64,000 nucleotides of DNA from a virus. The stretch lies in IMG/VR virus record IMGVR_UViG_3300013126_000012, positions 32,001 to 96,000 of that record; one strand, given 5' to 3'. A program made the position numbers and the translations under genes. Within the stretch, counting starts at the first letter, position 1. The number at the start of each line of letters is the position of its first letter. The notes beneath the pieces were generated by a model. That model made no database searches. It saw only the letters and a program-made list of their open reading frames with translations, and was not told the DNA's origin. Shown here piece after piece: positions 1-64,000 of this stretch.

Positions 1-167
1 TTGCGCGCATTACATATATGTTTTCCTTTTTCCTTTTCTTCTTTTGAAGAATTATCATCTACATTAATTAATTCAAATCCATCTAAATTGATGTTTTTTA
101 GTACTTCGCCTTCGAGCATATCATAATTATTCCTCGAAGATACATATATAATTAAATTATCTTTCAT
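1..167 (-). CDS. Glycosyltransferase family 2, N-terminal part (runs off window)
   Basis: Hand translation from ATG 167: MKDNLIIYVSSRNNYDML...FELINVDDNSSKE; VDDxS is the GT2 motif; start overlaps the epimerase 3' end. Confidence 0.65.
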   Translation of the reverse strand, partial: MKDNLIIYVSSRNNYDMLEGEVLKNINLDGFELINVDDNSSKEEKEKGKHICNAR

Positions 168-1017
168 TGTTACTGATATATGTTGTAATATAATGTTTAA
201 TATTTGATGTACATTTCCATTCTAATATAGAATTAGCTAATGATGCATCACATAATGTAGAAATTGCTTCACCTGGTTTATCGGCTTCATAAATAATGTT
301 ATTATAACAAAACATATCAGCAATTTCTTGAATTGAATAATTCGTACCCGTTCCTAATTCAAAAATATGACCCCATGCAGATTTTTTAAAAATTAATAAC
401 AATGCATTAACGATATCATCAACATGGGTGAAATCTCTACGTTTTGTGCCATCTCCATATATAACAATTGGTTGATTTGTTTCAATAGCACGTTCCCATT
501 TACCGATTACGGTACAATAACCGCCTTCTTTAAGATGATGCGGACCATATACATTGTAAAATCTAGTAACAGATGCATTTAAATTGTAATGTTCTTGAAA
601 TAAGTTAATTATTTCTTCCCCAACATCTTTACTAAATGTATACGGATTCTTAAATTTACCAGAATGATGTGAGCTAGAACCAGCATATACTAATGGTATA
701 TTATTAGTTGCACAAAATTTTGCAATTTTCATTGTAGCAACTGCATTATTTTCAAAATATTCAACTGGCAAATTAAAAGATGGTTGTATTCTAGCAATTG
801 CAGCTAAATGAAATACAACATCAAATTTATTATCCCAATTATCTGTTATATTTAAAATATCTTCGTTGATATATGTAGCACCTGGAATATGATTATATTC
901 AAACCCAGTAAAATAATTGTCGATCGAAACTACATCGATATTATTTTTAATAAGCAATTTAATTAAATTAGTTCCGATAAAACCAGCACCGCCGGTTACT
1001 AATGCACGTATTTTCAT
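157..1017 (-). CDS. NAD-dependent nucleotide-sugar epimerase/dehydratase
   Basis: LVTGGAGFIG Rossmann motif, YxxxK (YTFSK), RFYNVYGP, GDGTKRRDFTHVDD. Confidence 0.92.
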   Translation of the reverse strand: MKIRALVTGGAGFIGTNLIKLLIKNNIDVVSIDNYFTGFEYNHIPGATYINEDILNITDNWDNKFDVVFHLAAIARIQPSFNLPVEYFENNAVATMKIAKFCATNNIPLVYAGSSSHHSGKFKNPYTFSKDVGEEIINLFQEHYNLNASVTRFYNVYGPHHLKEGGYCTVIGKWERAIETNQPIVIYGDGTKRRDFTHVDDIVNALLLIFKKSAWGHIFELGTGTNYSIQEIADMFCYNNIIYEADKPGEAISTLCDASLANSILEWKCTSNIKHYITTYISNNER

Positions 1018-1643
1018 AATGTGTTATAATATTCATTTTGTTTAATTTGTCGATCAATTGTTTTTGGGTGATATAAAGAATACTCTTCTTCTAATGGTAA
1101 AGTTGAATATTCTTTAAAACCTTGTAGTACTTCGTGCACTTTATTTTTCCAAGTAATGTTATCGTCATTGCGGTAAATTCTCCATTGGTAATCTGGCCAA
1201 TTGATCCACCCATGTTCATTAACATTCCACCCCCATTGTTGCATATGATCTTGATTCATACCTTCCACAGTATTTACTCTAGGTACTAGAACAACATCTA
1301 CCGTAGAATTTGTTTCTAGTATATTTGGTAGTTGTGTTATCAAAGTTTCATTTGGTATTTCATCTGCATCAATCTGAAAAATAAAATCGCCAAAGCAATA
1401 TGATGATAATTTATTTTTCCAATCAGCAAAATGTCCTTGAAATTTATCTTGCCATATGGTTATATGATCGTCATAATGTCGTTCATAATGTCGCAGCGTT
1501 GATATCATTTCATCATCTGTGTTTGTTATATCTAACAACACAACAATTTCATCAGTTTTCTGTTTATGTTTAAGTAAAAAATCAAGCAAACGTTGTATTT
1601 CTTGCAATTCGTTACATACCGTTACCGCATAACTTATTTTCAT
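1014..1643 (-). CDS. Glycosyltransferase family 2
   Basis: ISYAVTVCNE start, FQIDADE DxD motif, WPDYQWRIYRN...VHE. Confidence 0.88.
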   Translation of the reverse strand: MKISYAVTVCNELQEIQRLLDFLLKHKQKTDEIVVLLDITNTDDEMISTLRHYERHYDDHITIWQDKFQGHFADWKNKLSSYCFGDFIFQIDADEIPNETLITQLPNILETNSTVDVVLVPRVNTVEGMNQDHMQQWGWNVNEHGWINWPDYQWRIYRNDDNITWKNKVHEVLQGFKEYSTLPLEEEYSLYHPKTIDRQIKQNEYYNTL

Positions 1644-2893
1644 GCTTCGATTTTCTTTAATTTAGGTAACGTTAATTTAGGCAATGACAATTCTACTTGT
1701 TTTGGTACCGATGCTAATGCTTCATCAACGTTACCTAATACTTTTTCATATACAGCTGCCACTGCAGTTTTTGTAAATGTTGAATTAACAAAATAACGTT
1801 GGCGTTTTGCTAATTCTTGCCATTTTTTATAATTCTTTTGCACTTCTTTCATCATTTTACTAGCATATGTATAATCTGGAGTAAACCACTTTGCATCTTT
1901 AATTAAAAATTCGTTACGAGCCGATTCGTGTATTTCAGTCAAACCGCCTGGCAATGCACAAATGAAATCTTTTTTAAGAAAATCAGCTTGACCAGAATAA
2001 TGAGGTGCAATTACGGGTTTACCTGTAGTTGAAAATTCAAGTAATGGACGACCAAACCCTTCTGCTTTTGTAAATGATATCATAGCTTTTACTTTAGGAT
2101 GATTGTAAAGCAAATTCATTTCTTCATCTGCTAAATCTCCGTGCAATAAGTATACGTTTGGTAACTTAGCTCCCGGAAATAATTCTTGAAGCTGAATTAT
2201 TTTGTTTTCAATATCCATGCGATCCATTACTGAATATGTGGCTCCGCTTGTTTTCAATACAAGTGCTGGCGCATCTTTTTGATTTTTATATGTATTGAAA
2301 AAACAATGAATAAGACCGCTAATATTTTTACGATCTTCGCCAGCTTGACCTTGCAACCAATGGCCAACTGATAAAAATGCAAATGTTTCGGGAATTGAAT
2401 CTAGAATCGATAACTGGCCAGTTGTTTTATTAGTATATACATTTTCATCAAAATATTCTGGAATTACTTCTAGTTTAGATGTAATAGGTTTGTTATTCTT
2501 TTGGGATGTATTAATAAATACTTGTTTTGTAAATTCGCTTGGTACAATGACCAATTGCATTGCATTAAGTTTGTCAATCCATTCTGCAGGACAAATATCT
2601 CCTTCGGTGCCAGCAGTAACTCCAATATTATACTTTCCAACTGCTTGAAATTCATTAGGCACTGTAACTTGTACCCAAACGTCTGGTTGTGATGTAAGTG
2701 GTAGCGGAACAATGCGTTGATTCCAATCTTGTGGTATTGGATATGTAAATGGAGTATGTCCCCATGGCAAAGACACGAGTTTAACGTCCCATTCTTGCCC
2801 TCGTTGTTCTATAATGTTTGCAATAATTTCGCGGGCATGATGACCATATCCCGATTGTGTTGCTACTGGTGACGCTATTATAACTGATCGCAT
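1640..2893 (-). CDS. Glycosyltransferase, GT-B fold (GT4-like)
   Basis: SGYG N-terminal motif, RKNI, EGFGRPLLE (EX7E), GKPVIA. Confidence 0.88.
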   Translation of the reverse strand: MRSVIIASPVATQSGYGHHAREIIANIIEQRGQEWDVKLVSLPWGHTPFTYPIPQDWNQRIVPLPLTSQPDVWVQVTVPNEFQAVGKYNIGVTAGTEGDICPAEWIDKLNAMQLVIVPSEFTKQVFINTSQKNNKPITSKLEVIPEYFDENVYTNKTTGQLSILDSIPETFAFLSVGHWLQGQAGEDRKNISGLIHCFFNTYKNQKDAPALVLKTSGATYSVMDRMDIENKIIQLQELFPGAKLPNVYLLHGDLADEEMNLLYNHPKVKAMISFTKAEGFGRPLLEFSTTGKPVIAPHYSGQADFLKKDFICALPGGLTEIHESARNEFLIKDAKWFTPDYTYASKMMKEVQKNYKKWQELAKRQRYFVNSTFTKTAVAAVYEKVLGNVDEALASVPKQVELSLPKLTLPKLKKIEA

Positions 2894-4377
2894 ACTATTC
2901 CTGTTTTTTCATATTTTTTTGGTGTAACTTTAGTTAGTGTATATCTTGCACGGGTTTCTAATTTAGATTCAAATAAATAATCAATCATTTCAATCATTTT
3001 GTTGCCCATTTGTTCGGCCGTTAGTCCATTTTTTAATGCCCATTCTCTACCAGATTGACCCATTTGATTTCGAAGCGTTTCTGGCGTGTCATACCAATAT
3101 CGAATTGCATCAGCAACATCTTCATATCGAACTCGATCGTCAAAGATATATGGAGTAGCTGGCGAACCTTGAAGTGATCTATTACTTGGAAATACTGGTT
3201 TAACCCAAACGCCATGTAATTTATATTTACCTGTATGATTAGTTGCAAATTCTCCATTAAATCTAATCCACTCGTCATTTTCATCCACAAATCCACATTG
3301 GTCTTGTAATCCACCAGTTACATTGTTAATAATCGGAGTGCCTGATAATATTGCTTCAGTTGAACTAAGTCCCCATCCCTCGTTGCTACCAATGTTAACA
3401 ACAACATCGGCAACATTATACATAGCATTCAATTCAGCATGAGACAATTTTTGTTCCGAAAATATTATTTTGCAATCTGGTGCCAATGTTTTAAAAATGG
3501 CTCGGAGATCTGTTCCGTTTTCATCTACAATCTGTGTATGCATTAGCAATGCTACTCGTTGCTTTTGCTCTGCAGGCAATCCGTCAACAAATGTTTTAAA
3601 CGCTAAAATTAAATCGCCTGGTTGTTTTCGTCTAATATTTCGATTGTTCCAAAACACTACAAAGTCTACACCATGTTTCGTTTTAATGTTTTCATAAACA
3701 TGTTTGTATGTTGCATCATCTACAGGCAATGGTTTGAATGTATTATGATTTAATCCGTGAGGAACAAACCCGGTAACAATTTGATTCCATTTTACATCCG
3801 TTGGTACTGAATCTTGAGCATCATAATTTACAACATCAAATCCATTTTGTGCGAGTACTTCTCGATGAATATTGTCTGATTGTTTGCTAATACCCATAAT
3901 TAAATCGCAACTTGCATAAAATGGTGCGTTCCACATTGGATAAGGTAAATCATCCCAAATTGAATAATAAATAATAGGTATGTTGAATGTTGTTTTAATT
4001 TCGTGCTCAATAGCATATAACCAAGTCCAATATCGCGGATCGGTAAAATGAAATATTGCATCTGGACGTTCATTGTTTATAAGTGCCATTAGAATATTTC
4101 GGTCTCCATAACCATTCCATGGAATAATTTTAACTGATGCATCTTCTATGCCCGTTTCTTGTGCAACTTGTGCTGACAAATCAAATGCTTGACCTGCTTC
4201 TGGGTGTTTTAATGCGCCGCCTAATTGTACCCAATCATAATGTCGTACGGTATTGAATATAATCTCTCGGCTGATGGTACCAATACCCGAAGGCAATCGG
4301 AAATCATCTGCTAATAATAAAATTTTCTTTTTCTTGGGCTTGTTGGGGTCGATTTTTTTTAGTTTTGGTAACTGCAT
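2878..4377 (-). CDS. Glycosyltransferase, GT-B fold (GT4-like)
   Basis: NRNIRRKQPG, NEGWGLSSTEA (EX7E), GTPIINNVTGGL. Confidence 0.88.
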   Translation of the reverse strand: MQLPKLKKIDPNKPKKKKILLLADDFRLPSGIGTISREIIFNTVRHYDWVQLGGALKHPEAGQAFDLSAQVAQETGIEDASVKIIPWNGYGDRNILMALINNERPDAIFHFTDPRYWTWLYAIEHEIKTTFNIPIIYYSIWDDLPYPMWNAPFYASCDLIMGISKQSDNIHREVLAQNGFDVVNYDAQDSVPTDVKWNQIVTGFVPHGLNHNTFKPLPVDDATYKHVYENIKTKHGVDFVVFWNNRNIRRKQPGDLILAFKTFVDGLPAEQKQRVALLMHTQIVDENGTDLRAIFKTLAPDCKIIFSEQKLSHAELNAMYNVADVVVNIGSNEGWGLSSTEAILSGTPIINNVTGGLQDQCGFVDENDEWIRFNGEFATNHTGKYKLHGVWVKPVFPSNRSLQGSPATPYIFDDRVRYEDVADAIRYWYDTPETLRNQMGQSGREWALKNGLTAEQMGNKMIEMIDYLFESKLETRARYTLTKVTPKKYEKTGIVCDQL

Positions 4378-4409
4378 TTTATCCTTTATAACTTTTGTAT
4401 AAATATGGT

Positions 4410-4814
4410 TTAACCTAAGATAACCACAGGTTTTTGTAATTTTTTAGTTCGCGTCCATGCTGTTTGAAGCACTGGATCTAGTTGCGGTTGATTGCTTAAA
4501 ATCATCATGTAATCGCATCGTTCTGCAATAAGCTGCATGCGGTGATGAAGCTGCGAAAAATGATATGGTTTGCCATAATATGATTCTGGCATTGCTGAGT
4601 ACATATTATGTCCCGAAAATGATGGATTATATTCTTCGTAACTTAAACCAAACTCTAACGCATACTTTCTAACCATATTGTTGGCTCCTTCATTACCACC
4701 TGCACCAACAACAATCAAATCGTCACCAAACTTCTTTTTTACAAGTTGCAAAGTTTCTTGTATTTTCCTTTTGTTTTGCCAATCTGTATTTCCGATAATT
4801 GCAATTCGTTTCAT
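4410..4814 (-). CDS. SLOG/YspA-like (DUF2493-like) protein
   Basis: RIAIIG...VVGAGGNEGA...YALEFGL...CDYMMIL...KPVVI pattern. Confidence 0.65.
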   Translation of the reverse strand: MKRIAIIGNTDWQNKRKIQETLQLVKKKFGDDLIVVGAGGNEGANNMVRKYALEFGLSYEEYNPSFSGHNMYSAMPESYYGKPYHFSQLHHRMQLIAERCDYMMILSNQPQLDPVLQTAWTRTKKLQKPVVILG

Positions 4815-5029
4815 CGTCGTTCTCGTACAAATTTAACACCTTTTGGATAATGCCCGTATACTAAACGAAGCATTTGCTCCAACGTTTTTCTATTTTCTTT
4901 ATGATCGGGGCCATCTATGTTTGTACACAACGAATACTCCATGACACATGTTTTAGTACCTGGCCATGTTGGATGATTTTGCATCTGAAATTCGTAAACG
5001 TATACATGTTTATGTGTCCACTTAATCAT
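4811..5029 (-). CDS. Hypothetical protein
   Basis: ORF with its own promoter-like motif and ATGA coupling to the next gene. Confidence 0.6.
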   Translation of the reverse strand: MIKWTHKHVYVYEFQMQNHPTWPGTKTCVMEYSLCTNIDGPDHKENRKTLEQMLRLVYGHYPKGVKFVRERR

Positions 5030-5047
5030 ACTTTATTATAATGAATT

Positions 5048-6001
5048 TTATTCACGAATCCTATTTTCTTTAGGACAACGTTCATAATCTGTTTTGAACG
5101 GACAATACTTACAATTTACAGCACCTTTGCCGGCAACAGCAACATAGTTTCTATCAGCATTCTTATTGCCTTCTGCATCAAAGCATGCATCAACAAAAGA
5201 TTCAATCTGCCGTTGAACTTTCTTTTGAGTTACTGAACCAGCTGCGGGTTTATGATTTTGAATTCGTTTTTGTGGAAACATTGATTCTTCAACAATCTTA
5301 CGCTTAACGATAAAAAATTCAACTTCAATCTTGTCACGCGATACACCAAATTGCTCTGCAAAGTAATTTTTGTATGCAATCAATTGTGCTGACTTCATTG
5401 CATCTGATTTAGCTGGTTGCTTCCAACCATTGCGAGATGTTTTAATATCAAATAATTTGAAAGTATTAGTAGGAACGTGTCGCATAACAACATCAATAAA
5501 ACCATACCAGTATACCGATGAATTCTTGGATGATGCTGGATGACATAATTCAATTTCAATGCCAACTAATTCCCAATCTTTACTTGAAAAGTATTGTCCT
5601 CGACGTTTGCTAAACCATTGTAAAATAGCCGCTCCATCTTCTAAATATTCTGCTAATTGTAATGGATTTGAAAAATGCTCTCCACCAAACTCTTGTACAC
5701 ATCGGGCATATTCTTCTCGAAGTTTGTTTTGCAATATTCCACGCAAATCTAATGCTTCTGCCTTCTTAACAGATTCTGTATACATTACGGTTAAGAAATA
5801 CTGAAATGTCTCGTGGAATGCCGTTCCAAACACTGTTTCAATTGATGCTTGGAACGGCGCTAGACCATCGATATATGATAATTTCCAAGAAAGCGGACAA
5901 CGTTCATACATCGACCATTGCGAATAAGAAATCTTTCTTGGTACAGATGTTGCATCTCGTACTGCTAATCTATATACCGGATTAATGTATGTACCTTTCA
6001 T
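5048..6001 (-). CDS. PD-(D/E)xK exonuclease (Cas4/RecB-like)
   Basis: ISYSQ...CP, FGTAFHE, GFIDVV, LFDIKTS, QLIAY, C-terminal CKYCPF...C cluster. Confidence 0.85.
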   Translation of the reverse strand: MKGTYINPVYRLAVRDATSVPRKISYSQWSMYERCPLSWKLSYIDGLAPFQASIETVFGTAFHETFQYFLTVMYTESVKKAEALDLRGILQNKLREEYARCVQEFGGEHFSNPLQLAEYLEDGAAILQWFSKRRGQYFSSKDWELVGIEIELCHPASSKNSSVYWYGFIDVVMRHVPTNTFKLFDIKTSRNGWKQPAKSDAMKSAQLIAYKNYFAEQFGVSRDKIEVEFFIVKRKIVEESMFPQKRIQNHKPAAGSVTQKKVQRQIESFVDACFDAEGNKNADRNYVAVAGKGAVNCKYCPFKTDYERCPKENRIRE

Positions 6002-6006
6002 ACTAT

Positions 6007-6035
6007 ATTATATAAAAAAATACATATAAATCCAA
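6007..6035 (-). promoter_or_regulatory. Class I promoter TTGGAT-N17-TATAAT, leaderless
   Basis: ATG lies 5 nt after the -10 hexamer. Confidence 0.7.
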
Positions 6036-6053
6036 TATACGATATATATTAAT

Positions 6054-7388
6054 ATGATACGTCTAAAAAAATTACTAGAACAATTGGGCGGTAAAAATGC
6101 AGTGTTTAAACAATCACCTATTGATAAATCAATCGTAATAACTCCATTTGATGCTAAAAAGGTAGCTAAATTATTATATAATTCAAAGGGATATATTAAC
6201 GATGATGAATCGTTAGCTAAAGATTCAATTATTAAAAATATTAATAATATTGAACAATACAAACAAGTAAATAAAGAATTACAGTCACTAACATCTGGTA
6301 GAGGTATTGGTGCATATCTTCGATCGTTTTTAAATAACGTAGATAGATTTAAAATTGTACGATCGTTAGTTTATAAGCTTCCGAAAACTGATTGGAAATG
6401 GACTATTGCAAAGATTATGCCATTTAGTGATTTTAAATTGTTAGTTAGCAAAAATCCTTCATATTGGAACGTTATAGTTGGAAATTCAATGTCAAACCAG
6501 CCAGTGACTAACGCAGAATTACAATTAATTCAATTTTATGAACCTGAAAAAATTAAGGATTCTAATTACGGATTCTGGGATAGAGTTATTGACACATTTC
6601 TATCCGTATCCGGAACACCAATTAAAGATGCTAGAGATTTACTATCAGATTTTGATGCTATCATTAAAAGAAGAATTGATTACAATAAGAAACATAATTT
6701 ACCAATTGATACCTTAACACCAGAAGAAAAAACTTTTAGGGAGAAAATTTTAAAGGCCACCCCAAACTATGGGTATCCTAACATTTTCGGTTTGTCCAAA
6801 ATTATACAAGATATAAATCAAGGTAAAAATATCCAACCTCAAGAATTCGAAAGATACAAAAAGATTGGAACATATGATTATGGTAATATTGGTAAACAAA
6901 AATATAGTGACCAAAAACTAAAGACGCTGCTGGGTTCCAGAGAAGAACTTAAAAGAATGTGGTTGGGAATTGATGAACCTGATGGGGAAAGTAAAGGTTT
7001 TTGGGTTAAATCGGAATTCAAACCAAAAGACTCAACAAACCCAAACGCTGTTTATTATAAACCAAAAGATATTCCAAAATTAACGCCACAACAATTTGAT
7101 GAATTATACAATGCAATTATGGATACTAAAAAACCAGATGGTAAATTTCCTGGGGGAAATAGTTCTATATTATTTGATAACAAATTCAAATTTATTAACG
7201 CAAGTATTAAAGAGAAAATAAGGGGTGATTTAGGTCATTTTAAATTTGGTGCGGGAAAAGAAAATGGAAAAACATATATTTCTATATATGATGAATGGGA
7301 CTTAATGCCACCTTCCGCCAAAAAATTCGGTGTTAATGTTCAAAAATACGGTAAAACACCATTAATATATTATCGTATTTTTAAATAA
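6054..7388 (+). CDS. Hypothetical protein with MIRLKKLLE leader and annexin-like N-terminal segment; only long plus-strand gene
   Basis: 444-aa ORF; leader shared with other ORFs; AKLLYNSKGYINDDE resembles an annexin repeat. Confidence 0.7.
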   Translation: MIRLKKLLEQLGGKNAVFKQSPIDKSIVITPFDAKKVAKLLYNSKGYINDDESLAKDSIIKNINNIEQYKQVNKELQSLTSGRGIGAYLRSFLNNVDRFKIVRSLVYKLPKTDWKWTIAKIMPFSDFKLLVSKNPSYWNVIVGNSMSNQPVTNAELQLIQFYEPEKIKDSNYGFWDRVIDTFLSVSGTPIKDARDLLSDFDAIIKRRIDYNKKHNLPIDTLTPEEKTFREKILKATPNYGYPNIFGLSKIIQDINQGKNIQPQEFERYKKIGTYDYGNIGKQKYSDQKLKTLLGSREELKRMWLGIDEPDGESKGFWVKSEFKPKDSTNPNAVYYKPKDIPKLTPQQFDELYNAIMDTKKPDGKFPGGNSSILFDNKFKFINASIKEKIRGDLGHFKFGAGKENGKTYISIYDEWDLMPPSAKKFGVNVQKYGKTPLIYYRIFK

Positions 7389-7535
7389 ATGCAAATCTTG
7401 TATAAATGAACCTTTATGCCGGCATCTTACAATGCGTTTAACGATATCAAATTCATAGGTATTCAATCCCCATTCTTCTGCAAATTTATAAAGGCTATCT
7501 TTACCTTTGTAATGTGTCTGTGTATTTACGCTCAC
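7362..7535 (-). CDS. Small DUF3310-like protein, possibly C-terminally truncated (not in ORF track)
   Basis: GTG start overlaps upstream TGA; MSVNTQTHYKGKDSLYKFAEEWGLNTYEFDIVKRIVRCRHKGSFIQDLHLFKNTIIY; HY...K..R...K...QDL pattern. Confidence 0.55.
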   Translation of the reverse strand: MSVNTQTHYKGKDSLYKFAEEWGLNTYEFDIVKRIVRCRHKGSFIQDLHLFKNTIIY

Positions 7536-7981
7536 TTGATTCCTTTTAACATACGTTTTTTCTCAGCATCGCTATATCCATACATTGTTATGATGCGTTC
7601 TAACGTAACCTTATCCATTAAATCTGCATAATCTACAGCTTCGGATTTGCTAATCTGATAATGTTCTGCAAGTTGTGTGATTAAATCTTTATCAAATTTA
7701 TCTTCAGTTTTGCCTTTAATGTATTTTGCAAAGCTTTTATTGGTAGGCAGAAGTTCATAGTACAATCGATATGTTTCTTGTGGTCTAAGTAATCCAATTG
7801 TATATGTTTGCAATTCATTGACTAATTCCGTTAATTCCATTCGCATCGATAACCAACGATTAACGATAAATGGAGAAAATTTCTTTTGATCGGTTTCAGA
7901 CCATTTTTTCCATTCACGTTTTTTATCCGTTACGCCACCAATCAAATCAAAAATCGTTGCACCTTTTTTTTCTTCTGCCAT
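7532..7981 (-). CDS. Clamp loader small subunit (T4 gp62-like)
   Basis: FSPFIVNRWLSM, YYELLP...FAKYIK, LAEHYQISKSEA; near clamp loader large subunit. Confidence 0.75.
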   Translation of the reverse strand: MAEEKKGATIFDLIGGVTDKKREWKKWSETDQKKFSPFIVNRWLSMRMELTELVNELQTYTIGLLRPQETYRLYYELLPTNKSFAKYIKGKTEDKFDKDLITQLAEHYQISKSEAVDYADLMDKVTLERIITMYGYSDAEKKRMLKGIK

Positions 7982-7984
7982 TCG

Positions 7985-8200
7985 TTATAATTTATATTTT
8001 TTACGATATTGTTGTTCTAAATATTCACCCATCCCTGCTTCTAAAATAACAGCAGTATCTGGTATTCCTATGATTCGTTTTGCATTTAAGATATCATCCA
8101 TTGATTTGTTTCGAAACGTTTTGATTTTAGTTTTTGCGTTGCTACGATTTGATGTTTTAAATACAATTGTAACTAAATCTTTATGATATGGTGCAGACAT
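7985..8200 (-). CDS. Hypothetical protein
   Basis: Tightly packed ORF in operon. Confidence 0.6.
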   Translation of the reverse strand: MSAPYHKDLVTIVFKTSNRSNAKTKIKTFRNKSMDDILNAKRIIGIPDTAVILEAGMGEYLEQQYRKKYKL

Positions 8201-8418
8201 TACTTTTTAACTTTTATGGGTTGAAATTCTTCTGGAATAGAACCACAGTCATCGCATCTAAATACTGGAATTGGTACCATGGTATCTTTATCGGCACCCG
8301 TTAAAAATTTAGATACTTTGTTGATAGCCATTACTTGTCGAAAATACATTCCGTTGCATTCGGCGCACGTAATTGGTTGCATATCGTTTGGACCAATATT
8401 AACATTTAATTTACTCAT
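8200..8418 (-). CDS. Small zinc-ribbon protein
   Basis: CAEC...CDDC pairs. Confidence 0.7.
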   Translation of the reverse strand: MSKLNVNIGPNDMQPITCAECNGMYFRQVMAINKVSKFLTGADKDTMVPIPVFRCDDCGSIPEEFQPIKVKK

Positions 8419-9341
8419 AATTCTCCTAATAAATTTACAAACATTGCCATTATGTTGATTTCTTTATCTACTACACTTGCATCTTTAAACTGCGATTCTG
8501 CTATAATCAAAATGCACGGAGCAATATGTCCATGTGCAAAATCATCTAAATTGTCATAAAGAAAAGTATACAATGGCGTAAAATCTTTTACTTTGCTATC
8601 AGCAATAACCTGACGTATTTTATTGAATGCAGCTTTTTTGTCTTTAGCATTTTTCAAAACTTCCAATATTTCCGTCATGTAATTTGCTTGAATTGCACTT
8701 GCTTTATCTAATTGCAATTTACCGTTAACAACAGATGCTTGTGCTGCATTGATTGCTCGGCGAATATCTGGATATGATGCATTGATGATTGCTGCTACAT
8801 CTTTAATATCATATGTAACACCCTTTTCATCTAATACCACAACCAATCGCTTTGCTACATCTGATTTGCTTGGAGGCGTAATAGCAAATGTTTGACAACG
8901 AGATTGAATTGGATCAATAATTTTTTCAACATAGTTACATGTTAAGATGAAACGCGTTGTTTTGCTATAAGTCTCCATTAAATTGCGAAGAGCAGCTTGA
9001 GCATTTGCGGTCATAAAATCGAATTCGTCGAGAATAATAACTTTCCAACGTTTAAAGCCGACCGACGATGCAAATCTAGATATTTTATCTCTAACGACAT
9101 CTACGGAATTTTCATCGGATGCATTAATATACATGGTTTGGCTATCAACTGCATTTGCTAAAATTTTAGCTAATGTAGTTTTACCCGTACCTGCCGATCC
9201 GTAAAATAATAAATGGGGCAATTCACCATTTTGTATCCAAATATTTGCTTTTCCTATTAACGCTTCGTTCCCGATATAACCATCTAATGTATTTGGTCTG
9301 AACGCCTCTGTCCACAAATCATGTTCTTTTTCTTGTTGCAT
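8415..9341 (-). CDS. Clamp loader AAA+ subunit (RFC/T4 gp44-like)
   Basis: W.E.FRP, GSAGTGKTT Walker A, INASDE, IILDEFD, SRC motif. Confidence 0.93.
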   Translation of the reverse strand: MQQEKEHDLWTEAFRPNTLDGYIGNEALIGKANIWIQNGELPHLLFYGSAGTGKTTLAKILANAVDSQTMYINASDENSVDVVRDKISRFASSVGFKRWKVIILDEFDFMTANAQAALRNLMETYSKTTRFILTCNYVEKIIDPIQSRCQTFAITPPSKSDVAKRLVVVLDEKGVTYDIKDVAAIINASYPDIRRAINAAQASVVNGKLQLDKASAIQANYMTEILEVLKNAKDKKAAFNKIRQVIADSKVKDFTPLYTFLYDNLDDFAHGHIAPCILIIAESQFKDASVVDKEINIMAMFVNLLGEL

Positions 9342-10146
9342 AACATTTATTCAATTGTAATTTATTTTGACCTTCGAAGATTGTTTCATTTATATAATCT
9401 CGTATGATATCTTCACTTATAATAAGGAATTCTATATTATTCTCCAAGCAATATTGCTTAGCAGCTGATGTTTTATAATGATTATCTTTTATGTTAGATA
9501 ACGGTTTAACTTCAATTAAAATTCGATTAATTGGATCATAAAAATCTACAATATATGTTTTAGATTCATTATTGTTATCAATATATGGAATACGGATTGT
9601 TTCATATTGCCAATGTTGATTAGAAAACCATAAACATGCTTCCCAACTACTCCGAAATTTTTTAATTTCATTATCTATTTCTATAACAGCATCCCAATGC
9701 GTGAAACTATTTGTAATTTTTGGAGTAAATTCGTTATTTAAAATTTTTTGTTTTAAAATTTTTGAATTCTTAATGCCTACTCGTTTTTTAGTCTCAATTC
9801 CAACAGCTGTTTGGTAATATGTTTTAAGTTTTTCAGAATTTTGTCGTCCTACTGATTTTGCTGTATCTTTACCATAATCTGTTTGAAAAAATTTCAACTT
9901 AGATTTGGAAATTTTCTTTCCAATATCAGTCGTACGTTTACCTCTTTGCCAAACTCTATTTTCAGTGCAAGTTAAACAATAACTACGGTACCGTTGAGTA
10001 TTGATATATTGTATATTACAATGTGAACATATATGATCATAACCTTGTGTTTCACATTCAATACATAATGTTTTATTCCACACTCCAAAAAACGAAGTAT
10101 TGCACCTATTACAAATTTTTTTAATTGGTTTATATCCACCGCTCAT
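9319..10146 (-). mobile_element. Free-standing homing-type endonuclease (Zn fingers plus TnsA-like PD-(D/E)xK domain)
   Basis: Multiple CxxC; FRSSWE...YE...IPY...YIVDF...LIEVKP; more AT-rich; overlaps clamp-loader start. Confidence 0.72.
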
Positions 10147-10199
10147 AACTAATCTTTATTATAAATATGAGTATTCAGAATAAAAAAATCTGTTTCTAG

Positions 10200-10625
10200 T
10201 TATTTACCTGTTGATCCAAATCCTCCTAGCCCACGTTTTGTATCTGATAGTGAATCGGTTATTTGCCATTCTATTCGTTCTACACGAGACATAACCAGTT
10301 GTGCAATTCGATCGCCCTTTGCAAATTCGGCAACTGTGCTACTATGATTTATTAAAATAACACCAATTTCTCCTCGATAATCTGAATCAATAGTTCCTGG
10401 CGTATTCAACACGGTTACTCCATGTTTTAAAGCTAAACCACTGCGAGGTCTTACTTGAATTTCAAATCCTGCAGGAATTTCTACAAATAGACCCGTTTTT
10501 GCTAATAGTCGTTCTCCTGGATTCAATACAACTGATTCTGTACATCTTACATCCATACCGGCACTTTGTGGCGTTTCATATGCCGGTAACATATTTTCTG
10601 ATTCGTTTATTACTTGTACTTGCAT
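10200..10625 (-). CDS. dut: Trimeric dUTPase
   Basis: AGMDV, RPRSGLA, GTIDSDYRGE, RIAQL, RGLGGFGSTG; start taken at MQVQV (10625). Confidence 0.95.
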   Translation of the reverse strand: MQVQVINESENMLPAYETPQSAGMDVRCTESVVLNPGERLLAKTGLFVEIPAGFEIQVRPRSGLALKHGVTVLNTPGTIDSDYRGEIGVILINHSSTVAEFAKGDRIAQLVMSRVERIEWQITDSLSDTKRGLGGFGSTGK

Positions 10626-10636
10626 ATTAATTTTAT

Positions 10637-11347
10637 TTAGTTCTGGAGCATCACTAACCAATAAGTTGATTCAAAATCTGCACCCGTAAATTCAATTCGA
10701 GCTAAACCATCTGGTGATACTTTTAATTCTCCGCTATCTCCACGATTTGCTACTAATACTTCTTTTAACTTATCTGCAGAAAAACAAACTGGATCCATTG
10801 TGGCCATTGTTGTTGGACCTACTTCAAATGAAATGTTATCTGCATTGACCGTTGTGTAATTAATAATAAATTTAACTTGTCCGTTAATAACTTGCACTGC
10901 AAAGTTTTTTGCATCTGGTAATGCATTTTTTGCTTTGATAAATTTGCTAACAAATTCTTCATTAACTGGAATAGTAATTTCATAATTAGGTTCTGCATTG
11001 ATTGAAGGTACTGCGGGAATAACTGTTGTGTCAGCTAACATAAAAGTTGCCTGCGTGCTACCTTCTGAAATTTTCATTGCATAATTTTTACCTGCTGCAT
11101 CTTTAACATCGATTGCAATATTCTCACCTAATGCACCTAGCATTTTAATCAAAGCGCCAGTATGATTAATTCCTAACATACCTGTCATGAATGGTGTTGT
11201 ATTCCATTTAATTTTACCTACGATGGTTTGATCTGTATCAATCAATTCGCATCCGATTGAATCTGTTTGTTCTTTTAAAATAACCGCTTCGCAATTGCCT
11301 GCTAAATAATAACGATTAATGAACGATTGTAACTTGCTTTTTTCCAT
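10637..11347 (-). CDS. DNA sliding clamp (T4 gp45/PCNA-like)
   Basis: 236 aa, two-domain beta-rich pattern ending STYWLV; near clamp loader genes. Confidence 0.65.
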   Translation of the reverse strand: MEKSKLQSFINRYYLAGNCEAVILKEQTDSIGCELIDTDQTIVGKIKWNTTPFMTGMLGINHTGALIKMLGALGENIAIDVKDAAGKNYAMKISEGSTQATFMLADTTVIPAVPSINAEPNYEITIPVNEEFVSKFIKAKNALPDAKNFAVQVINGQVKFIINYTTVNADNISFEVGPTTMATMDPVCFSADKLKEVLVANRGDSGELKVSPDGLARIEFTGADFESTYWLVMLQN

Positions 11348-11360
11348 TATTTATTCCAAT

Positions 11361-12620
11361 TTAAAATGTAAAGAATTTATTAAAATTTTCTGCATCAGTG
11401 GTTGATATACTGCTACCACCGAATTTTTTATATGTTTTGATGTATTTTTCATATACTTGCGGAGCCGAGTCTGGATCGGCAAACATTTCGTGCAAAGATA
11501 ATATTACATCATATAAGTCTCTAGGTATTACTGTTTCTAACAATTCAACGTGACTATCAACCATTTGATTGATTTCATTTGCAGCTTGTACATACAAATG
11601 CGTATTGTGAACTACCATTCGGGGCATTGCTTCTTGCGAATAGCGATCCAACCCGTCTGCTGTCTTACCGCCTAAATATTCATAAGTAAAATCTGCACAA
11701 GCCGGGCATCCCATAGAACACGGTACATGTTGAGTTAAGTCAATTGCAACCTCTCCGGTTTTGCCTTGCTTGATATGTGACTTTCTTCGATATTCGGCAT
11801 TCTTTGGAAAATACAATTCAGAGAATGATTGTGACTTGTAATTTGTTGAATGAAGATATGTTCCAAATACTGGATATTGTCCTGGAGATGAAGAATCTGT
11901 TGTGATATAAATTCTATTACCAGTTAATTCATTCATTAATTTTTGCAATGTAGCCAAAATAAAGAAATCTGAAATTTTACTAATACCAAGTAAGTGAACA
12001 TATTCTAATCGTTTATTTTCAAATTCTCGCTCTTTGAGCATCAAAGAAACTGCAAACATGAAATCAACTAATTTCTGCGGACCTCCAATTGCCCAACCTT
12101 GAAAATCAAAATGCTTAAATTTATGATACCACCAAGTATACTCATCTGCATTTGAACCTTGCAACATGTTTAAGAATTTTGTCTTGCCGCTTTGATTTTT
12201 TTCAAACCAAGCAAAATTATCAAAACTAATGTCAGCACAAAGTGCAAATTGATTTTTGTATTTTGTCTTAGGTGGGATATCTAAATTAGCTGCAACATCG
12301 CTGTTTGCTTCTAACCAATGAAAAATCTTTTCTCGCAATTCATTGCTATATGGTAATGCACCCGTTGCAATCTGATACCCGCCCGAGTCACCAAATACTA
12401 GCACATCTTTTTCTAATCCCATTTGATCGCGGAAATCCATTTTCTTGTAATGATGTCCTGCTGTAACCAGAAAGTATGGATGTCTCCAATCTGCAGGATA
12501 TCTAGAATCAAAGAATTTTACCGGATCGCCGCTTGTAAATTTCATATCTTTCTTAAATGCAGATACCATGCTGCCTGCAGATAAAGATGGAAAGTATATG
12601 AATCTTTTATTTTCGCTCAT
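11361..12620 (-). CDS. dpdA: DpdA/TGT-fold guanine transglycosylase
   Basis: FGDSGGYQ, LDIPP, WAIGG, VHLLG, DSSS, Zn site PCSMGCPAC...HN; same region as folE/queD/queE. Confidence 0.8.
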   Translation of the reverse strand: MSENKRFIYFPSLSAGSMVSAFKKDMKFTSGDPVKFFDSRYPADWRHPYFLVTAGHHYKKMDFRDQMGLEKDVLVFGDSGGYQIATGALPYSNELREKIFHWLEANSDVAANLDIPPKTKYKNQFALCADISFDNFAWFEKNQSGKTKFLNMLQGSNADEYTWWYHKFKHFDFQGWAIGGPQKLVDFMFAVSLMLKEREFENKRLEYVHLLGISKISDFFILATLQKLMNELTGNRIYITTDSSSPGQYPVFGTYLHSTNYKSQSFSELYFPKNAEYRRKSHIKQGKTGEVAIDLTQHVPCSMGCPACADFTYEYLGGKTADGLDRYSQEAMPRMVVHNTHLYVQAANEINQMVDSHVELLETVIPRDLYDVILSLHEMFADPDSAPQVYEKYIKTYKKFGGSSISTTDAENFNKFFTF

Positions 12621-13635
12621 CGTAGTCCTTTAAAGTATTAATTAATTTAGTTGCTGAAAAAAAGTTATTATGTAATTTTATTGCCAATTGTGCAATAGGT
12701 TCCGTTAAATCTTGTTGTTCGTATTGCAAAATTGCTTTTACTGCAGAATCAACGCTGTCTGCTTGTTTAAACATATAATCATACATTTCTACATATGACA
12801 ATCTATTTGGAACTATAGGGCATGCACCGGCACAAGCTGATTCATACATTGAAATGCCCAATGTTTCTTGATCTGCAAATGAAACTGCAAATCGTGCACG
12901 TTGAAGCAATTCATGATATTGTTGTTTATTTAAATTCATTTCCATTGCAACGCAAAATTGATAATGTTGCAATTCTGGACGAGCTGCCAATTCTAAAAAT
13001 AAATCTAAACGTTTTTCTGGTGCAATGCGATGCGGGAATACAATGATATTTTCTTTTTGTGACCAAATGCGAGATGCAATCATATTGTGGGTATATTCCA
13101 TTGGCCAACCTGTTTTGTTAAAAGATCTGTCGTGTGAAATATAATATGTTTTACTCATTAATTTAAAATGTGCTGCAGTTGCAATCCAATTATGATCATA
13201 TGCCGCAATCATTGCTTGTTCAGCGTGTCTAATCCATGGTTTATCTCCTACGAGACGACCTAAAAAGTCATTTGGGTCATATGAACCCGCGTGCCAAAGT
13301 CCGTGCGTTACAACGGGAATATTTAGGAGTTCGCTCATGTATTTAACATTGATAATACCTGGATGCCAAGCATCTGTAAATATGATATGATCGCCTTCTT
13401 GTATGTGTCCGCGAGTAAACATATATGACAATGTATGTACTTGTTTTGCTTTATACATATTAGTGCCACCAAAGTTTAAAAATGCACCTGGTGTCGTTGC
13501 TTCCGGAATATTTGAATCTCCTTCTACTACAACTACTTCAAAACCAACGTCTTCTAACAATTTAGGTATATGTGTCTTCCATTCGCAAGTATAACGCGTA
13601 GGAACTGATTCTATGTCAACTAAAAATATTTTCAT
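12607..13635 (-). CDS. GT-B glycosyltransferase overlapping dpdA
   Basis: FPHRIAPEKR, QETLGISMYE (EX7E), PIVPNRLSYVEM. Confidence 0.82.
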   Translation of the reverse strand: MKIFLVDIESVPTRYTCEWKTHIPKLLEDVGFEVVVVEGDSNIPEATTPGAFLNFGGTNMYKAKQVHTLSYMFTRGHIQEGDHIIFTDAWHPGIINVKYMSELLNIPVVTHGLWHAGSYDPNDFLGRLVGDKPWIRHAEQAMIAAYDHNWIATAAHFKLMSKTYYISHDRSFNKTGWPMEYTHNMIASRIWSQKENIIVFPHRIAPEKRLDLFLELAARPELQHYQFCVAMEMNLNKQQYHELLQRARFAVSFADQETLGISMYESACAGACPIVPNRLSYVEMYDYMFKQADSVDSAVKAILQYEQQDLTEPIAQLAIKLHNNFFSATKLINTLKDYDERK

Positions 13636-13640
13636 AACTT

Positions 13641-13669
13641 ATTATATAAAATTATTATATCATATCCAA
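13641..13669 (-). promoter_or_regulatory. Class I promoter TTGGAT-N17-TATAAT for GT-dpdA
   Basis: Exact spacing; ATG 5 nt after the -10. Confidence 0.7.
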
Positions 13670-14239
13670 ATAATGTTGAATATGTTCTGGAATATAAATA
13701 ATTTTTTCTCGTTTTTTTGAATTTTCAATTCCTGGTATGATTTGTAAATTTTTTATATCTCCTATTAATTCAGCAGGAATTTTATTATCAAATCCTTTAG
13801 ATTTAGGATAAATATGATCAATCGCATATCCGCCAATTGATATATGTCCAATTTTATCAAAATTTTCTAATGTGTGTAATGGTTGTTTTTTTGTAATTCG
13901 TAAAACTTCTAATATATACAAATATCTGTCATCTTTTGTTTCGGCCCATTGTTCTGCTGTCATTCCAAATTGTGCCAAAAAATATTTATCCCGATACTGT
14001 AAATCAAACATTGGATTATTTTCTTTTAACCATTTACTATGCTCTGGGCGTTGTTTTCCTTTACTCCAAGCAGGTTTACCATACATTGGATTATTTTGTC
14101 CCGTAGATGAACAACTTTTACATACTCTAAATTTTTTTTCAGCTTCCCGGGACGTTTTTATATGATTTTTTCCATTATACTTTAATTCAGTATTACAAAG
14201 AGGACATGAACGTAAACTATATGTATCTAAATGTTTCAT
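13655..14239 (-). mobile_element. HNH homing endonuclease
   Basis: CPLC/CKSC, NPMYGKPAWSKG NUMOD-like, YAIDHIYP...NLQIIPGIENSKK; AT-rich; splits the modification module. Confidence 0.8.
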
Positions 14240-14265
14240 TTAATATAAATATAACATATGTTCAA

Positions 14266-14290
14266 AATCTTCCCTAATCTTCCCTAATCT
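14266..14290. repeat. 10-bp tandem direct repeat (AATCTTCCCT x2.5) at HNH insertion boundary
   Basis: aatcttccct aatcttccct aatct overlapping the stop of the 14284 gene. Confidence 0.75.
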
Positions 14291-14637
14291 CGCTCAACAA
14301 CACAACCATTTTCCCAATCTTCCCAAACTTCTACTTTGTAAAGAGCCGGAAAACGTTCTAATAACCATTCTCCGATTGCTTCGCACGACATTGAACCAAA
14401 CTCTAATACATTGGGAGTTTCTTTTGTAAATCCAATTCGAAGTTCTTTTTGTATTTTTCTATTTAACAGGATAAATTCTTCATCGCGATCTGTATGTGTT
14501 ACTCGTGCATAACAACGAAATCCAAACATATGTCGATGTCGATCTGATAAGAATTCTACTTCCGGAAAAATGTCTTTTGCATCGGGCCAACAATGAAACC
14601 CTTCAATATTAAATGTTACTACTACGCTGTACTTCAT
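14284..14637 (-). CDS. QueD-like T-fold paralog, DpdL-like (putative CDG decarboxylase)
   Basis: EGFHCW, LSDRHRHMF (LxxxHRHxF), SCEAIG, VEVWED; lacks the catalytic Cys of the QueD CxxxHG motif. Confidence 0.7.
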   Translation of the reverse strand: MKYSVVVTFNIEGFHCWPDAKDIFPEVEFLSDRHRHMFGFRCYARVTHTDRDEEFILLNRKIQKELRIGFTKETPNVLEFGSMSCEAIGEWLLERFPALYKVEVWEDWENGCVVERD

Positions 14638-15025
14638 CTGCTATTAATTTTTTATATTTAGTTGTTGACCAACCATGGTCTCTGTTTAAGTATCGAATTG
14701 GAAGATCTAAATCATCGCCAGTAAATGATTTACCAATGTAATCATCGCCTAGGAATCTAACATTAAAGTTTCCTTTAACTAGAGCTTCATATAACTGAGC
14801 TTCCGTTTTATATGGAAATACAAAATCAACTTGTACAAGTGAATCAAGTATTTTTACTCGGTCGCTCCAATGTAATATTGGTTTAAGTTTTTCTGGTCGT
14901 TCAATGGATGGATCTTCGTGTAAACATACTATTAATTTATCGCAGTGCTTTTTGCATTCATCAAACATTGCAATATACCCGGGGTGTATTACGTCAAAAT
15001 TTCCTGCTATAACTCCTCTTATCAT
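14609..15025 (-). CDS. Cytidylyltransferase (TagD/RfaE-like)
   Basis: AGNFDVIHPGY (HxGH-like), KPI...R, GDDY, HGWSTT. Confidence 0.88.
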   Translation of the reverse strand: MIRGVIAGNFDVIHPGYIAMFDECKKHCDKLIVCLHEDPSIERPEKLKPILHWSDRVKILDSLVQVDFVFPYKTEAQLYEALVKGNFNVRFLGDDYIGKSFTGDDLDLPIRYLNRDHGWSTTKYKKLIADEVQRSSNI

Positions 15026-15444
15026 TGTCTATCAAATTTGTAATCATCTGGAGTAACATGTTGCATATTGTGCACGGTTGTACAATACAATGAATAATCT
15101 GCATATACAACTTTGATGCTATCTGTTTTCTTTAACAATGCAGCATCTTCACAATCTAACATCAATAAGATGTGTGCTCGAATTCTAATCATCGGCGGAA
15201 CATGTTTCAACATGCCCGGAGTAACTTCTATGGTAACAAATGTAGTATCCGTTATCATATCAAATATTGAACTCCACGCTTTACGATCAACTAATTGCTG
15301 CGTTGCAGGCGAACAAATATAAATGTGCGCGCAAGGAGTCAATTTTTCATGTGTTGCTTTCATATCCGCAATGAATAGCGTTTCGATATCGGTAAATCGT
15401 CCTTCAACTTCTTTACCATACCAATGTGTCTTATAACCAATCAT
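15022..15444 (-). CDS. Hypothetical protein, first gene of the modification module
   Basis: WYGKEVEGRFTDIETLFI; ATGA-coupled to the cytidylyltransferase. Confidence 0.65.
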   Translation of the reverse strand: MIGYKTHWYGKEVEGRFTDIETLFIADMKATHEKLTPCAHIYICSPATQQLVDRKAWSSIFDMITDTTFVTIEVTPGMLKHVPPMIRIRAHILLMLDCEDAALLKKTDSIKVVYADYSLYCTTVHNMQHVTPDDYKFDRQ

Positions 15445-15449
15445 ACTTT

Positions 15450-15478
15450 ATTATAATAAATTTATTCTTATTTTCCAA
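15450..15478 (-). promoter_or_regulatory. Class I promoter TTGGAA-N17-TATAAT for the modification module
   Basis: Exact spacing; ATG 5 nt after the -10. Confidence 0.7.
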
Positions 15479-17984
15479 ATGAAAAAAACTTTGCCACTGA
15501 ATTATTTTCTGGAAATGCTCCCCAATTCATTGCAGCATAAAAATCATCCAATTTATTTTTTAATTCTTTTTCAAATATTTTGTTTCGATCTATATATTGT
15601 GTAACAAATTCTTCAATTTCTTTTGGATCTTGATAGCCTCGCAATGCCATTGTATCAAATCCATATGGATTATCTGATAAGTATGCCCATTTTACTTTTT
15701 CTCCGTTTTGAATAGGTTGGATGTCTCGGATTTTATGCAATGTTAATAAATCATTGAAATTGATTGCTGACTTAACATGTGCCGGAGTTCCAGATACATA
15801 TCCAGTAAATGGTTTGCGACCTTTTGTGAATTTTGATATTTCTTTGACACCTGAATTCTTCATTACATTGAGTACGGGTGATTTCTGTATGTTGCGTTTA
15901 AATTCATGTATCATATCCGTTGTAGCAGTCTTATCTCGTTCTTTAAGAATATGCCACAATGTTTCTTTCATGATTTTTTTGAAATCTTCTGGAAATGATG
16001 ATCTAACAACATCTAATCCTTTGATATCTAATTTATCCGTAGGTTTGCCTTCCTTAAAAATTACCCATTGTGCATATCGTTTCTTTGCAATCCATAAACC
16101 AGATTTTGCAACATATTCTTGTTTGATTTGCCAACGATGCGATGTGGTATTATGAAATACTTCAGCATATCGATCATACATTTGATTTACCAATGCTTGT
16201 ACTTCTGATGCAATTGCATTGGTTTGTGCAATCATAAATTGTTCGTCTGATTCATCATATCCAGGAAACCGTTTTGCAATAAGTGGCAAGCTAGATACAA
16301 ATGTTGAATCTGTATCTGTATAAAAAGCAAATTCTGCTTTGCCATTAGTTGCATTAACAAAATGATCTTGTCCCGTCTCTTTTGCATAATGATTGTTAAT
16401 TACCTTTGCTGAAAATTTGATTACTGCTTGACCAGTTGCCGTAATAGCACCTGCATTATCTAAATCATGAAACCGAAACGTTTTAAGTCCCAATACTCCA
16501 TAAAATGAATTAAGAAGTACTTTTTGTGTTAACTGCATTGCATCGTAGAATTTATATTCTTCTGACCCTACTTCATATTCATCTCGTTTGTCTTTAAATT
16601 CAACCCGTTCATTAAACCATTTTTCTAGAATGGTTGGTAAGAATCCTCTTCGGTCATTTGTGTAAACTGTGCCATTACTTGCAACTGTATAATTATTATC
16701 AGATAACCATGCTTTAACGTGTGGAACATAAGTACCATTTTGTAATGTTATTTGTTGTGGGTCTGATTTCAATAAGCATTCTTGGTCCCAATTTTGAATT
16801 ACGCCTAATTTAGTTTCAGGAGAAATATTCAAACTCATAATGATGCTTGGATAAAGTGACGTTAAATCTAAGTCATAAATCCATTTGTATAATCCTGGTA
16901 CGGGATCTTTTACATATGCTCCAGCAAGTGCATCTGCTTCCGTTTCTTCTTCAACAAATCTAAATTGTTTGTTAGGAGCAACTAATCCATTGCGTTTCAA
17001 ATCTACAATTGCAGCACCATCCAAATATTTGGATGCATAATATACATCCTCATATGGAACGTGCCCTTTATGGCATATGGTTCTTGCAAGTGCAATTAAT
17101 TGCAATTTGTCATCCATTTCATAAATAAGATCAACGTCGGTAACGTTATATTCTACAAATTTATGAATGTCTTCTGCAAACAATTGATCTAAATCTCCTT
17201 CATATTCAACCTTACCTCTGCCCAATTCCTTTTTAGCAACCGTGTCTAATCGATAATTTGGTAATTCAGTGTATGTAAACTTTTTATACAATGTTAAATA
17301 ATCTAAACTAGATACGCCAAATATTTTGTATCGACCTCTATTTTTATTCCATTCAACGATACCTGCAGGAGATAACTTTTTAATTGCCTGTGCACCTAAT
17401 ACTTTTTTAATGCGATTGATCAGATATGGAATATCGAAATTATCCGTATTCCAACCTGTAATTACTGTGGGTTGTATTTCTGCAAATGCATTGATAAAAC
17501 GCATCAACATGTTTGCTTCTGAATCAAATATTTCTACCTGATATTTATTAGTAGCAAATGAATCGTGTTTCACTCTTCTTTCTTCATCTAACAGCAAAAC
17601 TTGCATGGTACGCCCAGCTTTATCATAATATGCAATGGACGTTATTCGCGAACGAGCTTCTTCAGGAGTCGAATACCCATCTTCGTCCCGCTCTACTTCG
17701 ATATCAAAGAAAAAGTCTCTATGTCCTTTGGAAACTAAATCGCTTTCGTAATAAAGGTCGATAAGCGTACGCATTTCTTCGTTTAAATCAGATTCATATG
17801 CAGTAGCATTGTCTTTCCAATTGCCATCAACCCGATCCAATCGCACGCCATCTAATGATTGATATTGTCCTGTATCTGATGGTAAATATGCATACGGTTT
17901 GAATGGGAACTTTTGATGTCCTAACTCATCATCCCATACGTGCATAATACCAGTTTTTTTATCGTAACCTATTGCTTGAAACAT
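15468..17984 (-). CDS. Family B DNA polymerase with 3'-5' exonuclease
   Basis: FFDIEV, GWNTDNFDIPY, YNVTDV, DLTSLYPS, KVLLNSFYG, YTDTDS, KKRYA. Confidence 0.96.
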   Translation of the reverse strand: MFQAIGYDKKTGIMHVWDDELGHQKFPFKPYAYLPSDTGQYQSLDGVRLDRVDGNWKDNATAYESDLNEEMRTLIDLYYESDLVSKGHRDFFFDIEVERDEDGYSTPEEARSRITSIAYYDKAGRTMQVLLLDEERRVKHDSFATNKYQVEIFDSEANMLMRFINAFAEIQPTVITGWNTDNFDIPYLINRIKKVLGAQAIKKLSPAGIVEWNKNRGRYKIFGVSSLDYLTLYKKFTYTELPNYRLDTVAKKELGRGKVEYEGDLDQLFAEDIHKFVEYNVTDVDLIYEMDDKLQLIALARTICHKGHVPYEDVYYASKYLDGAAIVDLKRNGLVAPNKQFRFVEEETEADALAGAYVKDPVPGLYKWIYDLDLTSLYPSIIMSLNISPETKLGVIQNWDQECLLKSDPQQITLQNGTYVPHVKAWLSDNNYTVASNGTVYTNDRRGFLPTILEKWFNERVEFKDKRDEYEVGSEEYKFYDAMQLTQKVLLNSFYGVLGLKTFRFHDLDNAGAITATGQAVIKFSAKVINNHYAKETGQDHFVNATNGKAEFAFYTDTDSTFVSSLPLIAKRFPGYDESDEQFMIAQTNAIASEVQALVNQMYDRYAEVFHNTTSHRWQIKQEYVAKSGLWIAKKRYAQWVIFKEGKPTDKLDIKGLDVVRSSFPEDFKKIMKETLWHILKERDKTATTDMIHEFKRNIQKSPVLNVMKNSGVKEISKFTKGRKPFTGYVSGTPAHVKSAINFNDLLTLHKIRDIQPIQNGEKVKWAYLSDNPYGFDTMALRGYQDPKEIEEFVTQYIDRNKIFEKELKNKLDDFYAAMNWGAFPENNSVAKFFSFGK

Positions 17985-17997
17985 TAATCCTTTTGTT

Positions 17998-18219
17998 TTA
18001 TGATTTTTTCAGTAATCTATAAATTCCATAAACATTGATTGCAATTATAACTAAACTTAAAACTAGATGACTGTAATTGTCAATAAAAAAATCATATGTA
18101 ATCCAACCAGTATCACCAACGATCCATGTAATCATTGCGGCTTTTGTCCAGCCTCTTGCATTTGAAATGTATCCAGCTAATACCAAAGCTGTACTAAACC
18201 ATCCTAACGTTTCTATCAT
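17998..18219 (-). CDS. Small three-TM membrane protein (PnuC/SemiSWEET-like half transporter?)
   Basis: Three hydrophobic stretches; LGW...W...N.YG.Y pattern. Confidence 0.5.
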   Translation of the reverse strand: MIETLGWFSTALVLAGYISNARGWTKAAMITWIVGDTGWITYDFFIDNYSHLVLSLVIIAINVYGIYRLLKKS

Positions 18220-18512
18220 TATTGTTTAATTAAAGCAATTTCAGATTCTCGAACCAATTGATATTTTTCTCCGGCAATTGAAACTTCTTTGTGATCTCCA
18301 ATTTGGTTGGAATGAATCATAACTTCATCGCCTTCTGCAACAGTCATTGGAATTCTGGTACCTGTAGCAGTAAAAAGTCCTGGTCCTATTTTTACAACGT
18401 CTGCATAACGATAATCATTTGTGCCGGTCATTATGATAATGCCGCTGGTTGTTTTGTCTGTTTTTTCGTGTAATTTTAGTAACACTTGATCTCCGGTTGG
18501 TAACCAATTCAT
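18219..18512 (-). CDS. groES: Co-chaperonin GroES-like
   Basis: PTGDQVLL, TTSGII, VVKIGPG, V.EGDEV, LVRESEIA. Confidence 0.9.
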   Translation of the reverse strand: MNWLPTGDQVLLKLHEKTDKTTSGIIIMTGTNDYRYADVVKIGPGLFTATGTRIPMTVAEGDEVMIHSNQIGDHKEVSIAGEKYQLVRESEIALIKQ

Positions 18513-18526
18513 AACTTATTCCTTTT

Positions 18527-18772
18527 TTAATTAAACATTTTTCTAATTGCATCTTCCGTAATGATATTGCCTACAATGCGACCAATTCCATAGTCATCCA
18601 TCGTAATAATTACACACGGAACACTTTTTACTCCATACTTATCACAAGTTAATTTATTTGCATCAACATCAATAATTTGTATAGGAAGTTCTGCTGCCAA
18701 TTTTTCTATTCTAGGTCTTAATGCCTTGCAAGGTTCACACCATGATGCTGTAAAATAAAGTATTTTTTTCAT
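18527..18772 (-). CDS. Thioredoxin
   Basis: FTASWCEPCK, YGVKSVP. Confidence 0.9.
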   Translation of the reverse strand: MKKILYFTASWCEPCKALRPRIEKLAAELPIQIIDVDANKLTCDKYGVKSVPCVIITMDDYGIGRIVGNIITEDAIRKMFN

Positions 18773-18828
18773 CGTATCTCGTATATTATTTTAACGTCGC
18801 CAAACGTTGTTGTGGTTGTCCAATTCAT
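18769..18828 (-). CDS. Candidate 19-aa microprotein MNWTTTTTFGDVKIIYEIR
   Basis: ATGA overlaps with both neighbours and exactly fills the gap. Confidence 0.45.
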   Translation of the reverse strand: MNWTTTTTFGDVKIIYEIR

Positions 18829-18986
18829 TTTTCTTCCAATTGATCAATTAAAAATCGTAATCTGTTAATTTCTGTAATAACATCATCACCCAACTCTATT
18901 TTAGACATCATGGATAAATCTATTACTTGCGTTTCTAAAACTTTGATTAATTCTCGTTGCGCGTTTATTAAATCTTCTTTATTCAT
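18825..18986 (-). CDS. Small coiled-coil protein, 53 aa (not in ORF track)
   Basis: MNKEDLINAQRELIKVLETQVIDLSMMSKIELGDDVITEINRLRFLIDQLEEK; TAATG overlap with queE. Confidence 0.65.
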   Translation of the reverse strand: MNKEDLINAQRELIKVLETQVIDLSMMSKIELGDDVITEINRLRFLIDQLEEK

Positions 18987-19798
18987 TATACTCCTCGTTT
19001 AGTGTCAAATGCAATGATATGATCTCTGCCTGTCATATTATATCCTTTCTCAGCACACATATCAAATACCACAGGATACATTTTTATTAATTCTTCTCTG
19101 TTATCACCCGCGGGCATTATAAATGTTTTAGATTTTGGAATATTATGTAATACTCTAAATTCTTCAATTTCTTCTAGATTATACGCTGTGCCATCCCATA
19201 CTGGTTTATAATGATAATCTGCGTGAAATGCAATCATCTGTTTGATTGCTTCGTGATTGAGACGAAATTTATTGTGTTGCGCCACCATCTTTTCATCCGT
19301 AATCGTCCCTTGCGGCGTAGCAACACCCACACGGGGAACGCTATTATCAAACTTAGGACTAAGACTAATAAGCCCAATAGGATAATCGGTAGCAATAAAA
19401 TGCGAGCCTTCTGTTTCAATCGTGATAAGAATGTTTCTTTCATGTGCAAAATGAGTTAATTCATTTACCAAAGCCGGATGCATTGTCGGCGAACCACCAG
19501 TTAACATCATTTCTTTGATGTGTGGATTTTCATCGTATATCTTTATGATATCATTGAATGTAAATGTGCCTTTTTCTGGATGGATACTTGTATACCATGA
19601 ATCGCACCAACCGCCTTCACCAAACCAACATCTATGCGTACAGCCCGTAGTTCGTACTGCAATTGTTGGTCGTCCAAATCGGCTACCCTCTGACTGTACG
19701 CATCGATACAATTCTACTATTGGTAGTGTTTTGTTGTAATCTGTTATTCTTTTAGAAGGGGAGGTCGTCATCGTGGTACTCATTACTATTGGTAACAT
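18986..19798 (-). CDS. queE: 7-carboxy-7-deazaguanine synthase (radical SAM)
   Basis: VQSEG, RTTGCTHRC...WCDS, LTGGSP, IETEG, SLSPK; true start may be near 19771. Confidence 0.92.
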   Translation of the reverse strand: MLPIVMSTTMTTSPSKRITDYNKTLPIVELYRCVQSEGSRFGRPTIAVRTTGCTHRCWFGEGGWCDSWYTSIHPEKGTFTFNDIIKIYDENPHIKEMMLTGGSPTMHPALVNELTHFAHERNILITIETEGSHFIATDYPIGLISLSPKFDNSVPRVGVATPQGTITDEKMVAQHNKFRLNHEAIKQMIAFHADYHYKPVWDGTAYNLEEIEEFRVLHNIPKSKTFIMPAGDNREELIKMYPVVFDMCAEKGYNMTGRDHIIAFDTKRGV

Positions 19799-20150
19799 TG
19801 TTTTCTAATTTTTTTAATAAAGTTGCAAATTTGAATTCTAATTCTTCAAGTCGTTGATGTATTTCGATTAACGCAGATCGTCTTACAATTGGCGTCAAAT
19901 CCATCTCAGGTTTAGTTGCAAAGAATTCATCCAAAAATGATACAGGATACAGTTGCACCTGATTGTATTCTGGTTTTTGTGCTTCTTTTGGTAGCATTCT
20001 ATATTTGATATCAACGCCCCGTTTAATAGCTTCCGCTGTTACTTCTCGACCAATGTTTGATCCACCAGAGCCTTTACCTAAATATTCAAAAAGCGATATA
20101 TAAGTGTCATCATTATTCTTCATAACTTGCTGAGTTTCTTTCGTGTTCAT
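19752..20150 (-). CDS. Hypothetical protein
   Basis: ORF between queD and queE; acidic DDDLPF C-terminus. Confidence 0.6.
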   Translation of the reverse strand: MNTKETQQVMKNNDDTYISLFEYLGKGSGGSNIGREVTAEAIKRGVDIKYRMLPKEAQKPEYNQVQLYPVSFLDEFFATKPEMDLTPIVRRSALIEIHQRLEELEFKFATLLKKLENNVTNSNEYHDDDLPF

Positions 20151-20577
20151 ATACTTCTACTTTTATTGCTTGAACTCTGCCTTCGGTTTCTTCAAACAAA
20201 AATTTATTAATTACTGCGTACAAATATTCAGCAAACCGTTCACAACCTGTAGCAGGTAATACACGTAATTGAATTACGCCATCTTCATACATTTGTTTAA
20301 ATTTTTCTAAATATGGATCGTCTTGTGCTATGATTGTAGTGTGGTCTAAAAGATAATCAAAATATGCTTTTGGAGACATACCATTTATTTTAGCTTTTGC
20401 ACGTTTCATGCCGCCAAAATCAAATACCCAATTACGATGATCTAAATCTCCTTCAAACCATACTCGAAATGATACTGCATACCCATGTAAAAATTTACAA
20501 TGAGTTCCTTCTGCTCGCCATTGGCGAAAACATGTTGAATATCCATCAAATAGTTTTGTTGATGTAAATTGTGCCAT
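20113..20577 (-). CDS. queD: 6-carboxy-5,6,7,8-tetrahydropterin synthase
   Basis: HCKFLHGY, VFDFGG.K, LDH, GCERFAE, VEVYEH. Confidence 0.9.
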   Translation of the reverse strand: MAQFTSTKLFDGYSTCFRQWRAEGTHCKFLHGYAVSFRVWFEGDLDHRNWVFDFGGMKRAKAKINGMSPKAYFDYLLDHTTIIAQDDPYLEKFKQMYEDGVIQLRVLPATGCERFAEYLYAVINKFLFEETEGRVQAIKVEVYEHERNSASYEE

Positions 20578-21278
20578 TAATTATAACCTTTTACAAATTG
20601 ATAAAATTCTGATCTTGCATTTCCATCATCTAAAAATGCTCCAGATAACTTTGCAGTCTTCATTGAAGCTCCGCCATGTTTAACTCCACGACATTGAACA
20701 CAATTATGTGTTGCTTCAATCATAACTGCTACACCTTTATTGCGTTCAATAAGCTCATCTATTGCGTGATGAATTGCTACTGTTAATTGTTCTTGAATTG
20801 CACCTCTTCTACCAAAGTGTTCTACAACGCGATTCAATTTACTTAAACCAATAACATTGCTATTCTCACCTGGAATGTATGCAACATGAACTAAGCCCAT
20901 AATTGTTTGATGATGATGTGAGCACATTGAAGTTAATGGAATGCCTCCTTCAAATACAATGCCATCATATCCGTCACTAGGAAATGCTGTGATTCCCGAC
21001 ATTGGTTCATATCTGCCAGCCCATAAATCATTAACATATGCCTTTGCAACTCTACGTGGAGTATCTGCAGAATTTGGATCTGATTCCCATGTAACGCCTA
21101 GAGCAGTTAAAAATTGCCCATAATGATAAGCTGCTTTATCAATTATTGCTTGTTTTTCTTGTTGCGTTAATTTAGCATCCGGACCTTCTAACGATTGTTT
21201 TGTTGCTAATTGAATTGAAACGCCATTAGCAAAACCAGGATGCACTAATTCTAAATTTTTTCTTTGTTTGTCTGTCAT
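20577..21278 (-). CDS. folE: GTP cyclohydrolase I
   Basis: TPRRVAK, SMCSHH, GLSKLNR, QEQLT, HNCVQCRG. Confidence 0.96.
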   Translation of the reverse strand: MTDKQRKNLELVHPGFANGVSIQLATKQSLEGPDAKLTQQEKQAIIDKAAYHYGQFLTALGVTWESDPNSADTPRRVAKAYVNDLWAGRYEPMSGITAFPSDGYDGIVFEGGIPLTSMCSHHHQTIMGLVHVAYIPGENSNVIGLSKLNRVVEHFGRRGAIQEQLTVAIHHAIDELIERNKGVAVMIEATHNCVQCRGVKHGGASMKTAKLSGAFLDDGNARSEFYQFVKGYN

Positions 21279-21330
21279 AACTTAATTCTTATTTTTAATA
21301 TAATAAAACTTATTGAAATTCCAAAGTTTT

Positions 21331-21864
21331 TTACATGTTTGGGTCACCCGGAGTATCTATACCAGATGCATCGTATTTTGGTGTATTGCTATTTAACTTT
21401 ACGTACACACTACCTCTATTTCCTGATGTTATAGTTGCATTAGGGTAAGCATTTTTAATATACCTTATATAAAGATTTAATCTAGATATATTTGTAGTTT
21501 CGCCTTCTTTTTTTGCTGGGGTAAATGTTATGGTATCAATTTCAGGATGGTCTTGCAAATCTTTTTTAATAATTGCAGTTACAGTTGCCATAACTCTAAA
21601 TAGTTCACCTTTATTTGCTACTATATTGTCTCTTTCTATATCCGGGTCATCTTCATCGGGGATATAAAATCTTACTCCTAATATGTTAGTTGTATCTTCA
21701 TCATAGGCATCGAAATCAGCATATTGTAATTCTACAGTATATGGATAATTTTCAGTATCAAACCCATAAATTCTCATATTATCATAATCGCCATAAAAAT
21801 CAAATCGATATGGTTGTGAACTTGCATCACCTATTTCTTTAAGTATTGTTTTTAATCGTATCAT
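21331..21864 (-). CDS. Hypothetical protein with MIRLKTILKE leader
   Basis: Start reassigned to 21864, directly after ATATTTATT motif. Confidence 0.7.
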   Translation of the reverse strand: MIRLKTILKEIGDASSQPYRFDFYGDYDNMRIYGFDTENYPYTVELQYADFDAYDEDTTNILGVRFYIPDEDDPDIERDNIVANKGELFRVMATVTAIIKKDLQDHPEIDTITFTPAKKEGETTNISRLNLYIRYIKNAYPNATITSGNRGSVYVKLNSNTPKYDASGIDTPGDPNM

Positions 21865-21865
21865 A

Positions 21866-22084
21866 TTAATAAATATCTTTGAATGCAGTATTGCCTTTTT
21901 CATGTGCCGGTTCATACGCACAATGTCTACAACCCGATCCACAACAAGCACCTCGTTTACGATGATATGCTTCAGTCATTACCATTCGACCATTTTCCCA
22001 ATAAAAATCCTCCGGAGAGAGCTTGTTTCCAAACTCTCTCACAAAGGCTTGTTGTATCCAATCTTTTGATGCTGGCTGTATCAT
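21866..22084 (-). CDS. Small Cys-rich protein (DUF5522-like)
   Basis: DFYWENGRMVMTEAYHRKRGACCGSGCRHCAY. Confidence 0.75.
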   Translation of the reverse strand: MIQPASKDWIQQAFVREFGNKLSPEDFYWENGRMVMTEAYHRKRGACCGSGCRHCAYEPAHEKGNTAFKDIY

Positions 22085-23940
22085 TAGCGCACCTCACATG
22101 CCCCATTCGCGCAGGCCAACTCACCAGCTAAATCCGTATTATCATCTAATTCAATTACCTTACTTAAATCAATGTTATGAAGTGATTTCATCATTGTTTC
22201 ATATGTTTCTTGGGTGATATCCTCGAAGGGCGCTTGAGTGTAGGTGCCCCCGTCGAATGGCAGAACTGATAATCCATTGTAATGTGCACGCTCCGTCCAC
22301 ATCCATTCTCCTGCCAATTCCCATTCGTCAGCCTTTAAGGAAACCGTTGCAGATACATTATGTGTATTATTTCCACTTCTATGTCCTGGTTTAACCCATT
22401 CTAAGTGCACCTTTTTAATACGATCTAATAATGCAAATGGAGATTCTGTTCTTAGTATAGCGCCTTCTGGTGCTTTTTGTGGAATTGAAATTACCGCAGT
22501 ATCATGAGGACGGAAATATTCATCTTCAACGAGCTCTGGATGATATTCTGCTAAATATGTGTAAATAGCTTCATTTTTTCCAACACGTATTCTTCTTACA
22601 TAATAATCATTGTGCCAAGCATGAATACCTGATGATGTTCCTAATGCTAAAGATGTTGTTCCTGCAGGCTTAACCGTTGTGGTACGAGCTGAACGATTAA
22701 TACCAATCAATTCTGCTACTCGTTGATTTTCTTCTTTAACTGCCTTTGCAGCCGCTTTCATATCATATCCTAATACCGTGCCAGATCCGATACCTGTCAT
22801 TGATACGCCAATAAGTGCATCTTTCTCAGTTGTGCGTTTCCATATTGGACGAAGATAATGAAAGTCTGTATATCCTGCTTGAAGTGTTCCGATAAATGCT
22901 GCAGCACGTACTCGTGCCATTAAATCGTCTTGCGATTCAACGTCCGATGCATTTACTTCACATAGGTTACAAAATTGAAATGGTCGAAGTGCAATTTCGC
23001 AACATGGGTTAGTTCCCCAATCTTTGTCATTGCTCAAATAAATTCCAGGTTCTCCTGCATTTGATAATTCAACTCGTTTCCATAAATCCATGAAAAATTC
23101 TTTGGTAACTTTGTGACGAATCAATACTGCAGAATTATTTGCTCGACCTCGTTGTGGATTTGTTTCCCACCATGCACCTGATTTACATGCAATCATTTCT
23201 TCATCGTCTGCACTAAATAAAGATATAAGTGCTGCTCTACGAATTCCACCTGCTAATACTGCATCTGCAACGTGACATACCATATCATGTACTTCAATTG
23301 GAGAAAGTTTATCGCCATCTTCTTTAGCATCTAAAATACCTTGCAATTTAATCAAACATTCTTTTAAAGGTTGTGGGCCTGGAGCTTTTCCTCCTGATGT
23401 AACCAATCTAGCACCTTTAGCTCTAATGTCTGAAAAATCAAATGCATATGATGTTCCGCCTTCAAAATAAGATTTAACTAGAACTTTTACTGCATCTGCC
23501 CATCCTTCAATTGAATCTGCAATCAAATATCTTCGAGTACGTTTTAGGTTTGGTTTACGAATTTCCGGTAATGCTTCAACATGATGTTTTTGCACAGAAT
23601 AACCAACGCCTGTCCCGCCTAGCAATAAAAACATTGCCTCTGCAAAAGCACGATAATCATCTATAGGAAGATATGCACAATTATAAATTCGATTAGGAGA
23701 GATTTCAATTGGTTTGCCTCCAAATTGTAAACTACGCATTGAAGGTAATACTTTTTTATTATATACAAATTGATATGCAGATTCAATTTCTTCCCGTAAG
23801 TTGGGATATTTTTTGATGTGCATTTCTTTGTTTCTTGTAACTAGTTCTTCCCATGTTTCTCTGCGGTTAAGCTCGGGAAGATATTTTGAATATTTCATGT
23901 AGACTGTAATTTCACTTAAGATTTGATTTGAAATCTCCAT
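22084..23940 (-). CDS. nrdJ: Class II (B12-dependent) ribonucleotide reductase
   Basis: VLPSMR, YNCA, GTGVG, TNPCCEI, FCNL, KPAGT, C-terminal CANGAC. Confidence 0.93.
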   Translation of the reverse strand: MEISNQILSEITVYMKYSKYLPELNRRETWEELVTRNKEMHIKKYPNLREEIESAYQFVYNKKVLPSMRSLQFGGKPIEISPNRIYNCAYLPIDDYRAFAEAMFLLLGGTGVGYSVQKHHVEALPEIRKPNLKRTRRYLIADSIEGWADAVKVLVKSYFEGGTSYAFDFSDIRAKGARLVTSGGKAPGPQPLKECLIKLQGILDAKEDGDKLSPIEVHDMVCHVADAVLAGGIRRAALISLFSADDEEMIACKSGAWWETNPQRGRANNSAVLIRHKVTKEFFMDLWKRVELSNAGEPGIYLSNDKDWGTNPCCEIALRPFQFCNLCEVNASDVESQDDLMARVRAAAFIGTLQAGYTDFHYLRPIWKRTTEKDALIGVSMTGIGSGTVLGYDMKAAAKAVKEENQRVAELIGINRSARTTTVKPAGTTSLALGTSSGIHAWHNDYYVRRIRVGKNEAIYTYLAEYHPELVEDEYFRPHDTAVISIPQKAPEGAILRTESPFALLDRIKKVHLEWVKPGHRSGNNTHNVSATVSLKADEWELAGEWMWTERAHYNGLSVLPFDGGTYTQAPFEDITQETYETMMKSLHNIDLSKVIELDDNTDLAGELACANGACEVR

Positions 23941-23986
23941 TGTTGTAATCTCCTTAGATGTTTTATTAACTTAAATTTTTTAGATG

Positions 23987-24010
23987 AAAAAAGGAAGGAG
24001 TACTCCTTCC
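23987..24010 (-). terminator. Perfect 18-bp palindrome plus U6 in the nrdJ leader
   Basis: GGAAGGAGTACTCCTTCC followed by TTTTTT on the minus strand. Confidence 0.6.
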
Positions 24011-24035
24011 CAATTTCTTTCATATAAATATCATT

Positions 24036-25391
24036 TTATCCCAAAGTTCCTCCAAGATCTTTAAACTTTTGTGCTAAATTTTTCTTAACTAAATTCTCGC
24101 CCGTTTTCATGATCTGCGTAGTTTGTTTGCCTTGAGTTGTTTGTGGTTCAAAGAATTGAAATTGACCATTATTTGTGTTGATTTTACTTGGTAGTGTAAT
24201 ACCATCTGGTCCAAATCGATTCTTAATAACATGTCCTCTACCAGTTCCTGATAATTTATCTTCTACTTTTCTAGATAGTGACATTAAAAAATCAGCAACC
24301 ATTACTTTTCCATACGATGATGCAATTTTGTCTGCTTCAATTACATCTTCTTCCAATGCACTACGACCTGCCTGCGATGCTGTCCATACTGGAATTTTAT
24401 ATTCTCCTGCCATACCTCGCAACTCTTCATATAAATCTTCCAATGCTTCGTGCTTATCTTTTTTAGTATTTACTTTGAGCAAGTCACCGTAATCTACAAT
24501 AATCAAATCAGGTGTTTTGCCTTGCATCATTGTTTTTTCAATATGTGCTTTAAGTGCCATTACTCCTACCGACTTTGTAGGGTAGTATTTAACAATCAAA
24601 TCTCCCGTTAGAGACTGCATCTTTTCTTCCACAGTTTCTTGATGATGCTTAAGTGTTTGTGCGTTTATACCAGTTAAAACCGAGTCATATCGCTGTCCTA
24701 CATAGTTCTCATTGAGCTCTAATGTATAATGTATAACTGTTTTTCCTGCTCTAACTGCATTAGCACCGATGTTGATAAGCATCCAAGATTTACCAATACC
24801 TGCAGGAGCCATCACTACTCCTAACTCACCAGGAGCCAATCCGCCATCCATTAAATCGTCAATAACATCCCAACCCGTTGTGATTGTATGTCGAGCAGCT
24901 TCATTGTATCGTGCAGCTACATTATTAATGTAATCTAATCCAATGTCAGTATCAGCACCAGCTTTCATGGCACTATCCATTTTGGTTTTAATTGCATCAT
25001 AGTTACCCATTTTGAGTAACGATACCGAATCCATAATGGCTCGTTTGATTTCTTGATTCTTGCAAAATTTAAGAATTTCATCTTTTACAAAAGAAAGGTC
25101 ATCAGATTCCATGTAACGGAATACTTCTTTCAATTGTTCTAATACTGCAGTTTTTAAGATGTCATTTTCAATTTCGGTTATTTTGACTTTAAGTACATCT
25201 TTAGATGGCGGAGCTTTGTATTGTCTAAAATGTTCCAATACAATTTCTAACAACCAACTGTTTGCATCTGATTCAAAATAATCAGGTTGAATGATATCTG
25301 CAATTTGTTGTAAAAATATTCGGTCTGTAAATAATGCGGCTATGACTTTGACTTGAAAGCCAAAACCATACTCCGATAAACGATCAGTCAT
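24036..25391 (-). CDS. Replicative DnaB-like helicase (T4 gp41-like)
   Basis: APAGIGKS, YTLEL, IIVDYGDLL, WTASQ, KNRFG. Confidence 0.93.
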   Translation of the reverse strand: MTDRLSEYGFGFQVKVIAALFTDRIFLQQIADIIQPDYFESDANSWLLEIVLEHFRQYKAPPSKDVLKVKITEIENDILKTAVLEQLKEVFRYMESDDLSFVKDEILKFCKNQEIKRAIMDSVSLLKMGNYDAIKTKMDSAMKAGADTDIGLDYINNVAARYNEAARHTITTGWDVIDDLMDGGLAPGELGVVMAPAGIGKSWMLINIGANAVRAGKTVIHYTLELNENYVGQRYDSVLTGINAQTLKHHQETVEEKMQSLTGDLIVKYYPTKSVGVMALKAHIEKTMMQGKTPDLIIVDYGDLLKVNTKKDKHEALEDLYEELRGMAGEYKIPVWTASQAGRSALEEDVIEADKIASSYGKVMVADFLMSLSRKVEDKLSGTGRGHVIKNRFGPDGITLPSKINTNNGQFQFFEPQTTQGKQTTQIMKTGENLVKKNLAQKFKDLGGTLG

Positions 25392-25426
25392 ATAACCATT
25401 ATATAAAAAACGTTGATAAAATCAAA

Positions 25427-26494
25427 TTATTTGTGTGTTTGTTTTGCAAATGCATTTAAAGACAACCAAGTATTGTTCAACCAATCTGGTAAATTCTTCA
25501 TGATAGCCCACATCTTATCTTCATAAAATAATCTTTGAAACTCAGAACGATTTAATTCAGGTATAGGTTGTTCCATAATACCACGAATCTTTGTTGCAGT
25601 TTGTGCTGGTATATCAAGCAATTTGATATTCATTAATTGATAATTTTGTTCGATGATGCGACTATTATCAAGAATTTTTTGATATGACTTAGATTCTTTA
25701 AGCAATGCCGTGCTTTTGTCAAACAATTGTTGTGTCGAATATGGTGCTGCAGCAGCTAATTCCGGAATCAATTTCAATATAGTTTTTGGACCTATTCCAT
25801 TAACACCTGGAATGTTGTCTGATGCATCGCCCGTAAATGATCTATAAATAACCATGTTAGCAGGATGCACTCCAAATTCTTCTTGCACCGTGTCTACATT
25901 ATACATTTTCTTTTTAATAGGAGACCATACTTGAATATGATCATCTACCAATTGGTAAAAGTCTCTATCTGTAGATACAATTGTAATTTTTTTGCATTCC
26001 GTTTCATACATTTGTGCAATATACGCAATAGTATCATCTGCCTCAATTCCATCCATTGAAATAAATGTAACAGGCAAATTGTCTAGATAAGAAATCAAAC
26101 GACTAAATTGATGTCGCATTGATTCTTGTTCTTGCTCCAAAGTAGATTCATGATGATCATGACGACGCAATTTGGTTTTATTTGCCCTATTTGCTTTGTA
26201 ATCACCATAAATACGTTTTCTTCGTGCAGAACCCCCGCGACCATCAAAAACGATAATGCATCGAGTTGGTTTAAAATCTCGTATGGTTTTGCCTACCGAA
26301 TATAAAAATCCGGTAATACCACCAATATGATCGCCATCTTCATTGTATGCGGGAGTTGCGCCGAAGCTTCTAATAAAAGTGTTCAGTCCGTCAAACACCA
26401 TGAGATGATCATTGACGCTTGACGGAGCAGAACTCTTTTCTTTTTGTAACTCTTTGAATAGCTGTTGATACTTATTCTTCATCATAAACTTCAT
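25427..26494 (-). CDS. 5'-3' exonuclease/flap endonuclease (T4 RNase H-like)
   Basis: DGLNTF, VFDG, YKANR, EADD, STDRD, GDASDNIPGVNGIGPKT. Confidence 0.93.
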   Translation of the reverse strand: MKFMMKNKYQQLFKELQKEKSSAPSSVNDHLMVFDGLNTFIRSFGATPAYNEDGDHIGGITGFLYSVGKTIRDFKPTRCIIVFDGRGGSARRKRIYGDYKANRANKTKLRRHDHHESTLEQEQESMRHQFSRLISYLDNLPVTFISMDGIEADDTIAYIAQMYETECKKITIVSTDRDFYQLVDDHIQVWSPIKKKMYNVDTVQEEFGVHPANMVIYRSFTGDASDNIPGVNGIGPKTILKLIPELAAAAPYSTQQLFDKSTALLKESKSYQKILDNSRIIEQNYQLMNIKLLDIPAQTATKIRGIMEQPIPELNRSEFQRLFYEDKMWAIMKNLPDWLNNTWLSLNAFAKQTHK

Positions 26495-27632
26495 CTACGA
26501 CAATTACGTCATCAATACCACCATCAACACCGGCTTGATATTTGAAGATATAAGCATCGCATATTCTTTGATATAACCTTTCTTTTGCTTCTGAGTTATT
26601 AATAACCTTTTCCACAAAATCTTTGCTTTGAAATTTGAATTCGCCAAACGATTCTCCGGTTTCAATATCTACGTCATCCATAGTATACCAAGCACCTGAT
26701 TGTTTAACAATATCAAAATTCTTCATGATGTTTAACCAACCACCATAATTGTCAATACCAGAATCATAATAGATTTCATAATCAACTTTGCGATGTGGAG
26801 GACCCATCCTGTTTTTTACTACTTGTACATTTGTTTTGCTACCCACAACTTGTTCTACACCACTTACTTTGGCTTTGATCATTCCGGTATTTTTCAAACG
26901 CAATCTAACCGAAGCATGAAATGGAATTGCTTTACCGCCTGCAGTTGTCCATTGGTCACCAAATGATACGCCCATTTTGGTACGTAATTGATTGGTAAAT
27001 ATGAGACAAATACGTTCGCGTGCAATCCAATTGGTAACTTTTCGCATTGCCTTTGATAATATAATGGATTTGCTTGTTGCATAACCATCCTTATCATACT
27101 CAGCTGACATTTCAATTTTTGTAGATGCACCCATGATTGAATCCACTACAATTGTAACTAAACGATTTTTGTCTGATTTACGTACTCCTTCAACAATAGT
27201 TTCAATTGTTTCAAAAATTTCTTCAATTGTCTCTAAAGGAACATAAAGCATTGTTTTCAAATCAACGCCAATTGCTGTTAAAAATTCAGAACTCACTGCG
27301 GCTTCTGTATCAATATATACTGCTAATCCGCCTTTCTTTTGTGTTTCTGCTAATGTGTGTGCAGCTAACAACGATTTACCAGATGCTTCCAATCCGGTAA
27401 TTTCAGTGATGCGCCCAACGGGAAAACCTCCATGGGCGCGATTTGAAATTGCTAAATCGAGCATCGAGCAACCAGATGATACCCACTCTGTTACATTGCT
27501 TGGAGCATCTTCATCGCCATCTAAAAAGAATGCAGTTTTGAGTGCTTGACCTTTAAATTGCTTGTTGATACTTTCTGCCAATGTTGATGCTAGAGCATCT
27601 TCTATTTCCAGTTTACTTTTACTCTTTGCCAT
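26472..27632 (-). CDS. recA: RecA/UvsX recombinase
   Basis: GRITEITGLEASGKS, YIDTE, IVVDS, FTNQLR, GGKAIPFHASVRL, KNR. Confidence 0.95.
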   Translation of the reverse strand: MAKSKSKLEIEDALASTLAESINKQFKGQALKTAFFLDGDEDAPSNVTEWVSSGCSMLDLAISNRAHGGFPVGRITEITGLEASGKSLLAAHTLAETQKKGGLAVYIDTEAAVSSEFLTAIGVDLKTMLYVPLETIEEIFETIETIVEGVRKSDKNRLVTIVVDSIMGASTKIEMSAEYDKDGYATSKSIILSKAMRKVTNWIARERICLIFTNQLRTKMGVSFGDQWTTAGGKAIPFHASVRLRLKNTGMIKAKVSGVEQVVGSKTNVQVVKNRMGPPHRKVDYEIYYDSGIDNYGGWLNIMKNFDIVKQSGAWYTMDDVDIETGESFGEFKFQSKDFVEKVINNSEAKERLYQRICDAYIFKYQAGVDGGIDDVIVVDEVYDEE

Positions 27633-27647
27633 TTTATAACCTCACTG

Positions 27648-28418
27648 TTAGTTGTTGAATAAATCATCAAATGCAGAAGCAACATCATCAACTTTTTTAG
27701 TTGCAGCCGGCTTAGCAGCTTTTGCTGGAGCAGGAGCTTCTTCTTCATCATCCGAATCAACATCTGAATCTGCATTTTCTGGATTCATCCATTCTGCTAA
27801 TGCTTTTTCTAGTTCTTCATAAGATGGTTCTGGAAATAAATCAGTAATCGTAGGTTGATTCATGATTTTTTGTGCAATCTCTTTGTCTTCGGTTGCAGGT
27901 TGTGTATTAGGCTTAACACGAATTGCAGTCTTTGGATAAGCTCCGCCTTCTGCTGGCGTAAATTCTACATCAATATCACGACCATTCATCAAATCCGTAA
28001 TGTCGCCATAATCTGGATCAGAGATAATTGAAAGCAATTCTGTGTAGATTGTTTTACCAAATCCCCAAAACTTAACACCTTCAGATTCTTTACCGCGAAC
28101 AATTACAGGAACATAAGTACGCATTTTAGGTTCAATCTTACGACCCATTAGCCAATCTTCTTTATCTCCGGTCTTTTTAAGCTTATCTGCAAATTCTACG
28201 ATTGGATCTGCGTTGCCAAATGTGATCGGCGATAACATGGATTTCTTTCCGATGTCATAATGAAAATACAATTCTAAAAACGGATTTTCTTTGCGGTGGA
28301 CGTATGGTACAATGCGCACCCTCGTTTTTCCTGCTTCGGGTTTCCAAAGATTCTGTTTTTTGTCATCGGCTTTGTTTAATTGATTAAGTTTTGCTTTGAT
28401 AGCGTCTAAGTTTAACAT
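27648..28418 (-). CDS. Single-stranded DNA-binding protein (T4 gp32-like)
   Basis: WKPEAG...RIVP, YFHY, FWGFGK, DITD...GRD, acidic tail ending FDDLFNN. Confidence 0.8.
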   Translation of the reverse strand: MLNLDAIKAKLNQLNKADDKKQNLWKPEAGKTRVRIVPYVHRKENPFLELYFHYDIGKKSMLSPITFGNADPIVEFADKLKKTGDKEDWLMGRKIEPKMRTYVPVIVRGKESEGVKFWGFGKTIYTELLSIISDPDYGDITDLMNGRDIDVEFTPAEGGAYPKTAIRVKPNTQPATEDKEIAQKIMNQPTITDLFPEPSYEELEKALAEWMNPENADSDVDSDDEEEAPAPAKAAKPAATKKVDDVASAFDDLFNN

Positions 28419-28493
28419 AAATTTCCTTTTTGTTAAGTTGTTAATAAAAAATAATTAATAATAATATAATTGATTTACCGGTTAAATCCAAGT

Positions 28494-29186
28494 TTATAAT
28501 TTGTTTTTTTTTAAATTCATCGTTTGTTTAAATGATTCGAGACGCTTTCGTTTATGTTCTGCAGATTGTGGCCCAGTTTTACGACCTAGTAACGTATTGC
28601 TAATTTTTTGTTTTATTTCGTCAGTTTTAGGTTTACCATAATTATGATTTTTTTCACCTTTTTTTGCATCGCTTAGTTTTTTCTTTATCTCATTAGATAA
28701 CGGTTTACCCATTTGAGATTCGCTCTTTTGTAGTCGTCGATCTTTTGTCCAAGCTGCACTTAACTTTTTTTTAGTTTCGTTAGTATGTTGCTTACCTTTA
28801 TTCCAAGCTTCTCGGCCTTTACTTGATTGACCAATTTTAAGTTTAGTTTCATCAGAATGAGTGAATGATTTTCTTGCGTCACTAATTAATAGTTTAATAT
28901 GCTCGTATTCTCGACTACTAACCGTATAATTGCGTTGTTGCGTATTACTTTGTGTTTTATTTGCCATTAACCAATATGCATATAATAATTTATGATCATT
29001 AGGATAAATTTCACAAAGAAGTTTATGTGCGATAAAATGTTCTCGAGCTGTTAAATCAACTAAATTTGATGCATTATTGCTCCCGCCTATACAACGTGGT
29101 ATGACATGATGTCTTTCTTTGTAACCTAGCAATGTTCTTGTTCGAGCTCGATTAATTAATTGTGTATAAATTCGTTCATAATTCAT
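28494..29186 (-). mobile_element. HNH homing endonuclease with NUMOD3 repeats
   Basis: ERHHVIPRCIGGSN...NLV.LTAREHFIAH; repeated HSDETKLKI/HTNETKKKLS. Confidence 0.88.
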
Positions 29187-29341
29187 TTAATTAGTATCCT
29201 TAGTTAATTAATTATAATTTAATTAGTTATGTCGTTAATTCAAAGTTAATTGTTAAGTTTTTTATTTTTAAATTATGATATACCCACCGTAAGCGCCTAA
29301 ACCTCTATCTGCACGTTCTAATTCATTACTAATTTTATCTG

Positions 29342-29617
29342 CTATTTCATTTGATAAAGTACTTTAAATTCTACAATTCCATCATTTGGATCATATGAAC
29401 GATTAATTGAAGTTTTATCAAAACCATATTTCTTAAATACATTAACGGCAATTCTATCCATGAAGTTATCAGTGCCAGAAAATAAAATCATTAGACTATC
29501 AGCTGGCCTTTCGGTTTCATCTGGATATCCGTTGTTATTTTGATCAGAATCTTCACTCAAATTCTTAGTACCGAACCTTCTCATGTTTTCTGCTAAGATG
29601 TTTTTTAATTTAATCAT
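29342..29617 (-). CDS. Hypothetical protein with MIKLKNILAE leader (3' end possibly frameshifted)
   Basis: Leader motif; SD-like TAGGA; shifted frame stays open to about 29268. Confidence 0.6.
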   Translation of the reverse strand: MIKLKNILAENMRRFGTKNLSEDSDQNNNGYPDETERPADSLMILFSGTDNFMDRIAVNVFKKYGFDKTSINRSYDPNDGIVEFKVLYQMK

Positions 29618-29646
29618 GACTGTTCCTATGTATAAATTTAAATTTT

Positions 29647-30039
29647 TTAGAATAAATAATCAGAAAGTACTTGATCATTTATTCCGTGTTTTTTTGCAAC
29701 AAGTTCATCTTGTATTTCTACATTTTGAATATCGCCATCTTCATCGAAGGTAACAGTAAAATCAATAGTATCGGATCCTACTTTTAATTCGCAATCAAAT
29801 TTAATATCAGACACTAAACGTGTTTGATCATATGCACCTGTTGGATCATTTTCACTTTCAATTTCTTGTTTGATGTCGTTTATCAGATCTTGGAAATCGC
29901 TTTTATCAGCTACGCCGCCACCTTGATATGTTACATACGAATATCCGCCAATATTTTTATCATATTCTGCACGATTAATAACAATTTGAAAATCTTTATT
30001 TTCTTGATCTTCTCGCAATAAATTTTTCAATTTAATCAT
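29647..30039 (-). CDS. Acidic hypothetical protein with MIKLKNLLRE leader
   Basis: Leader motif; ATATTTATA and TAGGA upstream. Confidence 0.7.
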   Translation of the reverse strand: MIKLKNLLREDQENKDFQIVINRAEYDKNIGGYSYVTYQGGGVADKSDFQDLINDIKQEIESENDPTGAYDQTRLVSDIKFDCELKVGSDTIDFTVTFDEDGDIQNVEIQDELVAKKHGINDQVLSDYLF

Positions 30040-30063
30040 TTGTTGTCCTATATAATATAAATA

Positions 30064-30450
30064 TTAGTTCCATGTAATTTTCTTGAAAAAGATCAAGTCA
30101 ATTACGCGATATCCCGCATCATCGGTTAGGATGAAAGAATTTTGATATTTGGTCCAATCCAATCGATATGATTTGTCTAATACGCCATTATTAACAACCC
30201 GAATAACTTCATTAAGTGCATTGACAGTATATAAAGTATTGGTTTCTTTTTTGCGGTGAATGCTAATTGTATTCTGTCCCCGTTGCGTTCCTGCATCTGC
30301 ATTGTATGTGCAATATAAATTGTCTGCGGCTTCTGCATTGGCAAATACAAAGATTCTGCGTTCTGGTATGGTATAGCTTTGTTGTATGTAATCTGATATT
30401 ATGTTTAAATCTGACTTATGTGCAAATGTGCAAAGTAATTGTGTTTTCAT
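30064..30450 (-). CDS. Hypothetical protein
   Basis: QLLCTF...TISIHRKKETNTLYTVNALN; no function recognised. Confidence 0.7.
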   Translation of the reverse strand: MKTQLLCTFAHKSDLNIISDYIQQSYTIPERRIFVFANAEAADNLYCTYNADAGTQRGQNTISIHRKKETNTLYTVNALNEVIRVVNNGVLDKSYRLDWTKYQNSFILTDDAGYRVIDLIFFKKITWN

Positions 30451-30456
30451 TCTTCA

Positions 30457-31536
30457 TCAATCCTGCGGTTTTTTTGTTACTTTAGTGTTTAATTGGCTAC
30501 CTAATACAAATAATTTATTTTGGTGAAAATTTGCGATTGCTGGCGATAATCGATCCTTGCGACATTTTAAAATAGGTGCCAATTCATCGGCAGCTTCTAA
30601 AAACAACGTTTCATTTGACTTGATTATCATGCCCCACCAATTTACTGATGTAATTTTTTCAACAACCATTTTATCTACAATGTTGCAAAATGCATGAATC
30701 ATAGTATCTAAATTATCATCTAATTGATAAAATGATTGTAGTTTTTTGCTTATATTTTGTAACATTGGAATATCTGAATCGTTGCCTAATTTAATAATAC
30801 GACGAATATCTGTTTCGGTTTTTTCTGTATCTAAAAAATCCAAAACCGAATTAATTTGTTCTCGACCTTTCGATTTGCTAATATCTTGACCAGTTAATAG
30901 TTTTGCCATTTCTAAAAAACTATTCAACAATTGTACGCCTTCAGAAGATAATGATCCAAAATCAAAAGTGATCTTTTCATAGTTTTTCAAAGAAACTGTT
31001 TGATCGCCAACTTCGATATCTGCTTCGATGCCAGATTCGCCAGCAACTGCCCCTTTAACTAAGCCGCCATATGAAATTGCAAACCATAATTCTGATTCAT
31101 CGCCATTTGGAATTTTAATCGTATTTTTGATTATATTATACAATGTACTATAAACTCCGCGAATAGGTACAACTCCGGTTGCTAATCGCATTTTTACTGG
31201 ACCAGTAATTAAATCAATTAATTGATCTGATTCGCTACTACTCATAACTGCATCATACATTGCAGATAATCCGATTATTTGCTGGCCTTCGACACTAAAC
31301 TTTGTTTTAATATATTGTTCAAATGATGTAGCATCATTAAATAGCGAATTAATATCAACTAATTCAGTTGCTTCCGTAATACCTTGAGCTCGATTAACAA
31401 CGCGTTGCGCTTCAAGTGGTGAAAGGTCTGTCATTTCTAAAATGATATCATACAACATCTTGTAATCTCGAGATTGCGTTGGATATCCTTTTGGTAATCT
31501 ATAACTCCATTCTGTTAATATTGAATCTATAGTCAT
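30457..31536 (-). CDS. Hypothetical protein, possible PD-(D/E)xK fold, with SILTE leader
   Basis: MTIDSILTEWSYRLPKGYP; GDESE...ADIEV...SLKNY. Confidence 0.55.
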   Translation of the reverse strand: MTIDSILTEWSYRLPKGYPTQSRDYKMLYDIILEMTDLSPLEAQRVVNRAQGITEATELVDINSLFNDATSFEQYIKTKFSVEGQQIIGLSAMYDAVMSSSESDQLIDLITGPVKMRLATGVVPIRGVYSTLYNIIKNTIKIPNGDESELWFAISYGGLVKGAVAGESGIEADIEVGDQTVSLKNYEKITFDFGSLSSEGVQLLNSFLEMAKLLTGQDISKSKGREQINSVLDFLDTEKTETDIRRIIKLGNDSDIPMLQNISKKLQSFYQLDDNLDTMIHAFCNIVDKMVVEKITSVNWWGMIIKSNETLFLEAADELAPILKCRKDRLSPAIANFHQNKLFVLGSQLNTKVTKKPQD

Positions 31537-31583
31537 AATGAGATAGTTTTCATTTTATTATAAATATAATGTACTTTATTTAC

Positions 31584-32222
31584 TTATTTTTTTTTACAGT
31601 TATCAAAATGCCATCTATACATATTTGCTGTACTTTTGCTAGATTTTTTACAATGTGGACATATAACATGTTTTTTAAAAAGCCAAGCATTTGACATATT
31701 TAATTTTTCTAGTTCTGATTTAGGTCTTTTATTTTTATTTCGTATTTTTTCTATAGATTCTGCGGAATGATTCCATGTACCTTTTCGTTTTCTCAAAACT
31801 TCCTTATGTTGTTCGGATATAATTTTTCCAGAATGTATAATTTTATTACGTAATGCTACATCTGGCCTAGGCCCTTTTGGTTTTCCTTTTTGCGTTAAAC
31901 CGCGTTTAATATTAGATTCTATAGAATTTTTCCCAGATTTAGATTCCGATGTGGTTAATCTACAATTTAATCCATTTGGTCCTAAAACATTATATAAATC
32001 TTGATAATATCGTTCTCGATTATTTAATTGATTAATATCACATTCTTCTAAAATAATAAATTGATGCCGATCTATACCATATTTATCAATTGATTTTTTT
32101 AATCTTGTTTGAAATTTAAAATTATTATTTCGTTTATATGATGTCCATCGTTTTTCAATATTAATTGATTGGCCTATATAAATTTTATTAGATGGCGATA
32201 TAATTTTATAAATTCCGATCAT
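31584..32222 (-). mobile_element. GIY-YIG homing endonuclease
   Basis: IGIYKI...IYIGQSINIEKRW, ERYY, NUMOD-like tail, CPHC...RWHFDNCK. Confidence 0.9.
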
Positions 32223-33538
32223 TTTTTTATCTTTTGAATATTATCATATGTAACACCATATTTCATTTTTATAGGAAATCCACCTTTTTCTAATAAATAT
32301 TGCAATTTTAGTATAATTTGTATTTCTGATAATTCTAAATCTATCAAAATACTATCGTATGTATATAACACTATGCAACTTTCTGTATCTTGTAACAACG
32401 CTTGTACTTGTTGCAATTTGCGTACGGATACTTCGGTTTCAATGGCCTGCAAATAGTAGTTAAACAATTTAAATGCTGTCATGTTTTGCACTGCATCTTT
32501 GCATATACTACGTTTTGTTATGGGCGTATGAATGCATCCGTTGCGTTTCCATTTATCCCATAATGCATACACAAAATCATTTACTTTGCGAAAAAATGGT
32601 ATTGATAAAAATTCAGAATCGATGCCACCATATAACAAACGAAACGTTATAGCTTTGCTTTCTGCTCGTTGTTCTTCTGTTAATGTATCCGTATCGAAAT
32701 AAAATCGACCTAAATAATCATGTATAGATGATGTGGGCAATTCATAACCAATAGCCGTTGCAATCAATCTAACATGATATGAATCAAAATCCATTTCAAC
32801 TAAAGCACCTCGTTCAAATCGACTACAAAATGCTGCTCGGGTACCATCTTCTTTGTTCATTGCAGCAAAATTGAATCCACCAAATGCATTACTAGGTCGA
32901 CCTGTTACGGTATGATAATTGTATTGTGAATATACTCGTTGATTGTGAATCAATTCTGGCATACGAAATTCATCAGTAACTGCCAATCCTGCAGATTCAA
33001 TACGTGCAAATACTTCCGGATATGTTGCATTGAACTGCAAATATGATTCTGTTAATTCTGCATTAACACACATTGGCCAAGCATAGTGTCGAATCTTTTG
33101 ACACATTGCTAAATGTTGCTGTAATGGCACAATGCTATTAACTGCAGGCAAATTTGTGTGTCGTCGCCAATAAAAGCGATGTGCTGCAGTTGGATAATGC
33201 GATTCATCATATGCTTCTGAATATGTATACCACCACAATGTCTTAACATCCCATACGGCGGCATTTCCTCCCGTTTGTAACCATTGCTTCTTGTCATGAA
33301 CAAAGATATTCTCTAATGCCAAAAACTCCGGGACAAGCTCAGTAAAGCCCCTTAGTTGTTCAGAATGACGAAATGGAATTATGCGCTCTACAGCATCTTC
33401 GGTATAAACATATACAGCACATAATGCGTTTACTGCAACATGTTGTGTGGGACTACAAAATACGGGAACTAGCAAAGTTTTGCGACCTTGAATGAACTTC
33501 AATGTAGCGCGAGCATCTTCTATAGTATCCACAATCAT
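32219..33538 (-). CDS. Minimal family A DNA polymerase-like protein
   Basis: TVTGRPS, motif A EMDFDSYHVRL, motif B RAESKAITFRLLYGG, NYYLQAIE, motif C YTYDSILID; only 439 aa. Confidence 0.8.
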   Translation of the reverse strand: MIVDTIEDARATLKFIQGRKTLLVPVFCSPTQHVAVNALCAVYVYTEDAVERIIPFRHSEQLRGFTELVPEFLALENIFVHDKKQWLQTGGNAAVWDVKTLWWYTYSEAYDESHYPTAAHRFYWRRHTNLPAVNSIVPLQQHLAMCQKIRHYAWPMCVNAELTESYLQFNATYPEVFARIESAGLAVTDEFRMPELIHNQRVYSQYNYHTVTGRPSNAFGGFNFAAMNKEDGTRAAFCSRFERGALVEMDFDSYHVRLIATAIGYELPTSSIHDYLGRFYFDTDTLTEEQRAESKAITFRLLYGGIDSEFLSIPFFRKVNDFVYALWDKWKRNGCIHTPITKRSICKDAVQNMTAFKLFNYYLQAIETEVSVRKLQQVQALLQDTESCIVLYTYDSILIDLELSEIQIILKLQYLLEKGGFPIKMKYGVTYDNIQKIKK

Positions 33539-33561
33539 ATATGAATAATAAGAAAAAAATC

Positions 33562-34182
33562 TTAAGAATCCAAACCGTTGATGTCCTTAGGTACGATAAT
33601 GTCGACATCAGAATAAAATTGAATTGGATTTGACAATACTACATTTATTCCTGGCATAGTTTCTTGAACTACTCGTATTGCATTTAAATTTTGTTGCATT
33701 ACACTAGGTATTTCTACTCCATTTTTATATTGAGTTTCAAGTGCTCCAGTTATAACCCATTTAATTGCAATGGTTTGATATAAATTTTTGTCAATTCGTT
33801 TAGCTAAATATGCATTGTATTGTTGTAAATCTATTTCTATAATCTTTGATTCGTTTGTTTTTTTAATAAAATATCTAGTTATAAATCCAGCAACGCGATC
33901 GGATTGATTTATAATTGGAGTATAAGATTGCGGCGTTTGTGTCTGAACCGTTATCGTTTTTAATTGTTTATATGATGTAACGGTTACTGATTCTGTAATA
34001 AATGGTAATAATTTGATTGATTTTTGAGGATTCCACTCTGTTTCAGAATATACTTCTCCAGTTGTATATGTATGATATGGTCCAATGTATTCTGCACCTG
34101 ATTCCGTTTGCCATTCTGAGCCAGTTGTGTATAATGCTTTTGTTATTTGGTTTGGAGTATAATGTAAACGCAATCTAGCCAT
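33562..34182 (-). CDS. Hypothetical protein at the end of the baseplate operon
   Basis: Position; no function recognised. Confidence 0.6.
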   Translation of the reverse strand: MARLRLHYTPNQITKALYTTGSEWQTESGAEYIGPYHTYTTGEVYSETEWNPQKSIKLLPFITESVTVTSYKQLKTITVQTQTPQSYTPIINQSDRVAGFITRYFIKKTNESKIIEIDLQQYNAYLAKRIDKNLYQTIAIKWVITGALETQYKNGVEIPSVMQQNLNAIRVVQETMPGINVVLSNPIQFYSDVDIIVPKDINGLDS

Positions 34183-34189
34183 ATCTTAC

Positions 34190-36196
34190 TTATTTTTTAA
34201 TTCGAACTCGAGGATTACATTTGATTTTTGTTTGCCATTGTCCGCTTGTTTGTATGGTATGTGTAATTCCTAAAACCGTAAATACAAATGCATCCGTATA
34301 TCGTTTTGGTAATCCATCAAAATTTAAAACATCGCCAAATTTAAATCCATTGATGCCGTCGATTGTAAATTCTAAATCCATTGGAAATATAGATTTTGTT
34401 TGTTCAATCGAATCTTCTATATTTTCATAGTAAAATGACACATAATTTTCCAATGCCTTTTCTAAATTATCAATTATTTCTGGCACATCTGGTTTTAAAA
34501 CGTAGTCATATTTTTTATCACCTAATTCTAACAATGCAGTTTTATGTCGGTTAGCCCAATCTTGTTGTAATTTAATTTTAGCATCGCCATCTGCATAAAT
34601 ATATGGATTATATGCAGTTTGTTTTTGAGTACCAGTATTCCATGATTCAACACCAAATATCATGTTTTTCACACTAGTTGGAACATTTGATGTTAATGTG
34701 AATTCTCTAACAACCGAAGTACCTGTTTTTGTTGCAAATGCTGGTAATGTAAATTCATCGATGTTGGTTGTAGATTTGGTATAAAATGAATCCGTATATA
34801 ATAACACATCCGGGGCTGTTGGATGTTGAACCAATACCATATTAATTGATTTACCGGTATGATTTAATATCATTTCGCTTATTCGAATCAATAAATTTTT
34901 TATAGTAGGCTGTTTACTTAAATCTCCAGGTGTTCCATCTAATGATGTAATAATATCTCTGATAACTAAAGTATCGATATAAATTCTACTAGGAAATGCT
35001 TCATTGTTAACAATAAATCCGGGAGAAACTGGTTCTACTTTTGGAAACATTTTTAAAATTTTATTTCGATCCGGTTGTTGAGCTCGCGTAGGATTTGAAT
35101 CAAAAAAGTATTGATCAGTTACGCTATCTGATTTTCCATGCCACAATAATACCTTTAAAGGATTGGCGGAAACTAATCGCTCATAAACATTGCTAAAACA
35201 AAACTTATCATCGCATGTAATAAGTGCAGCTTCATTAATATTAACAAGTAATTTTGTATTGATATGATCAATTAAATATGCTAAACTAATCATTTTTTTA
35301 AGTTTAGGAGTATTACTAGAACCTATATCATATGGTGTTCCTACGATAATTCCTTTATCAGTAGAACCGGGCACTAAATATTCAAATTCAGTTTGTGCAT
35401 TTTGTTCATATGTTTTTGAAATTGCATCAATATCTGCAATTAAACTTGTATATAAATTTTGAACTTGGCTAGTTTGTGTAGTACCTGTAGTATCAGTTTC
35501 TTCGCCTTTATTAATATAAACCTGAACATCTGCATATGTATTAGTTGTACCAATTGCATCAATTGATACTGAAACAGTACCGTCTGAATTATATGTAAAT
35601 GAAAATGATGATATTCTACCTTGAAAATAAAATTCATTCATTTTTCGTAAATTTGAAATATCAATGCCCGGATACAATTCTTGTATTTGTTTAGTCGATG
35701 GCAATTTATCATCATCTAACATTGGATCTGTTATGATAGCTTCGTTAGGATGTGCAATTTTTAAACGTATATGTCGACCTGGCTTACAATATATTTCTTC
35801 AATTTCAAATAAATCCGTGGTACCATCAAATACCATTATAGTAAATGTTGCTTTGTTTAAATGTCCTTTTGATTGATCTGTTGTTTCAATTGTTACGTCT
35901 TGTATTACCGGCGGAATTCTATGTGCTGGACGAACTGCATCGTTTAAATATCCTACTGGTCCAGATGGCATATATGAATTTGCAATTGGCGTTAAACCTC
36001 CCAATATTCCGAAACCACCAATTGGTGCAGAATCTGCAGTTGGTTTTGATGCATATGCTTCCAAAACAACACCAGCCATTTTACCTAACATAAAATCAAA
36101 AGCTTTAGTCGATCGATTAGAAACGCCTGTTGCACCGCGAGCTATTAATTCTCGTTGAACTGCTCCATTAACTTGTGAATAAAATAATGAACTCAT
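34190..36196 (-). CDS. Putative baseplate hub protein
   Basis: Follows LysM gene; C-terminal LEFTIDGINGFKFGD...F.V.GITH......W.T.I OB-like end. Confidence 0.6.
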   Translation of the reverse strand: MSSLFYSQVNGAVQRELIARGATGVSNRSTKAFDFMLGKMAGVVLEAYASKPTADSAPIGGFGILGGLTPIANSYMPSGPVGYLNDAVRPAHRIPPVIQDVTIETTDQSKGHLNKATFTIMVFDGTTDLFEIEEIYCKPGRHIRLKIAHPNEAIITDPMLDDDKLPSTKQIQELYPGIDISNLRKMNEFYFQGRISSFSFTYNSDGTVSVSIDAIGTTNTYADVQVYINKGEETDTTGTTQTSQVQNLYTSLIADIDAISKTYEQNAQTEFEYLVPGSTDKGIIVGTPYDIGSSNTPKLKKMISLAYLIDHINTKLLVNINEAALITCDDKFCFSNVYERLVSANPLKVLLWHGKSDSVTDQYFFDSNPTRAQQPDRNKILKMFPKVEPVSPGFIVNNEAFPSRIYIDTLVIRDIITSLDGTPGDLSKQPTIKNLLIRISEMILNHTGKSINMVLVQHPTAPDVLLYTDSFYTKSTTNIDEFTLPAFATKTGTSVVREFTLTSNVPTSVKNMIFGVESWNTGTQKQTAYNPYIYADGDAKIKLQQDWANRHKTALLELGDKKYDYVLKPDVPEIIDNLEKALENYVSFYYENIEDSIEQTKSIFPMDLEFTIDGINGFKFGDVLNFDGLPKRYTDAFVFTVLGITHTIQTSGQWQTKIKCNPRVRIKK

Positions 36197-36492
36197 CTAG
36201 ATGTATTTACTTTTTGTATCTGTGCTTCTAAATTAGAAACATCTGGTATTCTTAATAACGTATTTTGTGGAACAATTAAAGATCCTTTACCTAATCCATT
36301 TGCTGCAGCAATTACCCACCATAATGTAACATCGCCATATAAATCAAATGCCAATAAGTCTAGACGTTCTATAGTTGTTGTTTGAATATATGTATCATTT
36401 GGCGATAATTGAATGTTCGGTAAGATAATGGTAGATCTTCGTTGTTTACCATTTGCATTTTTTATAATTTTAGATTCAGCATATCGATTCAT
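36193..36492 (-). CDS. LysM-like baseplate wedge protein (gp53/tail X-like)
   Basis: ERLDLLAFDLYGDVTLWWVIAAANG...LRIP. Confidence 0.85.
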   Translation of the reverse strand: MNRYAESKIIKNANGKQRRSTIILPNIQLSPNDTYIQTTTIERLDLLAFDLYGDVTLWWVIAAANGLGKGSLIVPQNTLLRIPDVSNLEAQIQKVNTSR

Positions 36493-36526
36493 AATATATC
36501 TTATTTAATTATTTTATTTATTTTAG

Positions 36527-38197
36527 TTACAAAATAAACGGAATATTTGCTATTTGTTGTGCAGTTTCCGTTGGGGTCGTAGATAATTCTCCAACATTTG
36601 TTGTTTTAGTTTTATTTTGACGACTTTCTTCTAACCAACGTTTCAATGTTACTGATTCATCATTTGTTCCAAAATCACTTAACCAATTATCCCCACCTTC
36701 AATTGGCGTACCAGTTTGACCATCAAATGTTTTAGCCAATGAATAGAATTTACCATGTTTTTGTGGTAGCCAATCTGTCAATACATTTAGTCCCATTTGC
36801 ACGGTAACTTTATGCGGAACTTCCATCATGGTGGGGTCTCCTTCTATATTAATTTCCCATGTTGTGTCGGCATCTGTTAATGTATATGATAATGAAGAAA
36901 TAATTACAGGCTGTTGTACAAATAAATCTCCAATTGTCATACGCAACCATGGTGATTTCATTGCAATGGTATTAACACTATATTCTGGAGTCGTGTACCC
37001 TGCAAGTGCATTAAGTTTTCGCCAAATTGGCTTTACTTCATCACGCGAAGTTGCATACACCGTAAAATTAATTTGAAGCTCACGCGAATATCCTGTATAA
37101 ATATAATTGGGGTCTGCTCGTCCTATCATTTGTGCTTCCGTCCATGACGGCGAATGCGTATCCGATAATGAATCAATTGTTGCACGGAATACGATAATAT
37201 CATCTTTATCGGCAGTATTACCAGCATGTAATTTTGGACCAGTAAAATAAAATTTTATAAAATCTTTTGTTAGGTCTGTTGCTGAAATAAAACTATTGAA
37301 TTTATCCCATTTTTGATTTCCAGCATTCCATTGTGGTCTCCAAACATATACGCTTTTTAATTTGCGTTGACCAAAATCAATTACGTTAATTTTATCACCT
37401 AAAAATTCGGTAGCTCGTTCTAATGGATTTGCAGTTGGAACCCATTTACCATCTTTTGGAGTAGGTCCGATTACCCAACGGGTTGCAACATTTGATCGTA
37501 TGGAAAAATCTCGTCGAAGTGCATTTGGATTTCCTTGATCTCCCCAACCATATATTGATTCAATGTTAAATACGGTATAAGCGCCCCCAGGTAATATCGA
37601 AGCGGCTGCATATGCAATACTATTTGCAACGCCTCGGGCATCTAAATTAAAAGCTCCGCGGGCTGCTGCCGATGCTCCATCTAATCTTACTGTGTCGACA
37701 TCGAATATATTGCCGGAATATCGAAATGATCTAAAATCTTTATATTTTGATAATGTCCAATTTTCAATGTCATCGATTCTATATATAGGCATTGCAACAT
37801 ATGGCTGACCCATATTTTCGTCACCGCCGGCTAACATGTATGCTGTTGTTTCTAATGGAATTGGAATTTTTGAAATTAATGGTTGAACAAATTGCTGGGT
37901 TAATGGATTTCCAATACCAGATGCAACACCCGAGATTGCATTTTTTCCTATAGTTAGCCATGTAGCACCTTTAGCTACATTTCCTCGGTTCTGCAATAGG
38001 CTGTATCTAGATGGGTATGTTGCACCAGCTGGATTTGTTAGCAATCGAAAATCATTTTCATTTACATTGGCATTGAGATTAACCACAGGAAATATAGTAT
38101 TAGCATATAACAATTGTTCGGAGGCCGTTTTTATAATAGATTGGTCCGGAAATGTAGTATTGCCATATGGATTATTTATATTGTATTGTGTTGGCAT
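36527..38197 (-). CDS. Putative baseplate/tail-tube initiator protein
   Basis: FRATI..LSD...W.....GRADPNYIYTGYSR..INFTV...P.LRMTIGDL; follows tape measure. Confidence 0.65.
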   Translation of the reverse strand: MPTQYNINNPYGNTTFPDQSIIKTASEQLLYANTIFPVVNLNANVNENDFRLLTNPAGATYPSRYSLLQNRGNVAKGATWLTIGKNAISGVASGIGNPLTQQFVQPLISKIPIPLETTAYMLAGGDENMGQPYVAMPIYRIDDIENWTLSKYKDFRSFRYSGNIFDVDTVRLDGASAAARGAFNLDARGVANSIAYAAASILPGGAYTVFNIESIYGWGDQGNPNALRRDFSIRSNVATRWVIGPTPKDGKWVPTANPLERATEFLGDKINVIDFGQRKLKSVYVWRPQWNAGNQKWDKFNSFISATDLTKDFIKFYFTGPKLHAGNTADKDDIIVFRATIDSLSDTHSPSWTEAQMIGRADPNYIYTGYSRELQINFTVYATSRDEVKPIWRKLNALAGYTTPEYSVNTIAMKSPWLRMTIGDLFVQQPVIISSLSYTLTDADTTWEINIEGDPTMMEVPHKVTVQMGLNVLTDWLPQKHGKFYSLAKTFDGQTGTPIEGGDNWLSDFGTNDESVTLKRWLEESRQNKTKTTNVGELSTTPTETAQQIANIPFIL

Positions 38198-38205
38198 TGT
38201 GTTCC

Positions 38206-39930
38206 TTATGCTATATTACCTAAATTGTTCATAGCTTGACCTTTTCTAATTTGCAATCTAGATGCAATTTTATCTCCATCAAATACGTTGGTTACTTGAA
38301 ACGACATTCCTTGTAATGCGGTAGCTACTGCAGATGCAATTACTCCTGCATCTACACCGCCGCCGGTAGCTCCTCGTATATTTGGTGCTGCTAAAACATC
38401 ATCTCTACCATCCAATGTAAATGATCCGAATGGTCCGGATACTACGGTATTAGCTCCGCCGGCGGGAATAAATAAATCTTGTTTTTTCGTATTTCCTAAT
38501 GCTTCATCATAACCGTCTTTATCGCTGCCGGCCTTAAGTACATCATAGATTGCAGTAAATGATTTAACTACACTACCGGCGCCATATAAATACTTCATCA
38601 TATTGCTACTACCTATAGCCGTAACCAACTTTTCTGAAGCGCCGAATAATTTATCGCTAATTGCTGTAGCATTAGCAGCCAAATCATTTACTTGTTTTTG
38701 ATATGACTCTGCATTATAACCCGTTTTAGGGTCGAGTATCGCATCGGTAATTTGTTGTTGTGCCTTATCTTGTTGTTTTTCAAGTTCTGTTTGTTTAGAT
38801 TCTAATGCAATTGCCGTCTCTTGCAATGTTAATTCTCTATCAGTTATGTTGTTTGCCGTTTTATAATCAGCTATTAATTTTTTGTTAAGTTCGAGACGTT
38901 CTGCTTCTTCAGCTTTTGTATCTTCAGTAACTTGATTATTTAATTGCATCTGAGAATACATTGCTAATAAATCTGCTTTTTGCATTCCTAATGCTTCAGC
39001 TGCCGATTGCAATAAGTATGGATTTTTTGCAAACTGTTCGCCGTTATTTTTAACAAAATTCGAAATTTCTTCAGTTATTGCTAATGCATCTCCTTCTAAA
39101 CGAGCTTTTTGTATTGCAGCAATATTTAAGTTGTCCGCTCCAAGTATTTGAAGTTCAATTTCCTTACCAATTGCCGATTCAATATCTAACATCGAATCGC
39201 CAACAGTTAATACATCACTTAATGCTATACCTAATTTTTTAGTTTTAATTACAGCTTCTGCTAATTTTTCAGGCATACGACCAAAAGTTGCTGCAACTTC
39301 TGCATCAACGCCACCTAGGCCGTCAATTAAATCGGTATATACACCTTGATATTCAGATTCATATTTTTTTGCAATACTTAAAATAGCTGCTTCTGATTTT
39401 TGAAATCCATCAGCTGCAGTTTTACCCATCAATGCTTGGTTTTGGTAAAATTTATTAACAACGTCAGAAGCGATACCTAATTTATTTCTATATTGTTCCG
39501 TAGTTTTTGCTAATTTTCCGGTGAATGTATTTTCATTTTTGATACTAGCAATAAATGCAGCTCGCCCTGGTAATAATGAATTTAATTCTACTGCATAATC
39601 TTTTAACTTTTGAGCATTAACTCCGATTTTTTTTGCTAATGTATCAAATTGAAATCCGAGTTTAGCTGATGCGGCAGTTGAGGCGCTAAAGCCTTGACGT
39701 AATGCATCATTACGTTCTTCAAGTATATTTATCTTATCATATGCATCTTGAGCTTGTTTTGCTAAAAAACCAAATGCATTATCTCGTACTACATCTTGAT
39801 AGCCTTTTGTATATCCTTTGAAAAGGTTATTTAATGCAGATGCTGCATTTTCAAATTCACCCATACCTAATCTAGGTTGCCGTTTTAGGCGTTTAATAAG
39901 ATGTAATTGTTCATTTTGCATGATTGCCAT
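38206..39930 (-). CDS. Tape measure protein (short)
   Basis: Ala/Gln-rich helical sequence, LDIESAIGKEIELQIL, AEALGM; follows frameshifted chaperone. Confidence 0.7.
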   Translation of the reverse strand: MAIMQNEQLHLIKRLKRQPRLGMGEFENAASALNNLFKGYTKGYQDVVRDNAFGFLAKQAQDAYDKINILEERNDALRQGFSASTAASAKLGFQFDTLAKKIGVNAQKLKDYAVELNSLLPGRAAFIASIKNENTFTGKLAKTTEQYRNKLGIASDVVNKFYQNQALMGKTAADGFQKSEAAILSIAKKYESEYQGVYTDLIDGLGGVDAEVAATFGRMPEKLAEAVIKTKKLGIALSDVLTVGDSMLDIESAIGKEIELQILGADNLNIAAIQKARLEGDALAITEEISNFVKNNGEQFAKNPYLLQSAAEALGMQKADLLAMYSQMQLNNQVTEDTKAEEAERLELNKKLIADYKTANNITDRELTLQETAIALESKQTELEKQQDKAQQQITDAILDPKTGYNAESYQKQVNDLAANATAISDKLFGASEKLVTAIGSSNMMKYLYGAGSVVKSFTAIYDVLKAGSDKDGYDEALGNTKKQDLFIPAGGANTVVSGPFGSFTLDGRDDVLAAPNIRGATGGGVDAGVIASAVATALQGMSFQVTNVFDGDKIASRLQIRKGQAMNNLGNIA

Positions 39931-39943
39931 TTTTATATAAATA

Positions 39944-40181
39944 TCATAATGGCGATTTTACGACCTTTCGTTTTCTACGAGCGTCAGCCATTGATTGTTG
40001 TTGCGATTTGCGTTGCTCTTCTTCAGCTATCATTTTTTCAATTCTACGAATCCAATAGCGTCTTAAATAAACTGGCATAGTATACAAAGTATTCCAGTCC
40101 CATCGGCCAGCACCATACCATAACATGTTAAATAAAGAATCGTGAAATTTTACTCGATCTTGTGGTTTAAAACCAAAAAAA
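39944..40181 (-). CDS. -1 frameshift extension of tail assembly chaperone (G-T type)
   Basis: -1 frame opens across T7 run: FFGFKPQDRVKFH...WDWNTLYTMPVYLRRYWIRRI. Confidence 0.72.
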
Positions 40182-40928
40182 GTCTGCTCCAATCGGAAAC
40201 CCGGAGATGAAGGTGCTCCCATCTTCACCTTCAAATTCATATCGCATAAGTAAATCTGGCATATTGTTTGCAATAAAATCTCGAAACTTTTTAGAATCTT
40301 TAGCAAAGAATTTATATCGAATAAATTCTTGAATCTCTGCTGTATTTCTTGATTCATTAACTTGCGTAATGCTTCGTTCTAAAAATTCTGATGTTTTTAA
40401 GTTAGTATCATCGCCCGCAGATAAAAATTTAAATTTTAGTTTAGTACCATCTGGTAATGCATAATCAAATTCTCCATTGTCATCTGATTGTAATTTAAAT
40501 TCGCCTGAATCTAATTTTGATAAATCTACAACCCGTTTTAATTCATTACGCGTTTTTGGGTCTCGAACTACAACATCATATTCTTTACCATAACTTAAAA
40601 TTCTTGCAGCAATGATTAATCCATTTTTATCTAAACGAGAAACCGTTGCATATTCTACGGGAGTTACAATCAAAGCTTCTAGCAATTTATCCAACACAAC
40701 ACCTTGTTCAAAATATGATGGATTTGTTAAAATATCTTCATCATATGCAGTCATATATCGCATTTCTATAGTACCACTCCGGAGCGGATGATCTTTAGGA
40801 TATACCATTCCGCGACTTAGCAACGGAATTATTTCGCTAGGTATATTGTTGCGTTTTTCTTGTTCGTATCGACGTTTTGCAAGTTGAATTAAATCTTGAT
40901 TTGTAACTCGATCTGTCATATTACTCAT
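40167..40928 (-). CDS. Tail assembly chaperone
   Basis: LLSRG..YP, MRYMTAYDEDIL, ARILSYG; ends GADFFWF at the slippery site; between tube and tape measure. Confidence 0.72.
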   Translation of the reverse strand: MSNMTDRVTNQDLIQLAKRRYEQEKRNNIPSEIIPLLSRGMVYPKDHPLRSGTIEMRYMTAYDEDILTNPSYFEQGVVLDKLLEALIVTPVEYATVSRLDKNGLIIAARILSYGKEYDVVVRDPKTRNELKRVVDLSKLDSGEFKLQSDDNGEFDYALPDGTKLKFKFLSAGDDTNLKTSEFLERSITQVNESRNTAEIQEFIRYKFFAKDSKKFRDFIANNMPDLLMRYEFEGEDGSTFISGFPIGADFFWF

Positions 40929-40975
40929 TTGTATTTCTCCTATAACTTAATTTATTATAAATATGTTCGAACATG

Positions 40976-40998
40976 AAAAATGGGGGCAAAAGCCCCCA
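40976..40998 (-). terminator. Intrinsic terminator after tail tube
   Basis: TGGGGGC-TTTT-GCCCCCA plus T5. Confidence 0.8.
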
Positions 40999-41011
40999 AA
41001 TCACATAGATA

Positions 41012-41527
41012 TTAATATTGAAAGATTGCGTAATCGTATTTCAATGTTAACTGTACAGTCATTGCCTCTTCTGTTCCCCAATCCATATCACCAAATGTTG
41101 CTTCGTTGATAAATGTACCCTTCAATGTCCAGTTTTCAATCTTTTCACCTAATGAACTTAAAACATAAAATTGAACATCTCGTTTGTAGTCTGCAGAATA
41201 TCCATCTCGACCTGTTAATGATTCGTGATGCAAACGAACCCAATCCATAACTGCTTGAGCGCCAACTTTTTCAATTGGATCATACAAAGTTATTGTTATA
41301 TCATTCCATCTAGATTTTCCTTTAACTTTTCGGTCAATGTTAATGTGATCTAATACAATCTCACCATTTGTTATGCCCGGACGAGCTGAAGCTTTTACGA
41401 CGTATGATGGGATATTTGTACCAGCTAATTGCATAATAAATCGATTAGCATATTTCGGTTCCCAAGAAAACGCACTACCAAATAAATCGTTTTGACTAAT
41501 ACTAGGTAAAGTTGGTGTTAATGCCAT
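41012..41527 (-). CDS. Tail tube protein (gp19-like)
   Basis: EPKYANRF, KGKSRWNDITITLYD, W.L.G.F.....G..DW, LTLKYD. Confidence 0.88.
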   Translation of the reverse strand: MALTPTLPSISQNDLFGSAFSWEPKYANRFIMQLAGTNIPSYVVKASARPGITNGEIVLDHINIDRKVKGKSRWNDITITLYDPIEKVGAQAVMDWVRLHHESLTGRDGYSADYKRDVQFYVLSSLGEKIENWTLKGTFINEATFGDMDWGTEEAMTVQLTLKYDYAIFQY

Positions 41528-41569
41528 TTTATTTTCCTTTGATTTGTTTTATATAAATATCAGCAAAGT

Positions 41570-41595
41570 AAAAAAGGTAGAACCGAAGTCCTACC
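41570..41595 (-). terminator. Intrinsic terminator with cUUCGg loop after sheath
   Basis: GGTAGGAC-TTCG-GTTCTACC plus T6. Confidence 0.88.
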
Positions 41596-41616
41596 TTTCT
41601 TTTAAGTTAGTTTAAA

Positions 41617-44082
41617 CTATTCCGGGAAAGCTGCGCCCGTAGGTTGAATATTGAAATCCAATATAATGAATTCAGCCGTTCTAGTTGGTTGAAGAAGCAA
41701 TTGACCGTATAAGATGTTTTGATCAACCAAATCCGGTGTATTATTTGATTCATCCATAATAACACGGAATGCATTTAATCCTTGACGATTTTTTACATCA
41801 TCTAAATATGGATTAACGATACTTAAGAATCTTAATCGAGTTGCATCATTGTTTGGTTCAAATACCAAGTAACGAGTTGAAGATGCAATAAACTTCTTAA
41901 CTTCAATCAATAATCGACGCACATTGACTCGGTCTAACGCACTTGGAGTTGATTGTAGAGTCTTTTGCCCCCAAATAACTACGCCCTCATTAGGGAAGTT
42001 TGCAATAGGATTAACGCGCGCTGCATATAATGTATCTCTATCTGATTGAGTCAATCTTTTATATGTATCTGTTACAGAACTTAATCCTCCGCGGTTTAAA
42101 CCTGCCGGAGCATACCATGGAGCAGAAATTTGATCGGTAAATGCTAATACTCCTGGTACTACCGTTGATGGCGGAACCCATAATGGAGCATTAGTTGATG
42201 GATTTACAATACGCACCCATGGCCAATATGTTGACGTATAATTGCTATTGATTGTGGTAACTTGATTGGTAACCGTTGTAATATTATCAGTTAATGCATT
42301 CGAATCCATTACATAGAATGTATCTTGACGATTCTCAGCCAGTAAACGAGCTAATGATGTTACTGCAGAGTGAAGGCTATCAACGATACCCGGCGTAATC
42401 AATAAATTCATATCATAATAATCAGTATTTCCTAACAATGAAAATGCTTTATTATATGCAATTGTACCAGTGCTTGTTGAATTTGAACAATTGAAGCCGA
42501 ATGTATTTGCTGCTGTAATATACTGCCCTGAATATTTTTTCAGGTTTGGCTTAGCTCCATCGAAACCACCTTGCATTGGAACAATAAATTTGCGCGTTGT
42601 TAATGCAATATTTGTTGCAAATGTTGATCCAGTTAATGCACCTTCTAATGAAGCAGAATATGGTGCGGTTGCTGTAGGAAACCCTGCTGCCCCATCTTGA
42701 TTTACGCTACCTAAATAAAAATCAGCATTGCTTCCGGTGTTTGATCCCGAAGTTGGAGTTGCTGATAAATAATTCAAGTTATTAACATTGCTAAAGTTAT
42801 ATCCGAAATATGTATTTGAATTGAAACCCGTTGCGGATACTTGTGAACTAATCGTTGCTGTTGAAACTAAATTCAATGAACCGGAGGCCATAGGAATTGT
42901 TGATAATAATGCACGATAACCGAAAGGAATCAATGTTTTATCATTTGTTCTATTTGCAACACCATCAGATACTTCTACTCGAATATAATTTGATTGATTT
43001 GGATAATCTCCATATACTGTTAATACGCCATCATTATCTACGGTTTGATAACGATCGCCAATCACTCTAGCAATATATCTAGATGAATTTGGATTTAAGT
43101 TAACATTAGTAAATGCTTCTACTGCTGGAGATAAATCAGTATCGGTACGTAATCCGTAAACTGAATTTGGAATATTTGTTGTATTTACTCGTCGTACTTC
43201 TACTGTAAACGTACCATAACCATTTGGATCAGCTACTTCTGTAGCAGTACGAATATCTTTAATACCTATCTTAACATCGTAGTTAACAGCAGTACCTTGT
43301 GATATTGAATGGAATCGCAATAAATCTTTTGCAATTGCGCCAACTTTTTGCGACGTAATCCATGGCGTTGCTGCGGTTTGAAAGTCTTGTACAAATTCAT
43401 AATTTGAAAATTTGAAAAGCTCCATGGTTACATCACCTAAATTTGCAAATTGCGAATAGGCTGTTGGATTTTCATATTGCACATATACTGGATAATCAGT
43501 CGACTTTGGTGATTGACCAAATCGTTTTACAAGATAATCATTGCTTGTTGCAACAATTGATGACGAAATTGCAACAGCTTGAGATACTAAGAATGATCCA
43601 TTAAATCCAATTGCCGAATCTGATGCAGCGGAGAATGAACCTGAAACTTTGATTGCAAATGAACCAGATCCACCATCTAGCAATACCGATTCATTAAATA
43701 CATTGGTTGCTCCGTCAGTTGTTACTGCTTGTACTGGGTGTAATACGTGTGTTACAACTTGGGTTGAACCAGATTTTGCAATAATTGCTAAAGCGCCATT
43801 AGTTAATTTATATCCATCTTCATAAAGCAATCGTGTTACAGTAATTACATTTCCGCCATTTGCTAAATAGTTTTGAACTACATATGGTAAATATGAATCA
43901 TCTGTATATGTTCCAAATACTTGTTGGAACTGAAAGAACGATGTGATTTGTGTTGGAACTAAAGCAGGTCCTTTTACTGTTGGTCCTATGATTGCTGCTC
44001 CAATTTGTGATATTCCTCCGGCGAGAAACGATTGATCTACTTCATTCGTAAATACCCCCGCAGAAATTAAATTTTGTGCCAT
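41617..44082 (-). CDS. Contractile tail sheath protein (gp18-like)
   Basis: SAGVFTNEVD, YWPW, PWYAPAGLNRG, WGQKTL, DRVNVRRLL, FEPN, PTRTAEFI. Confidence 0.95.
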   Translation of the reverse strand: MAQNLISAGVFTNEVDQSFLAGGISQIGAAIIGPTVKGPALVPTQITSFFQFQQVFGTYTDDSYLPYVVQNYLANGGNVITVTRLLYEDGYKLTNGALAIIAKSGSTQVVTHVLHPVQAVTTDGATNVFNESVLLDGGSGSFAIKVSGSFSAASDSAIGFNGSFLVSQAVAISSSIVATSNDYLVKRFGQSPKSTDYPVYVQYENPTAYSQFANLGDVTMELFKFSNYEFVQDFQTAATPWITSQKVGAIAKDLLRFHSISQGTAVNYDVKIGIKDIRTATEVADPNGYGTFTVEVRRVNTTNIPNSVYGLRTDTDLSPAVEAFTNVNLNPNSSRYIARVIGDRYQTVDNDGVLTVYGDYPNQSNYIRVEVSDGVANRTNDKTLIPFGYRALLSTIPMASGSLNLVSTATISSQVSATGFNSNTYFGYNFSNVNNLNYLSATPTSGSNTGSNADFYLGSVNQDGAAGFPTATAPYSASLEGALTGSTFATNIALTTRKFIVPMQGGFDGAKPNLKKYSGQYITAANTFGFNCSNSTSTGTIAYNKAFSLLGNTDYYDMNLLITPGIVDSLHSAVTSLARLLAENRQDTFYVMDSNALTDNITTVTNQVTTINSNYTSTYWPWVRIVNPSTNAPLWVPPSTVVPGVLAFTDQISAPWYAPAGLNRGGLSSVTDTYKRLTQSDRDTLYAARVNPIANFPNEGVVIWGQKTLQSTPSALDRVNVRRLLIEVKKFIASSTRYLVFEPNNDATRLRFLSIVNPYLDDVKNRQGLNAFRVIMDESNNTPDLVDQNILYGQLLLQPTRTAEFIILDFNIQPTGAAFPE

Positions 44083-44107
44083 TACATTACTCCTATGATT
44101 TTTTTAT

Positions 44108-44116
44108 TATAAATAT
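44108..44116 (-). promoter_or_regulatory. Class II (late) motif ATATTTATA before sheath (representative of about 19 copies)
   Basis: Same motif precedes tube, chaperone, tape measure, neck, portal and other genes. Confidence 0.7.
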
Positions 44117-44120
44117 ATTG

Positions 44121-44402
44121 TTATTTATTCAAACCTTCTTCTGAAGTGAATGTTCCGTCGGCAATATTTATTTGACCATCACCATATCGTTTGCGCATCT
44201 TGTCAAGTAATTCTGATTCTTGTTTACGCAATGATTCGAATGCTGCGAAACAACGTTGCTGTTCTTGTTTTAAAAATTCAACGCGTTGTTCTAATGCTAA
44301 TTGTTCCATATGCAACGATCCCATTGTGTTTGAATTTGTAGCAAATTCATCTCGCAATGATTGAATTTCATCTAAATGTTCTTTATCTAATTTTCGAGTC
44401 AT
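44121..44402 (-). CDS. Small coiled-coil protein (possible fibre chaperone)
   Basis: Heptad pattern ending KRYGDGQINIADGTF. Confidence 0.65.
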   Translation of the reverse strand: MTRKLDKEHLDEIQSLRDEFATNSNTMGSLHMEQLALEQRVEFLKQEQQRCFAAFESLRKQESELLDKMRKRYGDGQINIADGTFTSEEGLNK

Positions 44403-44566
44403 AATAACCTTTTCTTGATATTATAATGAAAATGTTTGAATTATCCAAGCATTTCGAGTTTACTTATGTCAACCGGATCCGCCTTCATTGTATAATTATA
44501 GATGTTGCTGTTACTCCCGCAATGTTGGTAATGTTTTCTACTGGTACACCTGATTTATTTGCCATG

Positions 44567-46306
44567 TTATATTTCTGTCCAATCATTAGATGGTCTAAAT
44601 TTCATAATCCATTCATCTGCTCCGCCACTATTCCAATAACAGTGTCCTACAATTCTAACATATCCTGATGCAGGTACGGTCGTGTCCATTGTGGTTCCAG
44701 AACCTGATTTGATGTATATTGGAAGGCCGTAACCTGCACTATCGACTATAGGATATGACCCTCCAATCGTTGACACTACTACATCACCTTCTATTATAAC
44801 AGAACCAGTTTGTGAAAATATGTTTTTAGCTATTCCTAGCATTTTTGTTGAAGAGTCTGTAGTTTGATCTACTTGATACCATTGACCGTCTGTGTTTAAA
44901 TAAACCAAATCATTATCGACAACATTTACATCAAAATACGACTCCCCTAGAATTTGTCCAGCATAGTTGTTAAATCCAAACAAAGTGACTCGCGTAGCTT
45001 CACTAACGTTTTGTTGATTGTACAAATATGTTTCATATGTTCCCGAAAAACCTCCCCAACCCAATGCATCTACACCAGCTGCATTTAATAATGTTCTATT
45101 TCCAAAATCTATACTAGCGCTAGCACCCTGGAATGGTGATCCATATAATTTGCGTTCATAGTTTATATCATCTACTTTGATAGCATCATATGGACCTACG
45201 TCAGGAGTAAATGGTGGAAAACCTGGAATTAAATCTCCTCGTACAATGAATGACCCAGATTCTATAATTACACCTGATTGCCAATTAAGTACCGGGTATT
45301 CACTACCGTTTTTAAGTTGTCGAGTACCCCAATCTATAGAAGTTCTAATTCCGGTAGAATCGACAGTCCATCGATTTTGCCAATTTACTGAATCATTCGA
45401 ACCCGTATCTCGTAATAATCCATCGCCCCAATCAACTGTGTAATCGCTGGAGCCGTTGTCAAATTTGAGTTGTCGGGTATTCCAATCAACGGATTGCGAT
45501 GCATTTGCATCATACATGCTTCGTAAAACACCCCACCGTACTGAAAAATTTCCATCGGAATCAAACAATGTTCTGCTATCCCAATTCACAGAATCTTCAG
45601 TACTACCAGGCATAGGACCAGAACCAATCAATATTTTATTGGTACCATCGATGCTGTCTAAAACACTAAATGATCCAGTTACTCCCAATGAGCCGCTAAT
45701 TTGCGCATCACCGGTAAATGGAAATGGGTTTCCGCCGGGCGCCCATGATGCCGATGTTGCAAACGATGCGGTGCCTGTGAATGTTGCGTTTTGCCAATCT
45801 AATATAATATTGCCATTGTTATCTGTTAACTGCCGCGAATTCCAATCAACGGCAATTTCATCAGCAGTTGGTATTGGTCCAGGGCCATAAAGATATCTAT
45901 TTTCCCAATCTACATAAGTTACCCCTGACGAATTTGCTAAAGTGCGTTGTTCCCAATCAACACTTGGAGTTGCTGCACCATCGGACAATGTTCTACCATC
46001 AGCATCAATGCTGCTAGTACCCATTACATCGTATATGGTTCTAGAAAAATCACTAATTGATATAGCAGGAACATAATTTGCTCCATCAAATGTTTGTGTA
46101 CTAAATGAACCAGTTACTCCTAATGAGCCTGTAATCTCCGCACTTCCGGAGTATGGAAATGCAGGTGTACTTGGAGCATATGACGCAGATAAAGCTTGTG
46201 TTGCGTATGATGCAGTACCTAATAAACTTCCAGTTATGCTTGGAGCATACAATGAATTTAACGTGGCATCAGAGCCAGACGTTATGATCTTTTTCCATGA
46301 CGGCAT
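44567..46306 (-). CDS. Tail fibre/virion appendage protein with VDWxxRxL repeats
   Basis: MPSWKKIITSGS start, repeated ITGSLGVTGSF, about 12 VDW-type repeats. Confidence 0.65.
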   Translation of the reverse strand: MPSWKKIITSGSDATLNSLYAPSITGSLLGTASYATQALSASYAPSTPAFPYSGSAEITGSLGVTGSFSTQTFDGANYVPAISISDFSRTIYDVMGTSSIDADGRTLSDGAATPSVDWEQRTLANSSGVTYVDWENRYLYGPGPIPTADEIAVDWNSRQLTDNNGNIILDWQNATFTGTASFATSASWAPGGNPFPFTGDAQISGSLGVTGSFSVLDSIDGTNKILIGSGPMPGSTEDSVNWDSRTLFDSDGNFSVRWGVLRSMYDANASQSVDWNTRQLKFDNGSSDYTVDWGDGLLRDTGSNDSVNWQNRWTVDSTGIRTSIDWGTRQLKNGSEYPVLNWQSGVIIESGSFIVRGDLIPGFPPFTPDVGPYDAIKVDDINYERKLYGSPFQGASASIDFGNRTLLNAAGVDALGWGGFSGTYETYLYNQQNVSEATRVTLFGFNNYAGQILGESYFDVNVVDNDLVYLNTDGQWYQVDQTTDSSTKMLGIAKNIFSQTGSVIIEGDVVVSTIGGSYPIVDSAGYGLPIYIKSGSGTTMDTTVPASGYVRIVGHCYWNSGGADEWIMKFRPSNDWTEI

Positions 46307-46322
46307 ATCGTTTTCCTTTTGT

Positions 46323-46382
46323 GCTGCGGTTGGTTACATACACTTATGCCGTGCGTGTGCCCACTTCCTTGCGGCCTACAAC
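46323..46382 (-). promoter_or_regulatory. Candidate structured 5' leader RNA
   Basis: GC-rich island in an AT-rich intergenic region; CC-GCAA-GG tetraloop and closing stem GTTGTAGG/CCGCAGC. Confidence 0.45.
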
Positions 46383-46396
46383 ATTTATAATAAATA

Positions 46397-46573
46397 TCAT
46401 TGTTTTAGATATTGTTCTTGCAATTTCAATATGATATTGTAGAATGTTTCTACTTGTTCTCCACGAATAGACACATCTTTAAGCAGCATCAACAAAAATT
46501 CAATTTCTTGTTTTGATAATTGTGATGCTGTTTGTGTTTCTGCTTTTGATTTTAATTTGTCAATTATGCTCAT
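46397..46573 (-). CDS. Small hypothetical protein
   Basis: MSIIDKLK...KLQEQY; start reassigned to 46573. Confidence 0.6.
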   Translation of the reverse strand: MSIIDKLKSKAETQTASQLSKQEIEFLLMLLKDVSIRGEQVETFYNIILKLQEQYLKQ

Positions 46574-46580
46574 AACTTTT

Positions 46581-47411
46581 TTAAGAATAAATGTAAATAT
46601 CTCCACTCAATGTATCAACATGAATTGTTCCATATCCATTGCCTGAGCCACCATATATTGGAGCCGGAGATGGTGCGGCTGTGCTTGTTTCTACTGCTCC
46701 TGCATATACCGACGGGGTGAATGAATTGCCCGTGGCATCGAATGATGAAGTAAAGCCCCATCGCGTAGTACCAGAATCATATCCATACAATTCACCAATG
46801 TTTTGAGTACCTTGTTGTACAACAATACCACCATCTCCTGCAGTATTAGATCCAGATGCAAACAATACAAACCGATCTGCAACAAGCAAGTTTGCAGTGT
46901 TTTGAAATGATGCAGTACCTAATACAACCAAATTACCCGTCAATGTTAATCCAACAAACGAAGGAGAATCTGTTGTTTCTAATCCTAAATCGATTGTCGA
47001 CCCAGCTACGCCATTTGTTGTTAATAAAGCCTGACCCTGTCCTGGGCTAGATAACACTGATGCAGATACTACTGTACTACCTGCTAATATTTGTGTTTGA
47101 GTTACGCTACCACCTAATGATGTTGCATTACCTGCAATTGTTATAGATGAATTTGCTAAACTACCATTTGGAATACTACCTAATGTAAATGTAATCGTAT
47201 CTGAACCGGCATTTCCTGAAATATCTAATCCTGCGCCAGACGAAGATGCAAATGTTAATGTATCTACTGCACTATCTGCTAATACATTCGTGCCGTTAAT
47301 AGACATCGTAGCAAATGTATTTTGTGCAGTTATTGATGTTAAATAACCAGCATCATTATTTAATTGAGAAATATTACTTCCCGATACTACTACTTTTTTC
47401 CAAGTTGCCAT
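46581..47411 (-). CDS. Virion structural protein (fibre-like)
   Basis: MATWKKVVVSGS start shared with the 46306 gene; Ser/Thr/Gly-rich. Confidence 0.6.
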   Translation of the reverse strand: MATWKKVVVSGSNISQLNNDAGYLTSITAQNTFATMSINGTNVLADSAVDTLTFASSSGAGLDISGNAGSDTITFTLGSIPNGSLANSSITIAGNATSLGGSVTQTQILAGSTVVSASVLSSPGQGQALLTTNGVAGSTIDLGLETTDSPSFVGLTLTGNLVVLGTASFQNTANLLVADRFVLFASGSNTAGDGGIVVQQGTQNIGELYGYDSGTTRWGFTSSFDATGNSFTPSVYAGAVETSTAAPSPAPIYGGSGNGYGTIHVDTLSGDIYIYS

Positions 47412-47443
47412 TGTTATGTTCCTATTTTATATAAATATAAGCA

Positions 47444-47782
47444 TCAATCTAAACCTACAAAAAAAGATGCAGATGTAAAATAAATTGCACCGTTGGGTGC
47501 TGTTCCTGCAGGATCTAAACTTTGTGTTGCTACTACTATAGTGCCACTTTGTGATACTGTTAATACGGGTTGATTGTTAAAATTTTTAATTAAAAATATA
47601 TCATTAACATCACTTTTAATTTCTAAAGAGCCTGTAATTACAGCACTACCTGAGAACGGAAACAACGCTCCGCCGCCACCGTTAAGTGCAAATGAAGCTG
47701 TCACTGCATAACTTGAAGATATATTATACAACGAACCGGTTTGTAATTGTCCGGGTCTAAATTGTCGTGCCATTATGCCCAC
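47444..47782 (-). CDS. Small virion structural protein
   Basis: FPFSGSAVITGSL motif shared with the fibre protein. Confidence 0.55.
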   Translation of the reverse strand: MGIMARQFRPGQLQTGSLYNISSSYAVTASFALNGGGGALFPFSGSAVITGSLEIKSDVNDIFLIKNFNNQPVLTVSQSGTIVVATQSLDPAGTAPNGAIYFTSASFFVGLD

Positions 47783-48990
47783 CTCCCTTTAACAATTATA
47801 ACATCTTGTGCAGTTAATGTATATCCTAATTCTGCAGTATCAAATACAATTGTTTGCGTATTAATGCCACTTGGCGTCCATGTATATACTACTTTATCAA
47901 TATATTGACCGTTAATAAATACATCAAATTCATTTTTAGTTGCATATTGTAATGATACCGGATTAATTGCCGGTATTCCGGATATCGTAACTGTTGTTGC
48001 GTTAGAATAAGTTGCAATTTTTTCCGTTATATTAATTAGATATGCCAATGTAGCAGCATCAATTGTAGCACTGCCACCCGCATTAGGAACAACAATTTGT
48101 CCACCTTGTTGAATGTAATTTTGTGCTTGAATTATTTGATTTGATATTTGTGTTGTATTAAATATATCATCGTCGACTGATACGCCAAAGGTAATTTTTT
48201 TTGGAGAAAACATTTTTTGAATAGTAGAGCGACGGGCTTCTTGTCCTGATAACAATGTTCCTAATACTGTTAATGGTACGGTTGTTCTAACCAACCTATC
48301 TTCCCCAACGGTATTTACAGTTTCAAATGCAAATGCACCAATTGTAGTAGTATAACGATTTTGTTCGTTACCCCAAGCAAATCTACTATATGGAAATATT
48401 TGATCCACTAATTCATTCATCTGTGTCGTAAAATCGCACCACATCATCATTTCATATTCTACTGTAACATATTTTGGTATATCTACTAAATATAATTTAT
48501 CAGACGGCTTTGGTTGATTTAATGGCACAGGAAACATTACATCTTCATATCGATTGCGTTCATTATACGTAGATTTATATACTCGTAAATTTTGTCCTTG
48601 TGGTCGATTAGCATCAAACCCTTTAACTGAATCTCGTTCTGTTACATTGCTTCGTTTTAAAACAATTATTGGAGATTGTAACATTCCTTTTTCATCGCGC
48701 ATATAACCTAATCTACGTACATTATCCCATTTTTCGCCTGCTGCAAAAATTACCGGTACTGGAATTGTTTGATCTTTATCTGTTATTTGCGGTTGTATTT
48801 CATTTTCAATAAACCATTTAATTGCATAATCAATGTCATATATGGTTCGTTTTGGAGTACGAATAATGTCATCATCTCGACGAGTTTGTAATGATCTATT
48901 CAGTGTCAAATCATTACCAATTCCTTCTGTTCTATTAGGATTTGGTTTATTTGTTTTTCGATCAATATCTTTTCTATTCAATCTAGGCAT
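47773..48990 (-). CDS. Tail terminator/completion protein (gp15-like)
   Basis: IPVPVIF...EKW, P.YVTVEYEM; follows neck genes. Confidence 0.6.
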   Translation of the reverse strand: MPRLNRKDIDRKTNKPNPNRTEGIGNDLTLNRSLQTRRDDDIIRTPKRTIYDIDYAIKWFIENEIQPQITDKDQTIPVPVIFAAGEKWDNVRRLGYMRDEKGMLQSPIIVLKRSNVTERDSVKGFDANRPQGQNLRVYKSTYNERNRYEDVMFPVPLNQPKPSDKLYLVDIPKYVTVEYEMMMWCDFTTQMNELVDQIFPYSRFAWGNEQNRYTTTIGAFAFETVNTVGEDRLVRTTVPLTVLGTLLSGQEARRSTIQKMFSPKKITFGVSVDDDIFNTTQISNQIIQAQNYIQQGGQIVVPNAGGSATIDAATLAYLINITEKIATYSNATTVTISGIPAINPVSLQYATKNEFDVFINGQYIDKVVYTWTPSGINTQTIVFDTAELGYTLTAQDVIIVKGRWA

Positions 48991-49511
48991 TAAAATCCTT
49001 TAAATGCAGGAGAATTATTATTGCCCCCTCGTCGTAAATTTGCAATACTTTGTGGTGTTTGTCGGGTTGCATGTGCATTGCATAAAATGGAAACGCTATA
49101 TCCAAATCCATTACCATTTGGCCAAGTATCTGGATTTTTTCCTACAAAATATTGATTTGCATCTACATTATCTAGTTCATAGTATTCATTATCCCAAAAT
49201 ACGATATCGCCAACTTCTGGATAAAATGCAGCTCGTTCTAGCAAATCGCGCGATATTGCAAACTGTGCCGTACGTGTATAATTATGTCCATAATCATCCA
49301 TGTTAGATGTTTTATCATCTTTAGTTATTAAGCACGGAATTAAAATAGAATTATAATATGTTTTTGCTTCCGATTCTCCGTATAAATTTGAATTGCTACG
49401 TTCAACAATCATTTTGAAGAATTCAATTTCAGTATCAATAATCGCATTAATCAATTCAGCGTTTACTGCTGCTAAAAATCTTGCATCTCTTTGACTTCCA
49501 AATAATGCCAT
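48990..49511 (-). CDS. Head closure/neck protein (gp14-like)
   Basis: NLYGES, PEVGDIV...YYE; position after gp13-like gene. Confidence 0.7.
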   Translation of the reverse strand: MALFGSQRDARFLAAVNAELINAIIDTEIEFFKMIVERSNSNLYGESEAKTYYNSILIPCLITKDDKTSNMDDYGHNYTRTAQFAISRDLLERAAFYPEVGDIVFWDNEYYELDNVDANQYFVGKNPDTWPNGNGFGYSVSILCNAHATRQTPQSIANLRRGGNNNSPAFKGF

Positions 49512-49516
49512 GATTA

Positions 49517-50743
49517 CTATCCTATATATATTAATAATGGCACTTTAGATAACATTTCATGCATCTGAGTTGCTTCTGCATTTTGACGTGTCATCATTTG
49601 TTCTTTTGTCAATTTATCTAAAAACTCTCTAAGTTGAGTTATTAATGCTTCTTTTTCTGTTTGGCCTTGTGATACTAAATCCGAACCGTTGAGTGTTACT
49701 TCGCCATTAGGAATTGGTACGCTACTGTATTTATTGCGAATATATCCTAACATTTCTTTAGCTAACGCAATTCCGTATTTAATAATCCACGCACGGCCCA
49801 TATCATTAATGTTACTGTAGTTTTGATATGTATATGGTATATTTGATGCGTCCGTTATAACATTGTTTACAAGTGCTGTATTGCCGAATAAAAGTGCTTC
49901 ATTGTTTTTATCATCATCAAATATAAAATCAACATATACATTTTTAAAATATGGTGTTGCAGAACTAGACCCGCTCGGCGCTACCGGTACAGGCCATAAT
50001 GTTATTTCATCTCCATGTATTTCAAATGAATAACTAGATTTACGTACCTGATCATTAAATTCAATTGCTTGTAATCTAAATAAATCTGCATTAATTGGCA
50101 TCATCATAAATGATACTGATGGAGAAAAACCTCCAAAATCAAATGCATCTAATAATTGTTGCGACCCTAAACCAGTTCCGACAAATGGATCAAAATATCT
50201 TACAATTGCAGGTGGTGCATTATGAAGCACCCGTTTTATTTCTACTGAGCTAGTTTGTACAATTATACCTAATGATGCCGAAATTGCATCTTTGATATTA
50301 TATGTTTGTTGGCCAGGGATAACATCAATTCTAAACTGTTTCCAATCTATGTTACCGCCACTATTAGCTTCAGTACCATATGCTTTTGAAAGCTTTGTAA
50401 TATATCCAAATGAATTTCCAACAAGTGCTCCAGTTAAACTAGAACCACTTAAAAATGCAGATGCTGTTTGTACACCTAATGTGTTGATCAAATTGTTAAC
50501 AATATTAACTTGATTAACTTGATTTGAATATTCGATAATTGCAGCTTCAAATGCAGTATAAAAATTAAGTGCTTGCATTTCAACATCCATTATTGGATAT
50601 CCTAAGTGTTGAGCTGCCGCGGATGCAAATTTATCCGCATGTTGTTGAAATAGTGGATCGTAATCAAAAAAGCCCCATGGCGTTTCTCCGGGTGCAAATG
50701 ATGAACTTCCTGGCCATATTGGACGATTTTCTGAATAATCCAT
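49517..50743 (-). CDS. Neck protein (gp13-like adaptor)
   Basis: LGYPIMDVE, WIIKY..ALAKEMLG.IR.KY...PIP...LNG. Confidence 0.8.
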   Translation of the reverse strand: MDYSENRPIWPGSSSFAPGETPWGFFDYDPLFQQHADKFASAAAQHLGYPIMDVEMQALNFYTAFEAAIIEYSNQVNQVNIVNNLINTLGVQTASAFLSGSSLTGALVGNSFGYITKLSKAYGTEANSGGNIDWKQFRIDVIPGQQTYNIKDAISASLGIIVQTSSVEIKRVLHNAPPAIVRYFDPFVGTGLGSQQLLDAFDFGGFSPSVSFMMMPINADLFRLQAIEFNDQVRKSSYSFEIHGDEITLWPVPVAPSGSSSATPYFKNVYVDFIFDDDKNNEALLFGNTALVNNVITDASNIPYTYQNYSNINDMGRAWIIKYGIALAKEMLGYIRNKYSSVPIPNGEVTLNGSDLVSQGQTEKEALITQLREFLDKLTKEQMMTRQNAEATQMHEMLSKVPLLIYIG

Positions 50744-50769
50744 TGATATATTCCTTTTTCATATAAATA

Positions 50770-51435
50770 TCAATACGTTTCATTTAGAAGTTTTAAAATT
50801 TCATTTAATGATTCGTGTCGATGATTATCTAATAATATTATTTCATTAACATACTGTGATTTTGTTAATTTAGGTACTTCGTGCACAGCTGAATCATTTG
50901 AGAATTTTAAATCTATTTGATAACGATCTCCCGTTAATATCATGATACTATCTTTACCTAAACGAGATACAACCATTTGAAGTTGTTGTTTAGTTAAATT
51001 TTGGAATTCATCTACGATACAAACAGCATGATCGAAAGTCCGACCTCGGAAATGTGCTAAAGAAACTAATTCAATGTGTTCTTCTCGTTCCAATTTATCT
51101 AATATATCCGGTTTATTATAAACTTTACGCATATTGCTACGTAAAGGAACTAACCATGGATCCATTTTTTCTGCTAAAGACCCGGGAAGAAATCCGTTAT
51201 CTTCATTTGATACTGTAGGCCGTGTTATGATAATTTTATTTATTTTTCTTTTAAAAAACATATCCAATGCAACTTGAACTGCTAACAATGTTTTACCAGA
51301 TCCAGCTTTACCTAAAATAAAATTAAATGGTGTTTCTATAATTTTTGATTTGGCTCGTTTTTGTTCTTGAGACAATGTTATTGAAAATTTAATGTCATTT
51401 TTTGGTGGAGTTTTTTCTCGATTTTGCGTAGTCAT
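50770..51435 (-). CDS. phoH: PhoH-like ATPase
   Basis: GKAGSGKT, ITRP, GFLPG, RGRTF, DEFQN, GD..QID. Confidence 0.93.
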   Translation of the reverse strand: MTTQNREKTPPKNDIKFSITLSQEQKRAKSKIIETPFNFILGKAGSGKTLLAVQVALDMFFKRKINKIIITRPTVSNEDNGFLPGSLAEKMDPWLVPLRSNMRKVYNKPDILDKLEREEHIELVSLAHFRGRTFDHAVCIVDEFQNLTKQQLQMVVSRLGKDSIMILTGDRYQIDLKFSNDSAVHEVPKLTKSQYVNEIILLDNHRHESLNEILKLLNETY

Positions 51436-51451
51436 AACTAACCTTTTTTCG

Positions 51452-51727
51452 TTAAAATAATTTTGTAAGTGTTGATTCGCGAAGTGTCATATCTTTCAAC
51501 GTCTCAATTTTACCTAAACAAGCTTGGCGTAACGCTTTATAAGTTTCTCTTGGAGCATATGGTGTCATTACTTTAATTGTAATTAATTCTTTGTCTTTAC
51601 CAAGATCTTGTTCAATATGAACCATTAAAACTAAACTTATTGCACGAATTCTATCTAACACATCTACTAATCTACCATTATAGCGTATAATAGTTTGCAT
51701 TGAATATTTGTTATATGATACTGCCAT
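51452..51727 (-). CDS. Hypothetical protein
   Basis: ORF with ATATTTATA upstream. Confidence 0.65.
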   Translation of the reverse strand: MAVSYNKYSMQTIIRYNGRLVDVLDRIRAISLVLMVHIEQDLGKDKELITIKVMTPYAPRETYKALRQACLGKIETLKDMTLRESTLTKLF

Positions 51728-51755
51728 AATCTTTTAATATAAATATACAACCAGT

Positions 51756-51779
51756 AAAAAAGGGTGACCGAAGCCACCC
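51756..51779 (-). terminator. Intrinsic terminator with cUUCGg loop after major capsid gene
   Basis: GGGTGGC-TTCG-GTCACCC plus T6. Confidence 0.9.
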
Positions 51780-51832
51780 TTTCTCTTTTAATTAGTTAAT
51801 TCGTTAAATATAAAGCTAATCGAAGTTAACTA

Positions 51833-53500
51833 TTAAAGCGTGTTAAGACCGTGAACGTATACTTTTCCGTAGAATTCAGGACGAACTACTTTCTTCGCAT
51901 AACGTGTCATAACACCTTTACGTGGAGTGAAGTTTACTGGATCATATACAAGCGGAGTCATAATCAACGGAATATATGGGCTAAATACAGCACCTGTTTC
52001 AAGGAACTGTGCACCACGGAATCCCATAAGGATTACATTCTCTAACATGTATGGGTTTTTGTATACTGTATAACGGTTATTGATGCTACCAATTTTTTGA
52101 ACACCTGCAGCAAATTCCATTTTGTTACCATCTGTCTCAGCAGCAAATCCTGGGATAGACTCAAGGATAGTTGCAACTGCAGGAGATGTTACTAAGAAAT
52201 TAGCACCACCACGTAATGTTTTTTGGTGAATCTTATTAGATACTTTTTGAAGTTTGGTACCTAAAGTTTGGAACCATCCACCTTGGGTGTTGTAATATCC
52301 ATCACCAACCGCAGTAGCTGCACCAGCACCAGATTGAGTAAATCCAGAACCGTTCCAGAAGTTGTTGTTTAATGCTGACCAATACTCAGTTGTTGGAGCT
52401 GCTGAAATCAACATATCAAGGATTTCAAGATCGATTTCCATTGATACATATTCAGACAACATTGAAGTTAATTCAGCTTCAGCATCAATTGAATGGTATG
52501 CATTTAAATCTTGAGCAAATTCAGGAGTCCATACTGCTTTCAACTTACGAGTCTTAGCAACAATTGGCTCAGATTGCATTTCAAGGTTGATTTCTGGTAT
52601 ATCAATATCAACACCAGTGTTAATACCTGTATTAGCAGAAGATCCTTTGAATGGATTTTTGTCTTCAAAATCACCACGCGTGATATCGGTAGGTTGTTTG
52701 CTATAATTTAATTTGAAATTTCCAGCACCGATTGATGAAGAAATTGCAGCTGCTTGAGTTGTTGTTACAATAAATGATGCAGTGTAATTGCTAGTAATAG
52801 TTGAAAATGCTTGTACCGGGATAATTTCAGTCTCTCCAGATCCAGAAGCAAATGTCCAAGAACGTACTGCATATAAATCAGCATCAGTAGGTACATTGAC
52901 AGTTACGGTTTTGTAACTTGATAATGCTGTTGTAAAATTACCATCATAATTAACAGATGCTGAAGTAGCATTAGTTGAACTCGTTTCTGCAGTTACAGCG
53001 GTAGTTGTATAAGGAATTGAATATCCAAAACGACCAGCACCATAAAGACCGCCAGCTGCATCACTACCAGTTGTAGTAACACCAAACATTGAGTCTAATG
53101 CATTAGGATTTCCAAATGGATCTCCGGTACGATTTAAATTATCATCATCAAATCCCGGTACAGCTGTACCATATTTGAAGTCAAGATAGAAAATAAGACC
53201 TGATGGCAAATTCATTGGTTGAACTGAAACGAATTCTTTTGCTGCAAATTCAGCAAAAATACGACGTACCAATGGAAGTGCTACACCTGCCCACTCTTCT
53301 GATCCTTGTGCAGTTCCAGTTGCAGATGATTCTTTTACTAATTGACGTGCTTGGTTTTCAAGCAATTGTGCCATTCCGGCACGTTCGGTTTCGCCACGAA
53401 GACCTTCTAAAAGTCCCGTTCTTTCCCATTTCGTTACCAACGCTTTTGCATTGTTTCGTTGAACGAAATCATTTGTTTGTAATAAGTTTGAAATACTCAT
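51833..53500 (-). CDS. Major capsid protein (T4 gp23-like)
   Basis: LPLVRR, VQPMNLPSGLIF, KTRKLKAVWT.E.AQDL.A.H.IDAE.EL, PYIPL, F.PRKGVMTRY. Confidence 0.97.
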   Translation of the reverse strand: MSISNLLQTNDFVQRNNAKALVTKWERTGLLEGLRGETERAGMAQLLENQARQLVKESSATGTAQGSEEWAGVALPLVRRIFAEFAAKEFVSVQPMNLPSGLIFYLDFKYGTAVPGFDDDNLNRTGDPFGNPNALDSMFGVTTTGSDAAGGLYGAGRFGYSIPYTTTAVTAETSSTNATSASVNYDGNFTTALSSYKTVTVNVPTDADLYAVRSWTFASGSGETEIIPVQAFSTITSNYTASFIVTTTQAAAISSSIGAGNFKLNYSKQPTDITRGDFEDKNPFKGSSANTGINTGVDIDIPEINLEMQSEPIVAKTRKLKAVWTPEFAQDLNAYHSIDAEAELTSMLSEYVSMEIDLEILDMLISAAPTTEYWSALNNNFWNGSGFTQSGAGAATAVGDGYYNTQGGWFQTLGTKLQKVSNKIHQKTLRGGANFLVTSPAVATILESIPGFAAETDGNKMEFAAGVQKIGSINNRYTVYKNPYMLENVILMGFRGAQFLETGAVFSPYIPLIMTPLVYDPVNFTPRKGVMTRYAKKVVRPEFYGKVYVHGLNTL

Positions 53501-53530
53501 CGTTTTCCTTTTGTTTGTTTTTTTTTTGTT

Positions 53531-54568
53531 TTACAATAATCCAGCTAATTTTTTCCATCTGTTAGCTAATTCAAAGCCTTCAGATAAAACTTGGGTTGTT
53601 TCTACTCTTGGCGCCGTAGTTGTAATTGGTTTAGAAGCATATGATTCTTTAACTACTCGTTTCTTTGTTGGTCTTTTAAAACTTTCAGCCAATGTAGCAA
53701 AAACTAATTTTGCCTCTCTTGTATTGCCAGCTCTGTCAAAATTTTCAATTACTTTCATTTTTTGAGGTTCTGACAATTCAAAATTGCGGAATAACTTGTT
53801 TGTGTAAAGAAGTTTAGCATTAAGCAAGTTTACTTCATTGATAACAGTTTGAAGATGTTTAACTGTGCGATATGCTTCTGTAAGTTCTTCATTTTTTGCA
53901 TCCAATTCCATTTCCATTGCTTCCATTGGCGTTTGTTTTTTAGACGCCATCATATCTTCTTCATCCTCTTCACGAAGAATAGCTTCAATGATTTCATCAA
54001 TTGACTCAGAAGTCATATCATCTTCTGCATCATAGCCTTCCGCAGTCATATCATCTTCTGCATCATAGCCTTCCGCAGTCATTTCGTCTGATCCTAGATC
54101 GCCCGTAGTCATTTGGTCTGATTCTAGATCGCCTTCTAATTCACGAATGATTGATTCGATATTTAAATCGCCGTCATACATTCCTTCATTGTACTCGGCA
54201 GTCATTTCTTCGTCACTCGGTACTTCTTCTTCTGCAGTATCTGCAACTTCACCACCACCTTGTGAATAAATGTCGAATTCATCAAATTCACCATCACCAT
54301 CAACATCAATTGATAAATCACCAACATCATTTCCACCCGGAAGTGTTTCTGCTGCAGCAGCAGCATTCATGTCCTCACCAGCTTCTTTTCCGCCAGTCAT
54401 GTCCATGTCTTCTTCGCCTTCGATCTCGTTTGTTAACTTAGTTGATAACATTCTTTCTAATCTAGGTGCGAAGGCTTCTTGTAAAGCAATTTTTGCGTTT
54501 GCTAAAGCAGTTTCTTTAACAGCTTTTGCGTCAGCAATTGCTTCTTTTAGCAAGTCTGATTTTGCCAT
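53531..54568 (-). CDS. Prohead core/scaffolding protein
   Basis: Very acidic with coiled-coil C-terminus (EVNLLNAKLLY); immediately upstream of MCP; strong SD. Confidence 0.8.
   Translation of the reverse strand: MAKSDLLKEAIADAKAVKETALANAKIALQEAFAPRLERMLSTKLTNEIEGEEDMDMTGGKEAGEDMNAAAAAETLPGGNDVGDLSIDVDGDGEFDEFDIYSQGGGEVADTAEEEVPSDEEMTAEYNEGMYDGDLNIESIIRELEGDLESDQMTTGDLGSDEMTAEGYDAEDDMTAEGYDAEDDMTSESIDEIIEAILREEDEEDMMASKKQTPMEAMEMELDAKNEELTEAYRTVKHLQTVINEVNLLNAKLLYTNKLFRNFELSEPQKMKVIENFDRAGNTREAKLVFATLAESFKRPTKKRVVKESYASKPITTTAPRVETTQVLSEGFELANRWKKLAGLL
54011..54076. repeat. 33-bp tandem duplication in scaffold (AEGYDAEDDMT x2)
   Basis: agtcatatcatcttctgcatcatagccttccgc twice, exact. Confidence 0.85.
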
Positions 54569-54703
54569 CGTTTCTCCTTAAATTTTGTTTTTTGGAAATA
54601 AGATTATTTGAAATCTTAATAGAATATAAATAATAAGTATAAACGCTATATAAAGATGAATAGCGTATTCTAAAATAAATATAGCACCGTTTGAAAAACC
54701 AGT

Positions 54704-54732
54704 AAAAAAGCCCTAACTTTTTTTGTTAGGGC
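54704..54732 (-). terminator. Intrinsic terminator after bS21
   Basis: GCCCTAAC-A7-GTTAGGGC plus T6. Confidence 0.8.
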
Positions 54733-54753
54733 CTACTTTTTTTGTTAAAAGAA

Positions 54754-54990
54754 TTAAAATGAATTTAAATCTTTAATTCGTTGAATGAATGCAGCTCGTT
54801 TTTTCTGTGCTCGTTTTTCAACACACGGTTTTATAAATTCTTTGCGTTGTTTAACTGCTTCTAAAACTCCTGCCGATTTTACTTTACGTTTCCAGGTTCT
54901 TAAAGCAAACCCTAAATCTTGATTTACTACGTTAACTGCCGTTGCATTACCTGGTAAAATGCTTTGATGTTGTTTTTGGTGTTTATTCAT
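54754..54990 (-). CDS. rpsU: Phage-encoded ribosomal protein bS21
   Basis: V.V...DL..ALR.WKRKV..AGVL...KQRKEFIKP.V.KR..KK.A, typical bS21 pattern. Confidence 0.82.
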   Translation of the reverse strand: MNKHQKQHQSILPGNATAVNVVNQDLGFALRTWKRKVKSAGVLEAVKQRKEFIKPCVEKRAQKKRAAFIQRIKDLNSF

Positions 54991-55002
54991 GTATAACTAT
55001 TT

Positions 55003-55578
55003 TTAAATTTTTCTAGATGGTTTAGAATTTCTTACATTAAATCTAAAATGTTTTAATTCTGGTTTTTGTGCTAAATATCCTTGAAGTTTTTGAGATTCTA
55101 AAGCAGGATCTTGTCCTAAACGAAAATAAAAATAACCAATTTTCTTATTTGGAGAAATTATTTTTTTAATTATAGTAAAGCCTTTTCGTTTTGACCATTC
55201 TTGTATTTCTTGTGCAACTAATTCTGCAGTAGATGGATCTCGCAATACATATTCAATTCCGCCTCTATAATCTGTAATGTTATTAACTAGTTGTGCTTCG
55301 TCAATATCAATCTCTTTAATAGCCTTCTTACGTACGTTTCTGCGATTTTTTAAATAACGATCTGTTTTGGTATTTTTCTTTCCATCATTATCTATATCAT
55401 CATCTTCATGCCCAACTGGATCTAAATCTTCAGTTGTCATACCCGGCTTAACTAATTTAACAGTCATTCCTTTTTTAGCCATTTCTTCTGCTTGTTTTGG
55501 ATCTTCAGTTTCTATTTTACCAGCAGCTTCGGTTAAACCGAAAAAATCACGATATAATTTTTTTAATGAATTCATCAT
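55003..55578 (-). CDS. Hypothetical head-module protein with DxDNDG motif
   Basis: EDLDPVGHEDDDIDNDG...DRYLKNRR. Confidence 0.6.
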   Translation of the reverse strand: MMNSLKKLYRDFFGLTEAAGKIETEDPKQAEEMAKKGMTVKLVKPGMTTEDLDPVGHEDDDIDNDGKKNTKTDRYLKNRRNVRKKAIKEIDIDEAQLVNNITDYRGGIEYVLRDPSTAELVAQEIQEWSKRKGFTIIKKIISPNKKIGYFYFRLGQDPALESQKLQGYLAQKPELKHFRFNVRNSKPSRKI

Positions 55579-55618
55579 TCTTACCTTTAATATAATAAGT
55601 TTTTTTCAAACAACCAAA

Positions 55619-55996
55619 TTATCCTACTTCGAAGTAACGATTCAAATGTTGTCCAATATTTTCATATGCAATTGCCATTCGATCTTGTGCTTCTTTTAAA
55701 TCTCGTGCAGCTTGTTCAAAATCACGATAATCTTCATGCATTCGTTTGTTACCTTTTTTATGAGCAACATTTGCCATCCAATCATCACTTTCGGTCATAA
55801 TTTTATCTGCACGATCTACAATTTGTTTAACACGTTCAACAATCTGCTCTAAGTCACCTTTACCATATACCCCATCACTCATTGCAGAAAAATTAGCAAT
55901 CTCTTGAACGAATGCTTGTTTTTCTTCACGTGTCATTGGCTTAGGTTGATCTTGCAGCAATGTTTCTAAAATGAATTTTAAATTTGGTGTTTTCAT
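55619..55996 (-). CDS. Hypothetical head-module protein
   Basis: Helical ORF directly downstream of protease; LKFILE near N-terminus. Confidence 0.65.
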   Translation of the reverse strand: MKTPNLKFILETLLQDQPKPMTREEKQAFVQEIANFSAMSDGVYGKGDLEQIVERVKQIVDRADKIMTESDDWMANVAHKKGNKRMHEDYRDFEQAARDLKEAQDRMAIAYENIGQHLNRYFEVG

Positions 55997-56628
55997 TATA
56001 TTATCCTACATTTTCCATCTTCACATAAAATTGATGTGATAATGTTATTTACTTTTGCGTATTTATTTGTTGTTATATTTTTATTTACTGATTCGTGCAT
56101 GTGCGTAGGACGCATAAAAGCTCCATGGGTAGACGGATTAGATACAAAGTCCCAACATATCAATTCAAAATCTTCTTGGACTTCTACGGTGCCTTCATTA
56201 CGTAATTCTTTAACTGACCCTAACCCTCGCGAGGAAATTCCCAATATAATTCCAGCTTTAAAAAGTTCCTTAAGAATTCTACCAGATGGCGTATCTAAAA
56301 TTTGTACAGCTCCATGTAAATCATCACCTTTCCACCAAATTTTTAAAACATTATGAGAAACGTTATTTAAGTTTACTACTGATGATTCTGGATGATCTAA
56401 TTCGCCTAATGCTCTATGTTGATCGATATATTCCATTTGATAACGTTGACATTCTCTTTCTAAAATACGTTTTGGATATATACGACCGTTTTGATTTTTA
56501 GCGCCTGCTCGTTGCAAAACTCCTTGAACAACAAAACCACCAGGTATTCCATATGCAGCACCCGATGATTCAGTTAATGAACCTATAGGTTTAAACGGAA
56601 TATATTCTACTATCAGTTGTTTTGACAT
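55996..56628 (-). CDS. Prohead core protease (T4 gp21-like)
   Basis: NQNGRIYP, ALGELDHP, VSH, ILDTPSG, GISSRGLGS, DFVSNPS. Confidence 0.95.
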   Translation of the reverse strand: MSKQLIVEYIPFKPIGSLTESSGAAYGIPGGFVVQGVLQRAGAKNQNGRIYPKRILERECQRYQMEYIDQHRALGELDHPESSVVNLNNVSHNVLKIWWKGDDLHGAVQILDTPSGRILKELFKAGIILGISSRGLGSVKELRNEGTVEVQEDFELICWDFVSNPSTHGAFMRPTHMHESVNKNITTNKYAKVNNIITSILCEDGKCRII

Positions 56629-56629
56629 T

Positions 56630-57322
56630 TTATTCTCCTAATGCTCTTACTCGCTCCGATATTTTAATTAATCTTTCTGATATTTTATTTAGTGCGTTAT
56701 CTACAGAAGGACCATAGCCGTTTCTAGCAACACCAGATTCGTTTTTTAATTGAGATGCATACTTTACTGTTTGTTCAATTGATTGAAGCTGTTTTGCAAC
56801 TTCTTTAATTGTATGTTTAATTTTAGATTCGGGCGTTAATTTTGCATTGCCGGTAGCATATGAACGATATGATTCAATAAGTTGTTCATATTTAGAATCT
56901 AGCATTTCATCAATATTATGTTTGATTTTTTTAGTTTTGTCTTTTTTACTAGCAGTTCTCGGCGTACCTGTTAAATTTTTTGACGGGTATTCATAGTTTT
57001 TATGTTGCCAAATACCATCGTTTTCTGCAAAAGAAAATTTATCAGTATATTCTTCTTCATCCTCTGGTTTTTGATAAGAGCCTAATGTCCAATCAGCTGG
57101 TTTATTTACAGATTCATATGTTTTATTTTTATTTCGCCATTTTCCTGGTGCTGCAAATGCTGCAGGTATATTATATCCGGCAACTCCGCCGGTACCGGAA
57201 ATTTCATCAATCTCTTGGCTTTTACAAATACATTGATCCATAGGACGATCACATGCATCACAATAATCTGCAGATTCTATCACAATGAATTTTTCTTCAA
57301 TTTGTTTTAAAAACGATTTCAT
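56630..57322 (-). CDS. Hypothetical head-module protein
   Basis: DEISGTGGVAGYNIPAAF; coiled-coil C-terminus. Confidence 0.65.
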   Translation of the reverse strand: MKSFLKQIEEKFIVIESADYCDACDRPMDQCICKSQEIDEISGTGGVAGYNIPAAFAAPGKWRNKNKTYESVNKPADWTLGSYQKPEDEEEYTDKFSFAENDGIWQHKNYEYPSKNLTGTPRTASKKDKTKKIKHNIDEMLDSKYEQLIESYRSYATGNAKLTPESKIKHTIKEVAKQLQSIEQTVKYASQLKNESGVARNGYGPSVDNALNKISERLIKISERVRALGE

Positions 57323-58173
57323 TAATGAATTCCTTTTAATTCTCTAATTAAATCAAAATAGCGCAACAATGAAAGTACATGAGATTCTTTAATCGATTTC
57401 ATATTTTCTACAGTACATAACATTTCTGAAAGTTTTTTTACTTTAATTTTTGTAGCTTTATCTGATATTTGATTTGCCTGTTGTGTCAGATCTGATTTGA
57501 TTTTAGGAATAATTTTTTCTACATATTCGCGTAATGCAACAGTATCATTAACATTTGTAATATACTTGTTCAACAATTGTTTTTGAGATTCATCTAATGT
57601 AGAAGAATATTTTGTATTAAATTTATCAACAAGTAATTTATATGTTAATAATCGAATGTCTTTTGTTTGAGATTTGAATACTTCGGTTAATGTATCTTTA
57701 ACATGAGATTTTTTTGTAGGCATCATAACATGCTCAACAATTACACTCTTATATGCTGATATTTGTTTCGGATTATCCGTTTCAGCATGTTCAAAAATCA
57801 TGTTAATTGATGCTAATGCCTTATAGTTCGAAATATGTATTTTGGCTAAATCGTCAAATACAAATTTTTCAGAAATTTCTTTAACTAAATTATATCGTTG
57901 TCGTTTTAATACAGACTGATTTAATTTATCGTGAGCAGCTTTTACTGTACGAATATAATCTAACGCGAGTGCTTCACTTTTAAATTGTTCTTTTATTAAT
58001 GAATTATATAAATACAATTCTTTTGCTAATTCTGTATTTTTACCGAAATATTTTTTAATAATATCAACAGTAACAGTTTTATTTGATGATAACGTTTCTG
58101 AAGTTAATTTTCTAACTAACATTTCAAAAAGAATTCCGGTATTCTTATATTTTGAATGTTTTAATTTCTTCAT
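57322..58173 (-). CDS. Hypothetical protein downstream of portal
   Basis: KHSKYKNTGILFE start; helical. Confidence 0.7.
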   Translation of the reverse strand: MKKLKHSKYKNTGILFEMLVRKLTSETLSSNKTVTVDIIKKYFGKNTELAKELYLYNSLIKEQFKSEALALDYIRTVKAAHDKLNQSVLKRQRYNLVKEISEKFVFDDLAKIHISNYKALASINMIFEHAETDNPKQISAYKSVIVEHVMMPTKKSHVKDTLTEVFKSQTKDIRLLTYKLLVDKFNTKYSSTLDESQKQLLNKYITNVNDTVALREYVEKIIPKIKSDLTQQANQISDKATKIKVKKLSEMLCTVENMKSIKESHVLSLLRYFDLIRELKGIH

Positions 58174-58216
58174 GTTTATCCAATCATTTTTTTATTTTAT
58201 ATAAATATGTATCTTT

Positions 58217-60058
58217 TTATAAAATGTTGTTTTCATCTAACAATGTGTTTTTATCTGAATCATCTTGTGTTTGTTTTGGTTTTAATGATTCCGTAATTAT
58301 AGACACGCCTTTATTTTTTATTTTTAAATGTTTTAATATGTCATGACCTTCTGCGGATACCGGACGATTGTTTCGATTCCATCTAGTATCCGGTTGAAAT
58401 GTTGTTTGTTGATTTTGTGGATTGAATACTTGTTTTAATTCTTTTCTACCGGTAAGATCCCATCCAAATGCATTTTTATGTTGACCGGACTTAATTCCTT
58501 CTTTTGGCCTGCCGCCTTTATCTTTTTCTTCTACTTCACCCGATGACATATGAATTGATGCTAAATCATGAGGAGTTCCATATGACACTCCAGTAACTGC
58601 AGGATCATTGCCTTCTTGTTCAATTTGGTTTTGACGGAATCTTAATTTTAAATCTTCTACAACATCACTTCGTTCTTGAAGCCATTGTTCTTCGGACATA
58701 TTAAATATGTATTCGTAAATGTATCTATCTGAAACTAGTTTTGAATCTTTCATAGCAGTTGCTAATGTCATTTTTTCAGTCATTAATGCAACTTTTTGTT
58801 GATCATATATGATTGATGGAGCCGTTAATTCCAATTGAAAACTAACCAAATCTTCACCTTCAAATCCTTGAGCATATAAATGTACAATTGCAATTTTAGT
58901 TAATTCAGAAATTGCAATTCTTTGAATTCGTTCGATTGTTCTAGCAAAACGAATATCCATTGCAGCTAATGTGGTTTTTCCCTCTACTCCTTCTTCATAT
59001 CCTAAAAATGCTTTTGGAATTTTTAAAGCCGCCATCATTTTATCTTTAACATAATTAATGTCATCCATTCCGGTAAAAGTCATACCCGGTAATGTATCAA
59101 TTGATGTTGTAGAGTTACCGCCGCGGACTGGTAAATAATAATCTTCTAACATATTGTTAAGATTAAATTTTAAATTGTAATTACCAGTTTGTTGATCGAT
59201 ATGTGGAATTTTTCTCATTTTATTAATAATCGTTTCCATAAATGAATCAACTTCATTTGGTGGAATGTTACCAATATCAATTTTAAATATACGTTTTTCT
59301 GGTGCACGCATAATACGATGAATTAACATCGCATCTTCCATCATCATTAATTTTTGAAATTCTTTACGAGCTCCTTCTAACATTGATCTGCCATATGGTA
59401 AAAAATTAGAATCTGATAACATTCGGAAATGTGCCATTTCAAAAACATCATACGTAATATTTGGACTACCAACGTGACGAAATTGAATTTTATATTCTCC
59501 CGTTGCTTCATCATATTCTTCAAATCGTTCTACTTCATATGCAGATAATGGTCGAACATTTAATACTCCAATCTCTTCTGCAATATCTAGTTTCAAAAAG
59601 AAATCCCCATATTTTACCATGTTTCGAATCCATGTCCATAAATTGAATTCTATATTTAAAACATCATAAAATAAATTATAAAGTATTTTTTGTACGTTTG
59701 ATTTGTCTGTTTTGATCGTTAGGATATCTCCAAATTGATCAGCTAATGTTGATTCATCTGAATATATATCGAGTGCTGAACTAATAATAGGATCTCGGTC
59801 CATCATTTCATAGTCAGCATAAAGCTGCATACGATTTTGATGCATATAGTAGTTAGAATCATAACCACCCATACCTCCAACCATGTGCTTATTTGCACCA
59901 TGCATTCTAGTATATCTATCTGCAACTTTGGTTTGATTTAAATTACCGACACCTTGTAGTCGGTTTGTATCTATTACTCGAAGTTTATCTTTACCATAAG
60001 CTCGAACAACCACATTCGTAGCAAATAGATTTTGTAAGCGTTTTCTTAGTGTCGGCAT
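58217..60058 (-). CDS. Portal protein (T4 gp20-like)
   Basis: MEDAMLIHRIMRAPEKRIFKIDIGN, EDYYLPVRG, IDTLPG, ALKIP. Confidence 0.95.
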   Translation of the reverse strand: MPTLRKRLQNLFATNVVVRAYGKDKLRVIDTNRLQGVGNLNQTKVADRYTRMHGANKHMVGGMGGYDSNYYMHQNRMQLYADYEMMDRDPIISSALDIYSDESTLADQFGDILTIKTDKSNVQKILYNLFYDVLNIEFNLWTWIRNMVKYGDFFLKLDIAEEIGVLNVRPLSAYEVERFEEYDEATGEYKIQFRHVGSPNITYDVFEMAHFRMLSDSNFLPYGRSMLEGARKEFQKLMMMEDAMLIHRIMRAPEKRIFKIDIGNIPPNEVDSFMETIINKMRKIPHIDQQTGNYNLKFNLNNMLEDYYLPVRGGNSTTSIDTLPGMTFTGMDDINYVKDKMMAALKIPKAFLGYEEGVEGKTTLAAMDIRFARTIERIQRIAISELTKIAIVHLYAQGFEGEDLVSFQLELTAPSIIYDQQKVALMTEKMTLATAMKDSKLVSDRYIYEYIFNMSEEQWLQERSDVVEDLKLRFRQNQIEQEGNDPAVTGVSYGTPHDLASIHMSSGEVEEKDKGGRPKEGIKSGQHKNAFGWDLTGRKELKQVFNPQNQQTTFQPDTRWNRNNRPVSAEGHDILKHLKIKNKGVSIITESLKPKQTQDDSDKNTLLDENNIL

Positions 60059-60091
60059 AATAATATCGTATTTAAATATAAATATAACTTG

Positions 60092-61669
60092 TTACAGAAG
60101 CCAGGTTAAATTTTCATTGTCGCGGCCATTGTTCCAGTGCCAACCATCTGCATTTGTTGATGGCTTACCCGTAAAAATAACTGATTCTGTTGTTTTTGTG
60201 AATTGAGAAAGTGTACGTTTGTGTAATTCAATTCCTTGTTGTCGCAGTTTAAGCGAAGTATCTCGTAACCATAATCCGATACAAAATGACATAACGAGGT
60301 CATCATTATAACCATTTTGTGATTGTGCTTTGCCATTTAACCAGATAAACACAAACAATTCTTGTATCAATCTTTTTGAACGAATTACGGGCGTTTGTTC
60401 TCGCATATACATTTCAAGTGCTGATATCATTAATGGACGCGTACGTGAGGTTGTTGATACTCCTGGAACCATTTGTGATTTATCCTTCATATCATAACCT
60501 TTTTTAAGTTGCACATCTACATCAACATATCCATCATCTTTATATGTATAAAATAAATTTTCATAGCTTCGGTCTAATGCGGGTTGAATTGCTGCCCAAC
60601 CAATATTGGCATTTTCTATTGCTAGCAATGCGTTGTTCCATTCCGTTGCAACCGATACGAGCATATTGCCAAAATCTTTAGGAGGCAATTTACCTTTATA
60701 TTCTGCAACCTGTGATACGCTTTCAACATCAATAACATGAAAAGTAGACCAGTCGGCGCCATCTCCTCGTGCAACGTCGGCTACTACTATGTAATTTTTT
60801 TCATAGTTAGGATATTCCCAAATCCAATATGCATTATCAAATCCTCTGCGTTCAATTGGCTCACTGCATTTATTTTCATAATCTAAAAGAATAGAACCAT
60901 CTATTACAGTATGACCGGATGAAATAAAATCACAGTCACATTCTTGTGCTGCACTTCGTTCTCCTAGCAATTGAGTTTGTTCATCGCGCCATTGTTGATC
61001 TCGATCCGGATGTACGGTCCAATGCAATTTAATTGTGTGAAATCCGTTGATGTTTGATTCAGCATCTGCCCAAGTTTGATGAAACCAATTACCTACCCCA
61101 TTAGGTGTAGATAATACAACCGCACCGCCACCTGTTGATAATGTTGCTTGCGATGCTACCCATATTTCTTCAATGTTTCGAATAAATGCAGCCTCATCAA
61201 TAATTAACAACGATAATGCTTCTGAACGTGCGCCTGTGGTTGCAGATGAAACTGCTTTAATTTGCGAGCCATTTTTAAACTTCAACGAAAGTTTGTTGTC
61301 CGCTTCAATAGTTCCCTTCAACCAACTTGGTAAATTATCATGCATTACGCGCACTTTAGTTACCAAGTTTTTTGCTACTTCTTGAGTTGTTGCAATAACA
61401 AGAACATTGAAATCTTCTTTAAACAACATGCTCCATAAAGCAAAGCCGGCAGCTAACGTTGATATACCTAACTGACGAGATTTCAAAATTACATTGTATC
61501 GATTATCTCGCAATTCGGTTAATGTATTTTCCTGAAAATCGTAAAGATTAAACTTAATCTTACCTAATTTTGGATGTTGAATATAACAATATTGTCGCAT
61601 AAAGAAAACAGGATCTTTAGCACACATTGTATACTGTTGTTGAATGATCTGTTTTATGTTTTGTGACAT
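60092..61669 (-). CDS. Terminase large subunit (T4 gp17-like)
   Basis: LKSRQLGIST, LIIDEAAF, STPNG, QECDCDF, ADVARGDG.D, DDLVM. Confidence 0.96.
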   Translation of the reverse strand: MSQNIKQIIQQQYTMCAKDPVFFMRQYCYIQHPKLGKIKFNLYDFQENTLTELRDNRYNVILKSRQLGISTLAAGFALWSMLFKEDFNVLVIATTQEVAKNLVTKVRVMHDNLPSWLKGTIEADNKLSLKFKNGSQIKAVSSATTGARSEALSLLIIDEAAFIRNIEEIWVASQATLSTGGGAVVLSTPNGVGNWFHQTWADAESNINGFHTIKLHWTVHPDRDQQWRDEQTQLLGERSAAQECDCDFISSGHTVIDGSILLDYENKCSEPIERRGFDNAYWIWEYPNYEKNYIVVADVARGDGADWSTFHVIDVESVSQVAEYKGKLPPKDFGNMLVSVATEWNNALLAIENANIGWAAIQPALDRSYENLFYTYKDDGYVDVDVQLKKGYDMKDKSQMVPGVSTTSRTRPLMISALEMYMREQTPVIRSKRLIQELFVFIWLNGKAQSQNGYNDDLVMSFCIGLWLRDTSLKLRQQGIELHKRTLSQFTKTTESVIFTGKPSTNADGWHWNNGRDNENLTWLL

Positions 61670-61670
61670 A

Positions 61671-62051
61671 TTATTTTAATAGTTCATTAATTAGTATTCC
61701 AGAACCTAATGTTGTGAATATGCCTGCAGCAAACCATAATCCTTTTGAATCATACCACTTTGGTTTAAGATATCGTTCTCTGCGTATGTATAGATCTACG
61801 TTTTCTTGTAACAATTTGATTTGTTGATTTTTATATACAAGCTGTATAGAATCTAATTTAATCAGTGCAGATTGTTGCGTCGTTAATGTTTTAAATGTTT
61901 CAATCATTGCATTGTTAATTGAATCTGCTGCATATAATGAATCTAATGTATATGAAATATCAACAATTTCTTGTTGAGTAAAACATGTATCTGGTGTGGT
62001 TTGTGCAACAACAAATACCGGAAACAATAATGCTACTAATAATCGTTTCAT
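61671..62051 (-). CDS. Secreted/membrane coiled-coil protein (spanin-like candidate)
   Basis: Signal peptide, coiled coil, C-terminal hydrophobic segment after KPKWY. Confidence 0.5.
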   Translation of the reverse strand: MKRLLVALLFPVFVVAQTTPDTCFTQQEIVDISYTLDSLYAADSINNAMIETFKTLTTQQSALIKLDSIQLVYKNQQIKLLQENVDLYIRRERYLKPKWYDSKGLWFAAGIFTTLGSGILINELLK

Positions 62052-62052
62052 G

Positions 62053-62388
62053 TTATTTTTTTGTTTTTCGTCCGCGACGGGTTTTGTTTAAAACGTTTTG
62101 TTTTGCTTGATCAACTGGCAATTCTGCGGGTTGAATATTTTCTTTTGCAGTTTGTAACGTTGCAATGTCTTGTTTAGTGTTTTGAATGTCTTGTTTAACT
62201 GCAATGCGTTGATCGTCAATTACTTCAGTTTTACCTTGAAGTACATCTATTTGTTGATTGTTGTCATCAATTTTTTTATCAATTTTTGAAACTTTCTTTT
62301 TGTTAAGTTTATCGTTTGCAAATATAATAGCAACGAGTGCTAAAATTGCTCCTACAATAGCAGCCCAATATTTTTTAATTGTTTTCAT
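62053..62388 (-). CDS. N-terminally anchored coiled-coil protein (i-spanin-like candidate)
   Basis: One TM helix, then coiled coil. Confidence 0.5.
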   Translation of the reverse strand: MKTIKKYWAAIVGAILALVAIIFANDKLNKKKVSKIDKKIDDNNQQIDVLQGKTEVIDDQRIAVKQDIQNTKQDIATLQTAKENIQPAELPVDQAKQNVLNKTRRGRKTKK

Positions 62389-63025
62389 TGTGTTTTTCTT
62401 TTTTGTTTAATTTTTCTAAAAAATTTATTTTGAATTCTTCAAATTGTTTTTGAATAGTATTTTCAAATTCCTCTGGTGTCATTTTTTCTGACCAATGTTC
62501 AACTTGTCCATCTGAATTTGATACAAACTGTTGTACTTGCGTATATGTTTGTTTCAATAATTCGACATCTCGTTCTGCATCTCGCAACCACGCCATGGCA
62601 TTTTCTCGAATTTTATTTTGTTCATATTCTTCAAATTTACCGGCTTTTTTTAATTCATGTTCCATTTCAATTACACAATCAAAACACATTCCATGAATTT
62701 TTCTCATCTTTTGATCTAAATGATGCGTGCCGATGCATGTACATACGTCCTTTCTACAATTTGGAAATGATTGCAATTCATCTCGCACGGTTTGAAATAT
62801 TTCAGAATTTTTTGTTTTTCGAATTCTAAAACCATCACGTTGTTCTATGATATACACATTTCCGTGTAAATCAGTTTCTTCCCACGTATCTCCAATTTCT
62901 CGATGTTCAGATTGTTTTTTCTTAGATTTTGCATCAGAAAATCCAATTGTTTTTTTGGTTTGAAACTTATGAGTACCATCCAACATTTGTTGAACAGCTT
63001 TAACATTTTGTAACTTTTTTGACAT
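62375..63025 (-). CDS. Hypothetical protein with Zn-binding Cys motifs
   Basis: CRKDVCTC, MCFDC. Confidence 0.65.
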   Translation of the reverse strand: MSKKLQNVKAVQQMLDGTHKFQTKKTIGFSDAKSKKKQSEHREIGDTWEETDLHGNVYIIEQRDGFRIRKTKNSEIFQTVRDELQSFPNCRKDVCTCIGTHHLDQKMRKIHGMCFDCVIEMEHELKKAGKFEEYEQNKIRENAMAWLRDAERDVELLKQTYTQVQQFVSNSDGQVEHWSEKMTPEEFENTIQKQFEEFKINFLEKLNKKEKHNENN

Positions 63026-63038
63026 AACTTGTTTTATT

Positions 63039-63911
63039 TTATTTAGAATCTTTTTTAGGATTCCCTTGTTGCAATTTTTTGAGTGCTAACGATTTCAACA
63101 TCATGAAAAAATTCTTAAAGTCTTCTGGTTCAGAATCTTTTAATACATTATTAATTACTTTCGAAATCGTTTTAAGTCTTGCAATATTTCCTGTTTCTTT
63201 TTCTCGCAAATGATCAACAAATTTTTGAATAGCTAATGCTTCTTGTGCGGCTGGATCTAATTTTGTTTCGTCGTCTTTATCGGATGTCGGAGTATCTGCA
63301 GATGAGTCAGCATCGGCTGCTGGAGCTTCTGGTGCAGGTGGTGTTGCTCCCGCAGGAGGTGCAGGCGGTGGTGGTGTTGCTCCCGCATCGGGCGCCGGAG
63401 TATCAGCTGGTTGAGTTCCTGTTAAGTCGGGCGTGCCCGGAGCAGGTGTAGGTGCTTCAGGTGCCGGTGCTTCTTCTGGTGTTTCTTCTGGTGCAGCTGG
63501 TTCTGTTTGCTCTCGCAATATCTTTACAATTTTTCTTCGAACATATTCTCTTATTAAGATTTCTCGTTGTTCTCTAGTTAGATTTTCAATTTTATCTTGC
63601 AATACATCTTCAACATCTTTTTCTTCTGTATCTTGTCGTTTTTTAAGACGCTTTGCAGCTGTTTTTGGATCATAATCGCCGTTTTCTAAATCTTTATAAA
63701 GACGATCATCATCATTATATGTTGGATATAATTTACCATCGTCTTGCATTGTTTTATCTGTTTTACGTAAAACGTTGGTTTGTTTTTCGCCAGTCGATTT
63801 AGGATTTAATCCACCTTTTTTATCATCCAATGTATAATCCTTAAGATCTTTTCTATACGTTGGTTTTTTATTTTCTGGTTTTTTGTACTTGCTTTTATGT
63901 TTTTCAGCCAT
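63039..63911 (-). CDS. Hypothetical protein with Pro/Ala-rich linker
   Basis: Start MAEKHK after ATATTTATA; IVKILREQ; low-complexity middle. Confidence 0.65.
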   Translation of the reverse strand: MAEKHKSKYKKPENKKPTYRKDLKDYTLDDKKGGLNPKSTGEKQTNVLRKTDKTMQDDGKLYPTYNDDDRLYKDLENGDYDPKTAAKRLKKRQDTEEKDVEDVLQDKIENLTREQREILIREYVRRKIVKILREQTEPAAPEETPEEAPAPEAPTPAPGTPDLTGTQPADTPAPDAGATPPPPAPPAGATPPAPEAPAADADSSADTPTSDKDDETKLDPAAQEALAIQKFVDHLREKETGNIARLKTISKVINNVLKDSEPEDFKNFFMMLKSLALKKLQQGNPKKDSK

Positions 63912-63939
63912 GAGTCTTTCCAATTTTAATATAAATATA

Positions 63940-64000
63940 TCATCGTGCGTATTTCAATACTCCTAGTATCTGATTCACCGGAGCAAATGCACCTGTTAAC
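63940..64000 (-). CDS. 3' end of an upstream gene (partial)
   Basis: ...LTGAFAPVNQILGVLKYAR* by hand translation. Confidence 0.5.
   Translation of the reverse strand, partial: LTGAFAPVNQILGVLKYAR

Follow-up and report, generated by a model that had tools for sequence, protein, structure and literature searches.

A probable T4-style capsid-targeting, protease-cleaved leader on exchangeable cargo proteins of an uncultured T4-like phage

The window analysed here, i.e. the whole stretch of 64,000 nt at positions 32,001 to 96,000 of IMGVR_UViG_3300013126_000012, belongs to the 159.6-kb genome of an uncultured T4-like phage, which encodes a T4-type capsid protein, is not a jumbo phage and whose nearest cultured relative infects Flavobacterium. 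As the initial annotation had recognized, four unrelated ORFs of the window share their N-terminus, which follows the consensus M-I-[KR]-L-K-x-[LI]-L-(x)-E and is located at 6054 on the plus strand and at 21864, 29617 and 30039 on the minus strand (ORFs are named by their start). The features of these cassettes and of the ORF at 31536 are:

6042..6049, plus strand: one-mismatch variant ATATATAT of the promoter-like motif, followed by TAAT and then ATG
6054..6080, plus strand: leader MIRLKKLLE (N-terminus MIRLKKLLEQ), a 9-residue version without the x before Glu, still ending L-L-E
6054..7388, plus strand: cargo ORF of 444 aa with leader, helical N-domain, linker and 265-aa C-domain
21331..21864, minus strand: cargo ORF of 177 aa, body opening IGDASSQPY straight after Glu10, weak similarity to DUF6934
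21835..21864, minus strand: leader MIRLKTILKE (N-terminus MIRLKTILKEI, pattern match)
21869..21876, minus strand: ATATTTAT, with a 4-nt spacer TAAT to the ATG
28494..29186, minus strand: homing (HNH) endonuclease in the same variable slot as 29617 and 30039 (phrog_655, E 5.9e-51)
29342..29617, minus strand: cargo ORF of 91 aa with a DQNNNGYPD motif common to slot ORFs of relatives
29552..29587, minus strand: second leader module NMRRFGTKNLSE, which closes with a further L-x-E
29588..29617, minus strand: leader MIKLKNILAE (N-terminus MIKLKNILAEN, pattern match)
29632..29639, minus strand: one-mismatch version AAATTTAT, 14 nt ahead of the ATG
29647..30039, minus strand: cargo ORF of 130 aa, very acidic (net charge -16)
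30010..30039, minus strand: leader MIKLKNLLRE (N-terminus MIKLKNLLRED, pattern match)
30057..30064, minus strand: ATATTTAT, 17 nt ahead of the ATG
30457..31536, minus strand: putatively late ORF of 359 aa with the conserved N-terminal domain MTIDSILTEWSYRLPKGYP..., outside the leader family
31560-31567, minus strand: ATATTTAT upstream of 31536

A search of the five window ORFs against Pfam and PHROG gave no significant family, only the weak DUF6934 similarity of 21864. For the 6054 protein, whose ORF lies among the few plus-strand genes, AF2 predicts a helix at residues 2-10 and a low-confidence linker at 15-21. Its helical N-domain resembles an annexin repeat over 65 residues (Z 9.2), a weak match which we do not trust as an identification. 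The C-domain (pLDDT 86, pTM 0.83) found no fold match (Foldseek E>=0.4, VIA-align Z<=4.3), and an Atlas search with the 6054 protein returned unnamed clusters only. The start of 21864 is an internal ATG within a longer ORF, at the very point where its homologs begin, and the second leader module of 29617 recurs in relatives as an optional add-on on several bodies. The assignment of 31536 as a looser version of the leader had to be abandoned: MTIDSILTEW opens a domain of about 65 residues, which in the listed homologs is conserved through and beyond the Glu and which is present also on 418-aa proteins.

A promoter-like motif had been claimed upstream of each of these ORFs; the exact ATATTTAT precedes 21864, 30039 and 31536, and one-mismatch versions precede 6054 and 29617. 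Cassettes homologous to 6054 in relatives carry the exact ATATTTATTAAT-ATG. No other 8-mer is as common as ATATTTAT in the 40 nt upstream of genes (32 genes), and among 56 same-composition permutations, whose median is 3, it ranks first. Its raw count in the window is only mildly in excess (28 versus 18.7 +/- 4.6 in shuffles), and its occurrences are non-random in that they favour the coding strand (23 of 28), and in their place. It precedes sheath, tube, portal and baseplate genes as well as 8 of 16 leader ORFs, most of the remaining leader ORFs lying directly downstream of one that has it. Most of the genes that follow it are structural, some are not, and it is from this association with structural genes that the late timing of the cassettes is presumed. 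Neither intrinsic terminators nor sigma-70 promoters were found above chance in the flanks of the cassettes.

About 16 leader ORFs are present in the whole genome, in addition to two whose leader is related, and BLASTP detects no similarity among their bodies (all E>0.1). A paralogous family with a common fold was ruled out by this absence of similarity and by the occurrence of the same body behind other leaders (see below). Within the 216 called proteins of the genome [KR]L[KR]x[LI]LxE stands only directly after the start Met and never internally, and the back-translated pattern matches the window three times versus 0.00 expected from 100 shuffles, the 6054 copy being left out of these matches since it lacks one residue. 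A chance origin of the shared leader is excluded. L8 and E10 are present in every one of 59 distinct leader DNAs, L4 is kept in 57 and positions 6 and 9 are free. The synonymous codons at positions 7, 8 and 10 occur at near-genome frequencies, which indicates selection on the peptide. Codons 2-5, however, are near-invariant ATA-CGA-TTA-AAA where the promoter-like motif abuts the ATG (ATA and CGA each have a genome usage of 29%), so that part of the conservation is unexplained by the peptide. Hydrophobic residues occur in the leader in runs of two at most, between Lys, Arg and Glu, and it does not have the hydrophobic core (about 7 residues or longer, following a basic N-region) that a Sec, Tat or lipoprotein signal peptide would require; this candidate was rejected. 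The net charge of the cargo spans -16 to +24. The only payloads with a recognisable function are two peptidoglycan hydrolases outside the window (lysozyme+LysM and M23+lysozyme2), which would be compatible with delivery into the envelope of the next host.

The strongest evidence for reading the peptide as a detachable leader comes, at the sequence level, from three body-seeded searches, in which the same payload domains turned up in other phages, preceded by leaders of at least four different classes, all ending [LIMF]-x-E at a fixed distance ahead of the body. The C-domain of 6054 has 90 homologs in at least four classes (MIRLKxLLxE; ..RIKxLMGLxxE; MKIIITESQYxxLxxE; ..LRxLIRxVLLxE), and 66 of 77 carry [LIMVF]xE within 25 residues ahead of the body, mostly at exactly 6 or 11. 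The 30039 body occurs in other phages behind three classes, and the 21864 body behind MI[KR]L.. or ..YDEFLNE with the junction always E/IGD. The linkers that join leader and body are variable. The portability proposed in the initial annotation is thus seen in both directions, with one payload behind different classes elsewhere and different payloads behind one leader here. The variety of payloads it had envisaged is found in related contigs, where the bodies of 93 leader ORFs form 29 clusters.

Hypervariability among relatives is seen in the loci themselves. In 75 related contigs we compared the slot between an anchor gene and SSB, which contains 29617 and 30039; it is empty in 25 and otherwise holds one to three ORFs, at least 58 of 71 with a leader and in 15 body families. 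The 6054 slot is variable among relatives, too. The payloads are probably exchangeable, being located in variable slots among replication genes and often adjoining homing endonucleases.

A gp21 homolog had also been reported, and it is indeed encoded in the window, together with proteins carrying an [LI]xE in their N-terminal part:

53357..53500, minus strand: predicted propeptide of the major capsid protein, residues 1-48, ending AQLLE/NQ
53531..54568, minus strand: probable scaffold protein (by position), N-terminus MAKSDLLKE/A
55619..55996, minus strand: head-module protein of 125 aa, N-terminus MKTPNLKFILE/T
55996..56628, minus strand: prohead protease of the T4 gp21 / Peptidase_S77 family (S77 E 3.8e-33), the presumed processing enzyme

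The protease matches the T4 gp21 structure 5jbl (E 2.4e-23), is present in a single copy in the genome and occurs in all three leader-bearing contigs of at least 67% completeness. The N-terminus NLKFILET exists as described, but it belongs to the 125-aa gene just downstream of the protease and not to the protease itself. The mature N-terminus of T4 gp23 aligns to about residue 46 of the capsid protein, in which LLE/NQ lies at residue 48; for the probable scaffold no family match was obtained. An [LI]xE ending at residues 8-17 is found in 6 of 9 head-module proteins versus 21 of 193 others (p=2e-4).

At the level of sequence, all testable predictions of a T4-like capsid-targeting, protease-cleaved leader came out positive, and we consider such a leader on exchangeable cargo the probable explanation. 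By analogy with T4, a shared tag with the cutting motif of the phage's own protease most likely serves the capsid loading, trimming and delivery of unrelated late proteins. The N-terminus M-I-[KR]-L-K-x-[LI]-L-x-E would then be a detachable capsid-targeting propeptide. Each cassette of ATATTTAT motif, leader and payload would be expressed late in infection, the short amphipathic leader helix would dock the cargo onto the assembling prohead core, and the single gp21-type (S77) prohead protease would cut after the invariant Glu of L-x-E, a rule by which the capsid protein and head-core proteins would be trimmed as well. The freed payload would be kept in the head and exit with the DNA at the next infection. 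Related lineages attach their own leader class to the same payload.

It is unlikely that the leader is instead a tag for another partner, such as a RiPP-like modifying enzyme, the phage GroEL/GroES, a host protease for which it would be a degron, or an envelope route. A GroEL is encoded in the genome (536-aa MAKQIEFNS...), the cultured relative vB_FspM_immuto has GroEL/GroES, and the two cell-wall hydrolases among the payloads need envelope access. However, the only Radical_SAM match, at 27.7 bits and below cut-off, falls on a QueE homolog belonging to the deazaguanine pathway (window 18986-19798), so that neither a SPASM nor a further radical-SAM gene is at hand for a RiPP-like maturase, and the leader offers no hydrophobic core to Sec or Tat. 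The terminal [LI]xE, the cutting rule of S77 proteases, is all that the four or more unrelated classes of leader found on the same body have in common, and it recurs at the predicted maturation site of the capsid protein. Quite improbable is that the cargo, although directed to the prohead and cleaved there, consists of accessory scaffold or core parts, which would be degraded and expelled as the head matures. Similar N-terminal [LI]xE sites do exist in head-module proteins of unknown function, and T4 gp22, gp67 and gp68 are cut to pieces and exit the head (PMC9026906), yet hypervariability, optionality and scatter among replication genes are not expected of a scaffold, and the lysozyme and M23 peptidase payloads are meaningful only once delivered. 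That the conservation resides mainly in the nucleic acid, as a promoter-proximal or translation-initiation region of late mRNAs that are nearly leaderless or as a recombination cassette, and that the peptide is a by-product is highly improbable: 33 distinct cassettes do read ATATTTATTA[AG]T-ATG followed by the near-invariant codons, of which ATA and CGA each make up only 29% of their codon families, and the motif ends only 4 nt from the ATG in 6054 and 21864, but in 28 leaders away from the motif positions 2-4 vary (ATT, ATC, AAA, GAA; AAA, AAG, CGT; CTT, CTA) with the peptide pattern kept, positions 7, 8 and 10 drift synonymously, and the quite different leaders of other lineages converge only on [LI]xE.

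Comparison of the cassettes with GenBank phages at the DNA and protein level revealed no similarity, only a FolE fragment matching a Cellulophaga phage. The N-terminus of gp231 of vB_FspM_immuto is MIKLIDLLTES. In the open literature we found no description of the leader strings, no paper on Mel-JY01 and no proteomics, transcript data or N-terminal sequencing for this phage or vB_FspM_immuto.

Should the leader prove to be a capsid address, a motif of 10 residues would tell which phage proteins enter the cell ahead of gene expression, the class to which the anti-restriction protein IPI and the RNA-polymerase modifier Alt of T4 belong. About 18 genes of one genome are picked out by the motif, as are dozens of payload families in hundreds of contigs from uncultured freshwater and marine sources, and for nearly all of these families no function is known. 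More tentatively, a plug-and-play code for capsid cargo may be common to aquatic T4-like phages; in this code at least five interchangeable, lineage-typical leader classes ending [LI]xE would mark dozens to hundreds of unannotated families as virion-packaged, injected effectors. These would include peptidoglycan hydrolases, the very acidic 130-aa protein and the widespread 265-aa domain with its confident, unmatched fold, and the leaders would allow metagenomes to be mined by sequence for injected takeover and anti-defence proteins. On this reading the optional second module, NMRRFGTKNLxE, could act as an additional signal for sorting or staged release. The principle of the T4 capsid-targeting sequence (CTS) would be extended to a distant T4-like lineage, with cleavage after the Glu of L-x-E as the rule offered and the leader as a candidate tag to load foreign proteins into these phages.

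T4 places a 10-residue N-terminal tag on the unrelated proteins IPI, IPII, IPIII and Alt, as is the case here (PMC3012670, PMC9026906, PMC8442874). In the T4 CTS, MKTYQEFIAE, targeting depends on positions 4 and 7 and processing on 8 and 10, and gp21 cuts after L/I-X-E (PMC9026906, PMC8442874). The present leader keeps the same register, with hydrophobic residues at 4, 7 and 8 and Glu at 10, ends L/I-x-E and is accompanied by a gp21-family (S77) protease; as for T4 internal proteins, the payloads are diverse, poorly conserved among relatives and in variable loci. Beyond the hydrophobic register there is no similarity to MKTYQEFIAE, so that the link is one of analogy, ten residues being too few to infer homology. 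Whereas T4 has a handful of cargo genes, about 18 are found here, scattered in both orientations and each with its own promoter-like motif. In contrast to the T4 internal proteins the payloads are not basic throughout, peptidoglycan hydrolases are among them, a second leader module occurs as an option, and the same payload carries different leader classes by lineage, the present system being known from sequence alone.

In phiKZ the cutting rule demands a small residue (S/A/G) at P3, whereas P3 here is Leu or Ile, as in T4. Many head and inner-body (ejection) proteins of phiKZ and SPN3US have N-terminal propeptides removed after Glu, as proposed here, some with several cut sites, by a protease that is a diverged gp21 homolog (PMC9026906, PMC5694885). 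T4-type mobile promoter cassettes and morons are likewise self-contained units in plastic regions between conserved genes, adjoining homing endonucleases; in contrast to these, no flanking terminators were found here, and the conserved unit reaches into the coding region as a peptide tag.

Four otherwise unrelated ORFs of the window begin with the pattern M-I-[KR]-L-K-x-[LI]-L-(x)-E (the leader) and start at the following positions:

6054, plus strand, leader one residue short (LLE, not LLxE)
21864, minus strand, leader ORF
29617, minus strand, leader ORF
30039, minus strand, leader ORF

For these four, the shared N-terminus described in the initial annotation was confirmed, and the N-termini of all five ORFs named there (the fifth starting at 31536) read exactly as given. 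The leader was also more frequent than expected by chance, as the back-translated pattern retrieved 21864, 29617 and 30039 against 0.00 expected occurrences (100 shuffles of the window). About 16 ORFs across the whole genome carry a leader start. The core [KR]L[KR]x[LI]LxE has no internal occurrence in any of the 216 called proteins, and without their first 12 residues the leader proteins share no pairwise similarity (BLASTP, all E>0.1). On in silico grounds it is well supported and rather probable that the leader is a T4-style capsid-targeting, protease-cleaved sequence on exchangeable late cargo, whose main value would be as an entry point to the injected proteins of uncultured phages.

The window spans bases 32001-96000 of a virus record of 159,586 bp, which has direct terminal repeats and is rated complete; the G+C content is 34%, and the minus strand carries nearly all genes. 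The capsid protein is T4 gp23-like (PDB 5vf3/6uzc, E about 1e-26). The best GenBank match is Flavobacterium phage vB_FspM_immuto (immuto, 56% identity); Microcystis phage Mel-JY01 and an uncultured record come next. Because the closest match is a Flavobacterium phage, the host is probably a member of the Bacteroidota.

A search with residues 35-444 of the 6054 ORF yielded 90 homologs, in which a conserved ..YGFWDxVIDFFLPGTP.. stretch stands behind at least four leader classes.

Leader classes in front of 6054-type bodies
MIRLKxLLxE: 8 sequences
..RIKxLMGLxxE-Q: 30 sequences
MKIIITESQYxxLxxE-Q: 21 sequences
..LRxLIRxVLLxE: 3 sequences
others: 15 sequences

In 66 of the 77 usable sequences [LIMVF]xE lies at most 25 residues before the 6054-type body, with a spacing of mostly exactly 6 or 11. 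The 30039 body has 25 relatives (HMMER, all 1.84 billion representatives), some with extra inserted domains; on these bodies MIRLK-type leaders were found 12 times, MKKLENILAENMRRFGTKNLxE five times and MKKSELRQIIKEE once, the last class being present too in immuto gp094/gp095. Nearly all of the 61 close homologs of the 21864 body begin MI[KR]L...L.E|IGD.SSQPY, and a few ..YDEFLNE|IGDSSS. The sole trait common to all leader classes is a terminal hydrophobic-x-Glu at the body junction. Since two adjacent, different proteins in another lineage (L051/L052) both begin MNLQEQI.R.K..M.L..E, the leader class follows the phage and not the payload. Separately, immuto (NC_055915) has several further recurring N-terminal classes, all with a terminal [LI]xE, on gp003 and gp092 (MENFDLKKFLVEN), on gp230 and gp083 (MKKQILSEQFKRMQxLAGIITES) and on gp094 and gp095 (MKKSxL..II.(K)E). 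Its gp231 starts MIKLIDLLTES, and a glycine loop resembling that of kinases is present in gp093 (MISIYNILKEV...).

The T4 prohead protease gp21 cleaves after L/I-X-E (PMC9026906, PMC8442874), and the genome encodes a single protein of this family:

55996-56628, Peptidase_S77 (E 3.8e-33), aligning with T4 gp21 (5jbl, E 2.4e-23)

The leader could instead be a tag by which some other enzyme or a chaperone recognises these proteins. We consider this unlikely, as the genome holds no maturase-like gene and unrelated leaders converge on the protease motif, which argues for processing.

Leader-bearing genes occupy variable slots, for which the following features are relevant:

30064-30450, conserved 128-aa gene, anchor of the slot census
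28494-29186, minus strand, HNH homing endonuclease (phrog_655 match) in the same slot as 29617 and 30039
31584-32222, minus strand, putative homing endonuclease with a GIY-YIG-like N-terminus, judged by eye

Relatives of the anchor are encoded on 449 viral contigs, 80 of which were examined; 75 of these 80 also carry SSB downstream. The anchor-SSB slot, filled here by 29617 and 30039, is empty in 25 of the 75 contigs and otherwise holds one to three ORFs of 69-418 aa. At least 58 of the 71 slot ORFs (15 body clusters) bear a leader, and those without one are homing endonucleases or members of one other small family. A late-like motif lies at most 35 nt upstream of 43 of the 58 leader-bearing slot ORFs. 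In immuto the same slot contains a 171-aa ORF with a different leader, MENFDLKKFLVEN, and the 6054 slot between exonuclease and clamp loader is likewise variable in three relatives (L048, L049, L053). That the leader proteins are disposable scaffold accessories fits poorly with their being optional and hypervariable. Both homing endonuclease genes border the cargo slots. In relatives, HNH genes are found repeatedly in the same slot, and homing endonucleases may therefore drive cassette turnover.

None of the window payloads has a significant family match. In the model of the 6054 protein, residues 2-10 form a leader helix, followed by a linker of low confidence, a helical N-domain and a 265-aa C-domain that is modelled well (6591-7385, plus strand; AF2 pLDDT 86, pTM 0.83); this C-domain is widespread, with 90 metagenome homologs. 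The C-domain model has no PDB match (Foldseek, VIA-align), and the fold of this probable virion cargo protein may be new. The 30039 ORF has a strongly acidic payload (net -16). Outside the window, the leader is found on a DUF5872 protein and on two cell-wall hydrolases, one with Phage_lysozyme+LysM and the other with Peptidase_M23+PG_binding+Phage_lysozyme2, both separate from the phage's lysis cassette:

genome 14467-15246, minus strand, leader-bearing peptidoglycan hydrolase
genome 136869-138137, minus strand, leader-bearing peptidoglycan hydrolase

Hydrolases behind a putative capsid address would fit delivery at infection; an anti-defence role of the payloads is a guess.

The initial annotation had proposed the N-terminus of the 31536 protein (30457-31536, minus strand, 359 aa) as a looser version of the leader. 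A late-like motif is present, but MTIDSILTEWSYRLPKGYP is conserved through and past the Glu in all homologs listed. This N-terminus is part of a domain some 65 residues long, which shows strict conservation in the best 120 of 258 homologs and occurs also in fusion with a different, 418-aa body; membership was consequently rejected.

The late-promoter-like octamer ATATTTAT occurs genome-wide 53 times on the coding strand versus 13 times on the other. Intergenic copies account for 37 of the 53, with the ATG mostly 3-30 nt downstream, and the genes behind them include sheath, tube, portal, baseplate-hub and fibre. No other 8-mer is as common in the 40 nt preceding genes, where 32 genes have it, and it ranks first among 56 same-composition permutations (median 3). 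Its raw window count is only mildly above that of shuffles (28 versus 18.7 +/- 4.6), and therefore the evidence lies in position and strand, not in number. The exact motif is found at most 40 nt upstream of 8 of 16 leader ORFs versus about 24 of 200 other genes (p about 5e-4, an approximate value based on gene calls made for this analysis); most remaining leader ORFs lie directly 3' of a motif-bearing leader gene. We infer the late status of the motif from the company it keeps. At 21865-21876 and 6042-6053 a ATATTTAT-like motif ends 4 nt (TAAT) 5' of the ATG, as in a whole cassette class with 33 distinct examples in viral contigs, to which near-fixed codons 2-5 are limited. This short distance implies that the late mRNAs of motif-adjacent cassettes would be leaderless or nearly so.

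For the leader itself, 59 distinct DNAs from this genome and 39 viral contigs (promoter-plus-leader pattern search) were compared. All 59 share L8 and E10, and 57 have L4; Arg or Lys fills position 3 and Leu or Ile position 7, with no constraint at positions 6 and 9. Codons 7, 8 and 10 match genome usage, which suggests that selection acts on the peptide. With ATATTTATTA[AG]T immediately before the ATG (33 cassettes), codons 2-5 are almost invariant (ATA-CGA-TTA-AAA), with ATA and CGA each making up only 29% of their own codon family; in the 28 leaders not adjoining the motif, codons and residues at these positions vary and the peptide pattern is kept. The peptide is thus under selection, with an additional nucleotide constraint beside the promoter-like motif, and this codon analysis contradicts a purely nucleic-acid element.

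A second leader module was found at the following sites:

genome 126312 and 127511, plus strand, outside the window, two genes beginning MKNILSENMLRFGTKNLSE
29552-29587, minus strand, the same module in the 29617 ORF (residues 11-22)

The form NM[RL]RFGTKNLxE is preceded either by the first leader or by a short MKK..NIL.E start. Several different bodies follow it, and for the body of the 30039 type it is optional. Because two L-x-E motifs occur in a row, the arrangement may be a two-step propeptide.

Capsid-protein residue 60 aligns to residue 15 of mature T4 gp23, so that a cut is expected near residue 46; the predicted site is AQLLE|NQ, with the Glu at residue 48, and immuto reads MILE|NQ at the equivalent place. 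The predicted propeptide (53357-53500, minus strand) includes KWERTGLLEG, and the T4 gp23 propeptide has a similar KW..LLEG stretch. If this likeness is true, the propeptide itself would be conserved across very distant T4-like phages. Furthermore, [LI]xE ends at residues 8-17 in 6 of 9 head-module proteins versus 21 of 193 other non-leader proteins (p=2e-4), for example in the scaffold candidate (MAKSDLLKE|A) and a 125-aa protein (MKTPNLKFILE|T). The T4 capsid targeting sequence has 10 residues (MKTYQEFIAE), of which 4 and 7 are important in targeting and 8 and 10 in processing (PMC9026906, PMC8442874). Like this sequence, the leader described here is hydrophobic at positions 4, 7 and 8 and carries Glu at position 10.

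Follow-up and report, generated by a model that had tools for sequence, protein, structure and literature searches.

The Cellulophaga phage phiST encodes FolE, QueD, QueE, DpdL, and DpdA3, which together yield 2'-deoxy-7-deazaguanosine (dDG) in its DNA (Cui, Hutinet et al., NAR 2023, PMC10516641). DpdL proteins are defined as QueD paralogs carrying an LxxxHRHxF motif and are proposed to decarboxylate 7-carboxy-7-deazaguanine (CDG), an activity that for phiST DpdL is only proposed, heterologous tests having failed (PMC10516641). In the bacterial Dpd system (DpdA/DpdB/DpdC; PMC10164549), the DNA insertase has a TGT fold and the base is preQ0/ADG, made through QueC. Glycosylation of a 7-deazapurine base can be carried out by HuiG (PF13439 family; PMC7439116), encoded beside FolE/QueD/QueE homologs in the huimycin cluster of Kutzneria albida, which transfers GlcNAc onto the exocyclic N2. 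On phage DNA, the T4 alpha- and beta-glucosyltransferases and the glycosyltransferases of Pyle et al. (bioRxiv 10.1101/2023.12.21.572611) are phage encoded and transfer sugars from host NDP-sugars onto a pre-installed non-canonical base after replication. The DNA of Pseudomonas phage PA5oct contains an unidentified modified G and displays G-dependent resistance to restriction enzymes (PMC12191111).

The locus analyzed here lies in a 64,000-nucleotide stretch (the window) of the genome of an uncultured freshwater T4-like phage, which is complete with terminal repeats at 159,586 bp. The module genes are all on the minus strand, flanked by PolB (15468–17984, minus strand; PF00136, 2.6e-39) and a probable clamp (10637–11347, minus strand), and several overlap, as the first-pass annotation had described: by 4 nt between the first gene, encoding a 140-aa protein, and a cytidylyltransferase-like gene, by 29 nt between the latter and dpdL, and by 14 nt between the end of the glycosyltransferase gene and the start of the dpdA-like gene. 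Upstream, also on the minus strand, profile matches established FolE (GTP cyclohydrolase I; 20577–21278; PF01227, 5.7e-44), QueD (CPH4 synthase; 20113–20577; PF01242, 4e-15), and QueE (CDG synthase; 18986–19798; Radical_SAM and TIGR03365), which are 65%, 62%, and 63% identical, respectively, to the phiST enzymes. The lack of queC and queF noted in the window extended to the whole genome, in which neither QueC nor QueF was found. The DpdB and DpdC of the bacterial Dpd system are likewise absent here. Like phiST, the phage is thus QueC-less, and in both the modification genes lie beside a polymerase gene. phiST differs from the window in its short DpdA3 (259 aa), in the presence of a P-loop kinase-like gene and of MazG, and in lacking both a glycosyltransferase and a counterpart of the 140-aa protein.

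The QueD paralog recognized in the first pass (14284–14637, minus strand; 117 aa) contains LSDRHRHMF, which fits LxxxHRHxF and replaces the CxxxHGH of QueD. It is 42% identical to phiST CGPG_00067 (E 7e-15), and an alignment of the window, phiST, ACP17, and PA5oct DpdL proteins with QueD places H15, H34, E86, and E106 in common. The complete genome also offers the genomic setting that defines DpdL, encoding FolE, QueD, QueE, and a DpdA-like protein while lacking QueC. By sequence, the 117-aa protein is a DpdL; decarboxylation of CDG by DpdL remains a proposal.

The last gene of the module (11361–12620, minus strand) encodes a protein of 419 aa whose AF2 model (pLDDT 72.8) retrieved with Foldseek only TGT, QTRT1, and ArcTGT structures among the top 50 (E about 5e-9). 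VIA-align placed the model closest to ArcTGT (Z 20.1, rmsd 4.2, 299 aligned) and TGT (Z 18.7), followed by the bacterial DNA preQ0 insertase DpdA (7ui4; Z 18.1, rmsd 4.6, 305 aligned) and the accessory subunit QTRT2 (Z 17.8), as compared to Z ≤12.5 for generic TIM barrels. GDSGG[YF]Q, LDIP, HLLG, D242-x2-SP, and H338-N339 are invariant in the family alignment, and all 14 sequences compared, the most distant at 23% identity, keep GDSGGYQ (D78) and TD242SSSP unchanged; by motif likeness rather than superposition, D78 and D242 are presumably the TGT catalytic aspartates. The predicted protein has a TGT-type (beta/alpha)8 barrel with catalytic motifs, in agreement with the original call of a TGT-fold DpdA, and its fold, motifs, and context suggest that it may act on DNA. 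At the sequence level, the window protein has no PF01702 match at E≤0.01, while relatives at 72 to 75% identity have a precomputed match. Between its family and phiST CGPG_00065, hhalign reached only 45.5% (E 2e-4; 125 columns aligned), and BLAST gave no link between the two proteins in either direction.

The adjoining glycosyltransferase gene (12607–13635, minus strand) encodes a GT4-type protein (Glycos_transf_1) that scored 30 bits against PF00534 (cut-off 26.4) and 33.3 bits in the genome search, for which no PDB sequence match to its profile was found. Twelve sequences, down to 42% identity, all retain E257-x7-E265 and HR203IAPEK208; we take the EX7E and R-x4-K (phosphate-binding) patterns to be the GT4 donor and catalytic motifs. 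The assignment as a glycosyltransferase therefore stood, with a profile score above cut-off and intact GT4 motifs. The protein is acidic (pI 5.2–6.4), with no obvious DNA-binding character, and all of its look-alikes are viral.

The glycosyltransferase, DpdL, and a long DpdA-like gene occur together in 66 IMG/VR loci (48 close and 18 distant), the only gaps falling at contig ends, and in six cultured phage lineages (ACP17, PA5oct, Phosso, BCSR5, BUDD/X1, and BUCT-ZZ01). In Acidovorax phage ACP17 and PA5oct, the three genes are adjacent and the glycosyltransferase is 37 to 41% identical to that of the window; unlike the window, these phages have the order DpdA-GT-DpdL and no cytidylyltransferase, the DpdA of ACP17 falls into a second group of long sequences, and PA5oct-like loci contain an extra phosphoribosyltransferase. 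An Ochrobactrum island reminiscent of a chromosomal modification island (long DpdA-like protein, glycosyltransferase, YhhQ-like transporter, and GmrSD) pairs the glycosyltransferase with the long DpdA-like gene in the absence of DpdL. No such glycosyltransferase was found in the short-DpdA3 phages phiST (with proven dDG), MA9V-3, and D479. Co-conservation of the glycosyltransferase with dpdA, on which the first-pass annotation had staked its reading, thus held across IMG/VR, the cultured phages, and the Ochrobactrum island. The DpdA-like protein, DpdL, and the glycosyltransferase form a co-conserved unit, fed by FolE, QueD, and QueE without QueC.

The 140-aa protein, earlier left as an "unknown ORF" (15022–15444, minus strand), belongs to a large, unannotated family, here called X, with 940 cluster representatives at E≤1e-3 (hhalign 78.7%, E 1.7e-5; reciprocal top HMM matches and a colinear alignment). 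The three top matches of its AF2 model (pLDDT 78) among 48,161 PDB chains were all QueE (4njg, Z 6.1, rmsd 3.6, 121 aligned; 5tgs, Z 6.0; 6nhl, Z 5.5), although Z values below 8 can reflect a common arrangement. Foldseek with the same model returned nothing at E≤0.001, hhalign of X against the QueE of the window gave no match, and the CxxxCxxC radical-SAM iron-sulfur motif is absent from both the 140-aa protein and the family consensus. The model suggests that X is probably a half barrel of the QueE kind that lacks the cysteine motif of radical-SAM enzymes. X lies directly upstream of the trio in ACP17 and was undetected in PA5oct, Phosso, BUDD, and BUCT-ZZ01. Because the "unknown ORF" is this recurrent QueE-like family, the five-gene module first proposed reduces to a core of DpdA-like protein, glycosyltransferase, and DpdL, with X in many lineages and the cytidylyltransferase as an option.

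Two further elements of the region fall outside this core. The free-standing HNH-type homing endonuclease gene (13655–14239, minus strand; weak HNH_4 and GmrSD_C matches; phrog_5104) is bordered by short gaps between dpdL and the glycosyltransferase gene and is found there in just 7 of the 42 close loci; already listed in the first pass as inserted, it is a mobile, selfish insert. The single promoter proposed for the module does exist as a sigma-70-like consensus match (TTGGAA-17-TATAAT, 15478–15450, minus strand; 10 of 12 consensus positions). However, such matches are no more frequent in the region than chance predicts (50 found versus 61.9 expected in shuffles), and the −10 box stops 5 nt short of the ATG at 15444, leaving no room for a leader, so its function is doubtful.

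We consider it an even call that the locus is a QueC-less module for 7-deazaguanine modification of DNA, of the DpdL type but with a second architecture, distinguished from that of phiST by its long TGT-like enzyme, GT4-type transferase, and family X. FolE, QueD, and QueE would, by homology, convert GTP to CDG, which DpdL, probably aided by the QueE-like X, may convert to an insertable base (7-deazaguanine in phiST). The long DpdA-like enzyme would then exchange guanine for that base in phage DNA after replication. The glycosyltransferase would add a sugar from a host NDP-sugar onto the deazaguanine. Its target could be the free base shortly before insertion, in the manner of HuiG, which glycosylates N2 of its deazapurine, or the base once it is in DNA. 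The association of a glycosyltransferase with deazaguanine genes in many unrelated phages predicts a sugar-bearing purine in DNA, and a glycosylated 7-deazaguanine, the most economical reading and one retained from the first pass, is the most likely product, with chances that we put at about one half. 7-Deazaguanine offers no hydroxyl, so that any choice of acceptor atom (N2, C7, or, were the base CDG, its carboxyl) is conjectural; the presence of a glycosyltransferase without DpdL in the Ochrobactrum island indicates that the acceptor need not be a DpdL product. Glycosyltransferases of 5hmC act on a pyrimidine hydroxyl, whereas the pathway partnered here leads to a 7-deazapurine without one, and HuiG serves secondary metabolism, its free base arising via QueC and O-methylation with no transglycosylase or DNA involved. 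The fuller version, in which guanine is replaced by an N2- or C7-linked sugar-bearing 7-deazaguanine through a long DpdA, a virus-only GT4 enzyme, and X as a cluster-less QueE derivative handling a deazapurine intermediate, is put at slightly under an even chance.

An alternative, which we regard as rather unlikely, is that the DNA contains plain dDG (or dCDG), as in phiST. The glycosyltransferase would then modify some protein or small molecule, or support the long DpdA-like enzyme as a partner while leaving the base unmodified. Among DpdL systems, no product other than plain dDG is proven, a second phage, VP1, has full replacement by 7-deazaguanine, and this base has no obvious acceptor group; the acidic character of the glycosyltransferase and the precedent of accessory subunits in the TGT superfamily, such as QTRT2, are also consistent with this explanation. 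However, R203, K208, E257, and E265 are invariant down to 42% identity, and the glycosyltransferase accompanies long DpdA-like genes in many unrelated phage lineages and one bacterial island and is absent alongside short DpdA3, a pattern hard to square with an unrelated function.

The donor for a glycosylated deazaguanine was first thought to be made by the cytidylyltransferase (14609–15025, minus strand; PF01467, 2.5e-10; phrog_7878), which would supply a CDP- or ADP-activated compound of the glycerol, ribitol, or heptose type to the glycosyltransferase in this clade. Its overlap with both neighbors, the purifying selection on it, the invariance of HPGY and RxHGWSTTK across alleles, and the occurrence of heptose among the sugars that phage glycosyltransferases put on 5hmC all fit that role. 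However, the gene is missing from 7 of 42 informative close loci (in one case from the whole 109.6-kb record), from all 18 distant loci, and from all cultured phages with the module. Median identity among close loci is 63%, as compared to 81 to 92% for its neighbors, and it has been exchanged as an allele of 59 to 72% identity between flanks that are 96 to 99% identical (63% in L004). Homologs are common in cyanophages, Streptomyces phages, and Vibrio phages, none of which are among the glycosyltransferase matches. Membership of the cytidylyltransferase superfamily stood and the TagD label did not: the protein scored 54.2 bits with TIGR01518 (TagD equivalog; cut-off 165.4) and equally well, 55.5 bits, with the HldE adenylyltransferase domain (cut-off 181.5), levels at which specificity is not assignable. 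HxGH reads HPGY, the second His being Tyr, in all nine alleles; RDHGWSTT is present. The usual donors of GT4 enzymes are NDP-sugars, not CDP-polyols. Absence in relatives together with allele swapping argues that the cytidylyltransferase is not an obligatory donor-maker; it is an optional, exchangeable accessory gene, and the activated-donor role is very unlikely. Least probable of all is that the product never enters DNA, the TGT-like enzyme acting on tRNA or the module making a soluble huimycin-like glycosylated deazapurine during infection: structurally the model lies no nearer to DpdA than to tRNA enzymes and HuiG-type chemistry works on free bases, but the module is embedded in a block of replication genes, with PolB and the clamp on either side, the window contains no tRNA genes, the prototype DpdL system (phiST) modifies DNA completely, and PA5oct, with the same trio, has DNA with G-dependent restriction resistance.

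To our knowledge, the eight known 7-deazaguanine DNA bases all have small substituents and the known sugar-decorated DNA bases are all pyrimidines; no description of a sugar-bearing deazaguanine or other purine in DNA was found in the searchable literature. A glycosylated deazapurine would thus extend the natural DNA bases by a new chemical class; if present, it would be the first sugar-decorated purine to be known from natural DNA, and would be made by a previously unrecognized enzyme set. It could explain the failed reconstitution with ACP17 dpdA and dpdL and the modified G of PA5oct, a therapeutic candidate phage, and lends itself to direct testing, the module being present in at least six lineages of cultured phages. 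The glycosyltransferase family and family X are two uncharacterized families, abundant in aquatic viromes. A glycosylated 7-deazaguanine would shield the phage genome from nucleases and, if confirmed, would have consequences for restriction, CRISPR, and glycosylase-based defenses, for how such genomes are sequenced, and for enzyme tools.

The module lies in a complete virus genome of 159,586 bp with terminal repeats, of which the window is bases 32001–96000; GC content is ~33%, and the minus strand carries nearly all window genes. Read along the minus strand, PolB (15468–17984) is followed by a 140-aa ORF (15022–15444), a cytidylyltransferase-superfamily protein (CT; 14609–15025), a 117-aa QueD paralogue bearing LSDRHRHMF (DpdL, a proposed decarboxylase of 7-carboxy-7-deazaguanine [CDG]; 14284–14637), an HNH-like gene (13655–14239), a Glycos_transf_1 glycosyltransferase of GT4 type (GT; 12607–13635), and a 419-aa DpdA-like protein of the TGT superfamily containing GDSGGYQ (11361–12620), beyond which lie a probable clamp, a dUTPase, and a clamp loader. 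QueE, QueD, and FolE together occupy 18986–21278 on the same strand. This order is as described in the first-pass annotation, and the lack of queC and queF reported there for the window extends to the whole genome, in which no QueC, QueF, phosphoribosyltransferase, or NTP_transferase was found. A site resembling the single promoter proposed for the module is present, but matches of this kind show no enrichment, and the −10 box lies right against the start codon. Searched at the DNA level against phage genomes, the sequence gave a single match, of 141 bp, in phage Phosso.

Scanning IMG/VR with the GT as query yielded 66 loci, 48 close and 18 distant. The close loci (GT 69–97% identical) maintained the order PolB, X, CT, DpdL, (HNH), GT, DpdA, clamp, where X denotes the family of the 140-aa ORF. 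Among the distant loci (GT 42–53%), a long DpdA-like gene was near in 16 of 18 and DpdL in 17 of 18, with the missing genes falling at contig ends. The GT4 motifs R-x4-K and EX7E were kept down to 42% identity, over which range the GT N-terminal domain was also strikingly conserved, and GT look-alikes in the ESM Atlas were viral without exception. Cultured phages in which the GT has DpdL and a long DpdA-like gene as neighbours are ACP17, PA5oct with its relatives, BCSR5, BUDD/X1, and cyanophage BUCT-ZZ01; in Phosso it abuts DpdL, and a TGT-like gene lies ~170 kb away. DpdL phages with a short DpdA3, namely Cellulophaga phage phiST (the prototype, with proven 2'-deoxy-7-deazaguanosine [dDG]), Chryseobacterium MA9V-3, and Vibrio D479, have no such GT. 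Occurring with long DpdA-like genes and missing from short-DpdA3 phages, the GT thus accompanies the long DpdA type. MA9V-3 has the phiST-type architecture. Its DpdL makes up the C terminus of a 293-aa protein (extracted locus L077:5452–6333), after an ~180-aa N-terminal extension of no recognised kind, and the next genes encode an AAA_18/AAA_33 kinase-like protein and a 264-aa DpdA3. The survey bore out co-conservation of GT and dpdA, with the GT accompanied by long DpdA-like genes in IMG/VR loci, cultured phages, and a chromosomal island of Ochrobactrum. The module is genuine, with solid support for its core.

The 419-aa DpdA-like protein had no match in a Pfam search, and PDB sequence searches with single proteins and with DpdA and GT profiles gave no matches. 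The TGT hallmarks GDSGG[YF]Q, LDIP, HLLG, D-x2-SP, and H-N are kept in its alignment (14 relatives), and Foldseek matches to its AlphaFold model (pLDDT 72.8) were TGT enzymes only. Unbiased VIA-align of this model placed ArcTGT (Z 20.1), TGT (18.7), and the DNA preQ0 insertase DpdA (18.1) first, with generic barrels well below. The relation of the window's enzyme to the 259-aa DpdA3 of phiST is weak, and membership of DpdA3 is not demonstrable at the sequence level. The 117-aa protein is 42% identical to phiST DpdL and, by its sequence, fits the published DpdL definition (PMC10516641).

The 140-aa ORF had no match in Pfam, PHROG, NCBIfam, PADLOC, or phage tblastn. In ten GT-bearing loci, ACP17 among them, DpdA and DpdL are separated by a member of a ~170-aa family (family X); hhalign related the 140-aa protein to this family (78.7%, E 1.7e-5), each was the other's top HMM hit, and the colinear alignment contains invariant G10, E12, E14, T22, F24, H40, W57, K111, Y135, and D138. 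The window's protein is, on this profile evidence, a remote member of family X. In a set of 1.84 billion proteins, the joint profile recovered 940 cluster representatives (E ≤ 1e-3); family X had no match in the ESM Atlas, and searches for it in PA5oct, Phosso, BUDD, and BUCT-ZZ01 were negative. A structural model built on 94 sequences (pLDDT 78) had no significant Foldseek match, and in VIA-align against 48,161 chains its best three were QueE of three species (Z 6.1, 6.0, and 5.5). By eye, the N-terminal G-x-E-x-E-G-R-F resembles Q-S-E-G-S-R-F of QueE; the radical-SAM cysteines are absent. Because hhalign of family X with the window's QueE was negative, the link comes from VIA-align and this short local likeness. 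X may be a cluster-less QueE derivative that binds a deazapurine or pterin intermediate, which we treat as a lead, not proof.

The first-pass annotation had joined five genes in one unit and had the CT make a CDP-activated donor for the GT. In 7 of 42 informative close loci the CT is missing and X stands immediately next to DpdL, and an HNH gene occupies the window's site in only 7 of 42; because both vary among loci, a five-gene obligatory unit was rejected, and the HNH gene is a homing-type insert. No CT turned up at another position in the CT-less relatives, whose records, one of 109.6 kb among them, are incomplete, and the distant and cultured modules all lack it. Its median identity is 63%, compared with 81–92% for neighbouring genes; in one close locus (L004) a 63% identical CT sits between 99% and 96% identical flanks. 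CT homologues are frequent among cyanophages and among phages of Streptomyces and Vibrio, none of which were among the GT hits. The HxGH motif reads HPGY, and the sequence matches the superfamily only, with no specificity assignable. The CT is a real gene under selection, yet optional, and its proposed role is not supported.

Several neighbouring genes were also observed. A ~13-kb glycan-biosynthesis island on the same strand spans window 1–4377 and upstream sequence (whole-record coordinates G000:C1 ~23,500–36,400; extracted locus L086 1584–14377), encoding three GT2, one TOD1/MUCI70-like, and two GT1 transferases (one matching "GT4-conflict"), the nonulosonic acid synthase NeuB, a CMP-type cytidylyltransferase (CTP_transf_3), a 2-hydroxyacid dehydrogenase, and two epimerase/dehydratases. 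Four further records and the complete genome of a close relative lack NeuB; the island is therefore strain-specific and was set aside as donor supply or sugar extender for the module. Between it and the replication genes lie a YspA/SLOG-family protein (134 aa) and a PD-(D/E)XK nuclease (317 aa) (4410–6001, minus). A TnsA-like/phrog_15427 endonuclease gene (9319–10146, minus) separates dUTPase from clamp loader; as these are adjacent in the close relatives checked (e.g., 4 nt apart in L003), it looks like a second mobile insert of the replication block. Between queE and queD, a 132-aa ORF conserved in relatives (19752–20150, minus) ends in DDDLPF, much like the DDDIPF with which bacterial SSB ends in an acidic tip, by which likeness it is probably a replisome-interaction protein, not a pathway enzyme.

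FolE, QueD, and QueE are 62–65% identical to their phiST counterparts, and a 3-kb contig of Crocinitomicaceae MAG UBA8924 (L073; Flavobacteriales bin) carries a near-identical X-DpdL-GT-DpdA stretch (GT 79%, DpdA 94–98%) with the dpdA-like gene split into two ORFs. The contig most likely comes from a phage and hints at the host; together these likenesses point to a Bacteroidota host. In Ochrobactrum sp. MYb379 (L076, NZ_JBBGYW010000002.1; 641–13823), a chromosomal island adjoining an integrase encodes GmrSD, an 853-aa unknown, a long DpdA-like protein (454 aa; hhalign 100%), a Vut_1/YhhQ-like transporter, a GT of the same family as the window's (40% identical), a 411-aa unknown, and DUF6641. 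The island lacks DpdL, family X, and any PADLOC match, and may be a bacterial modification island fed by imported deazapurine.

In the proposed pathway, CDG would be made first and then processed by DpdL (and X), the long DpdA would insert the processed base, and the GT would glycosylate the deazaguanine either as free base or on DNA. The co-variation of GT with DpdA type, the acidic pI of the GT, and the precedent of HuiG, a huimycin glycosyltransferase acting on a 7-deazapurine base (PMC7439116), would favour the free-base route; known DNA sugar modifications are all post-replicative, a point for glycosylation on DNA (10.1101/2023.12.21.572611). In PA5oct-like loci and the cyanophage, a phosphoribosyltransferase gene recurs near GT or QueE genes (L062:9630–10097; PA5oct, L002:10330–10764; BUCT-ZZ01, L079:1441–1902), recalling the tubercidin biosynthesis step from CDG plus PRPP; such a route was considered for the present module and rejected, as no phosphoribosyltransferase was found in its genome. 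The literature search found no paper on glycosylated deazaguanine in DNA. ACP17 dpdA and dpdL, expressed in E. coli with no other gene of the module, gave no dDG (PMC10516641), and PA5oct DNA contains a modified G of no identified structure (PMC12191111). Both observations agree with a glycosylated base, which is a plausible product of the module at, in our estimate, about even chances.
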